Below are positions 1-53,965 of a stretch of 53,965 bases of DNA, piece by piece (positions within the stretch are counted from its first letter, which is position 1; every line of letters begins with the position of its first letter). The position numbers were made by a program, and so were the translations under genes. Under the pieces are notes generated by a model. It ran no database searches, was not told the origin of the DNA, and worked only from the letters and a program-made list of their open reading frames with translations. Source of the DNA: Prorocentrum cordatum (Eukaryota); assembly GCA_963575745.1 (NCBI GenBank), contig CAUYUJ010000278.1, positions 62,001-115,965 on the forward strand, in the 5' to 3' direction.

Positions 1-1260
1 TTCCCGTGGGCCCGGAGCAAGTGGTTGCGCCGTGGGGCTCCTCGCTGATGGCGACGCGCACGGCAGTTACATTCGCCCGCGGCTTTGGGTTTCGCCTTTG
101 GGGTCGCCCCCCCGCTGAAGCGATTGCAATCATCGACGCAGCCGCCTTCGGCGCGAGCTTCGGACGGCTGGAGGGGGAGCGCGACGGGGTGGGTCTGGCA
201 CCCCCTCGCTACGATGCGCGCGCATGGCTGCGGCAGCACCTCCATGGCAGAGCCCGTGGAATGCCTCGGGGGGGCCCTCTGGCAGCGCTGGGAGAGCGCC
301 TGGGGTTTCCCCCAAGAGCCCCGGGACCGCCTGGAACCGCCTGGGCGCGCTTGGGAGCGCGCGGGAGCGCATGGGAACGCTGCGTGGCACCTTGGAGCGC
401 TTGTCGGTGCTTAAGAGCGCGTGGGAATACTTGGGCGCCTGGGAGCGCCGGGGGGCGCTTAGGAACGCTTCGGAGCTGTGGCAGCGCTGGGAACGCTGGG
501 GAGCGCCTGCGAGCGCCTGGGAGCGCGCCAGGAGCGTGCCGGGAGCGCTTGGGAGCGCCTGCGAGCGCCTGGGAGCGCCTGGGGGCGTGCCGGGGGCGCT
601 TGGGAGCGCCTGGGAGCGCTTGGGAGCGCAGCCAGCGCGCGCCTGAGAACGCGCCTGGGGGCGTGCCGGGAGCGCCCAGGAGCGCTTGGGAGCGCCTCGG
701 AGCGCCTGGGAGCGCCTGGGAGCGTGCCGAGAGCGCCTGGGGGCAGGCCGGGAGCGCCTGAAGCTCCGTGGAGCGCTTGGGAGCGTGCCGGGAGCGCCTG
801 GGAACGCTTGGAAGCGCCTGGGAGCGCCTGGGAACGCTTGTGAACGCCTGGGGGTGCCTGGGAACGCCTGGGAGCGCCTGGGAACGCCTGGGAGCGCCTG
901 GGAGCGTGCCGGGAGCGCTTGGAGAGTCCTGGGGAGCGCCTGGAGCCTTTGGAAGCGCTTGGAGCGCCGCACGCTGTAATTTCATACGTTTGGAGCACCC
1001 AGGGGGCACCGCATGCTGTATTTTCATAGGTTTGGAGCCCCAGGGGATGTAGCGGACCGCGGCGAACCCGCTTGCTAGGGCTGAGGGTTAGGGGTTCCTT
1101 TTCTTAGGAGAACACCACGGGGATGCACCGCGCGGCGTGCGAATTCCTCCTCAGCGGCTATCGCCGCTGCGTCGGTGCGGCGAACGCCGTATGGGCAGGC
1201 TCGCTGAGCGCTCGGCCAGACGCCACGGGCTTCTGACGATGCACCGCCCGTGGCTTGCAG
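1..1260 (+). mobile_element. Family-A short element, left end outside the window
   Basis: Colinear with 8216-9996 and 10046-11928. Ends hairpin (1222-1254) + TTGCAG|TTTAGGG. Confidence 0.75.
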
Positions 1261-1281
1261 TTTAGGGTTTAGGGTTTAGGG
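1261..1281 (+). repeat. (TTTAGGG)3 spacer tract
   Basis: Read directly. Other short spacers lie at 4543-4577, 6350-6377, 8187-8215 (interrupted), 11929-11949 (degenerate), 12892-12926 and 27895-27929. Confidence 0.95.
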
Positions 1282-3603
1282 TTTTTCCCCCCCATTAGCG
1301 CGTCCCAGGGAGACGCGCGCTGGCTGCGATCCCCCCCACATCAAGGTCGTTGGGGGGGATCGCTGCCCAGGCCGCGCGCGCCGCGGTTAGTCGCACTCCC
1401 GCCCCAGACCACCCAGAGTGAAGCCTTTTAGGGTTTAGGGCTTCTCCCCCCAACCCCCCTATCACGGGGGGCTGTCGAAGTGGTGCGCGCAGGCGATCGC
1501 CGACGCGGCCGTGGCACTGCGCATCCGCTTGAGCATGCGCGCAGGGCGCGCGACGTAGGCGCATCGGCTCGTCGCCTCGTCGAACATGCGGGCACGCGCG
1601 CAGGGTGCATGGCGCTGGCGCGTCAGCTCGCCTCGTCGATGAGGCAGCTGTCGCGCCTTCGGCAGGGGGCATTGCCGTTGGGCTGCCGCTGGCGCAGCAG
1701 ATCCACAGGGGGCCGCATTTGCTTTCGGCGTTGGAAAGCAGCGCTGCGAGGGCGCTGGCGCGGCAATCCCATGGGCCCCCGTGGGCCTCGAGCGAGTAGC
1801 CGCGCCGTCCGGCTCCTCGCTGACGGCGACGCGCACGGCAGTTGTATTCGCCCGCGGCTTTGGGTTTTGCTTTGAGGTCGCCCCCGCTGAAGCGATTGCA
1901 ATCATCAACGCAGACGCTGTCGATGCGAGCTTCGGAAGGCGGGAGGAGGAGCGCGAGGGGGTGGGTCTGGCACCCCCTCGCTACGATGCGCGCGCATGGC
2001 TGCGGCAGCACGTCCATGGCAGACCCCCTGAAATGCCTTGGGGGAGCTCTCTGGGAGCGCTGGGGGAGCGCCTCGACCTTTCCCCAGGATGGAAGCACGT
2101 GGGAGCGTCTGGGAGCGCGACAGGACACGCAGAGTGCACCGCGAGCGCGAGCCGTGAATTGCCCGTTGGGCTTGACCGTTGGCGTCGCCCCCGCTGAAGC
2201 GATTGCATGGTCGACGCAGCCGCCTTCGGCGCGAATTTCGCATGGCTGGAAGGGGGAGCGCGAGGGGGTGGGTCTGGCACCCCCTCGCTACGATGCGCGT
2301 GCATGGCTGCTGCAGCACCTCCATGGCAGACCGCTTGGAATGCCTTGGGAGAGCTCTCTGGGAGCGCTGAGAGAGCGCCTCGAGGTTTCCCCAGGATGGA
2401 AGCACGTGGGAGCGTCTGGGAGCGTGACAGGACACGCAGAGTGCACCGCGAGTGCGGGCCTTGGGAAGTCCATTGGGCAGGACCGTTGGCGTCGCCCCCG
2501 CTGAAGCGATTGCATTGTCGACGCAGCCGCCTTCGGCGCGAATGTCGCATGGCTGGAGAGGGAGCGCGAGGAGGTGGGTCTGGCACCCCCTCGCTACGAT
2601 GCGCGCGCACGGCTGCGGCAGCACCTGCATTGCGGGGGAGCGCCGGGAAGCGCCGCCAGGGAGCGCTGCCGAGTGCTTGCGAATGCATGAAAACGCTTGG
2701 GAGCGCCATGGGACCGCTTGGACTGCTTAAACGCGCTTGGGATCGCTGGGGGGCGCTGGGGACCACCTGCGGGAGCTTGGGAGCGCATGGGAACGCCTGG
2801 GAGCGCTTGGGAGCGCGCTGGGAGCGTGCCGGGAGCGCCTGGGAGCGCGCCGGAGCGCATGGGAGTGCTTCGGAGCGCCCCAGAGCGCTCGGAGGCGCCA
2901 GGGAGCGCGCAGGGAGCGCCTGAGCAGGCTGGGAGCGCCTGGGAGCGTGCAGGGAGCGCTTGGGAGTACCTGGGAGCGCTTGGGAGCGCCAGGGAGCGCC
3001 TGGGAGCGTGCCGGGAGCGTGCCGGGAGCGCCTGAGAGCGCCTGGGAGCGTGCCGGGAGCGCCTGGGAGCGCTTGGGAGCGCTTGGGGGCATGCCGAAAG
3101 CACCGGAGAGCGCTTGGGAGCGCGGGGGAACGCTTGGGAGCGCTGGGAACAGCCTGGGAACACTTGGGAGCGCCTGGGAGCGCCTGGGAGCGCTTGGGGG
3201 CGCTTGGAAGCGCCTGGGATCGCCTGGGAGCGCCTGGGAGCGCTTGGGAGCGCCTGGGAGCGCTTGGGAGCGCCTGGGACGTGCGCCAAGCGAAAGGACG
3301 CCGCATATTGTATTTTCATATGGTTTGCGGCCCCATGGACGGCCGAAAGGGCGCCGCATGCTGTATTTTCATAGGTTTGGAGCCCCAGGGGATGGAGCCG
3401 ACCGTGGGGGAGCCGCAGGCTAGGGCTGAGAGTTAAGGGTTCCTTTCATTGGTCGAACCAGCGGAGCCGTACACGCGCGGCGTGCGCATTCCTCCTCAGC
3501 GCTGCGCGCTTCGTCGGTGCCACGTACGTGGAAATGGGCAGGCTCGCTGAGCGCTCGGCCAGGCGCCACGGGCTACGGACGTTGCACAGCCCGTGGCTTG
3601 CAG
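1282..3603 (+). mobile_element. Family-A non-autonomous element (three ~307-bp internal units)
   Basis: Head hairpin, internal TTTAGGG x2 (1427-1440), units starting ~1879, 2186 and 2493, GGGAGCGCYT minisatellite, right end TTGCAG|TTTAGGG. The first ~30 nt are atypical. Confidence 0.75.
2760..3280. repeat. 10-bp minisatellite (GGGAGCGCYT)n
   Basis: G-rich on + in every family-A copy. Reverse-complemented in family C (3878-4318, 12158-12600, 28138-28582). Confidence 0.93.
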
Positions 3604-3667
3604 TTTAGGGTTTAGGGTTTATGGGTTTAGGGTTTAGGGTTTAGGGTTTAGGGTTTAGGGTTTAGGG
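3604..3667 (+). repeat. (TTTAGGG)~9 telomeric tract
   Basis: Read directly. Confidence 0.97.
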
Positions 3668-4209
3668 CTTCTCGGGCGCGCAGCGGCCGACAGTCCAGGC
3701 AATGCTGCCCCCTCTTCGGCGAGCTTGATTGGGGGGGCGGTTAGCCGACCCGAGCAAGCTTGGCGAAGGGGGCAGGAGGTGCAACATCTTCCCACCCCCG
3801 GCCGCATGGCCGGCAACCTCCCAAACTAAAGCCTTTTAGGGTTTAGGGCCGCTGGCCCCTAAATTCCCAAATGCATTCCAAGCGCTCCCAAGCGCTCCCT
3901 GGCGCTCCCAGACGCTCCCAGGCGCTCCCAAGCGCTCTCAGGCGCTCCCAGGCGCTCCCCGGCGCTTCCAGGCGCTCCCGGCGCGTCCCGAAGCGCTCCC
4001 AAGCGCTCCCAGGCGCTCCCTGGCAATCCCAAGCGCTCCCAGGCGTTCCCAAGCGCTCCCAGGCGCTCCTGGGCGCTCCCAGGCGCTCCCAAGCGCTTCC
4101 GGCGCGTTCCCAGGCGCTCCCAAGCGCTCCCAGACGCTTCCAGGCGCTCCCTGGCGCTCCCCGGCGCTACCCGGCGCTCCCGGCACGCTTCCAAGCGCTC
4201 CGAAGCGCC

Positions 4210-4240
<31 letters not shown>

Positions 4241-4274
4241 CCAGACGCTCCCAGGCGCTTCCAAGCGTTCCAAG

Positions 4275-4307
<33 letters not shown>

Positions 4308-4542
4308 TCCCAGGCGTCACTCAGAAGAAAAGGTCTTTGGGTTTAGGGTGTTGTAATCGTTGAGGATCAGGGGATGGTTTATCGTTGAAGCGCGAATCCC
4401 CAAAAGAGGGGGAGGGCAGCAGCAAAAGCTGCCACAAACACTCGGGCTACATGCTCAAGCATCTCAGAGATGCCCTGTCTCTCGTAGACGGCGACGGTGA
4501 TGCGCGGTGGGGTGGGCAGAAGCACAACGAGGTGCTTGGGAA
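3668..4542 (+). mobile_element. Family-C non-autonomous element
   Basis: Same ends as 11950-12891 and 27930-28808. Internal TTTAGGG x2 (3835-3848), C-rich 10-mer array, right end AAGCAC-AACGAG-GTGCTT-GGGAA|TTTAGGG. Confidence 0.7.
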
Positions 4543-4577
4543 TTTAGGGTTTAGGGTTTAGGGTTTAGGGTTTAGGG

Positions 4578-6349
4578 CTTCTGCGCAGAACCATCCTGTC
4601 CCCCCCTCCTCAGGAGGTAGGGGGGGATGGATGGATGCGTTCTGTCCCACCCCATCCACCCAGAGTCATTGCTTTTAGGGTTTAGGGATCTACCCCCCAC
4701 GCTCCCCCCTATCAAGGGGGGAAGGAGTGCTGGCGTCAGCCTGAGTGAGTGATGTGCGTCCCAGAAACACGCGTGAAGCGTAACAAGCAGGTCGGGTCGG
4801 GTCGAGCGCACTCGAGGGTTCGCCCGACTTCAACGTGCTTTGCATAGCATTGTGGTGGTTTACATAGCGGAAATAGAGATCCCCATAGCAGGCTCGATGA
4901 AGGGGCGCGCCTGGGAGCACGCATGATCAGTTTATAATATTTCTTACATAGGATTCTGATGGTTTACGTAGCGGGACGTAAAGATCACCATAGCAGGCTC
5001 GATCCAGGGGCGCGCCTGGGAGGCCGCATGATCAATTCATAATATTTTTGGCATAGGATTGTGGAGGGGGCCGTGAAGATCCGCATAGCAGGCTCGATCC
5101 AGGGGCGCAGGAAAGACGCGTGATCAGTTTATATTATGTTTTGCATAGGATTGTTTGCATAGCGGGACGTAAAGATCCGCATAGCAGGCTCGATCCAGGG
5201 GCGCGCCTGGGAGCACGCATGATCATTTTATAATATTTTTTGCATAGTATTGTGGAGGGGGCCGTGAAGATCCGCATGGCAGGCTCGATCCAGGAGCGCG
5301 CGTGGAAACACGCGTGATCAATTTATATTATGGTTTGCATAGGATTGTTTGCATAGCGGGACGTAAAGATCTCCATAGCAGGATCGATCCAGGGGCGCGC
5401 CTAGGAGCACGCGTGATCAGTTTATACTATTTTTTGCATAGGATTGCGGAGGGGGCCGTGAAGATCCGCATAGCAGGCTCGATCCAGGTGCGCGCGTGGA
5501 AACATGCGTGATCAGTTTAGTTTATGTTTGGCATAGGTTTGACATAGCAAACGTAAAGATCACCATAGCAGGCTCGATCCAGGGGCGCGGGGGCCGTGAA
5601 GATCTGCATAGCAGGCTCGATCCAGAAACGCGCTCGGGGAGAGCGTGGGGAGAGCTCCGGGGAAGAGCTGCCGGGGAGAGCTCTGGGGGAGAGCTCTGGG
5701 GGAGAGCTCTGGGCGAGAGCTCTGGGGGAAAGCTCTGGGGGGAGCTCTGGGGGAGAGCTCTGGGGAAGCTCTGGGGGAGGAGCTCCGGGTGGGAGCTCTG
5801 GGGGTACAGAGCTCTGGGAGAGAAGCTCTGGGAGAGAGCTCTGGGGGAGAGCTCTGGGGGAGAGCTCTGGGGGAGAGCTCTGGGGGAAAGCTCTGGGGGA
5901 GAGCTCTGGGGGAGAGCTTTGGGGGAGAGCTCTGGGGGAAAGCTCTGGGGGAGAGCTCTGGGGGGGAGCTCTGGGGGAGAGCTCTGGGGGAGAGCTCTGG
6001 GGGAGAGCTCTGGGGGGAAGCTCTGGGGGAGAGCTCTGGGGGAGAGCTCCGGGGGAGAGCTCCGGGGGAGAGCTCTGCGGGAGAGCTCTGGGGGAGAGCT
6101 CTGGGGGAGAGCTCTGGGGGAGAGCTCTGGGGGAGAGCTCTGGGGGACAGCTCTGGGGGAGAGCTCTGGGCGAGAAGCCGAGCGGTATCTCCGAGCATCC
6201 GGCCGAGGGTTAGGGGTTATCATTGTGCAAGCGAAGCACCGCCTCGGGCCGGCAAGGCTATGGGCCGCGGTGAGCTCGACTTGCAGCTCGCTCTCACTAG
6301 CAGATCCTTACAGGCGTGGCGGTGCGCGCCCCCAGGTCCGCGCCTGCAG
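4578..6349 (+). mobile_element. Family-B non-autonomous element
   Basis: Head CTTCTGCGCAGAACC, internal TTTAGGG x2 (4674-4687), ~96-bp repeats with core CATAGCAGGCTCGATCCAGG, 13-mer array, right end CAGGCGTGG..CCGCGCCTG-CAG|TTTAGGG. Confidence 0.75.
5636..6170. repeat. 13-bp minisatellite (GGGGGAGAGCTCT)n
   Basis: Read directly. Also at ~7450-8005, 33685-34228 and 35620-36050, always in family-B elements. Confidence 0.95.
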
Positions 6350-6377
6350 TTTAGGGTTTAGGGTTTAGGGTTTAGGG

Positions 6378-8186
6378 CTTCTGCGCAGAACCATCCTATC
6401 CCCCCTTCCTCAGGAGGTGGGGGGGGATGGATGGATGCGTTCTGTCCCACCCCATCCACCCAGAGTCATTGCTTTTAGGGTTTAGGGATCTACCCCCCAC
6501 GCTCCCCCCTATCAAGGGGGGAAGGAGTGCTGGCGTCAGCCTGAGTGAGTGATGTGCATCCCAGAAACACGCGTGAACCGTAACAAGCAGGTCGGGTCGG
6601 GTCGAGCGCACTCGAGGGTTCGCCCGACTTCAACGTGCTTTGCATAGCATTGCGGTGGTTTACATAGCGGAAATAAAGATCCCCATAGCAGGCTCGATGA
6701 AAGGGGCGCGCCTGGGAGCACGCATGATCAGTTTATAATATTTCTTGCGTAGGATTGTGATGGTTTACGTAGCGGGACGTAAAGATCACAATAGCAGGCT
6801 CGATCCAGCGGCGCGCCTGGGAGGCCGCATGATCAATTCATAATATTTTTGGCATGGGATTGTGGAGGGGGCCGCGAAGATCCGCGTAGCAGGCTCGATC
6901 CAGGGGCGCAGGAAACACGCGTGATCAGTTTCCATCATGTTTTGCATAGGATTGTTTGCATAGCGGGACGTAAAGACCCCCATGGCAGGTTCGATCCAGG
7001 GGCGCGCCTGGGAGCACGCATGACTATTTTATAATATTTTTTGCATAGGATTGCGGAGGGGGCCGCGGAGATCCGCATAGCAGGCTCGACCCAGGAGCGC
7101 GCGTGGAAACACGCGCGGTCGGTTTATATTATGTTTTGCAGAGGATTGCTTGCATAGCGGGACGTAAAGATCCCCATAGCAGGCTCGATCCAGGGGCGCG
7201 CCTAGGAGCACGCGCGATCAGTTTATAGTATTTTTTGCATGGGATTGCGGAGGGGGCCGTGAAGATCCGCATAGCAGGCTCGATCCAGGGGCGCGTGTGG
7301 AAACACGCGTGATCAGTTTAGTTTATGTTTTGCATAGGTTTGACATAGCAAACGTAAAGATCACCATAGCAGGCTCGATCCAGGGGTGCGGGGGCCGTGA
7401 AGATCCGCATAGCAGGCTCGATCCAGAAACGCGCTTGGGGGGAGCGCTGCGGGAGAGCTCTGGGGGAGAGCACCGGGTGAGAGCTCCGGGGGAGAGCTCT
7501 GGGGGAGAGCTCTGGGGGGGACTCTGGGGAGAGCTAGTGGGGAGAGCTTCTGGGAGATAGGCTCTGGGGGGGAGCTCTGTGGGGGTGTGCTCTGGTGAGA
7601 GCTCTGGGGGAGAGCTCTGGGGTAGAAGCTCTGGGAGAGAGCTCTGGGAGGAGCTCTGGGGGAGAGCTCTGGGAGAGCTCTCCTGGGGAGAGCTCTGGAG
7701 AAAGCTCTGGGAGAGCTCTGGGGTAGAGCCTGGGTAGAGCTTTGGGGGAAAGCTCTGGGGGAGAGCTCTGGGGAGAAGCTCTGGGATAAGCTCTGGGGGA
7801 GAGCTCTGGGGGAGAGCTCTGGGGAGAGCTCTGGGGGAGAGCTCTGGGGGAGAGCTCCGGGGGAGAGCTCTGGGGGAGAGCTCTGGGGGAGAGCTCTGGG
7901 GGAGAGCTCTGGGGGAAAGCTCTGGGGGAGAGCTCTGGGGGGGAGCTCTGGGGGAGAGCTCTGGGGGGGAGCTCTGGGGGAGAGCTCCGGGGGAGAGCTC
8001 CGGGGAAGGCCGAGCGGTATCCGCGAGCATCCGGCCCCGGGTTAGGGGTTATCATTGTGCAAGCGAAGCACCGCCTCGGGCCGGATGGGGGGCCCTTATG
8101 GTCGCGGTGAGCTCGCTTGCAGCAGCTCGCTCTCACTAGCGAATCTACAGGCGTGGCGGTGGCGCGCCCCCAGTCCGCGCCTGCAG
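6378..8186 (+). mobile_element. Family-B non-autonomous element
   Basis: Colinear diverged copy of 4578-6349. Internal TTTAGGG x2 at 6474-6487. Confidence 0.75.
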
Positions 8187-8215
8187 TTTAGGGCGTCTCG
8201 GTTTAAAATTTAGGG

Positions 8216-9455
8216 CCTGCATTAGAGAAAGCGCACGCTGGCTGCGATCCCCCCCGCATCAAGGTTGTTTGGGGGGATCGCTGCCCAGGCCGCGCGCGCC
8301 ACGGTTAGTCGCACTCCCGCCCCAGACCACCCAGAGTGAAGCCTTTTAGGGTTTTGGGTTTCTCCCCCCAACCCCCCTATCACGGGGGGCTGTCGAAGTG
8401 GCGCGCGCAGGCGATCGCCGACGCGGCCGTGGCATTGCGCATCCACTTGAGCATGCGCGCAGGGCGCGTGTCGTAGGCGCGTCGGCTCGTCGCCCCGTCG
8501 AAGAGGCAGCCTTTGGCGATTTCGGCGTTGAGCTTCGCCGTTGGGCTGCCGCTGGCGCAGCATGTCCATGCGTTGCCGCCTTTGCCTTCGGCGCTGGGTT
8601 GTGACACTGGGCTGTGAATGCAAGGATGCGCGCGTGCGGCCGCGGCGGTAGCAATGCGCGCCGATGCGAGCACGCGCGCAGGGTGCATGGCGCTGGCGCG
8701 TCAGGTCGCCTCGTCGATGAAGCAGCCGTTTGCACCGTCGGCGTGGAGCTTCGCCGGTGGGCTGCCGCTGGCGCAGCAGTTCCACAGGGGTGCGGCATTT
8801 GCCTTCGGCATTGGAAAGCAGCACTGCGAAGGCGCTGGCGCGGCAATCCCATGGCCCCCAGTGGGCCTCGAGCGAGTGGTTGCGCCGTCGGGCTCCTCGC
8901 TGACGGCGACGCGCACGGCAGTTACATTCGCCCGCGGCTTTGGGTTTCGCTTTTGGTGTCGCCCCCCCGCTGAAGCGATTGCAATCGTCGACGCAGCCGC
9001 CTTCGGCGCGAGCTTCGGACGGCTGGAAGGGGGGCGCGAGGGGGTGGGTCTGGCACCCCCATCGCTACGATGCGCGCGCATGGCTGCGGCAGCACCTCCA
9101 TGGCAGAGCCCGTGGAATGCCTTGGGGGGGCCCTCTGGCAGCGCCTGGAGCTGCCCCCGGGAGCCCTGGGACCGCCTGGAACTGCCTGGGCACGCTTGGG
9201 GGCGCGCGGGAGCGCATGGCAGCGCTGCGTGGCGCCTTGGAGCGCTTGCGCGTGCTTAAGAGTGCGTGGGAATGCATGGGCGCCTGGGAGCACCTGGGAG
9301 CGCCTGGGAGCGCTTAGGAGCGCTAAAAAGTTGCGGCAGCGCTGGGAACGCTGGGGAGCGCCTGCGAGCGCCTGGGAGCGCGCCAAGAGCGTGCCGGGAG
9401 CGCTTGGGAGCGCCGGCGAGCGCTTGGGAGCGCCTGGGTGCGTGCCGGGAGCGCT

Positions 9456-9486
<31 letters not shown>

Positions 9487-9996
9487 CCAGCGCGTTCCCA
9501 ATGCCGAGAGCGCCTGGGGGCGTGCCGGGAGCGCCTGAAGCGCCATGGAGCGCTTGGGAGCGTGCCGGGAGCGCTTGGGAAAGCTTGGAAGCGCCTGGGA
9601 GCGTCTGGGAGCGCCTGGGAGCGCCTGGGAACGCCTGGGAGCGCCTGGGAGCGTGCCGGGAGCGCTTGGGGGGTCCCTGGGAGCGCCTGGAACGTCTGGG
9701 AGCGCCTGGAGCGCCGCATGCTGTAATTTCATAGGTTTAACGCACCCAGAGAGCACCGCATGCTGTATTTTCATAAGTTTGGAGCCCCAGGGGATGTAGG
9801 CGGCGCGCAGGGAACCCGCTGGGTTAAGGGTTCCTTTTCTTAAGAGAACACCACGGGGATGCACCGCGCGGCGTGCGAATTCCTCCTCAGCGGCTATCGC
9901 CGCTTCGTCGGTGCGGCGCACGCTGCATGGGCAGGCTCGCTGAGCGCTCGGCCAGGCGCCACGGGCTACTGACGTTGCACCGCCCGTGGCTTGCAG
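8216..9996 (+). mobile_element. Family-A non-autonomous element
   Basis: TTTAGGG|CCTGCATTAGAG start, internal dimer 8345-8358 (second unit TTTTGGG), TTGCAG|TTTAGGG end. Confidence 0.78.
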
Positions 9997-10045
9997 TTTA
10001 GGGTTTAGGGTTTAGGGTTTAGGGTTTAGGGTTTAGGGTTTAGGG
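9997..10045 (+). repeat. (TTTAGGG)7 telomeric tract
   Basis: Read directly. Confidence 0.97.
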
Positions 10046-11519
10046 CCTGCATTAGAGAAAGCGCGCGCTGGCTGCGATCCCCCCCACATCGAGGTTGTTG
10101 GGGGGGATCGCTGCCCAGGCCGCGCGCGCCACGGTTAGTCGCACTCCCGCCCCAGACCACCCAGAGTGAAGCCTTTTAGGGTTTAGGGTTTCCCCCCCCA
10201 ACCCCCCTATCACGGGGGGCTGTCGAAGTGGTGCGCGCAGGCGATCGCCGACGCGGCCGCGGCACTGCGCATCCACTTGAGCATGCGCGCAGGGCGCGTG
10301 ACGTAGGCGCGTCGGCTCGTCGCCTCGTCGAAGAGGCAGCCTTTTGCGATTTCGGCGTTGAGCTTCGCCGTTGGGCTGCCGCTGGCGCAGCATGTCCATG
10401 CGTTGCTGCATGTGCCTTCGGCACTGGGTTGCGACACTGGGCCGTGAATGTTGGGATGCGCGCGTGCGGCCGCGGCCTCAGCAATGCGCGCCGATGCGAG
10501 CACGCGCGCAGGGTGCATGGCGCTGGCGCGTCAGGTCGCCTCGTCGATGAGGCAGCCGTTTGCACCTTCGGCGTGGAGCGTCGCCGGTGGGCTGCCGCTG
10601 GCGCAGCAGTTCCACAGGGGTCCGGCATCTGCCTTCGGCATTGGAAAGCAGCACTGCGAAGGCGCTGGCGCGGCAATCCCATGGTTTCCCGTGGGCCTGG
10701 AGCGAGTGGTTGCGCCGTCGGGCTCCTCGCTGACGGCGACGCGTACGGCAGTTACATTCGCCCGCGGCTTTGGGTTTCGATTTTTGGGTTCGCCCTCCCG
10801 CTGAAGCGATTGCAATCATCGACGCAGCCGCCTTCGGCGCGAGCTTCGGACGGCTGGAGGGGGAGCGCGAGGGGGTGGGTCTGGCACCCCCTCGCTACGA
10901 TGCGCGCGCATGGCTGCGGCAGCACCACCATGGCAGAGCCCGTGGAATTCCTTGGGGGGGCCCTCTGGCAGCGCTGGGAGAGCGCCTGGAGCTTCCCCCT
11001 GGGGCCGCCTGGGACCGCCTGGGCACGCTTGGGAGCGCGCGGGAGCGCATGGGAGCGCCGCGTGGCGCCTTGGAGCGCTTGTGGGTGCTTAAGAGCGCGT
11101 GGGAATGCTTGCGCGCCTGGGAGCACCTGGGAGCGCCAGGGAGCGCTTAGGAGCGCTTCGGAGTCGTGGCAGCGCTGGGAACGCTGGGGAGCGCCTGGGA
11201 GCGCGCCAGGAGCGTGCCGGGAGCGCTTGGGAGCGCCTGCGAGCGCCGGGAGCGCTTGGGGGCGTGCCAGGAGCGCTTGGGAGCGCCTGGGAGCGCCTGG
11301 GAGCACGCGCCTGGGAACGCGCTTGGGAGCGTGCCGGGAGCGCCCAGGAGCGCTTGGGAGCGCTTGGGAGCGCGTGGGAGCCCCTGGAACCGTGCCGAGA
11401 GCGCCTGGGAGCGTGCCGGGAGCGCCTGAAGCGCCGTGGAGCGCTTGGGAGCGTGCCCCGAGCGCGTGGGAAAGCTCGGAAGCGCCTGGGAGCTCTTGGG
11501 AGCGCCTGGGAGCGCTTGG

Positions 11520-11551
<32 letters not shown>

Positions 11552-11928
11552 ACGCGTGGGAGCGCCTGGGAGCGTGCCGGGAGCGCTTGGAGAGTCCTTG
11601 GGAGCGCCTGGAGCGTTTGGAAGCGCTTGGAGCGCCGCATGCGGTAATTTCATACGTTTGGAGCACCCAGGGAGCGCCGCATTGTGTATTTTCATAGGTT
11701 TGGAGCCCCAGGGGATGTAGCGGACCGCGGCGAACCCGCTTGCTAGGGCTGAGGGTTAGGGGTTCTTTTTCTTGGGAGAACACCACGGGGATGCACCGCG
11801 CGGCGTGCGAAGGCCTCCTCAGCGGCTATCGCCGCTTCGTCGGTGCGGCGAACGCCGCATGGGCAGGCTCGCTGAGCGCTCGGCCAGGCGCCACGGGCTT
11901 CTGACGATGCACCGCCCGTGGCTTGCAG
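10046..11928 (+). mobile_element. Family-A non-autonomous element
   Basis: TTTAGGG|CCTGCATTAGAG start, internal dimer 10175-10188, TTGCAG|TTTAGGG end. Confidence 0.78.
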
Positions 11929-11949
11929 TTTAGGGTTTAAGGTTCAGGG

Positions 11950-12307
11950 CTTCTCTTAGCGCAGCGGCCGACAGTCCAGGCAATGCTGCCCCCCCTTCGG
12001 CAAGCTTGATTGGGGGGGCGGTTGGCCGACCCGAGCAAGCTTGGCGAAGGGGGCAGGAGGTGCAACATCTTCCCACCCCCGGCCGCATGGCCGGCAACCT
12101 CTCAAACTAAAGCCTTTTAGGGTTTAGGGCCGTTGGCCCCTAAATTCCCAAATGCATTCCAAGCGCTCCCAGGCGCTCCCTGGCGCTCCCAGGCGCTCCC
12201 TGGCGCTCGCAAGCGCTCTCAAGCGCTCCCAGGCGCTCCCCGGCGCTCCCACGCGCTCCCGGCGCGTTCCGAAGCGCTCCCAAGCGCTCCCGGGAGCTCC
12301 CTGGCGA

Positions 12308-12339
<32 letters not shown>

Positions 12340-12891
12340 CCGAGCGCTCCCAGGCGCTCCCTGGCGCTCCCCGGCGCTCCCCGGCGCTCGCAGGCGCTCC
12401 CAAGCGTCCCAGGCGCTCCACGGCGCTCCCCGGCGCTCCCAAGCGCTCCCCGGCGCTCCCAGGCGCTCCCCGGCGCTCCTCCCAGGCGCTCCCCGGCGCT
12501 CCCTCCCAAGCGCTCCCAGGCGCTTCCCAAGCGCTCCCAGGCGCTCCTAGGCGCCCCCAGGCGCTCCCAAGCGCTCCCAAGCGCTCCCAGGCGCTCCCAA
12601 GTGCGCCCAGAAGCGCTTAGAGCGCCCCACACGTGTTTTTACGTGTCGGAGACATGTAGGGGGACATCCGAGGACGAAAGGTCCCCAGGTTTAGGGTGTT
12701 GTACTCTTCGAAGATCAAGCATGGTTTATCTTTGCATCGTAGATCCCCAAGCGTGGGGTTAGGTAGCCCTAGGCTACCAGGACGACCCAGTCGGGCAACC
12801 AGCTGAAGCATCTCAGAGAAGCCCTGTCTCTCGTAGACGGCGACGGTGAGGCGCGGTGGGGTGGGCAGAAGCACAACGAGGTGCTTGGGAA
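11950..12891 (+). mobile_element. Family-C non-autonomous element
   Basis: Same head and right end as 3668-4542. Internal dimer 12116-12129. Confidence 0.7.
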
Positions 12892-13472
12892 TTTAGGGTT
12901 TAGGGTTTAGGGTTTAGGGTTTAGGGCCTGCATGGGCGCAAGCGCGCGCTGGCTGCGATCCTCCCCTCATCAAGATTGTTGGGGAGGATCGCTGCCCAAG
13001 CCGCGCGCGCTATGAACTTGCATTCCCGCCCCAGACCACCCACAGTAAAGCCCTTTAGGGTTTAGGGTTTCTCCCCGGGGGGCTGTCGAAGTGCCGCGCG
13101 CAGGCGATCGCCGACGCGGCCGTGGCATTGCGCATCCACGTGAGCACGCGCGTTGGGCTGCCCCTGGCGCAGCATGTCCATGCGTTGACGCCTTTGCCTT
13201 CGGCACTGGGTTGTGACACTGGGCTGTGAATGCTGGGATGCGCGCGCGCGGCCGCGGCCGTGGCAATGCGCGCCGATGCGAACACGCGCGCAGGGTGCAT
13301 GGCGCTGGCGTGTCAGGTCGCCTCGTCGATGAGGCAGCCGTTTGCACCTTCGGCGTGGAGCTTCGCCGGTGGGCTGCCGCTGGCGCAGCAGTTCCACAGG
13401 GGTCCGGCATTTGCCTTCGGCATTGGAAAGCAGCACTGCGAAGGCGCTGGCGCAACAATCCCATGGGTCCCC

Positions 13473-16400
13473 GCTATCTCCGACCTATCTTTGAAGGGCG
13501 CCACAGACGGCGCCTTCGGCCTCGCCCCCGCGCTCGCTGCGGACGCGGCCCACGCCTGGCGTGGCGCCTGGCGCCCTCTGGGCGCTATCTCCGAGCTATC
13601 TTTGAAGGGCGCCACAGACGGCGCCTTCGGCCTCGCCCCCGCGCTCGCTGCGGCCGCGGCCCACGCCTGGCCTGGCGCCTGGCGCACTCTGGGCGCTATC
13701 TCCGAGCTATCTTTGAAGGGCGCCACAGACGGCGCCTTCGGCCTCGCCCCCCCGCCGCTGCGGCCGCGGCCCACGCCTGGCGTGGCGCCTGGCGCACTCT
13801 GGGCACTATCTCCGAGCTATCTTTGCAGGGCGCCACAGACGGCGCCTTCGGCCACGCCCCCGCGCCCGCTGCGGCCGAGGTCCACGTTTGGCGCGGCGCC
13901 TGGCGCACTCTGGGCGCTATCTCCGAGCTATCTTTGAAGGGCGCCACAGACGGCGCCTTCGCTATACCCTTTGCGCTCGCCGCGGCCGCCGCCCACGCCA
14001 GGCGTGCCTCGGGCGCTCGTGAGCGCTATCTCCGAGCTATCTTCGAAGGGCGCCACAGTCGGCGCCTTCGCTGTAGCCTTTGCGGCCGCTGCGGCCGCGG
14101 CCCACGCCAGGCGTGCCTCGGGCGCTCGTGAGCGCTATCTCCGAGCTACCTTTGAAGGACGCCACAGTCGGCGCCTTCGCTGTAGCCTTTGCGGCCGCTG
14201 CGGCCGCGGCCCACGCCAGGCGTGCCTCGGGCGCTCGTGAGCGCTATCTCCGAGCTATCTTTGAAGGACGCCACAGTCGGCGCCTTCGCTGTAGCCTTTG
14301 CGCCCGCTGCGGCCGCGGCCCACGCCAGGCGCGCCTCGGGCGCTCGTGAGCGCTATCTCCGAGCTATCTTTGAAGGACGCCACAGTCGGCGCTTTCGCTG
14401 TAGCCTTTGCGCCCGCTGTGGCCGCGGCCCACGCCAGGCGTGCCTCGGGCGCTCGTGAGCGCTATCTCCGAGCTATCTTTGAAGGACGCCACGGTCGGCG
14501 CCTTCGCTGTAGCCTTTGCGCCCGCTGCGGCCGCGGCCCACGCCAGGCGTGCCTCGGGCGCTCGTGAGCGCTATCTCCGAGCTATCTTTGGAGGACGCCA
14601 CAGTCGGCGCCTTCGCTGTAGCCTTTGCGCCCGCTGCGGCCGCCGCCCACGCCAGGCGTGCCTCGGGCGCTCGTGAGCGCTATCTCCGAGCTATCCTTGA
14701 AGGACGCCACAGTCGGCGCCTTCGCTGTAGCCTTTGCGCCCGCTGCGGCCGCGGCCCACGCCGGGCGTGCCTCGGGCGCTCGCGAGCGCTATCTCCGAGC
14801 TATCTTTGAAGGACGCCACAGTCGGCGCCTTCGCTGTAGAGTTTGCGCCCGCTGCGGCCGCGGCCCACGCCAGGCGTGCCTCGGGCGCTCGTGAGCGCTA
14901 TCTCCGAGCTATCTTTGAAGGACGCCACAGTCGGCGCCTTCGCTGTAGCCTTTGCGCCCGCTGCGGCCGCCGCCCACGCCAGGCTCATTGCCCTCGGGCG
15001 CTCAGTGGGCGGCTATCTCCGAGCTATCTTTGAAGGGCGCCACAGTCGGCGCCTTCGCTGTAGCCTTTGCGGCCGCTGCGGCCGCCGCCCACGCCAGGCG
15101 TGCCTCGGGCGCTCGTGAGCGCTATCTCCGAGCTATCTTTGAAGGACGCCACCGTCGGAGCCTTCGCTGTAGCCTTTGCGGCCGCTGCGGCCGCCGCCCA
15201 CGCCAGGCGTGCCGCGGGCGCTCGTCAGCGCTATCTCCGAGCTATCTTTGAAGGACGCTCCAGTTGGCGCCTTCGCTGTAGCCTTTGCGCCCGCTGCGGC
15301 CGCCGCCCACGCCGGGCGTGCCGCGGGCGCTCGTGAGCACTATCTCCGAGCTATCTTTGAAGGACGCCACCGTCGGCGCCTTCGCTGTAGCCTTTGCGCC
15401 CGCTGCGGCCGCCGCCCCCCCCCCCCCGCCCACGCCAGGCGTGGCCTCGGGCGCTCGTGAGCGCTATCTCCGGCTATCTTTGAAGGCGCCACCGTCGGAG
15501 CCTTCGCTGTAGCCTTTGCGGCCGCTGGGCCGCGCCCACGCCGGGCGTGCCGCGGGGCGCATTCTGGCGCTATCTCCGAGCTATTTTTGAAGGGCGTCAC
15601 AGTCGGCGCCTTCGCTGTAGCCTTTGCGCCAGCTGCGGCCGCCGCCCACGCCAGGCGTGCCTCGGGCGCTCGTGAGCGCTATCTCCGAGCTATCTTTGAA
15701 GAACGCCACAGTCGGCGCCTTCGCTGTAGCCTTTGCGCCCGCTGCGGCCGCGGCCCACGCCAGGCGTGCCTCGGGCGCTCGTGAGCGCTATCTCCGAGCT
15801 ATCTTTGAAGGGCGCCACCGTCGGCGCTTTCGCTGTAGCCTTTGCGCCCGCTGCGGCCGCCGCCCACGCCAGGCGTGCCTCGGGCGCTCGTGAGCGCTAT
15901 CTCCGAGCTATCTTTGAAGGACGCCACAGTCGGCGCCTTCGCTGTAGCCTTTGCGCCCGCTGCGGCCGCGGCCCACGCCGGGCGTGCCTCGGGCGCTCGT
16001 GAGCGCTATCTCCGAGCTATCTTTGAAGGACGCCACAGTCGGCGCCTTCGCGGTAGCCTTTGCGCCCGCTGCGGCCGCCGCCCAGGCCAGGCGTGCCGCG
16101 GGCGCTCGTGAGCTCTATCTCCGAGCTATCTTTGAAGGACGCCACAGTCAGCGCCTTCGCTGTAGCCTTTGCGCCCGCTGCGGCCGCGGCCCACGCCGGG
16201 CGTTGCTCGGGCGCTCGTGAGCGCTATCTCCGAGCTATCTTTGAAGGACGCCACAGTCGGCGCCTTCGCTGTAGGGTTTGCGCCCGCTGCGGCCGCGGCC
16301 CACGCCAGGCGTGCCCCGGGCGCTCGTGAGCGCTATCTCCGAGCTATCTTTGAAGGACGCCACAGTCGGCGCCTTCTCTGTAGCCTTTGCGCCCGCTGCG

Positions 16401-19400
16401 GCCGCCGCCCACGCCAGGCGTGCCTCGGGCGCTCGTGAGCGCTATCTCCGAGCTATCTTTGAAGGACGCCACAGTCGGCGCCTTCGGTGTAGCCTTTGCG
16501 CCCGCTGCGGCCGCCGCCCACGCCGGGCGTTCCTCGGGCGCTCGTGAGCGCTATCTCCGAGCTATCTTTGAAGGTCGCCACCGTCGGCGCCTTCGCTGTA
16601 GGGTTTGCGCCCGCTGCGGCCGCAACCCACGCCAGGCGTGCCTCGGGCGCTCGTGAGCGCTATCTCCGAGCTATCTTTGAAGGACGCCACCGTCGGCGCC
16701 TTCGCTGTAGCCTTTGCGCCCGCTGCGGCCGCCGCCCACGCCAGGCGTGCCTCGGGCGCTCGTGGGCGCTATCTCCGAGCTATCTTTGACGGACGCCACA
16801 GTCGGCGCCTTCGCTGTAGCCTTTGCGCCCGCTGCGGCCGCCGCCCGCGCCAGGCGTGCCTCGGGCGCTCGCGAACGCTACCTCCGAGCTATCTTTGAAG
16901 GACGCCACCGTCGGCGCCTTCGCTGTAGCCTTTGCGCCCGCTGCGGCCGCAACCCACGCCAGGCGTGCCTCGGGCGCTCGTGAGCGCTATCTCCGAGCTA
17001 TCTTTGAGGGACGCCACCGTCGGCGCCTTCGCTGTAGCCTTTGCGCTCGCTGCGGCCGCCGCCCACGCCGGGCGTGCCTCGGGCGCTCGTGAGCGCTATC
17101 TCCGAGCTATCTTTGAAGGACGCCACAGTCGGCGCCTTCGCTGTAGCCTTTGCGCCCGCTGCGGCCGCCGCCCACGCCAGGCGTGCCTCGGGCGCTCGTG
17201 AGCGCTATCTCCGAGCTCTCTTTGAAGGACGCCACAGTCGGCGCCTTCGCTGTAGCCTTTGCGCCCGCTGCGGCCGCCGCCCACGCCAGGCGCGCCGCGG
17301 GCGCTCGTGATCGCTATCTCCGAGCTATCTTTGAAGGACGCCACAGTCGGCGCCTTCGCTGTAGCCTTTGCGCCCGCTGCGGCCGCCGCCCACGCCAGGC
17401 GTGCCTCGGTCGCTCGTGAGCGCTATCTCCGAGCTATCTTTGAAGGTCGCCACAGTCGGCGCCTTCGCTGTAGCCTTTGCGCCCGCTGGGCTGCGCCGCC
17501 GGCGCCAGGCGTGCCTCGGGCGCTCTGGCGCTTTTTGTTAATCTCCGGGGCTATCTTTGAAAGGCCGCCACCGTCGGAGCCTTCGCTGTAGCCTTTTGCG
17601 GCCGCTGCGGTGGCGCCGCACACCCCCCCCCCCCCACGCCAGGCGCGCCTCGGGCGCTCGTCAGCGCTATCCCCGAGCTATCTTCGAAGGACGCCACAGT
17701 CGGCGCCTTCGCTGTAGCCTTTGCGCCCGCTGCGGCCGCAACCCACGCCAGGCGTGCCTCGGGCGCTCGTGAGCGCTATCTCCGAGCTATCTTTGAAGGA
17801 CGCCAACGTCGGCGCCTTCGCTGTAGCCTCTGCGCCCGCTGCGGCCGCGGCCCACGCCAGGCGTGCCTCGGGCGCTCGTGAGCGCTATCTCCGAGCTATC
17901 TTTGGAGGACGCCACAGTCGGCGCCTTCGCTGTAGCCTTTGCGCCCGCTGCGGCCGCGGCCCACGCCAGGCGTGCCTCGGGCGCTCGTGAACGCTATCTC
18001 CGAGCTATCTTTGAAGGACGCCACAGTCGGCGCCTTCGCTGTAGCCTTTGCGCCCGCTGCGGCCGCCGCCCACGCCAGGCGTGCCTCGGGCGCTCGTGAG
18101 CGCTATCTCCGAGCTATCTTTGAAGGTCGCCACCGTCGGCGCCTTCGCTGTAGGGTTTGCGCCCGCTGCGGCCGCAACCCACGCCAGGCGTGCCTCGGGC
18201 GCTCGTGAGCGCTATCTCCGAGCTATCTTTGAAGGACGCCACCGTCGGCGCCTTCGCTGTAGCTTTTGCGCCCGCTGCGGCCGCGGCCCACGCCAGGCGT
18301 GCCTCGGGCGCTCGTGAGCGCTATCTCCGAGCTATCTTTGAAGGACGCCACAGTCGGCGCCTTCGCTGTAGCCTTTGCGCCCGCTGCGGCCGCCGCCCAC
18401 GCCAGGCGTGCCTCGGGCGCTCGTGAGCGCTATCTCCGAGCGATCTTTGAAGGACGCCACCGTCGGCGCCTTCGCTGTAGCCTTTGCGCCCGCTGCGGCC
18501 GCCGCCCACGCCAGGCGTGCCTCGGGCGCTCGTGAGCGCTATCTCCGAGCTATCTTTGAAGGACGCCACAGTCGGCGCCTTCGCTGTAGCCTTTGCGCCC
18601 GCTGCGGCCGCCGCCCACGCCAGGCGTGCCGCGGGCGCTCGTGAGCGCTATCTGCGAGCTATCTTTGAAGGACGCCACAGTCGGCGCCTTCGCTGTAGCG
18701 ATTGCGGCCGCTGCGGCCGCGGCCCACGCCAGGCGTGCCTCGGGCGCTCGTGAGCGCTATCTCCGAGCTATCTTTGAAGGACGCCACAGTCGGCGCCTTC
18801 GCTGTAGCCTTTGCGCTCGCTGCGGGCGCGGCCCACGCCAGGCGTGCCTCGGGCGCTCGTGAGCGCTATCTCCGAGCTATCTTTGAAGGACGCCACAGTC
18901 GGCGCCTTCGCTGTAGCCTTTGCGCCCGCTGCGGCCGCCGCCCACGCCAGGCGTGCCTCGGGCGCTCGTGAGCGCTATCTCCGAGCTATCGTTGAAGGAC
19001 GCCACCGTCGGCGCCTTCGCTGTAGCCTTTGCGCCCGCTGCGGCCGCCGCCCACGCCAGGCGTGCCTCGGGCGCTCGCGAGCGCTATCTCCGAACTATCT
19101 TTGAAGGACGCCACAGTCGGCGCCTTCGCTGTAGCCTTTGCGCCCGATGCGGCCGCGGCCCACGCCAGGCGTGCCTCGGGCGCTCGTGAGCGCTATCTCC
19201 GAGCTATCTTTGAAGGACGCCACAGTTGGCGCCTTCGCTGTAGCCTTTGCGGCCGCTGCGGCCGCCGCCCACGCCAGGCGTGCCTCGGGCGCTCGTGAGC
19301 GCTATCTCCGAGCTATCTTTGAAGGACGCCCCAGTCGGCGCCTTCGCTGTAGCCTTTGCGCCCGCTGCGGCCGCCGCCCACGCCAGGCGTGCCTCGGGCG

Positions 19401-19550
19401 CTCGTGAGCGCTATCTCCGAGCTATCTTGAAGGACGCCACACAGTTCGCGCTTCGCTGTAAGCTTTGCGGCCGCTGCGGCCGCTCCGCCCGACGCCAGGC
19501 GGGGCCTCGGGCGCCTCCTGAGCGCTATCTCGCGAGCTGTCTTTGAACGA
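13473..19550. repeat. 109-bp tandem satellite, ~55 copies; first four are a ~111-bp variant
   Basis: Unit GCTATCTCCGAGCTATCTTTGAAGGACGCCACAGTCGGCGCCTTCGCTGTAGCC... ORF starts recur every 109 bp. Confidence 0.97.
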
Positions 19551-19559
19551 CGCCGCAGC

Positions 19560-20258
19560 TTGCCTGGGAACCGCTTGGGAGCGCCAGGGAGCGATCCGGG
19601 AGAGCGCCTGGGAGCGCATGGGAGCGCACTCGGAAGAGGAGAGGCGACGCACGGGCAGCGTTGGAGAGTGTGTTTCACGGCATGACACGCGCACGTGTTC
19701 GCAGGTTGGAAGGGGGAGAGCGAGGGGGAGGGTCTGGCTCACCCTCGCACACTGTTGAAATGAACATGCGTTACCAGGGACGAGTTGCTCGCGCACAGGT
19801 CTAGGACACATTTTCGAACACATCTTTCGCAGAGGACAGTAGAGACAGATGTCTTGGCGATGTGCTGCAGTAGTCATTCGGAGCAGGGAGTGCTTCAAAT
19901 GGATGGACAGTTGCCTGGGAAGCGCTTGGGAGCGTCAGGGAGCATCCGGGAGAGCGCCTGGGAGCGCATGGGAGCGCACTCGGGAGAGGAGAGGCGACGC
20001 ACGGGCCGTGTTGGAGAGTGTGTTTTACGGCATGACACGCGCACGTGTTCGCAGGTTGGAAGGGGGAGAGCGAGGGGGAGGGTCTGGCTCACCCTCGCAC
20101 ACTGTTGAAATGAATATGCGTTGCCAGGGACGAGTTGCTCGCGCACAGGTCTAGGAAACATTTTCAAACACATCTTTCGCAGAGGACAGTAGAGACAGAT
20201 GTCTTGGCGATGTGCTGCAGTAGTCATTCGGAGCAGGGAGTGTTTCAAATGGATGGAG
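19560..20258. repeat. ~350-bp tandem duplication upstream of RepHel
   Basis: Copies start at ~19560 and ~19911. Matching ORF starts at 19785/20135 and 19849/20199. Confidence 0.92.
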
Positions 20259-20590
20259 ATATGCATGGGCGGTGCAGTTCTCAACGGCAGGGGCGGGCAT
20301 GCAGGGTTACCTCCGTTGTTCGAATGTCTGTCAGCGAATGCAGGAGAGCGCGGATGCAATTTGCGAGCTTTGGGTGCGAGATGCATTGGCGATGCGTCCC
20401 AGCATGTCGCGGTGGAGGCATGTGGTGCCTTGGAATCTGCCTATTCTCACCGCAACATCAGTCGCGATGTCGTTGGTTCCGTTGCCGCTTTGGCTCAAGC
20501 CTGATTTCGCCACCGCTTGGCACGCGCACCTGGCAGCCATCGTTGGCAGGCATCAGCCTTCGCATCCACCTTCAGCGCACTCTCGCGGCG

Positions 20591-23500
20591 ATGGGCCCTC
20601 GGCGCTGCTCTGGCTTTGCGACCGACGACGGGATCGTCATCGAGTGCTGCTTCAATCCGTGGAAGAAGGGCAAGCGCGCGCAGGGCAAGTTCGAGGGGAA
20701 GTGTCAGTGGTGCTCTCCCATTCGCATGGCAACCATCTGCGCGACGCCGCAGCAGTCCAAGCTAACCGCGCACAGCCTGGCGAACCTGCACAAGCTTGAC
20801 ATCGGCATCTACGACATGGCCGTGGAGCGGGTGAAGATGCACGAGAGGGGCGATCAGCTCATTGCCCGCGCTGTCGGCATAATCTCGGAGCGCTCGCAGG
20901 TGGGCGTGCCGCCACCGCCGCCAATCGAGGGTGACCAGGGCAACGTGGTCTCGCAGCCCGCCGAGGAGGAGATTCCTGCTGCCATGGAGCCCGACGAGGG
21001 AGCAGCCGCAGCAGGGCCAGCAGCGGCAGCGGAGCCGCCGCCAGTACCCGCGGAAGGCGAGGGCGCGGCCGCTGGGCGCAGACGCAAGCGCCTCTGCGAG
21101 GGATACAACCTGGCGCGCGCCATGGGCCGCAGGCTCCGCAGCAAGGTGGACGAGGGGGTCTGCTTGTTCTCCCGAGAGCATCCTGGACAGCGTGCCATGG
21201 CGCTCGACGGGAAGTGCCTCTGGTGCACGCCTGCTCGCATGAAGGAGGCGGCAAGCAATCCCGCCAAGAAGAAACATGCCGTGACCGACCTGAAGAAGTT
21301 CGAAGCTCGCAACCCTGCGCTGAAGCCGAAGGCGCTGGGGCGGCTGCGCAGGCACCTCACTGCGCAGGAGTACAAGATCATCGTGACGCCGCACAACTGC
21401 TGTCGCGGCGCAGGGGATGCCATGTGCCCCTTCAGCACGGCGAACCCAGGGCAGCTCGCGCGAGTGGTGAAATCTGACAAGCGCCTGTGCAGCTGGTGCG
21501 ATCCGCAGAGATTGCATGACATGCAAAGCGTGAACCGAAGAGGATTGTTGAAGCAGCTGCAGATTTTCCGCGAGAAGGACGAGAGCGTCTTCGACAAGGC
21601 AGAAGCCATCTTGAAGGCTGTGTTCGGGAGCAACTACCGCGCGCAGATGAGGAAGAAGACGGTGCGCCAGAACCAGCAGGCGGCACGAGCCCCGAGGCGC
21701 AAGGGCACCACGAACTGGCCAGAGAAGTTGCAGAAGCGGAAGTTGGTGATGCAGGACCCCAAAGACAGCAAGGAGGCTCGCAAGAAGTTCCGCAAGCTCA
21801 CGCTGGACAACCACAAGAAGGTCGAGAATGCGTTCTTCAAGGACAAGGCCGAGCGGAAGGAGCGGGGGCGCGTCGACGAGGTGCCCAAGGGTCTTGCCTT
21901 GGACCCGCCGATAGAGCCAGCGGATTTCAGCGACCTCTCGAAGGGGCTGGAGTCCTGGGCTTTGCGCGGCTCCTGGGGAATGTGCAAGGAATGCGGCGTC
22001 CTGCAGCCGCGCCCGATGCACCAGATCGACATGTTCCGAGACGCCAGCGAGGAGATCTCGAAGAGCGCTTGCCGTCGCTGTAACGCCGCCCGAAAGATGC
22101 ACGTCCCGCAGCCTGAGGACGTGCCAGGGCCTCTCCGCGGACTGTCGGGGGAGATCGTGGAGGCCCTCCGGCCCATCGAGATCGACGTCGGCCCCGAGAC
22201 GCGCTCCACCGACTCAACCGGGCGCCCGAACGGCTACCGCAAGAAGGTGAAGATGATTACATTCTACTTCTCGCGGTGGAGCGTCAAGGACAAGATCAAG
22301 GAGCTGGAAGGTCGCGAAGCGCGCAGTAGAGCGCGGAAGGCACATGATTACCTCATGTCCTGCGAAGACTCCGCCTACGAGCACTTCCACGACATGCATG
22401 CCAAGTTCCTTCGCAGCCAGGGTGAGGATGCGCCCGACAGAAAGCGGGAGCGCCCGTACCACTTCCTCCAGGAGGTCGGGTTGGAATGCGCTCTGTGGCC
22501 GCACCTGTACTGGCGCACGGATATGACAGAGACGCACGAGCAGTGGTCCGACGCGCGCCGCCAGGAGAGGCGCGACGCCCAGGAGACGAGGAAGACGAAG
22601 GGCAAGGCCAAGTACCCATGCCAGTCGGACTCGGACGATGAGGAAGACGACGGCGACGACGCTGCAGGCAGTGGCCAGCGCACCAGCGTTAAGCGGTCTT
22701 TCATGATCAAGTGCTTGTCGCCACTGCTCGGGTACGGGTCCAACTTCGCTCTGCTGCAGTTCGTGTGCGACCTCAACCTGTGGGCTACGCTCGGGGCCAA
22801 GAAGAACCTTGGCTTGGACAACGTCCCGATGAGGGTACTCATGAAGGGTCACACCTTCTCGCCAATGTATTGGAAGGAGGTGCACAACGGCCTCGTCGAC
22901 CTGGTCCGACAGGTGGGCTTTCCGAAGCTCTTCTTCACCATCGCGCCCTGGGAGCCGTCCTTCAAGTACCGCGACTGGTTGCGCGACGAGATGGAGAAGT
23001 CGCTGAAGACCCGCATGAACTTGCCCGTCGGGGAAACCCTGCACATGTCCCACGTGTTGATGCAGACCATCGCGGGCTGTTGGCAGGGAACAATCAGCAG
23101 GCGCTGCATCAGGGAAACCGCTGCTGGACAAAGCACGTGTTCGCCGCGAAAGACGCCGACGGCAAGCAGGTCCGCGTGCAGACATTTACGCGGCTGGAGT
23201 TCCAGGACGGAAGCCGCAAGGAGGGCACGAAGCGCTACGACGGCTCTGGCCGCCCGCACCTGCACGTGTTGTTCTTCGCGGACGAGGGTGCCATGGCGAA
23301 CATGAAGCTAGAGCATCACCTCTTCGCAACGAAGCCCGAGCACTTCTCAGAACATCTGAAGGGGTACGTGGACGGCTCCCAGTTCAACAAATACGGCGAC
23401 GTAGAAAGCAAGTGGCCGATCTATCACGGACCACCAGGTGTCCACGGTGCCGACGGCGTCCTCCAGCTCAAGCACACAACGGAGAACCACGACGGTGGGA

Positions 23501-25950
23501 TGAGAGCGTATTGCGCTGACGTGATGGACGGCCTCCCGTGTCATCAAGATTGGCTCACCAGCGATGGCGAGGCCATGCTGTTACAATACGTTTCCAAGTA
23601 CGTCGCGAAGTTCTCAGACTCGAGCTACGACGAATGGATGAACGACCAGGCGTCCGCCGACAGCGTGGCACGCCGCGTATGCTTTGAGTACCACCCGTAC
23701 GAGCCGGAGATGATCCTCCAGCTGTGCGGCGCGCAGTTCAGGCAATATGAGATTTCCACGAGCAGTGGCGGATTCCGGACGGTGTCTGCGCCGTACGCGG
23801 GTATGGCCGAGGTGCCCGAGTTGGTGCACAGGTATGCCGGATGCTCCTGGCGCCACGAAGGAATGACCCTCCTAGAATGGTTGCGAAAGACAACAGACGA
23901 CGGTGCCATTGCCGGGTGGCTGAGGCGCAAGCACAAGCAGGAGCTAGTGCTGGCACTGTACCGCCGGTATCGTGCGTTCGCAGCCGAGGGCGAGGATTAC
24001 CTGACGCTCGACGCCTACTGGCGCAGCCTTCGGGCCGAATTCAAGGACGACGTGGCCGTGGACAATGGAAGCAACGTGAGTGACGGCGAGGGCGATGCGG
24101 AGGAGTGCACGCAGCCCGCGACCTTCGAGAAGTTTCTCTCGAAGAAGCACGACAGGGAGAGCAACGGCGAGCCCGACTTCCCCACGGGGGAGGAGTTCGC
24201 GCGGTCGTATAAGATGCAAGGCGAGAAGGTGGTCAGCGTCGACACCGTCTACGAACTCAACGACCGCTACTACGGCCAGTGGGCAGCCATGAACGTGCCC
24301 TTCCGGTCGCTTGACCAGTTGTTATTTGAGGACGTCGACAGGCTCGTCCCGCGCAGGTACCGATACTTAGCATCGGCGCTGCGGCTGTGCTCCGACCAGA
24401 GGCGCGTTGCCGAGGAGCATTGGAATCTGTTCACCGACGACAGGAGCCTGGTAGACTACATGAAGGCGTGCGCCAAGTCGCAGAAGTTCGTCGACAACGT
24501 GCAGCGCATGGTCATCGGTCAGAGGAAACTCGTCGATATGTACTTGACGGGCGTCCTCAACAAGGACGACGAGCAGGCCGCGGCTGATGCGGAGGCCGCT
24601 GTTGTTGGAAATCGCAGGCGGCCGCGCGACGACGCGGAAGGAGCTGCGCCTGTCGTATTCAACGACAAGCAGCTCCTCTTCGAGTCCGTGATTAACGACA
24701 GCGTGGACCGCGCAATCCTGGCAAATCATTCCGACGATTGGGAAGAGGCAGATGACGCGCGGGAGAACGCGCACCAGAACAACAAGCCAATCGTCTGCCT
24801 CGGGAAGCCAGGCACGGGCAAGACCACAGTGGTGAAGGCTTGCATCCGGCGCGCACAGGAGAAGGGCGGCCGCATTCTGTTTGCGCTTCCGACCGCGCAG
24901 CTGGCCAGTCGAATGCGCGGATCGCTGAGCGACCTCGAAGGCGACGGCGTGGAAGTGGCCGCGTGCCACGCAGCATTCAAGCTCAACGAGCCAATCACAG
25001 AGTCACTGCCTCTCATGACGCTCTACGACCTGGTCGTCGTAGACGAGGTGTCCCTCCTCGACTGCCAGCAGCTCGAGCGCATGATCAAGCTGTGGAAAGT
25101 GGCTGGGCAAGTGCCGACGCTCGTCTTCCTATGAGACAAGTACCAGCTGCCCGGCGTCGGGGAGACGCGTGCATGGGAGAGCGTCGCCTGGCCAAAGCCA
25201 CGGTGCTTCCACGCGAAGCTCACTGAAGCGTGGAGGTGCAAGGAGGAGCGTTTTCAAGATATCCTTGACGAGCTCCGAACTTCGAAGCCCAGCAAAGACA
25301 CGCTCAATCGTATTTGCCGCGGGCACATGGCCTGGAAGAAGGGCGACCCAACGCCTGCTGATCTCAAGAAGCTCTTCGACGAGTGCCCGAACACAACTAT
25401 CGTCACCTGCGCGCGCAGAGGGTCCACGGCCGTGAACGAAGCGGCGGTGGAGGCCATCTACGGGCGGAAGTCCCCACTGGTGACGCTCGACGGCGACGTG
25501 GAGCTCAACCCCGAGAACTACCGCGACGGCGAGTTCCGCACCGACAGGCGCCCGAGGCCGAGCAAAGTCCCGATCTACAAAGGCATGCGCCTGTACCTCG
25601 CGAAGAACGTCCGAAAGGAAGATGACTTCGTGAACGGCATGCTCTGCACGGTGGAGAACTACTACGCGGACGAGAGCATGCTGCGGGTGAAGACGAAGAC
25701 CGGAAAGCAGTTGGCCATCACCTTGTGGACCGACCGCGACAAGAACAATGCTGTGTACTTTCCCATCCGCATGGGCTACGCGAGCACTATCGACAAGGTC
25801 CAGGGAGACGAATTTCCTCACATCACTATCTACCTGGACGGGTGGCCGCGTCCCGCGGCAGGATACACGGCGCTCAGCCGCGTTGCCACGTCCGACTGCT
25901 ACAAGATCGGCGGACACGTAGATCGCGACCACTTCATCCCGGCCTTCTGA
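20591..25950 (+). pseudogene. Helitron-type RepHel transposase (Cys-rich N-terminus, HUH Rep endonuclease, PIF1/SF1B helicase), about 1,790 codons, with two disruptions
   Basis: ORFs 20135..23305, 22711..25134 and 25327..25950 join into one reading frame. Rep motifs: FFTIAPWE (22931), RLEFQDG...GRPHLHVLFF (HUH at 23257-23265), YVSKYVAK (23587-23610). Helicase motifs: GKPGTGKT (24802-24825), VVVDEVS (~25033-25053), FL*DKYQLPGV (motif III, stop where Gly is expected), GYASTIDKVQG, YTALSRV. Frameshift at ~23070, TGA at 25132-25134. ATG 20591 chosen because the upstream in-frame sequence begins in a non-coding duplication. Confidence 0.9.
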
Positions 25951-27929
25951 ACTTGGCTGGACGCGGACGCCGCCGCAGCTGGTTAGACTCACGCCGTAGT
26001 TCGCGCCATTGCGTGCGAGCATTTTCCGCTGGGTAGCACCTCGTGAAACCCCGAGGCACTAGTATGTCAGGCTCCAGCAGCGACGCCACGAGCTTGCCGC
26101 CAGCGAGAAAAACATATTTGCCGTCCGACGCACTCAGAATCAGCGCTTGAGGACATCGCAGTGCACACGGCCCAGAGAAATTCCTTGGGGGGAGGGGGAG
26201 CGCGAGGGGGCGGGGCGGGCGCCCCCTCGCACAGCGGCAGCATTAGCGTTCGGAGCGACGTCGGCCCTGCAGGGCCTGCCAAACTATCCCCAGGATCCTT
26301 GGAACGGTTCGCAGCGTGAGGCCGCGGCTTATTTGGGGCGTTTTTTTTTGGCATGTCCCGGGCCAGCGTAATTCCTGAAGGGCATTGGCGGTGGGTGGTG
26401 CTGAAGATGGCTTTGGGCGCATCGCAGACGACGCAGGCTTGCCATGTTGCGGCTTTGAATCGCTTGGAAGGCCTCTGAGGGCAGCAGAGCTTGTAGTTTG
26501 AGGTCGCCCCCGCTGAAGCGATTGCAATCATCCGCAGACGCTGTCGACGCGAGCTTCGGAAGGCGGGAGGAGGAGCGCGAGGAGGTGGGTCTGGCACCCC
26601 CCTCGCTACGATGCGCGCGCATGGCTGCGGCAGCACGCCCATGGCAAACCCCTTGGAATGCCTTGGGGGAGCTCTCTGGGAGCGCTGGGGGAGCGCCTCG
26701 ACCTTGCCCCAGGATGGAAGCACGTGGGAGCGTCTGGGAGCGTGACAGGACACGCAGAGTGCACCGCGAGCGCGAGCCGTGAATTGTCCGTTGGGTTCGA
26801 CCGTTGGCGTCGCCCCCGCTGAAGCGATTGCAGTGTCGACGCAGCCGCCTTCGGCGCGAATTTCGCATGGCTGGAGGGGGAGCGCGAGGAGGTGGGTCTG
26901 GCACCCCCTCGCTACGATGCGCGCGCATGGCTGCGGCAGCACCTGCATGGCGGGGGAGCGCCGGGAAGCGCCGCCAGGGAGCGCTGCCGAGTGCTTGCGA
27001 ATGCATGCAAGCGCTTGGGAGCGCCAGGGAACGCTTGGGAGCACCTGTGGGAGCTTGGGAGCGCTTGGGAGCAGTGGGAGCGTGCTGGGGGCGTGCTGGG
27101 AGCGTGCCGGGAGCGCCTGGGAGCGTGCCGGAGCGCCTCGGAGTGCTTGGGAGCGCCCCGGAGCGCTCGGAGGCGCCAGGGAGCGCTTGGGAGCGCGCAG
27201 GGAGCGCCTGAGCATGCTCGAGCGCCTGGGAGCGTGCCGGGAGCGCTTGAGAGTACCTGGGAGCGCTTGGTTGCGCTTGGGAGCGCTTGGGAGCGCCTGG
27301 GAGCATGCTGGGAGCGCCAGGATGCGCCTGGGAGCGTGCCGGGAGCGCCTGGGAGCGCCTGGGAGCGCCCAGGAGCGCCTGGGAGCGCCCAGGAGCGCCC
27401 AGGAGCGCCTGGGAGCGCTTGGGAGCGCCCGGGAGCGCTTGGGAACGCCTGGGAACGACCTGGGAACGCCTGGGAGCGCCTGGGAGCGTCTGGGAACGCT
27501 TGGGAGCGCCTGGGGGCGCCTGGGAGCGCCTGGGAGCGCTTGGGAGCGCCTGGGGAGCGCCTGGGACGTGCGCCAGCCGAAAGGACGCCACATGCTGTAT
27601 TTTCATATGGTTTGCGGCCCCATGGACGGCCGAAAGGGCGCTGCATGCTGTATTTTCATAGGTTTGGAGCCCCAGGGGATGGCACCAACCGTAGCGAACC
27701 CTACGGCTGAGCTTTGGGTTAAGGGTTCTTTCTCTTCTCAGATGCACACCCACGGGGATGCATACCCGCGGGATGCGAATCCTCCTCAGCGGCCATCGCC
27801 GCTTCGTCGGTGCGGCGTGCGCGCATGGGCGGACTCGCTGATCGCTCGGCCAGGCGCCACGGGCTTCTGACGATGCACCGCCCGTGGCTTGCAGTTTAGG
27901 GTTTAGGGTTTAGGGTTTAGGGTTTAGGG

Positions 27930-28399
27930 CTTCTCTTAGCGCAGCGGCCGACAGTCAAGGCAATGCTGCCCCCCCTTCGGCAAGCTTGATTGGGGGGGCG
28001 GTTAGCCGACCCGAGCAAGCTTGGCGAAGGGGGCAGGAGGTGCAACATCTTCCCACCCCCGGCCGCATGGCCGGCAACCTCCCAAACTAAAGCCTTTTAG
28101 GGTTTAGGGCCGTTGGCCCCTAAATTCCCAAATGCGTTCCAAGCGCTCCCTGGCGCTCCCAGGCGCTCCCAAGCGCTCCCAGGCGCCCTCAGTCAAGCGC
28201 TCCCATGCGCTCCCCGGCGCTGCCAGGCGCTCCCGGCGCGTTCCGAAGCGCTCCCTGGCAATCCCAAGGCGCTTCCAGGCGCTCCCAGGCTCCCCAGGCG
28301 TTCCCGGCGCGTTCCCAAGCGCTCCCGGGCGCTCCCAGACGCATCCAAGCGCTCCCAAGCGTTCCCAGGCGCTCCCGGCACGTTCCCAGGCGCTCCCGG

Positions 28400-28445
<46 letters not shown>

Positions 28446-28499
28446 CCCGGCGCTCCCAGGCGCTCCCAGGCGTTCCCAGGCGCTCCCAGGCGCTGCCAG

Positions 28500-28563
<64 letters not shown>

Positions 28564-28808
28564 CCCCAGGCGCCCCCGGGCGCTTCGAGGAAAAGGTCTT
28601 TGGGTTTAGGGTGTTATATTCGTTGAGGATCAGGGGAGGTTTATCATTGAAGCGCGAATCCCCAAAAGAGGGGGAGGGCAGCAGCAAAAGCTGCCAAGGT
28701 GAACCACTCGGGCTACATGCTCAAGCATCTCAGAGATGCCCTGTCTCTCGTAGACGGCGACGGTGATGCGCGGTGGGGTGGGCAGAAGCACAACGAGGTG
28801 CTTGGGAT
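27930..28808 (+). mobile_element. Family-C non-autonomous element
   Basis: Same head and right end as 3668-4542. Internal dimer 28096-28109. Confidence 0.7.
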
Positions 28809-28997
28809 TTTAGGGTTTAGGGTTTAGGGTTTAGGGTTTAGGGTTTAGGGTTTAGGGTTTAGGGTTTAGGGTTTAGGGTTTAGGGTTTAGGGTTTAGGGT
28901 TTAGGGTTTAGGGTTTTGGGTTTTGGGTTTTGGGTTTTGGTTTTAGGGTTTAGGGTTTAGGGTTTAGGGTTTAGGGCTTAGGGTTAAGGGTTTAGGG
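28809..28997 (+). repeat. Telomeric tract, ~27 units including TTTTGGG variants
   Basis: Read directly. Confidence 0.97.
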
Positions 28998-30534
28998 CCT
29001 GCAGGGGCGCATGCCCGCGCTGGCTGCGATCCCCCCCACATCAAGGTTGTTGGGGGGGGATCGCTGCCCAAGCCGCGCGCGCTATGAACTTGCACTCCCG
29101 CCCCAGACCACCCACAGTAAAGCCCTTTAGGGTTTAGGGTTTCTCCCCCCAGCCCCCTTATCACGGGGGGCTATCGAAGTGGCGCGCGCAGGCGATCGCC
29201 GACGCGGCCGCGGCGTTGCGCATCCACGTGAGCACGCGCGCAGGGCTGCCCCTGGCGCAGCATGTCCGTGCGTTGCCGTTTTGCCTTCGGCACTGGGTTG
29301 TGACACTGGGGTGCGAATGCTGGGAAGCGCGCGCGCGGTCGCGGCCGTGGCAATGCGCGCCCATGCGGGCACGCGCGCAGGGTGCATGGCGCTGGCGCGT
29401 CAGCTCGCCTCGTCGATGAGGCAGCTGTTGCGCCTTCGGCAGGGGGCTTCGCCGTTGGGCTGCCGCTGGCGCAGCAGATCCACAGGGGTCCGCAGTTGCC
29501 TTCGGCGTTGGAAAGCAGCGCTGCGAGGGCGCTGGCGCGGCAATCCCATGGGCCCCCGTGGGCCTCGAGCGAGTAGCCGCGCCGTCGGGCTCCTCGCTGA
29601 CGGCGACGCGCACGGCAGTTGCATTCGCCCGCGGCTTTGGGTTTTGCTTCGATGTCGCCCCCGCGGAAGCGATTGCAATCATCGACGCAGACGCTGTCGA
29701 CGCGAGCTTCGGAAGGCGGGAGGAGGAGCGCGAGGGGGTGGGTCTGGCACCCCCTCGCTACGATGCGCGCGCATGGCTGCGGCAGCACGTCCATGGCAGA
29801 CCCCTTGGAATGCCTTGGGGGAGCTCTCTGAGAGCGCTGGGGGAGCGCCTCGACCTGTCCCCAGGATGGAAGCACGTGGGAGCGTCTGGGAGCGCGACAG
29901 GACACGCAGAGTGCACCGCGAGCGCGAGCCGTGAATTGCCCGTTGGGCTTGACCGTTGGCGTCGTCCCCGCTGAAGCGATTGCACTGTCGACGCAGCCGC
30001 CTTCGGCGCGAATTTCGCATGGCTGGAGGGGGAGCGCGAGGGGGTGGGTCTGGTACCCCCTCGCTACGATGCGCGCGCATGGCTGCGGCAGCACCTGCGT
30101 GGCGGGGGAGCGCCGGGAAGCGCCGCCAGGGGGCGCTGCCGAGTGCTTGCGAATGCATGCAAACGCTTGGGAGCGCCATGGGACCGCTCGGACTGCTGAA
30201 AACTGCTTGGGAGCGCCAGGGAACGCTTGGGAGCACCTGTGGGAGCTTGGGAGCGCCTGGGAGCAGTGGGAGCGTGCTGGGAGCGTGCTGGGAGCGTGCC
30301 GGGAGCGCCTGGGAGCGTGCCGGAGCGCCTCGGAGTCCTTGGGAGCGCCCCGGAGCGCTCGGAGGCGCCAGGGAGCGCTTGGGAGCGCGCAGGGAGCGCC
30401 TGGGCATGCTCGAGCGCCTGGGAGCGTGCCGGGAGCGCTTGGGAGCGCCTGGGAGCATGCTGGGAGCGCCAGGATGCGCCTGGGAGCGTGCCGGGAGCGC
30501 CTGGGGGCGCCTGGGAGCGCCTAGGACCGCGTGG

Positions 30535-30569
<35 letters not shown>

Positions 30570-30685
30570 TGCCGAGAGCGCTTGGGAACATGCCGGGAGC
30601 GCCTGAAGCGCCGTGCCTGGGGGTGCCTGGGAGCGCCTGGGAGCGCCTGGGAACGCCTGGGAGCGCCTGGGAGCGCGCCGAGAGC
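28998..30685 (+). mobile_element. Family-A element truncated at the right end
   Basis: Normal head and dimer (29126-29139). Stops inside the 10-mer minisatellite and runs straight into (TTTAGGG)10. Confidence 0.72.
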
Positions 30686-30755
30686 TTTAGGGTTTAGGGT
30701 TTAGGGTTTAGGGTTTAGGGTTTAGGGTTTAGGGTTTAGGGTTTAGGGTTTAGGG
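30686..30755 (+). repeat. (TTTAGGG)10 telomeric tract
   Basis: Read directly. Confidence 0.97.
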
Positions 30756-33700
30756 TTTCTGCGCAGAACCATCCTATCCCCCCCTCCTCAGGAGGTAGGG
30801 GGGGATGGATGGATGCGTTCTGTCCCACCCCATCCACCAGAGTCATTGCTTTTAGGGTTTAGGGATCTACCTCCCACGCTCCCCCCTATCAAGGGGGGAA
30901 GGAGTGCTGGCGTCAGCCTGAGTGAGTGATGTGCGTCCCAGAAACAGATATGTCAGCATTAGCGCGATTCGAGAGTCGTCCTTCGCGAAAGTTTCGCGCG
31001 CGACCGCGACCCTTGCGGGTGCAGAGTCGCCCGCGTAGCCTTCCCCAGGGGCCGCCGCGTGGAGGCTGGACGTGGCCCCCTGGGTTTCCGCGCGGCAGTG
31101 GGCGCCGCGCCGCGCGCGGGGTCCGCCGGGCTTTCTCGCTCGCGGACTCGGCGCGGCGCGGCGGCTACTCCCGCGCGGAAGCCCCTCTCGACTGCGAGCT
31201 TCCGCGTTCCTGGTGCAAGTCCGCGGAAGAGGGCACAACTGCGCCTTGCCGAGAGTTCGCGGGGGCGCCGTTGTTCGTGGGGTCGGCGGACGTCGGCTCT
31301 GCGACGCGCGTGAGCGCTGCGGGAGCGAGAGTGCGCGTGCGGTGGCGAGAGAATCAGCACCAAAGAAGCTCGAAAAAGACGCGCTTGAGAGAGCCCGCGG
31401 CCAAAGCAGCACCGAAAAGAGCTCGAAACAGACCGCTTTAGAGAGCCCGCGGCCAAAGCAGCACCTAAGGCAGCTCGAAACAAACGCGCTTGAGAGAGCC
31501 CGCGGCCGAAGCAGCACCAAAAAGCTCGAAACAGACGCGCTTGAGAGAGCACGCGGCCGAAGCAGCACCCAGGGGAGCTCGAAACAGATGCGCTTGAGAG
31601 AGCACGCGGCCGAAGCAGCACCCAAGGGAGCTCGAAACAGACGCGCTTGTGAGCCCGCGGCCAAAGGAGCATCCAAGGGAGCTCGAAACAGACGCGCTTG
31701 AGGGAGCCCGCGGCCGAAGCAGCACCCAGAGAGAGCTCGAAACAGACGCGCTTGTGAGAGCCCGCGGCCGAAACAGCACCCAAAGGGAGCTCGAAACAAC
31801 ACCCTTGAGAGAGTCTGCGGCCAAAGGAGCACCAAGGGAGCTCGAAACAGACGCGCTTGAGAGAGCCCCCGGCCGCAGCAGCACCCAAGGGAGCTCGAAA
31901 CAGACGCGCTTGAGAGAGCACGCGGCCGAAGCAGCACCCAGGGGAGCTCGAAAGAGACGCGCTTGTGAGAGCCCGCGGCGGAAACAGCACTCAAGGGAGC
32001 TCGAAACACACACCCTTGAGAGAGCCCGCGGCCGAAGCAGCACCCAGAGGGAGCTCGAAACAGACGCGCTTGTGAGAGCCCGCGGCCGAAACAGCACCCA
32101 AAGAAGCTCGAAACAACACCCTTGAGAGAGTCTGCGGCCAAAGGAGCACCAAGGGAGCTCGAAACAGACACGCTTGAGAGAGCCCGCGGCCGAAACAGTA
32201 TCCAAGGGAGCTCGAAACAGACACCCTTGAGAGAGTCCGCGGGCAAAGGAGCACCCAAGGGAGCTCGAAACAAGCGCGCTTGAGAGAGCCCGCGGCCGAG
32301 GCAGCACCCAATGGAGCTCGAAACAGACACCCTTGAGAGAGTCTGCGGCCAAAGGAGCACCCAAGGGAGCTCGAAACAGACACGCTTGAGAGCGCCCGCG
32401 GCCGAAACAGCACCCACGGGAGCTCGAAACAGACACCCTTGAGAGAGTCCGCGGCCAAAGCAGCACCCAAGGCAGCTCGAAAGAGACGCGCTTGAGAGAG
32501 CCCGCGGCCGAAGCAGCACCAAAAAGCTCGAAACAGACGCGCTTGAGAGCACGCGGCCGAAGCAGCACCCAAGGGAGCTCGAAACAGACAACCTTGAGAG
32601 AGTCCGCGGCCACAAGAGCATCCAAGGGAGCTCGAAACATACGCGCTTGAGAAAGCCCGCGGCCGAAGCAGCATCCAGGGGAGCTCGAAACAGACACGCT
32701 TGAGAGAGCCCGCGGCCGAAACAGCACCCAAGGGAGCTCGAAACAGACACCCCTGAGAGAGTCTGCGGCCAAAGGAGCACCCAAGGGAGCTCGAAACAGA
32801 CGCGCTTGAGAAAGCTCCCGGCCGCAGCAGCACCCAAGCGAGCTCGAAACAGACGCGCTTGAGAGAGCCCGCGGCCGAAGCAGCACCAGGGCAGCTCGAA
32901 ACAGACGCGCTGGTAAGAGCCCGCGGCCGAAACAGCACTCAAGGGAGCTCGAAACAGACACCCTTGAGAGAGTCCGCGGCCAAAGGAGCAGCCAAGTGAG
33001 CTCGAGACAGACGCGCTTGAGAGAGCCCGCGGCCGAAGCAGCACCCAAGGGAGCTCGAAACATACGGCTTGAGAGAGCCCGCGGCCGAAGCAGCACCCAG
33101 GGGAGCTCGAAACAGACCCGCTTGAGAGAGCCCGCGGCCGAAACAGCACCCAAGGGAGCTCGAAACAGACACCCTTGAGAGAGCCCGCGGCCAAAGGAGC
33201 ACCCAAGAGAGCTCTAAACAGACGCACTTGAGAGAGCCCGCGGCCGAAGCAGCACCCAAGGGAGCTCGAAACAGACGGCTTCAGAGAGCCCGCGGCCGAA
33301 GCAGCACCCAAGGGAGCTCGAAACAGACACGCTTGAGAGAGCCCGCGGCCGAAACAGCATTCAAGGGAGCTCGAAACAGACACCCTTGAGAGAGTCTGCG
33401 GCCAAAGGAGCACCCAAGGGACACAAACCAAGCCCACAGAAGAACGCAGACCGGCGCCACAGTCGCCCACCGAGCCAGCCCGAGCTCGGAGTTTCGCCCA
33501 AGTTCGGAGCCCGAGCCGGAATCAGAGCCCGAGCCGGCACCGCGCCGGAGCCCGGGGGAAAGTGAATCCGGTATATCGGTAATTTTCCTTGGTTTAGCTC
33601 TCCCAGAGAGGTCTGCGCACGCTCTTGAGGATATGTTTTGTTCACTACCCTGGGAACGATCCTCTGGGGGCTCCTTCACGCCAAGAGCTCTGGAGGGGAG

Positions 33701-34402
33701 CTCTGGGGGAGAGCTCTGGAGGGGAGCTCTGGGGGAGAGCTCTGGGGGAGAGCTCTGGAGGGAGAGCTCTGGGGGAGAGCTCCGGGGGAGAGCTCTGGGG
33801 GAGAGCTCTGGGGGAGAGCTCTGGGGGAGAGCTCTGTGGGAGAGCTCTGGGGGAGAGCTCTGTGAGAAACTCTGGAATCTATCTGGGGAGAGCTCGTGGG
33901 GGAAGCCCTGGGGCGAAGCTAGTCGGGGAGAAGTCGGGGAGAGCTTCTGAGGGGAGAGCATCTGGGGGAGAGCTCTGGGGGAGAGCTCTGGGGGAGAGCT
34001 CTGGAGGGAGCTCTGGGGGAGAGCTCCGGGGGAGAGCCCTGGGGGAGAGCTCTGGGGGAGAGCTCTGGGGGAGAGCTCTGGGGGAGAGCTCTGGGGGAGA
34101 GCTCTGGGGGAGAGCTCTGGGGGGAAGCCCTGGAGGGGAGCTCTGGGGGAGAGCTCTGGGGGGGAGCTCTGGGGAGAGCTCTGGGGGAGAGATCTGGGGG
34201 AGAGCTCTGGGGGAGAGCTCCGGGGGAGAAGTTGAGCGGTATCCGCGAGCATCCGGCCGAGGGTTAGGGGTTATCATTGTGCAAGCGAAGCACCGCCTCG
34301 GGCCGGCAGGCCTATGGTCGCGGTGAGCTCGACTTGCAGCTCGCTCTCACTAGCAGATCCTTACAGGCGTGGCGGTGCGCGCCCCCAGGTCCGCGCCTGC
34401 AG
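30756..34402 (+). mobile_element. Family-B element with a different interior (~52-bp satellite)
   Basis: Family-B head, dimer 30851-30864, family-B right end CCTGCAG. Confidence 0.72.
31357..33420. repeat. ~52-bp tandem satellite, ~39 copies
   Basis: Unit GAGCTCGAAACAGACGCGCTTGAGAGAGCCCGCGGCCGAAGCAGCACCCAAGG. A short array also lies at ~35110-35360. Confidence 0.93.
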
Positions 34403-34555
34403 TTAGGGTTTAGGGTTTAGGGTTTAGGGTTTAGGGTTTAGGGTTTAGGGTTTAGGGTTTAGGGTTTAGGGTTTAGGGTTTAGGGTTTAGGGTTTAGGGT
34501 TTAGGGTTTATGTTTTAGGTTTTAGGGTTTAGGGTTTAGGGTTTAGGGTTTAGGG
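34403..34555 (+). repeat. Telomeric tract, ~22 units
   Basis: Read directly. Confidence 0.97.
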
Positions 34556-36714
34556 TTTCCGAGCAGAACCATCCTATCCCCCCCTCACCAGGGTGTAGGG
34601 GGGGATGGATGGGTGCGTTGAGTCCCGCCCCATCCGCCCAGAGTCATTGCTTTTAGGGTTTAGGGTGGTCTACCCCCCTCGCTCCCCCCTAGCAAGGGGG
34701 GAAGTGTGCAGGCGTCGGCAAGAGTGAGTGGCCGCGTACCAGGGATGAATGAGAAGAGTTGTCCTTCGCGAAAGTTACGCGTGCGACCTAGGCCCGCGCG
34801 GGCGGGGGAATGTGAATCCGGTATATCGGTAATTTTCCTTGGTTTAGCTCTCCCAGAGAGGTCTGCGCACGCTCTTGAGGATATGTTTTGTTCACTACCC
34901 TGGGTGGGAATCGTCTGTGGGAGTCCGGCGGACGTCGGGAGATGGCGACGCGCGGGAGTACTGCGGCATGTGTATGCGATGGGCGAATCAGCGTGGGATT
35001 TGTCGCGGGGTTGAACATCCCACGCAGCAGCGGGGGTAAGCAAGTTGCGTTGCAGACGCAGCAGTGGGTCTGTGAGAACATTAAGCAGGCTGGCCAGGCA
35101 GCACCTTGGGGCACACGGCTTGAGAGACCCCAAAGGAGCACCCAAGAGAGCTCGAAACAGACGCGCTTGAGAGAGCCCGCAGCCGAAGCAGCACCCAAGG
35201 GAGCTCGAAACAGACGGCTTGAGAGAGCCCGCGGCCGAAGCAGCACCCAAGGGAGCTCGAAACAGACACGCTTGAGAGAGCCCGCGGCCGAAACAGCAAT
35301 CAAGGGAGCTCGAAACAGACACCCTTGAGAGAGTCTGCGGCCAAAGGAGCACCCAAGGGACACAAACCAAGCCCACAGGAGAACGCAGACCGGCGCCACA
35401 GTCGCCCACCGAGCCCCGAGCTCGGAGTTTCGCCCAAGTTCGGAGCCCGAGCCGGAATCAGAGCCCGATCCGGCACCGCGCCGGAGCCCGGGGGAATGTG
35501 AATCCGGTATATCGGTAATTTTCCTTGGTTTAGCTCTCCCAGAGAGGTCTGCGCACGCTCTTGAGGAGATGTTTTGTTCACTACCCTGGGAACGATCCTC
35601 TGGGGGCTCCTTCACGCCAAGAGCTCTGGTGGGGAGCTCTGGGGGAGAGCTCTGGGGGAGAGCTCTGGAGAGAGAGCTCTGGGGGAGAGCTCCGGGGGAG
35701 AGCTCTGGGGGAGAGCTCTGGGGGAGAGCTCTGGGGGAGAGCTCTGGGGGAGAGCTCTGGGGGAGAGCTCTGGGGGAGAGCTCTGGGGGAGAGCTCTGGG
35801 AGAAAGCTCTGGGGGAGAGCTCTGGGGGAGAGCTCTGGGAGAGAGCTCTGGGGGAGAGCTCATGGGGAGAGCTCTGGGTGAGAGCTCTGGGGGGGAGCTC
35901 CGGGGGAGAGCTCTGGGGGAGAGCTCTGGGGGAGAGCTCTGGGGGAGAGCTCTGGGAGGGAGCTCTGGGGGAGAGCTCTGGGGGAGAGCTCTGGGGGAGA
36001 GCTCTGGGGGAGAGCTCTGGGGGAGAGCTCTGGGGGAGAGCTCTGGGGGGAAGATCCCTCGTTGTGGGAGCCCACAAGGAGCCTGGGGGAGCTCGTTATG
36101 GGAGCCCACAAGGAGCCAAGGAGCCCGGGGGAGCTCGTTGTGGGTACCCCCCAGAATCCTCCGCGATGCCGGCATCAGGGAGGATTTTGGCCGGCGGACG
36201 CACAGAACCGTTGGACCATTGGATTTACGCCTTCGGCAATAAAACCTGCCCCAGCGCGCTCTTCCAGAGAAACCAAGCGTTGTGGGGTCAGTTTTAAGCA
36301 AATCCGGAGGTTTTTAAGCGCCGATACAAGTGCTTGGATGTCAGAGAGGCTACATGCGGGCGCGACAAGGGGGACCAGCGCGGCGGCGGGCAAACCCCAG
36401 CGCTAATTTTACGATTTCGGCTATCTAAGCGCCGCAGCGCGCTTCCGTAGCGAAGCCAAGCGTCCTGGGGCAGTTTCTAAGGAAATCCAATGGTTTTTAA
36501 GGGAAAGCCTAAACCCGCGGCCCAATACCCTAACCTCACCAGGGCCGGCCGCGATTTGGGAGCATCCGGCCCCGGGTTAGGGGTTATGTGTTTCTGAGCG
36601 AGACACAGCCTCAGGCCGGCAGGCCGATTGTGGCGGTGAGCTCGACTGGCAGCTCGCTCTCACTAGCAGATCCTTACAGGCGTGGCGATGCGCGCCCCAG
36701 GGCCGCGCCTGCAG
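34556..36714 (+). mobile_element. Divergent family-B element
   Basis: Variant head, dimer 34652-34665, ~5 copies of the 52-bp unit, 13-mer array, right end CCTGCAG|TTTAGGG. Confidence 0.7.
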
Positions 36715-36825
36715 TTTAGGGTTTAGGGTTTAGGGTTTAGGGTTTAGGGTTTAGGGTTTAGGGTTTAAGGTTTAGGGTTTAGGGTTTAGGGTTTAGGGTT
36801 TAGGGTTTAGGGTTTAGGGTTTAGG
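36715..36825 (+). repeat. Contig-terminal telomeric tract
   Basis: About 16 TTTAGGG units running into the gap, with the G-strand oriented as at a chromosome end. Confidence 0.95.
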
Positions 36826-36925
36826 NNNNNNNNNNNNNNNNNNNNNNNNNNNNNNNNNNNNNNNNNNNNNNNNNNNNNNNNNNNNNNNNNNNNNNNNNNN
36901 NNNNNNNNNNNNNNNNNNNNNNNNN
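36826..36925. other. 100-N scaffolding gap
   Basis: Exactly 100 N. Confidence 0.99.
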
Positions 36926-37667
36926 TCCTCCTCCTCCTCCTCCTCCTCCTCCTTTCGTCCCGGGTAGTTTTTGACGAACCCGCGGCCCGGCGAGGGCCCC
37001 CAGAGCACAACTCGGCACGAACGGAATGGGTACGGAAAGAATGGGCCAATACCCAACAGCAGTTCTTGTTCATTTTGAACAGGACTCGCTGTCCACGCCG
37101 CCGCGGCCTGTGTCCATTCGAGACAGAGAGTGCCGCCTGCCCAACAGCGGCCGCTGTTGGTTTGGGGCAACATGTGTTCTTGGGCATTGTACCCAATTTT
37201 TTCCGTACCCATTTCGGGCGTCCAAACAGTTGAGTTGATCGAGGTGCACCAGCACCAGCAGCACCATCAGGAGGGGGAAACACACACAGAGACACAATGA
37301 ATCGTCGATCTCCAGGAAAACAGGGGGAAACTGTGGGACGTGGGGGGGGGAAGACTAACACCCAGAACGTATGGGAAAACATGGGGAATCCTTGTATCTG
37401 TGTGTACTTATTTGTGTGTGTGTGTGTGTGTGTGTGTCCCAAGGTCCCTTTCACACCAGCAGCACCAGCAGGAGCAGCGGCAAGCAGTGCCGCCCGTCGT
37501 CGACCAGACGCGCGGGGGCTGCGGCCGACGGCCGAGCGCGCGTCCACGGCGCCTCGCGAGGAGGAGGCTGATGGACGATCGCAAGCCCTGGACGCACCGG
37601 CGCCCCTGCAGCACGCCCTCTTGTTCCAAGCTCATCCCCGCTAGCCTTGGGTCGAGCCTGTCCCTCT

Positions 37668-37853
37668 CCCAGACCTCCTGGCGTCGTGAAAAAATCACGA
37701 CGGGAGGTTTTTCGCTATTTTCGGCCTCTGGGGGCCCTCACCAGGCCTCGGGAGCGTCAAGAAACGATTCAGGACGAAGAACCGGTCCAGGGGAAGGGGT
37801 CCAGACCTCTGGGGGTCGACGTTATGAAAAAATCACGACGTCGGGGGTCTGGG
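37668..37853 (-). mobile_element. 186-bp MITE (CCCAGACC...GGTCTGGG)
   Basis: ~22-bp imperfect TIRs, flanked by CT/CT. Confidence 0.8.
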
Positions 37854-37964
37854 CTACAGGAGGAATATTCAAACATATTAAAACATTACTCACTGCGTGG
37901 AGCTCCCCATATGCGCATCTCATGTTTTGTGTCATGCCATAGTGAGCGTCTGTGCATGAGCGTC

Positions 37965-38697
37965 CTGCACCCTGGCGGCTCCCCTGAGGGGTGCTGAAAC
38001 CAGCGCCCCGCCTGAGACATCCTCACAATCTCCTCTGAAAGCAAAGGATGTTGGGCATGAAAACTAGCAAGCCGCCTGAGACATCCCCACAAACTGGCCG
38101 CGAACGGGCCCGTGAGAGCACCCCTGGCGGCTCCCCTAAGGGGTGCTGAAACCAGCGCCCCGCCTGAGACATCTTCACAATCTGCTTTGAAAGCAAAAGA
38201 TGTTGGGCATGAAAACGAGCAAACCGCCTGAGACATCCCCACCAGCGCCCCGCCTGAGACATCCTCACAATCTGCTCTGAAAGCAAAGGATGTTGGGCAT
38301 GAAAACGAGCAAACCGCCTGAGACATCCCCAGAAACTGGCCGCGAACGGGCTTCCCTTAGGGGTGCTGAAGCCAGCGCCCCGCCTGAGACATCCTCACAA
38401 TCTGCTCTGAAAGCAAAGGATGTTGGGCATGAAGACGAGCAAACCGCCTGAGACATCCCCGCAAACTGGCCGCGAACGGGCCCGTGAGAACACCCCTGGC
38501 GGCTCCCCTGAGGAGCGGTGAAGTCAGCGCCCCGCCTGAGACATCCTCACAATCTGCTTTGAAAGCAAAGGATGTTGGGCATGAAGACGAGCAAACCGCC
38601 TGAGACATCCCCACAAACTGTCCGCGAACGGGCCCGTGTCGGCTCCCCTGAGGGGTGCTGAAACCAGCGCCCCGCCTGAGACATTCTCACAATCTGC
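37965..38697. repeat. Irregular ~90-150-bp tandem repeats
   Basis: Recurring CCAGCGCCCCGCCTGAGACATCCTCACAATC...GATGTTGGGCATGAA. Confidence 0.88.
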
Positions 38698-38707
38698 CTA
38701 TGAGAAG

Positions 38708-39003
38708 GTCTGAGTATGTGTAGGTCTGAGTATGAGTAAGTCTGTATATGAATACGTCTGGGTATGAGTAAGTCTGAGCATGAGTAAGTCTGTGTATGAG
38801 TAAGTCTGTGTATGTGTACGTCTGGGTATGAGTAAGTCTGAGTATGAGTACGTCTGAGTATGAGTAAGTCTGAGTATGAGTAAGTCTGTGTAGGAGTAAG
38901 TCTGGGTATGAATATGTCTGAGTATGAGTAAGTCTGTGTATGGGTACGTCTGGGCATGAGTAAGTCTTAGTATGAGTAAGTCCGTGCATGAGTAAGTCTG
39001 TGT
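38708..39003. repeat. 16-bp minisatellite (GTCTGAGTATGAGTAA)n
   Basis: About 18 copies, read directly. Confidence 0.92.
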
Positions 39004-39617
39004 TCTGGGTGTGTTCTTCTTCTCTGGAGTCGTCGGCGTCCAGAAATAACAAGAACCCCATCTTAGGATCTGGGGAAAAATAGTCCGGGGACGATTTTTT
39101 GACCATTTCTGACCATTGCGAAGCATTTTTTCCAAACGTTTTATGTATCGTCGAACATTTGCTTGTAAGGGGACGTTCCCGACTTAACGCCAGCCTCGCG
39201 CAAGTTGTCTTGTCCACCTGCGGGAGGCGCCCTCGAGGAACGGCGAGCGCCCACCTGGGCCCCGCCACGCTGGCGAGACCCCGCTCGGCAACGGATTCTC
39301 GGCGTCGCCGAAGCGAAGGCTCCAGAAAGCTCTGGCAGCAAGGGCCGGCAAGAATAACTACGACTCCTTGCAGTATCGTTTAACCGGCCCCCATCCCCAT
39401 ACCCATCCCCTTCGAGACCCCCACCAAATTACCACCCCAGTTGGGTATATACCCTTCGGAACCCGATGGGGAAGGGCATCTGTCCCAATCTGAGGAGGTT
39501 GAATCGGCGAGTGGGGCCTAGGCCGCGCCGCTGGGGATGTGGGTCGGGTGAACGGTTCTCGGTTCCCCATCCGTCCTCCTCGGATGCAAGACGCGCCACA
39601 GGAACGACGTGGAAGTC

Positions 39618-39778
39618 TTAAGTCGGGCCCGTCCCTCTGCAGGAGGAATATTCAGAAATAGTCCAACAATAGTATGGGGACGATTTGTTGGACTATTTCT
39701 GCCCATTTGGGAAGTATTTTTCTAGTATGTTTCATTTTTCGCTCAAAATCACCCTGTAGGGGGACACGCCCGACTTAA
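39618..39778. mobile_element. 161-bp MITE with 26-bp TIRs and 11-bp target-site duplication
   Basis: Ends TTAAGTCGGGCCCGTCCCTCTGCAGG and CCTGTAGGGGGACACGCCCGACTTAA. ACGTGGAAGTC at 39607-39617 and 39779-39789. Confidence 0.82.
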
Positions 39779-39877
39779 ACGTGGAAGTCCAAGGGGGGGC
39801 CTCCAGGGATCGCTTGCTTTCGAAATTCGGTGCCCCCCAGCTATCCACACGGTGCACAGGCTGAAAGCCATGGCCCT

Positions 39878-40116
39878 AGGCCTCCTGGATGGGGTCGGAG
39901 TAGATGGGGTCGGAGGATCGCGCCGCATCGCCGATGCATCGACGATGCATCGGCGATGCGGCTCGATGTGGGGCCCTATTTTTTCCGCGCCGACGTCGTG
40001 GATGCCCCGCCGACGTCGCCAGTGCATGGCCGATGCGTCGGCGATGCATCGGCGATGCATCGGCGATGCGGCGCGATCCTCCGACCCCATCTACTCGGAC
40101 CCCATCTATGAGGCCT
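39878..40116. repeat. Foldback inverted repeat with ~80-bp arms
   Basis: AGGCCTC..GATGGGGTCGGAGTAGATGGGGTCGGAGGATCGCGCCGCATCG... mirrored at ~40035-40116. Confidence 0.88.
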
Positions 40117-41575
40117 CTGATGGTCATAGCGGCGTGACCCTCACTCTGGAGAGGGGCCGGCCTCCGCCCGTGTAGCCGCTGCGCGGTTTAGAGATTTCGG
40201 GCCGCGGAGCGCGAGGAGGTCTCCGTTGATACCCGCACTGGGAAACGATGACCTCCGTCCCAACGCGACATGGTTTCCCAACGCGGAGTTCGAGACAATG
40301 GGGGTACAAGGAAGTTCGAGGAAGTGTTAGCTTGACGGTGCAACGACGGAGCTCAAAGAAGTGTACAGCGATAGCCCCGCTTCGGCGGAAAAATTGAACA
40401 AATCGTTGATCTCGGCCCGTGTGCATTTGCACACAAGTTCGAAGCATTGGTCGCAAATTCTCCTCAAGTTTCAAGCGAAGGACCCAGTTTGAAAATGAAC
40501 CAGCCTCCACGCGTGCAATGTTTGCACAATTCGGATTTTCGGATCATGGAATTTGACGAAATGCCAAGAGAGAACCGCAGTCTGAGAATGTGCAAGCCTC
40601 CATCTTTGTAGTATAAAACGTATCAGACGACTGTGCGGGGCGTTGGCGCGAAAGCTGCATTTTGAGAACCAGTGGCTTTCCTTCGTTGCAGCCGCTGGAA
40701 ATTAGAAACAGGACGCGCGCTATTCTGAAACGAGAGCCGCATACTTGATGCCACCGGCCCTGTATCTTTGCAGTTGCTGGGAAATGTCAGACGCTTCGCG
40801 TAGTCTAGACGCACGGGCCAGGGTTGAAGGTCTCCATCACCTGCTCGCTGGAGGCCGAGGAGGAGGACGACACCGACCCGGCCCGAGCCAAGGCCCATCG
40901 AGGTCCCATCCGCTGCTTAACGACTATTGGCGTGACTTCGCAACCACCGATGGCAAAGACGTAGCGCACCCGGATGACCCAGCGAACTGGGCACAGTCCC
41001 AACTACGGTCCCTCCGCACGCGAATCTACGGCACACGGGCCCCATTTGCTGACCTCACCGAGGACTTCTCTGCCCTGGCCCTCAGTCCCAGGCAACTTGT
41101 GGCCCTTGGAGCCTGTTCGTCAGCGGTGCACTGCAAAAAAAAAAAACCTCACCAAGGACTTCCACTGGCAGGGGAAGCGGCCATCTGCCGCACGGGCGGT
41201 CGTCGGGCTCTGTGTGCTATCCCGGGACACCAGTGACATGGACAGGTGGCTTCTCCACTCCTTGTGGCCCCCGCGCGGCCCGTCCCCCCTCCGGCACACG
41301 GTTGAAACGCTGGCCGTACTCCTGGCGCAGATCAGCCCGGACAAACTTGCACCCGGCACCCTGATGCATCTCACTACGGAGATCCCCATGCGAGACCTTC
41401 GGAAGATGTGCGTGCAGTCCCACATCGCCTTCAGCGGCAAGATCGATACGGGCGAGGTTCGGGGCCGCGTCGTGGGTCTTCCCCACGGCGCCGCCAATCC
41501 CCCGGAAGGGTTTCAATACCGCCGGTCCCCCTCACCTGGTCCAGACTGGGACGAGGCCGCGCGCCCTTCCCCCAC

Positions 41576-41761
41576 CCCAGACCCCCGACGTCGTGATTTT
41601 TTCACAACGTCGACCCCCAGAGGTCTGGACCCTTTCCCCGGCACCGGCTTTTCGTCCCGAGTCGTTTTTTGACGCTCCCGAGGCCCGGCGAGGGCCCCCA
41701 GAGGCCGAAAGTCGCGAAAAACCTCCCGTCGTGATTTTTTCACGACGCCAGGAGGTCTGGG
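41576..41761 (+). mobile_element. 186-bp MITE
   Basis: Full-length copy of the same family. Confidence 0.8.
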
Positions 41762-42437
41762 GAGGCCGCGCGCCCCTCCCCCAGCCTTTCCCCGCGCAGT
41801 CCCACTTGCCGACCCTGAAAGACATCGACGACGACCAGCAGGGGAAGGAGGAGGAGGAGGAGGAGGAGGAGGCGGAGATGAGAAGCAGGAGGAGGAGGAG
41901 GAGGAGGAGGAGGAGGAGGGGCGGAGAGAGAAGGCAGGAGGAGGAGGAGGAGGAGGAGGAGAGGAGGAGGAGGAGGACCCACGCGCCAGCCCTGCCCGCC
42001 GCGGGCGGCCCCCGCCCACAGATCCCGCGAGGCCCGCGCAGGAGGCCCAGCGCCCGAGGCGCGGGCCTCCGGCCCAGGCAGGGGCCCGTGCGGAGAGGCC
42101 CTCACGCGGGGAGGGGCAGAGGGGACCATGACTCCCCCGCCCCCCTCCTCCGCATCCTCAGTCTCCCTCCTCACTGCTCCCTCCGCCTCCTCCTCCTCCT
42201 CCCCCTCCTCCTCCGCCTCCTCCTCCTCCTCCCTACTCCTCCTGCCTCCGCCTCCTCCGCCTCCGCTCCTTCTACCGCCTCCTCTCCCTCATCCTCCTCC
42301 GCCTCATCCTCCGCTCCTACTCCTCCTCATCCTCCTCATCCCCGCCTCCTGGCTCTCCTCCTCCTCCTCCTCCTCCCTCCTCCCACCCTCCCGCCTCCCT
42401 CCTCCTCCTCCTCCTCCCTCCTCACTCCCTCCCCTCC

Positions 42438-42877
42438 ACCAGACCCCCGACGTCGTGATTTTTTCACAACGTCGACCCCCATTTTTACACGTCGGACCCC
42501 TTCCCCGGGGGCCGGTTCTTCGTCCTGAGTCGTTTTTTGACGGGCCCGAGGCCCGGCGAGGGCCCCCGGAGGCGCAGAAAATAGGAGAAAAAAACCTCCC
42601 GTCGTGATTTTTTCACGGACGCGAGGAGGTCTGGGTTTGCGGTGAATGATGCACTCAGGCTCGGGACCCGGTGGAAGCGGGCGCGCGCGGCCGCCCAGGG
42701 GCAGGGGTGAATTTTTGGCACGACGTCGACCCCCAGAGGTCTGGACCCCTTCCCCGGGGCCGGTTCTTCGTCCCGAGTCGTTTTTCGACGGCCCCGAGGC
42801 CCGGCGAGGGCCCCGAGAGGGGCGAACATAGGGAAAAACCTCCCGGCGTGATTTTCTCACGACGCGAGGAGGTCGGG
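42438..42877 (+). mobile_element. Two adjacent 186-bp MITE copies (42438-42635, and left-degenerate ~42706-42877)
   Basis: Visual alignment to the family. Confidence 0.72.
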
Positions 42878-43116
42878 GGTTGGCCCTCCTGGCGGGGCAT
42901 TCTTCGGGGCCCGGCCGCCAGCCGACGCCGACGCGACCGGGCGGGCCTCGGCGGCCCGCCGCGCGGCCCGCCTGCCCTCGCACGCTCTCCGCGGTCGCGC
43001 CAACGCCGCCTCGCACACGCGCCCGGCGGGGGCTCGCGGCCCGCCCGGGGCTCTCTAGGGCCCCCCCCCCTTGGGGCTTCCCTTGCGGCGCCTCTCCCTT
43101 GGATGGCTACCGCCTC

Positions 43117-43302
43117 CCCAGACCCCCCCGCGTCGTGAAAAAATCACGACGGGAGGTTTTTCGCTATTTTCGGCCTCCGGGGGCCCTCCCCGGGCCTCGG
43201 GAGCGTCGAAAAACGACTCGGGACGAAGAACCGGCCCCGGGGAAGGGGTCCAGACCTCTGGGGGTCGGCGTCGTGAAAAAATCACGACGTCGGGGGTCTG
43301 GG
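43117..43302 (-). mobile_element. 186-bp MITE
   Basis: Full-length copy. Confidence 0.8.
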
Positions 43303-44264
43303 TTAGGCGCCAGGGGTCAGGCCCCCGGCGGCCCTCTGCATTGCTGGCGCCGTCACGGCGCCACTTTGCAGCGTCGCGCTGCCCTGCCCCAGCTGCTGTC
43401 GGCTGCACCCTGCCAGCCCACGAGGCCCCTTCGCTCCTGGCCGTCTACGGGCCTCCGCGCCCGCCTCCTGTCCCAGGCGTTGCCTCCCCCCTCCCCCCCC
43501 TGCGGTGCCCTCCCCGTTTGCGTCTAGCTGTCTCAGGAGGAAAAGAAACACACAGACACAATTAATCCTCGATTCCCCAGAAAATATGGGAAAATATGGG
43601 AAGTGGTTGGGAAGACAGAAGCCCAGAAAATATAGGAAAATATGGGGAATATTTTTATTTGTGTGTATTTATTTGTGTGTCCTGGGGCCCCTTCACTGTC
43701 GTGGCTCAGCAGTTGTGCCCCTTTCCATGTCCGAAGGCGCCTGCGCGGCGCAAGAGGAGCGGGCATTGCCCAATCGTGGTCAAGAAGGCTAAACAGGAGG
43801 TGGCAGAGCGCCAGCAGCTCTTCCCCACGTGGGGCGCGCTAGTACCCCTTGGCCACACATCGACGCTGCAATACAACAGAGCGGGTGCTCTCTCATTGAA
43901 GTCCCAGAGATGGTCGCAGCTACGGTCGAGCTTCCGCGGAAGGCGCTACTACCAGGTAAGGTGGTTCTCCGTGGGCGTCGCTTCGCAGTGCGAGGGCCTG
44001 CGCGTGGGCTACGGCGGCAGGCGCAACCTTTGGAAAGAGGTAGTCGGCTCGCAGCGGCTGGCTAGCACGGAGGGGTGATCCCCACCCTCCCCGTCCCTCG
44101 ACCTAGGCAGCCCCCAGCTGCCCCCCGCCTGCCCCCCTGTCTGTTTGCTGCACCTCATTCGAGGTTCTGCACGCTGCGTGCGAAGCCCCTCCCTCTGGCC
44201 GGCGGCCGATGGTTGGATCCGATAGCGCAACAACGCCCACGCATTCCATTCTCGATCTTCCTAC

Positions 44265-45352
44265 GATTGTCAGCTGCACCCTACCAGGGCCACCCCATTC
44301 CTTTGCGGCGGTCAGCTGCGCCCTACCAGAGACATGGCGCAGCGCAGGCGGATTGACCCCTCTCCGCTCTGCGGCTGCCGGTGCTATCCGGACGAGACAG
44401 CAGTGTGACTGGGCCCAATGCCAGTCATTCTTCGGCTGTCATCTGCACCCTACCAGTGCATGTCCCATCCTGTTGCGGCTGTCAGCTGCACCCTGCCAGC
44501 GAATCGGTTCCGCAGGTGGAGTGACCCCCCCATCCTGCGGCTGACGGTTGGACCCCAAGGAACCTGTGCGCTGGCTGTGCCCAATGCCAGCGCAGCATTG
44601 CCTCAGGCGAAACCCATTCTTTGTTCTGCAGCTGTCAGCTGCACCCGACCAGAACAATCCCCACCTTGCTGCGGCTGTCAGCTGCGCCCTACCTGCGGCC
44701 CGGCACTGCAGGAAGAGTGACCCCCTCTCGGCGGACGCGGTGGCTCGTGCTGGACTGCGCGGTGACCCGGGCGGCCCAATGCCAGCGCAGCAACTTGTCT
44801 CAGGCGCGACCCCTCACGATCCTTTGCGGCTGTCAGCTGCGCCCTACCAGAGCAAGTCCCATCCTTCTGCAGCTGTCAGCTGCACCCTACCAGCAAACCG
44901 GCGCGGCAGGTGGAGTGCCCCCCCCCTCCACGCTGCGGCTGACGTTCGGGCGCGGACTGGACCGCGGGGTGTGGCCCAGGCTGTCCCGTGCCGGCGCAGC
45001 ACTATGTCTCAGGCGGGCCCTTTCTCTTCCTTTCCGCAGCTGTCAGCTGCACCCTACCAGCGCAAGTTCCATCTTGCTGCGGCTGTCAGCTGCAGGGGGA
45101 GGAGGAGGAGGAGGAGGAGGAGGAGGAGGAGGAGGAGGAGGAGGAGGAGGAGGAGGAGGAGGCGGAGGCGGAGGAGGAGGACGAGGACCCTGCCAGCGAA
45201 CCAGCTGCAGGCGGAGTGGTCCCCCATCCGTCCTGCGGCTGACGCTCGGGTGCGCTCTGGGCAGCGGAGCGGCCGGCGTCCACTGCCAGCGCAGCCGCGT
45301 GCAGGCGGAGCCCCGACACTTTCTTCTGCGGCCGTCAGCTGCGCCCTACCAG
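44265..45352. repeat. Degenerate ~200-bp tandem repeat with doublets of GCGGCTGTCAGCTGCRCCCTACCAG
   Basis: Motif pairs at ~44267, 44433, 44627, 44826 and 45035; single motif at ~45328. Confidence 0.8.
45097..45187. repeat. (GGA)n microsatellite
   Basis: Similar GGA/TCC tracts at ~36926, 41845, 42150, 46307, 47934, 48130, 49068, 50096, 51635, 53439 and 53742. Confidence 0.95.
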
Positions 45353-45388
45353 ATCGTACGCCCGTCACATGCTTCGTGGTCCCCCATC

Positions 45389-45574
45389 CCCAGACCTCCT
45401 GGCGTCGTGGAAAAATCACAACGGGAGGTTTTTCGCTATTTTCGGCCTCCGGGGGCCCTCACCGGGCCTCGGGAGCGTCAAAAAACGACTCAGGACGAAG
45501 AACCGGTCCCGGGGAAGGGGTCCAGACCTCTGGGGGTCGACGTTGTGAAAAAATCACGACGTCGGGGGTCTGGG
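45389..45574 (-). mobile_element. 186-bp MITE
   Basis: Full-length copy flanked by TC/TC. Confidence 0.8.
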
Positions 45575-48500
45575 TCTGCAGGAACTGGTTCCTAGCGCGC
45601 CCGCGCCCACCCCATGCGGACCGTTGGCTACCGTCGGCGTGCCCCCGCACTGTGTCGCACACGCGGCGGGTTGACGTCCATCTCCCTGGCTGGGCTGATT
45701 TCTCACTGTCGCCATTGGGCTACCCTTCCAGTTCTTCTCCTCGTCGCACGTGCGGCGTGCTAGCTCCCCTGATGGCTCCTGGAGGGCGTTACCATCCGGC
45801 TCATTCTGTGGCCCTGGAGACGGCTTGCTGGATTGTATGTCACGTGCGCTTGGTGTGCGCTTGTGGTTCCTCGACCCCCTCGGTACCTCATGTCCCTGCT
45901 CTTCGGCAAGATACTTCGGCCTCTTGGACGCTTGTGCCGGATCCCCTGCGCGCCGGCCGTCTCTTCCTCTTCTCTCTCGTCCCTCGTTCTTGCCTGGTCC
46001 CCTGCGCGCCCGCCTCCTTTTCCGTATTTTTCGCCTTATTCCTCTATCCTCGTTCGCCCCAGCCTCCGCGTTGCCGCTGTGCATCGCTTGTCAATGTTCC
46101 CGCGTGTCGCCAGCGACAGATGCGCTGTGCCTGACCCTCACTTACGTTTTTTCCGCTGATCGACCCTGTTGACGGTGCGCGGCCTCTTCCGCGTCACTCA
46201 CAAACGAAAAGTATCCCCCACCAGCCCACCCAGAAACGATGCCCAGGAAAACTGAAATAATCAAAAAAGTGCGGGGGTTAAGAGGGGGACGGCCGAACCG
46301 TGCGAAGGAGGGAGGAGGAGGAGGAGGAGGAGGAGGAGGAGGAGGAGGAGGAGGAGGAGGAGGAGGAGGGGGCTGGATGGATGGATGAGGGGGTGGGGAG
46401 AAGAGGATGGATAGGATGAGGAGGAGGATAAGGAGGGGAGGAGGATGAGGGGGTGGGGAGAAGAGGATGGATAGGATGAGGAGGAGGATAAGGAGGGGAG
46501 GAGGAGGAGGAAGAGGAGGAAGAGAAGGAGTAGGAGGAGGAAGGAGAAGCCGGAGGAGGAGGGCAAGCTAAAGGGCCAAAGGTCTCCTCTGGATGCCTCG
46601 CGGAGCCTCCTGGGATATCTCTTGGGCGCTTTTTGGTGGATTTTTGAGACGTTTTGGGGGGGTCTCTTGGCGGTCCTGGGGTGGGGTGCTCTTGGGCATC
46701 TTGGGTGCCGCGGGGGGGCCTCTTGGTGCCGGTTGGGGCCCGCTTGGGGGCCTCCTCGCCGATGCCGTTTTGGATGGGTCGCGGCACCGCCCGTCCAGGT
46801 CCAGGGGAGGGGGTATGGGGGAGGGGTCAAGACATTCACCCGCCCGCAAGCCGTCTAGCTCATTCCCACCCACTCTCCCTGCGCGAAGTAACGCCTGAGC
46901 CTGAGCATGTTCAGCGGCCGTCTTTGGACGAACAGCTACTGGGAAACAAAACCGACCCCAAGTGCGCGACGTTTGGGCGAGGTGCGCCACGCGCGCCAGG
47001 CACACGTGGATCCGAGCGTGCCAGGCACGCCTGGTGCGCCAGATGCGCCGCGTGCTCCGAGTGCGCCAGGTATGCCGCACACTCCACACGCGCCAGGTGC
47101 GCCGCGTTCGGGGCACGTGCAGAGTGCGCCAGGTGCGCCTGCGAACGTGACAGCACACATCGGGAAACAGGCCGGCCCCCGCCATCCTCGTCGAAAACCG
47201 ATGCCCATCATTGTGTTTGCTGGGCCTGCGCACAGCAGCCCACGCGCCATCACCCCCGCCGTCCCTGTCAAAAACCGCTCCATAGTGATCGCGGGATGGC
47301 CGCGCACGATCCAGATTTAGCCGCGTGGTGCATGTCGTATTGTTTTTTGTCACGGATGGCAACCCTGCGCATAGCAGGGAATACGTATGCTGACACCCCC
47401 GCCGTCCTTGTCAAAAACAAGACGACATGTTCGCGGGCCTCACGAACATGACTCAGGAAGTTTGTCCCATAATGTATTTAGCATTGATTTTTGACAGGGG
47501 TGGGGGGAGGGGCGCATCGGATTGGCCGCGAACGCTCCAAACGTGGAGGCAGGGTGCGGTTGATTTTCTTGTTTGACAGGGATGGCGGGGGGCGGGGGGG
47601 CATGGTGTCGGCATGGTGCCTGGTTGGCCCCGGGTCGCCTGGGGAGGGGTGCATATTAATAAGCAACAGTGGTAAACCTCCCCGAAGGGGAAAAAGGGGA
47701 TTGGAAGGGGAGCCTCCCTAGACCACCTACGCCCGGAGGGCTGGTGGGATTCAATGCGCGTGGCGCGGAGGCAAAATCCGCAGTTGAAACTAGCCCCCCA
47801 TCCTTGTAATTGTTGGGAGCGTTTGACATGAATATGCGCTGCGGTAAAGCGACACCCGAGTTCGAAAGCCAGCAGCCTTCCATCCTTGTGTTTGTTGGAT
47901 TGTCTCCCACGTGCAACGCGGCACTCCCACCGGGAGGAGGAGGAGGAGGAGGAGGAGGAGGAGGAGGAGGAGGAGGAGGAGGAGGAGGCGGAGGAGGAGG
48001 AGGAGGAGGAGGAGGTGGAGGTTGGACCTACTGGTTCAGGCTCGCCCTCCCGCGTGCAACGCGGCACCTGGGAGGGGCAGGGCGTCGCTGCGGCAGCTCG
48101 GTCGCGTCCGTTGCTTCGAGGTGTCGAAGAGGAGGGGGAGGAGGAGGGAGGAGGAGGAGGAGGAGGAGGAGGAGGAGGAGGAGGAACATGAGGAGCAGGG
48201 TGGAGGACGGTGATGGTTTCAGACGTTTTTGGCCCGCGGCACGCAGCGACGGAAGGGTGGATCTTGATCGGCTGGACCGCATGTCAGAAACAGCATCCTC
48301 ACAGACGGGACCAAGCCCGGCTACCTGAGTTCGCATGCACAGAAAACGTTTTCTCGGATGCCACGGTCGCCGCTTCTTGATGCGCGGACAGCGGGCGCGA
48401 GGCGCAGTCAGCGACGCCCGGCCGCGATGCCCCTTCAATCGACCCCGACCAGATGGGAAACACGAGAAGGAACACAACCTGGGCGCCGCGAAGCACCAAC

Positions 48501-48667
48501 GGCACGGTATCCGCACGCGCGCTCGCTCTGTCGAGGGGGGGGGGGCGGCCCCCCCGCGAAAGCAGGAAGGCGAGCCCCAGCGCGACGCCCGTCGTCCAGA
48601 CGCCGCGCGGGTGCTGCCGCCGTCGACCGCGCGCGCGCTTCGCGGCGCCCTCGAGGCCCAGGGCGTT

Positions 48668-48852
48668 CCCAGACCCCCGACGTCGTGATTTTTTCACGAC
48701 GTCGACCCCCAGAGGTCTGGACCCCTTCCCCGGGACCGGTTCTTCGTCCCGAGTCGTTTTTTCACGCTCCCGACGCCCGGGAAGAGCCCCCGAGGCCGAA
48801 AATGGCGACAAACCTCCCGCCGTGATTTTTTCACGACGCGAGGAGGTCTGGG
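48668..48852 (+). mobile_element. 186-bp MITE
   Basis: Full-length copy flanked by TT/TT. Confidence 0.8.
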
Positions 48853-49384
48853 TTCGCAGGAAACCCCTTGGGGACCCCTGCGAAGCTGGGCCCACAAAAC
48901 CGGGCCCGGGGCAGAGTGCACCTCGAGCGCCTTCGCGGGCCGCCACTCGCTCCGACCTCGCTCCGAGGCGACGGCGGAGCGAGGCCGGCGCGAAGGCGAG
49001 CGACCGCCCCGTTGGGGGGGAGCCGTGAAGGGGGGGGAGGAGCAGGACGACGGGGGGGCAGGAGGGGCGAGGAGGAGGAGGAGGAGGAGGAGGAGGAGGA
49101 GGAGGAGGAGGAGGAGGAGGAGGAGGAGGAGCGAGGAGGAGCGAGGAGGAGCGAGGAGGAGGAGCGAGGAAGGCGCGAAGGCAACGCGGCTTCGCTCGAG
49201 CCGTGCCAGAAATCGGCCACGCGCAGAGGGGGGCGGGGTGAGGGGGGAAGGCTTCTGAGAAGCGCCCCTGCTTCTCAGGAGGCGCGGGCCTGCTCCATAC
49301 ATGTGAGGCCGGCGCCTTCGAAGAAGCAGCCCCCTTCTAAGAAGCCTTTTCCCCGCCCCTACCCCCCCTCTGCGCGCCGCTAAA

Positions 49385-49572
49385 CCCAGACCCCCTGACG
49401 TAGTGACTTTTTCGCAACGTCGACCCCCAGAGGTCTGGACCCCTTCCCCGGGGCCGGTTCTTCGTCCTGAGTCGTTTTTTGACGCTCCCGAGGCCCGGCG
49501 AGGGCCCCCGGAGGCCGAAAATAGCGAAACACCTCCCGTCGTGATTTTTTCGCGACGCCAGGGATTTCTGGG
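49385..49572 (+). mobile_element. 186-bp MITE
   Basis: Full-length copy flanked by AA/AA. Confidence 0.78.
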
Positions 49573-49754
49573 AAGAAGGGCCCCCCGACAACGCCCCCGG
49601 GGCGCCCCGACATGAGCGCCCCGAGCGGCCCGAGGGCCCCCCGAGGCCGGCGGCGCGGCTGCGGCGCGCACCGCGTCCAGGCTTTTTGCTGAGGCCCCCC
49701 TTGGCCGTCCAGGAGGTCGCGAGGAGTGCTGCCTCTCCAGGCCTCGACGCCCGA

Positions 49755-49985
49755 TCCTCGAGCCTCGAGCCTCGGTGCTCGAGCCTCGAGCCTCGAGCCT
49801 CGGTGCTCGAGGCTCGGTGCTCGAGCCTCGAGCCTCGGTGCCTCGATCCTCGAGCCTCGAGCCTCGAGCCTCGGTGCGCGATCCTCGAGCCTCGAGCCTC
49901 GATCCTCGGTGCGCGATCCTCGACGCTCGAGCCTCGAGCCTCGAGCCTCGGTGCCTCGATCCTCGACGCTCGAGGCTCGAGGCTC
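49755..49985. repeat. 7-bp minisatellite (CTCGAGC)n
   Basis: Read directly. Confidence 0.88.
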
Positions 49986-50375
49986 GGTCCCTCCCGCGCG
50001 GCCGCGCCCCGGCGCCGCTCGCCCCGCGCGGCGGCCCTCGGGCCCCCGCCTCGGCCCCGAGGGCGCCGAGGATCTGGCCGGCGGGGTGGAGCAGACCTCC
50101 TCCTCCTCCTCCATCCTCCCTCCCTCCTCACTCCTCCTCCTCCTCCTCCTCCCCCTCCTCCTCCTCCTCCTCCTCCTCCTCCTCCCTCCTCCTCCTCCTC
50201 CTCCCTCCTCCCTCCTCCCCCTCCTCCTCCTCCTCCTCCTCCTCCTCCTCCTCCTCCTCCTCCTCCTCCTCGAGGTCCCTGGGGCGCGTTCGTCTATCCT
50301 CGGCGGTGGTGCTCCAGCCTCGGGATGCCCTCCGGCGGCTGCGCAGCGCGCCCAGACATCCGGCTGCTCCAGTTT

Positions 50376-50561
50376 CCCAGACCTCCTGGCGTCGCGAAAA
50401 AATCACGACGGGAGGTTTTTCGCTATGTTCGGCCTCCGGGGGCCCTCGCCGGGCCTCGGGCGCGTCAAAAAACGACTCAGGACGAAGAACCGGCCCCGGG
50501 GAAGGGGTCCAGACCTCTGGGGGTCGGCGTTGTGAAAAACTCACGACGTCGGGGGTCTGGG
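50376..50561 (-). mobile_element. 186-bp MITE
   Basis: Full-length copy. Fragments also at ~50627-50772, 50826-50915 and 52470-52545. Confidence 0.78.
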
Positions 50562-51449
50562 GGTGGAGCAGAGGCGGCCCGGGGGGAAGACGCCCAGATC
50601 CAAGACGCACGTGCGTCGAGGATGTTCCCAGACCCCCGCGCGTCGTCCAGAGATCCGACGCTCCAGCAGAATTGGGGCGCCGGGATGTTGGCCGTTTTCG
50701 GCCTCTGGGGACCTTCGCCGGGCCTCGGGAGCGTCAAAAAACGACTCAGGAAGTGGTCCAGACCCCCTGGGTCCACGCCCCACAAAAATTGGAGCAGCCG
50801 GATGTCTGGGAAATTCGAGGATGTTCCCAGACCCCCTCGCGTCGCGAAAAAATCACGACGGGAGGTCTTTCGCGATTTTCAGCCTCCGGGGGCCCCTCCC
50901 GGGCCTCGGGGCCGTCAACCCTGGAGGACACATCATTTCCCCAGCGGCAGCTGTATTCGGAAGGACCGCATGGTATCTAAATTTCCTCCCTGAATCATAT
51001 GTGTTGTACAGCGTTTTCGTACAGCAAATTTGATACGAATAGATATGTTTCAAAAATAGATACGTTTAGATACGATGATTTACTTCTTTAGATACGGGAA
51101 ACAGGTTTTCTTCTAAATGTTAGATACGTGATATTTTTTAGATACGAATAGATATACTTAGATATATGTAGATACGGTTCGATATGGCGCCCATCGTTGG
51201 AAAACATGTCTACCAAACATAGATACGAATAGATACGGCGCCGTGTCTCCTGCGCACGCCCACGATCGATCATTCTCGCTCGTCGCTCCTCTTGGATCCT
51301 CCTCATCCGCCCTCCTCGGTGCTCATTTTCTCTTCTCTTCTATCGCCACACCCTGAGTGAGGTTCTTGTTCCCCGCATCCTGAGTGGGGTTCTTGTTTTC
51401 CTAGAACCCCCTCTCCTGTTCCTTCTCCTCCTCCTTCTCCCGCCTCCCT

Positions 51450-51634
51450 ACTATACCGTTCCAATGCGTACCATGCCAATACCACGCCTACCTACCATAC
51501 CATACCATACCATACATACCACACCACACCTACCATACCATACCCACCATACCATACCGAACCTATTATACCAGACCGTACTTACCATATCATGCCATAC
51601 TACGCCATACCCACCAAACCTACTATACCATACC
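51450..51634. repeat. Degenerate (CCATA)n microsatellite
   Basis: Read directly. Confidence 0.85.
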
Positions 51635-52136
51635 TCTCCTCCTCCCCCTCGACTCCTTCTCCTCCTCGTCCTCCGCCTCCTCCTCGTCCTCCTCCTCCTC
51701 CTCCTGTTCCTCCTTCTACTTCCTCCTCCTCTTTGCTCTCCCCATCCTACGGTTCCCTTTTCCTACCCAGTTCTCTCCTAAATTTCGCTTCGTCGTTGTT
51801 ATCCATCCTGCTCCTCGTCGTTTTTGTCGTCGTCGCTCGTCTCCTCACTCCTCATCGCTACGGCATCCTACGATCCTCATCCCGTTGTTCATTGCTTCGA
51901 CCAATATCATAGATCTCGTTCGTGCCGGGAGCAGAACCAACTGTATCCGTTTTGACAAAAATAAATACGAATAGATACGGCGCGGCACTGCCACTGTTTG
52001 AACAATAGATACGAATAGATATGGGTTTCTGGAAGAAAAATAGATACGGTCCCACATTCTTAGATATGCTTGAAAAGTAGATACGTTTAGATACGGCGGC
52101 GCTCCCGCGCAGGCCGGGGGCGCGCATCTAAAAATA

Positions 52137-52350
52137 GTGTGTGTATGTATGTATGTATGTATGTATGTATGTATGTATGTATGTATGTATGTATGTATGT
52201 ATGTATGTGTGTGTATGTATGTATGTATGTATGTATGTATGTATGTATGTATGTATGTGTGTGTGTGTATGTATGTATGTATGTATGTATGTATGTATGT
52301 ATGTATGTATGTATGTATGTATGTATACACACACATATATATATATATAT
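52137..52350. repeat. (GTAT)n / (GT)n / (TA)n microsatellite
   Basis: Read directly. Confidence 0.97.
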
Positions 52351-53119
52351 TGTCGCCGTTGCAGAAAATAGATACGATGGGCTTCTCGCCCGCGCCAGGG
52401 CGCGATCGCATCTAAACGCATATTTTATGTTTAGATACGTCATCCAGGGAAGAAGCGGCTCAGGAGGAAAAGCCGGTCCCGGGGAAGGGGTCCAGACCTC
52501 TGGGGGTCGACGTTGTGAAAAAAAACACGACGTCGGGGGTCTGGGGAGGGGTTGCCGACATGGAGAGGTCACCGTGGCGACGCGCGAATGTTGCTACTGG
52601 AGCCGTCGGTGGAGCTCGCTATGGAGCCGCGAAGCGTGCGAGGAGTGCACCAGAATGACGCGGGGCCGCCGTGCGGACTTTGCCACTGGGGCCTTCGATG
52701 GAGCTCCCTATGGGGCCACGAAGCGTGCGAGGGGCGCGCCGAACTGTGGCAGGGCCGCTAACCATACTATTCCACTGCTATGATACTCCAACCTACTTTA
52801 CTTCATCACCAGGAAGAATTTCGAGCGTCAGAAGAAGTAACGAAACTCAAGGGTTTTCACGTGTCGGGCCATGGGAGACACTCGCCCGACACCGTTTCGA
52901 CACTGTCTCGACACTCCCTTGACACCTTTCCGGGTGCTCGAAATGATTTCTGGGATGGGGTCCTTAAGTGGGATGGGCACAGCATAATTCCACTGGGGGC
53001 TTCGGTGGAGCTCCCAGGAAGGGGTCCACGTTGTCGGGGGTCTGTCCCCCTACAGGGGGATTTTGGAGGAAAAATACAGCATAGTCAAACAATACTCCAA
53101 AATGGTCAAGACTTGCAAC

Positions 53120-53320
53120 GAAGGATTGCAACAAAAAACAGGATTGCAAAAAAACCCAGGATTGCAAAAAAACCCAGGATTGCAAAACAACCCAAGGATT
53201 GCAAAAAAGGATTGCAAAAAACAACCAGGATTGCAAAAAAACCCAGGATTGCAAAAAAAACAGGGTTTTTTTTGTAACCCCAGGGTTTTTTTTGCAATTC
53301 TTGGTTTTTTTTGCAATCCA
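53120..53320. repeat. ~18-bp repeats GGATTGCAAAAAAACCCA followed by inverted copies
   Basis: Read directly. Flanks (~53033-53065 and ~53320-53375) resemble the ends of the 161-bp MITE family. Confidence 0.8.
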
Positions 53321-53965
53321 TCGTCCCCAGACTATTTGTTTGACGATTGCTGAAGACCCCTCCTGCAGAGGGGCCACGGCGCTGTTCTGGAGGCCCACAG
53401 CGTCGGGGGCCTGGGCTCCTCGAGGGACGAGCGATGCCCCTCCTCCTCCTCCTCCTCCTCCTCCTCCTCCTCCTCCTCCTCCTCCTCCTCCTCCTCCTCC
53501 TCCTCCTCCTCCCCCCCTCGTTCTCCTCCTCCTCCTCCTCCTCCTCCGACGTCCGCGCGGAAGGCGTGGATCCGCGAGGGCCCCCCCCCCCTTGGCGCGC
53601 CAGGGGCCGCCCGGGAGCTCCCCGGCGCCGGTCCGAGAAAAATCCGCGCGGGCCTCGGGGCTATGGTTGTGTCGTCGTTTGGCCTTCCAGGCTCCACCGT
53701 GCCATTCGTCAGGGTCGGGGGGAAGGAGGGGGCCAGAGGGGCAGGAGGAGGAGGAGGAGGAGGAGGAAAAGGAGGAGGAGGAGGAGGAGGAGGAGGAGGA
53801 AAGGTGGTGGAGGGGGCCGTTCTTGTGCACGTGTTTGTTTGGTGCTGTCCCGTTCCTCTCGCCGTGATGTCGCCTGCCGTTCCTGTGCCCGCGCGCGCGC
53901 GGTCGGCCTGACGCTTCAGGCCTGCAGGGCCCAATAGCATGCGCAAGAAGAAAGGAAGGCGGGAG

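Follow-up and report, generated by a model that had tools for sequence, protein, structure and literature searches.

Why should transposons that insert into telomeric repeats carry a short telomeric tract of their own, always two units long, inside the left end? The question is raised by the window (the whole stretch of 53,965 nt analysed here), whose source is probably a dinoflagellate and whose positions 1–36825 form a chromosome-end array of 12 elements that lie head-to-tail and are, judged by their sequence, Helitron-like. These 12 copies amount to about five lineages (A, A2, B, B'' and C), not 12 independent observations; B'' is 85–88% identical to B. The array is made up as follows.

1282–3603, + strand: element 1, family A variant; head 1282–1426 (145 nt), tract 1427–1440
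3668–4542, + strand: element 2, family C; head 3668–3834 (167 nt), tract 3835–3848, inverted CCCTAAA 3857–3863
4578–6349, + strand: element 3, family B; head 4578–4673 (96 nt), tract 4674–4687
6378–8186, + strand: element 4, family B; head (96 nt), then tract 6474–6487
8216–9996, + strand: element 5, family A; head (129 nt), then imperfect tract 8345–8358 (TTTAGGGTTTTGGG)
10046–11928, + strand: element 6, family A, reference copy; head 10046–10174 (129 nt), tract 10175–10188
10202–10219, + strand: hairpin 2 of element 6 (C6-TATCAC-G6)
11950–12891, + strand: element 7, family C; head (166 nt), tract 12116–12129, inverted CCCTAAA 12138–12144
12927–27894, + strand: element 8, family A2; head 12927–13053 (127 nt), tract 13054–13067, hairpin 2 deleted
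27930–28808, + strand: element 9, family C; head (166 nt), tract 28096–28109, inverted CCCTAAA 28118–28124
28998–30685, + strand: element 10, family A2; head 28998–29125 (128 nt), tract 29126–29139
30756–34402, + strand: element 11, family B; head (95 nt), then tract 30851–30864
34556–36714, + strand: element 12, family B''; head (96 nt), then tract 34652–34665
36715–36825, + strand: terminal telomere tract of 16 units, presumed to be the chromosome end
36826–36925: scaffold gap of 100 N, directly after the terminal tract

Analysis of the junctions revealed the same insertion site, GGG^TTT in the G-strand of the TTTAGGG repeat, for all 12 elements. The 5' flank ended in TTTAGGG at 20 of the 21 left junctions visible in the window and in metagenome contigs (the remaining one reads TTCAGGG), and the 3' flank opened with TTTAGGG at 12/13 ends in the window and 11/11 in the metagenome contigs. 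All 130 TTTAGGG units of the window lie on the + strand, the dimer pattern matched 96 times against 0 expected, and the only three CCCTAAA units each fall within a family-C left end. Insertion is confined to GGG^TTT of the telomeric G-strand, and the transposase-sense strand always lies in that strand. Spacers between elements run from about 2 degenerate units (8187–8215) to 27 units (28809–28997), the range given in a preliminary description of this DNA. Element 10 is truncated at its 3' side within its own 10-nt minisatellite, lacks a tail and is directly followed by 10 telomere units.

The left ends of all 12 elements share one build, consisting of a hairpin head, two C-rich motifs and a 14-nt tract of two telomere units. 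The 12 dimer positions and the head lengths of 95–170 bp in the preliminary description were borne out: heads measured 95–167 nt, and 11 tracts read exactly TTTAGGGTTTAGGG, the copy at 8345 having one mismatch. The motifs claimed to be common to the heads, combined as TCCCRCCCC N(1-25) CCNCCCAVAST NNWKSCY, were found in 10/12 heads and nowhere else on either strand of the 53,965 nt (0 expected); the head before the tract at 12116 departs from the pattern by one substitution and that before 30851 by one deletion. The hairpin CCCCCC-TATCA(C/A)-GGGGGG also follows the tract in families A and B as described; the long copy has lost it at 13068. Head and body types agreed in 12/12 elements, in line with the strict pairing proposed, and tail types co-occurred with them; the head type equalled the tail type of the preceding element in only 4/11 cases. 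Every junction from a telomere tract into an element (12/12) entered a head, and head profiles detected no solo head in the window; solo heads, genome-wide, had been named as the sign of independent mini-elements. The head is obligatory. Its structural parts in the reference copy are these.

10061–10129 (approximate stem limits), + strand: hairpin 1, a long imperfect stem with a C7/G7 tip
10145–10174, + strand: C-rich core, conserved and unstructured, TCCCGCCCC..CCACCCAGAGTGAAGCCT, immediately 5' of the tract

The inner stem of hairpin 1 had 97.3% of cells paired, a value reached by 0/500 shuffles and by none of the slid controls (49–72%), and four of its pairs were changed on both sides. The distal stem of hairpin 2 covaried in the C-like lineages (CC/GG versus TGCC/GGCA). 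The structure flanking the tract is under selection. The core itself showed no structure in 8/10 lineages (z from -0.77 to +1.53), and in the C-like and G lineages unit 2 of the tract pairs with the inverted CCCTAAA in a hairpin.

The tract comprised two units in 22/22 left ends, 12 from the window and 10 from nine metagenome contigs that were retrieved with a pattern excluding the tract; mismatches amounted to 12 in 308 positions. The same pattern gave 28 chance matches in prokaryote genomes, 0 of them followed by the tract. Contigs from four sequencing runs covered 29121–29161 at a word depth of 270–13,600, and among the indels listed for the four runs none, including 7-nt length variants, reached a share of at least 5% inside 29126–29139, in Logan contigs that collapse copies and lose rare variants. 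Across 10 lineage representatives the tract was the best-conserved segment, with 1.82 bits per position against 1.35 in the motif before it and 0.60 in the 12 nt after it; because the pre-tract columns of the metagenome copies were preset by the search pattern, only the tract and the downstream sequence are unbiased there. The nonamer AGGGTTTAG (AGGG^TTTAG), centred on the target cut site, was invariant in 10/10 representatives and intact in 19/22 copies. Independent lineages number about 10, three of them from one genome, with exchange of end modules possible. The conservation of the tract and the invariance of the nonamer indicate that the tract is under selection; together with the constant length, they support the functional dimer that had been inferred.

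This conservation bears on the idea that the tract is a mere relic without a function of its own. On that view a Helitron in a telomeric array of uniform orientation once read past a weak end, "head" and "body" units were fused, and the two-unit spacer captured in this way was inherited by every family. The idea that Helitrons capture sequence by end bypass is established, as set out in the part of PMC13085455 that treats it, and the array, with one orientation throughout and telomere repeats between units, is the right substrate. The sequence after the tract (CTTCTCC.., TTTCTCC..) and the tail starts (CCTTTTCTTAGGAG..) resemble the head starts (CTTCTCTTAGCG.., CTTCTGCGC..), as if three formerly separate units had each adjoined telomere sequence, and a two-unit tract slips little. 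However, heads are barely alignable across the 10 lineages, yet the tract reaches 1.82 bits against 0.60 just after it, and the tail-side motif of the same elements has drifted (GGGTTAGGGG, GGGTTAAGGG, GAGAGTTAAGGG). A relic origin is compatible with present function, whereas this explanation demands its absence, and we regard it as unlikely.

Element 8 is the sole copy in the window with a transposase gene; it also contains a 109-nt satellite (13472–19558), and its A-type tail ends in CTTGCAG at 27894.

21764–25947, + strand: RepHel gene, broken, within element 8

The gene has a frame change near 23071–23092 and an in-frame stop at 25132–25134. Its product carries HUH (HLH) and YVSKYVAKF motifs together with a Pif1-like helicase, and residues H189, H191, Y299, Y303 and K306 were invariant in 11 aligned relatives. 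The helicase part matched PIF1 (E 4e-18) and the helicase part of Helraiser (7e-8), and the Rep domain fell below Pfam's Helitron_like_N threshold. The N-terminus contains three copies of a Cys-rich motif without family assignment; neither the Pfam search, with no family for the N-terminal frame, nor the atlas search detected a telomere-binding domain in RepHel. Short copies have the same head and tail types as the RepHel-bearing long copy. Families B and C have little in common with the RepHel-bearing A2 beyond hairpin 1, the C-rich motifs and the tract, which is what mobilisation in trans by one enzyme would conserve.

The right ends revealed a further telomere-like motif.

9831–9996, + strand: A-type tail, the right terminal module of 166 nt, beginning after the telomere-like motif GGGTTAAGGG

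The A-type tail finishes with the hairpin CCACGGGC..GCCCGTGG followed by CTTGCAG. A second telomere-like motif (GGGTTAGGGG, GGGTTAAGGG or GG(G)TTTAGGG) stood 131–197 nt before the 3' end in 11/12 complete tails. The claim of exactly two internal telomeric repeats therefore holds for the dimer and is incomplete as a count, given this motif and the inverted CCCTAAA of family C. Both sites might bind a protein that recognises duplex telomere DNA, either a Myb-type factor of the host or RepHel through its Cys-rich N-terminal region; such a protein would anchor the element, or a circular intermediate of it, to telomeric chromatin or join the two ends. Each family has its telomere-like motifs at a fixed distance from either end, the invariant AGGGTTTAG crosses the unit junction, unit 2 is already duplex where it pairs with the inverted CCCTAAA, and the three Cys-rich copies offer a candidate domain. 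Because the core that is recognised extends across the unit junction, the smallest duplex site would comprise two units; the Myb domain of rice RTBP1 reportedly requires two TTTAGGG repeats with a GGGTTT core. On the other hand, the tail motif in A, B and D is TTAGGGG-like rather than the host TTTAGGG and varies between copies of one family, and the search for a telomere-binding domain speaks against RepHel in this role. We consider such binding rather improbable as the explanation of the tract.

The reading that we prefer, tentatively and with a little less than even confidence, is that the tract reproduces the target site within the left terminal sequence (LTS) and is recognised by the transposition machinery. 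Head, tract and second hairpin would together form the LTS of a Helitron-like rolling-circle transposon lineage, and the two-unit tract would be a selected cis-element whose nonamer is centred where the target is cut. Two units are the minimum that holds one complete unit junction. In single-stranded DNA the tract lies within an unstructured, conserved C-rich/G-rich core with a hairpin on either side. HUH nucleases act on single-stranded DNA and need single-stranded targets; the tract would therefore mark the left end and couple the element to telomeric DNA. RepHel, we infer, reads the tract with the same surface as the target; the tract probably helps the copying machinery to recognise both the element and its landing site. 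It probably originated as a captured telomere spacer, through read-through that fused neighbouring units in a same-orientation array. Against the target-copy reading, efficient cutting of the internal GGG^TTT would be expected to yield headless copies; none was seen in the small window, and the metagenome search, anchored on the head, is blind to them. The motif before the tails is likewise not predicted by a target copy for an HUH enzyme, and a duplex-binding protein or relic spacers fit it better.

Single-strandedness also enters the proposal that the tract is a base-pairing guide. Polarity excludes pairing with the entered DNA, as first suggested: tract and entered G-strand agree in sense, and the only possible partner of the tract is the opposite C-strand; perfect complementarity is also lost, TTCAGGG being fixed in two lineages. 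With polarity corrected, the single-stranded circle would anneal to the C-strand of duplex telomere and open a D-loop, and the G-strand thereby displaced would become accessible to the HUH nuclease, which would cut it at GGG^TTT. The tract is indeed G-strand in sense and unpaired in families A, A2, A3, B and D, it matches the host repeat perfectly in 11/12 window copies, and the single-stranded targets of HUH enzymes and the Pif1-like helicase encoded by the element suit such a scheme. However, TTCAGGG is fixed in unit 1 of lineages D and G, and the ends of unit 2 are altered in E, F and G; therefore complementarity is not conserved, only the 9-nt core. Unit 2 is moreover sequestered in a hairpin in C-like lineages, and 14 nt is short for unaided strand invasion, which leaves the guide with a low probability. 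In its reverse complement the left end has a hairpin followed immediately by what would be a C-strand template of two units, and this geometry alone favours an antisense transcript that displays CCCUAAACCCUAAA between hairpins and thereby imitates the template of telomerase RNA or acts as another telomere-directed RNA. Insertion at fixed phase within a tract requires no new repeat synthesis, and no Rfam match was obtained in the window at gathering thresholds; we therefore hold such a transcript to be very improbable.

Comparison with IS200/IS605, proposed earlier, holds at the level of an HUH enzyme with a hairpin and a single-stranded target, and nothing beyond that level. IS608 TnpA is a small Y1 enzyme without helicase, and its cut site pairs with guides of 4 nt located at the foot of the hairpin. 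As here, IS608 has subterminal hairpins at both ends, its left cut site, located in the flank, has the same sequence as the target, and strand-specific insertion fits a lagging-strand template. In contrast to its guides, the internal tract here is identical rather than complementary to the target, and no complementary guide was found in families A, B and D. In telomere-attached Penelope-like retroelements, terminal telomere repeats serve as 3' primers for reverse transcription. Oxytricha TBE1, a cut-and-paste element, also has terminal telomere repeats, according to a citation in PMC13085455. Both inherit short telomere repeats that are linked to chromosome-end association, whereas the repeats here are internal, of fixed length, G-strand in sense and part of a rolling-circle DNA transposon.

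Canonical Helitrons (HLE1, e.g. Helraiser) share with these elements a protein in which an HUH-Y2 Rep is joined to a Pif1-like helicase, a subterminal hairpin at the 3' end, the lack of target-site duplication and of terminal inverted repeats, and non-autonomous partners. Instead of the 5'-TC...CTRR-3' termini of HLE1, the elements here have CCTGC, CTTCT or TGTC at the 5' end and CAG or GAA at the 3' end; A^T does not serve as their target, the LTS hairpin is large, and the Rep domain differs in its sub-threshold Helitron_like_N score. Helitron2/Helentron (HLE2) elements resemble those here in a target starting with T on its 3' side and in tandem-repeat-rich non-autonomous copies, and also have a hairpin at each end, as the portion of PMC13085455 on HLE2 describes; the relevant part of PMC8788227 reports a RepHel of Helitron2-like type in the dinoflagellate Symbiodinium. 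The target here is, however, G^T inside a 7-nt repeat rather than T^T or T^C, asymmetric terminal inverted repeats are not clearly present (family A has only CTGCA/TGCAG), and no AP-endonuclease domain was seen. The passages of PMC13085455 that describe HLE2 contain no embedded target-site copy.

The closest parallel is the telomere-capping Helitrons of Paramecium aurelia, telomere-specific elements published in 2026 (BMC Biol, PMC13085455). In the sections of that report that describe them, they are, as here, RepHel elements in telomeric repeats with absolute orientation bias, stacked at chromosome ends with internal same-polarity telomere tracts of variable length, crowded with satellites, accompanied by ORF-less derivatives and provided with an RTS stem-loop shortly before the 3' end. 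The host repeat is C4A2/C3A3 in Paramecium and TTTAGGG here. An internal telomere tract in the LTS, an LTS hairpin and a conserved core are unmentioned in sections 14 and 18 of PMC13085455, whose LTS alignments are supplements. As described there, telomere-specific Helitrons are already known from Paramecium in the C-rich strand, with the LTS toward the chromosome end, whereas the elements here occupy the opposite, G-rich strand with the RTS toward the end; new here are the second telomere-like motif ahead of the tails and, in some lineages, the pairing of unit 2 with an inverted CCCTAAA.

All TTTAGGG units in this GC-rich DNA (130 of 130, in 29 clusters) lie on the + strand. The last of these clusters, 36715-36825, ends at a scaffold gap of 100 N, and we accordingly read bases 1-36825 as a putative chromosome end towards which the G-strand runs. 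The 12 elements within it share one orientation, and their left ends lay where the preliminary description had placed them, each consisting of a hairpin-bearing head (95-167 nt) and, directly 3' of it, a 14-nt two-unit TTTAGGG copy (the tract). Tracts were perfect in 11 elements and read TTTAGGGTTTTGGG at 8345. The spacers of telomere repeats between elements were variable, as had been claimed, ranging from about 2 degenerate units up to 27 units. Beyond the gap, 36926-53965 is unrelated DNA with zero telomere units and zero heads, and has tandem repeats of its own (~120-nt units at 37950-38700 and a ~20-nt unit at 38700-39000); the two sides of the gap were joined by scaffolding and not by sequence.

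Table. Heads in the window, by start of the tract that follows each (all + strand)
1427, 8345, 10175: family A heads, pairwise identity 93-97%
13054, 29126: family A2 heads, pairwise identity 94%
4674, 6474, 30851: family B heads, pairwise identity 97-98%
34652: family B'' head, identity to B 85-88%
3835, 12116, 28096: family C heads, pairwise identity 96-98%

The grouping by head recurred in the first 150 nt 3' of the tract and in the tails (right terminal modules). Comparison of these types revealed that a head matched its own body in 12 of 12 elements, confirming the strict pairing of head and body types, and matched the tail of the preceding element in just 4 of 11; the head therefore belongs to the following element, and the same counts ruled out the alternative parse, in which each head would form the 3' portion of the element before it and the internal tract would vary in length. 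All junctions from a telomere-repeat spacer into an element (12/12) open into a head, and profile searches of the 53,965 nt with A, B and C heads returned the 12 known heads, self-complementary matches at these and weak A-B cross matches, and no solo heads. Thus heads standing alone or with random bodies, the outcome that would have made them independent of the elements, had no case in the window. The 12 copies represent about five lineages, not twelve independent observations.

Eleven of the 12 elements are non-autonomous and satellite-rich. Family C bodies are mostly minisatellite (CCAGGCGCTC)n (3878-4316, 12159-12610, 28139-28584), whose unit is, after cyclic permutation, the reverse complement of that in the (GGGAGCGCCT)n arrays of family A bodies (323-968, 2733-3279, 9135-9715); one satellite is thus carried in both orientations in different families. 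The RepHel-bearing copy contains 55 copies of a 109-nt satellite unit (13472-19558), and a B-type copy contains 39 copies of a 53-nt unit (31351-33421), of which a shorter array lies at 35133-35360. One A2 copy (28998-30685) lacks a tail, stopping in a 10-nt minisatellite (..CGCGCCGAGAGC) followed directly by 10 telomere units, and could have arisen by truncated insertion or by healing of a break.

Analysis of the element boundaries revealed exact targeting. The 5' flank ended in TTTAGGG in 20 of the 21 visible left junctions and in TTCAGGG in the remaining one; on the 3' side, TTTAGGG opened the flank at all 11 contig ends and at 12 of the 13 ends in the window, the other opening with TTAGGG. 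Both flanks keep the telomere phase with zero duplicated bases, that is, no target-site duplication. Right ends carry a hairpin, which in family A (CCACGGGC..GCCCGTGG) is followed by CTTGCAG, in family B (GGCGCG..CGCGCC) by TGCAG, and in family C lies a few bases before the terminus GGGAA. The 5' ends are CCTGC, CTTCT or TGTC and the 3' ends CAG or GAA; a terminal inverted match was found in family A only (5-nt CTGCA/TGCAG), with none clear in B or C.

The long copy (15 kb, 12927-27894) encodes a RepHel transposase on the + strand, with the HUH motif RPHLHVLFF, the two-tyrosine (Y2) motif YVSKYVAKF and a helicase in the + strand frame. H189, H191, Y299, Y303 and K306 were invariant in an alignment of RepHel with 10-11 relatives, of which the named ones come from the dinoflagellates Prorocentrum and Durusdinium. 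C-terminal to Rep lies a Pif1-like SF1B helicase (AAA_30 and AAA_19 in 11/11 relatives, PIF1 in 6/11), and a profile of the 11 relatives matched PIF1 (E 4e-18) and the helicase part of Helraiser 7lcc (7e-8). The Rep domain is divergent: Pfam Helitron_like_N (PF14214) appeared only faintly, in 2 of 11 relatives at E 0.04, the window copy had no match, and the AlphaFold model of the domain (pLDDT 49) was too low for use. A language-model atlas search gave, as a lead only, 20 of 30 named matches in a set labelled PF14214 Helitron_like_N (score 0.92), a label that names the family found in 52% of the members of the listed cluster. Relative to a 1387-aa relative the gene is broken by a frame change near 23071-23092 and an in-frame stop at 25132-25134. 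The frame 5' of the Rep domain (20600-21700) repeats a Cys-rich motif three times (C..(N/R/T).(W/H/N)(K/P)......GKC.WC.P.RM-like) and also has CxxC..CxxC; this N-terminus gave no Pfam family and no usable atlas match, and could be a DNA-binding region.

From RepHel, the right-end hairpins and the junction sequences, we classify the elements as Helitron-like rolling-circle transposons that insert at GGG^TTT of the G-strand, with the right terminal sequence (RTS) towards the chromosome end. The + strand RepHel of the long copy ruled out a reading as Penelope-like elements primed at telomeres and carrying a hammerhead in their heads, and a search of the window against Rfam, which returned no family at gathering thresholds, was counted against a hammerhead or retroelement reading.

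The left terminal sequence (LTS) has a constant order, 5' to 3': hairpin 1, core, tract and hairpin 2. Hairpin 1, present in every head, is long and imperfect, with a tip formed by a C-run paired to a G-run. Across 16 aligned heads, 97.3% of the cells of its inner stem were paired, a level reached by 0 of 500 shuffles (slid controls, 49-72%), and at four pairs both partners have changed. In lineages C, E and F the same hairpin is formed by unrelated sequence. The core is unstructured and consists of TCCCRCCCC and then CC.CCCA.A(G/C)T....CCT, with a small covarying hairpin between the two motifs in C-like lineages. A pattern of the shared head motifs matched 10 of the 12 heads and nothing else on either strand, with 0 matches expected in 53,965 nt, so the sharing proposed at first sight was upheld. 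In 8 of the 10 lineages, folding of the segment from core to tract gave no improvement over shuffles (z -0.77 to +1.53); for this reason, and since its pairs never vary, a core-tract pairing proposed by RNAalifold was rejected.

Hairpin 2 takes two forms. The first, in families A, A2, A3, B and D, is a C6-loop-G6 hairpin a few bases downstream that leaves the tract unpaired; the CCCCCC-TATCA(C/A)-GGGGGG previously noted after the tract in families A and B, and its deletion in the long copy, were both found again. The second, in C, E, F and G, pairs unit 2 of the tract with an inverted CCCTAAA, which places the GGG^TTT junction at the hairpin foot, and its distal stem covaries (CC/GG versus TGCC/GGCA). 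The first head of the window starts at 1282-1306 with TTTTTCCCCCCCATTAG, not CCTGCATTAG; these opening bases resemble the family A post-tract sequence TTTCCCCCCCC, which suggests that the two telomere-abutting starts recombined there.

To follow tract length beyond the window, metagenome contigs were scanned with a head pattern that omits the tract. The scan gave 66 loci, of which 57 were chance matches and 9 were true relatives with telomere repeats, comprising 10 left ends. All 10 had a 13-14-nt two-unit tract directly 3' of the motif (TTTAGGGTTTAGGG, TTCAGGGTTTAGGG, TTTAGGGTTTAGGT, GTTAGGGTTTAGTG or TTCAGGGTTTAGGA), with variable spacers upstream, and the same pattern gave 28 chance matches in prokaryote genomes, 0 of them followed by a tract. 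Contigs of four public sequencing runs, which collapse copies, were also compared with 28998-30200. The family occurs there in great abundance, with a word depth of 270-13,600 across the tract, and among the indels listed none at a share of at least 5% fell within 29126-29139; near this tract only the neighbouring base 29125 varied. These collapsed contigs are supportive of a fixed tract length, not conclusive. The two-unit count thus extended outside the window, on a census of one window, 9 short contigs and the collapsed contigs of four runs.

Against a perfect dimer, 12 of 308 tract positions differed over 22 left ends, and conservation fell off downstream of the tract.

Table. Conservation at the left end, one representative from each of 10 lineages
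Tract: 1.82 bits per position
Pre-tract motif: 1.35 bits per position, partly fixed by the search pattern
Next 12 nt after the tract: 0.60 bits per position

The nonamer AGGGTTTAG, centred on GGG^TTT, the target cut position, did not vary among the 10 representatives, and 19 of the 22 copies have it intact. Two lineages have TTCAGGG as unit 1, so what is conserved is the core of the tract and not full telomere identity. Two units make up the smallest tract that holds one whole junction, and this accounts for the fixed number better than a mechanism that counts units would. Exchange of end modules between lineages is possible. One metagenome relative (L061, 1303-1906) has tract and hairpin 2 (CCTTTCAGGGTTT.GGACCTAAAC) again ~410 nt downstream without a head, at the start of a second copy of the body's first segment, the duplication boundary being the 5' edge of the tract.

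The claim of exactly two internal repeats stood for the head-side tract and failed for the element as a whole, as a further telomere-like motif precedes 11 of the 12 complete tails, at a distance from the 3' end fixed by family.

Table. Telomere-like motif before the tail (+ strand)
Family A: 166-169 nt from the 3' end, GGGTTAGGGG or GGGTTAAGGG
Family B: 131-138 nt from the 3' end, GGGTTAGGGG
Family C: 194-197 nt from the 3' end, GG(G)TTTAGGG
Examples in the window: 1075-1096, 6203-6216, 4339-4351

The metagenome contigs have the same motif, and the layout of an element is thus head, tract, cargo, telomere-like motif and tail. Because post-tract sequence and tail starts resemble head starts, the elements may have arisen by read-through fusion of neighbouring units in the same-orientation telomeric array, with spacers captured. 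Under such an origin the tract could be a pure relic, which is distinctly unlikely: the tail-side motif has drifted and the head-side tract has not, a difference that argues for present selection on the tract. With telomere-like sequence near both element ends, it could also be a site for a duplex telomere-binding protein, acting at both ends; one such protein, RTBP1, reportedly needs two repeats, and we consider this unlikely.

The LTS module is conserved and obligatory, targeting of GGG^TTT is exact and in one orientation, and the tract and the hairpins flanking it are selected. We tentatively favour a reading, to which we give somewhat less than an even chance, in which one surface of RepHel, an HUH enzyme acting on single strands, recognizes both the target and its copy within the LTS. 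Reading of the copy would mark the left end and couple the element to telomeric DNA. At the 3' overhang, and when it serves as lagging-strand template, the telomeric G-strand is single-stranded; by what is known of HUH transposons, element orientation fits this. Hairpin 1, core and tract are nearly all that families B and C have in common with the RepHel-bearing type, which supports RepHel as the reader. Against this, headless copies were seen neither in the window nor in the metagenome search, which was anchored on the head pattern, and the tail-side motif is not predicted. Base pairing of the tract as a guide, suggested initially, was excluded for the entered strand, with which the tract agrees in sense; a D-loop in which the tract pairs as a guide with the C-strand is improbable, and an antisense template mimic hardly credible.

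A broader proposal is possible though doubtful: a eukaryotic rolling-circle transposase would pick its landing site by match to a template copy, the nonamer AGGG^TTTAG between two hairpins, in its own left end. If true, Helitron-like elements would carry a target-selection device encoded in cis and, in principle, re-writable, and the elements described here would be builders of dinoflagellate chromosome ends on the G-strand. To our knowledge, the basis of target choice by Helitrons is not well understood, and few of them target strictly by sequence. The 14-nt target-site copy, with covarying hairpins at both sides and conservation across lineages from several sources, is a defined and testable cis-element; target choice set by an element's own sequence, if true, would be of consequence both to transposon biology and to the design of tools for site-directed insertion of single-strand DNA. 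Stacked telomeric elements also bear on subtelomere formation and satellite spread. A literature search, with most subscription journals outside its coverage, gave no report of TTTAGGG-targeting Helitrons or of a target copy embedded in the LTS.

Comparison with known systems revealed partial likeness to several. Canonical Helitrons (HLE1) have 5'-TC...CTRR-3' termini and an A^T target, whereas these elements have other termini and target GGG^TTT. Helitron2/Helentron (HLE2) elements are described as having hairpins at both ends (PMC13085455, accessible text), as here, with covarying hairpin 1 in every head and RTS hairpins; unlike HLE2, the target is G^T and the only terminal match is the 5-nt CTGCA/TGCAG of family A. 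A Helitron2-like RepHel is described from Symbiodinium in the available part of another report (PMC8788227). In IS200/IS605, guide bases at a hairpin foot are complementary to the cut site, whereas here CCCTAAA occurs in family C only (3/12 left ends). The closest case is that of the Paramecium telomere-specific Helitrons, first reported in 2026 and, as far as the accessible text goes, without a mechanism (PMC13085455); like the present elements they insert into telomeres in an absolute orientation, are stacked and carry satellites, and have variable telomere tracts on both sides, comparable to the spacers of 2-27 units here. Their top strand is C-rich with the LTS outward, whereas here the top strand is G-rich and the RTS faces 36715-36825, so that the chromosome ends of a probable dinoflagellate would consist of stacked rolling-circle elements on the strand opposite to the ciliate case. 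The same portion of text mentions no internal tract, in contrast to the internal two-unit tract of the elements described here.
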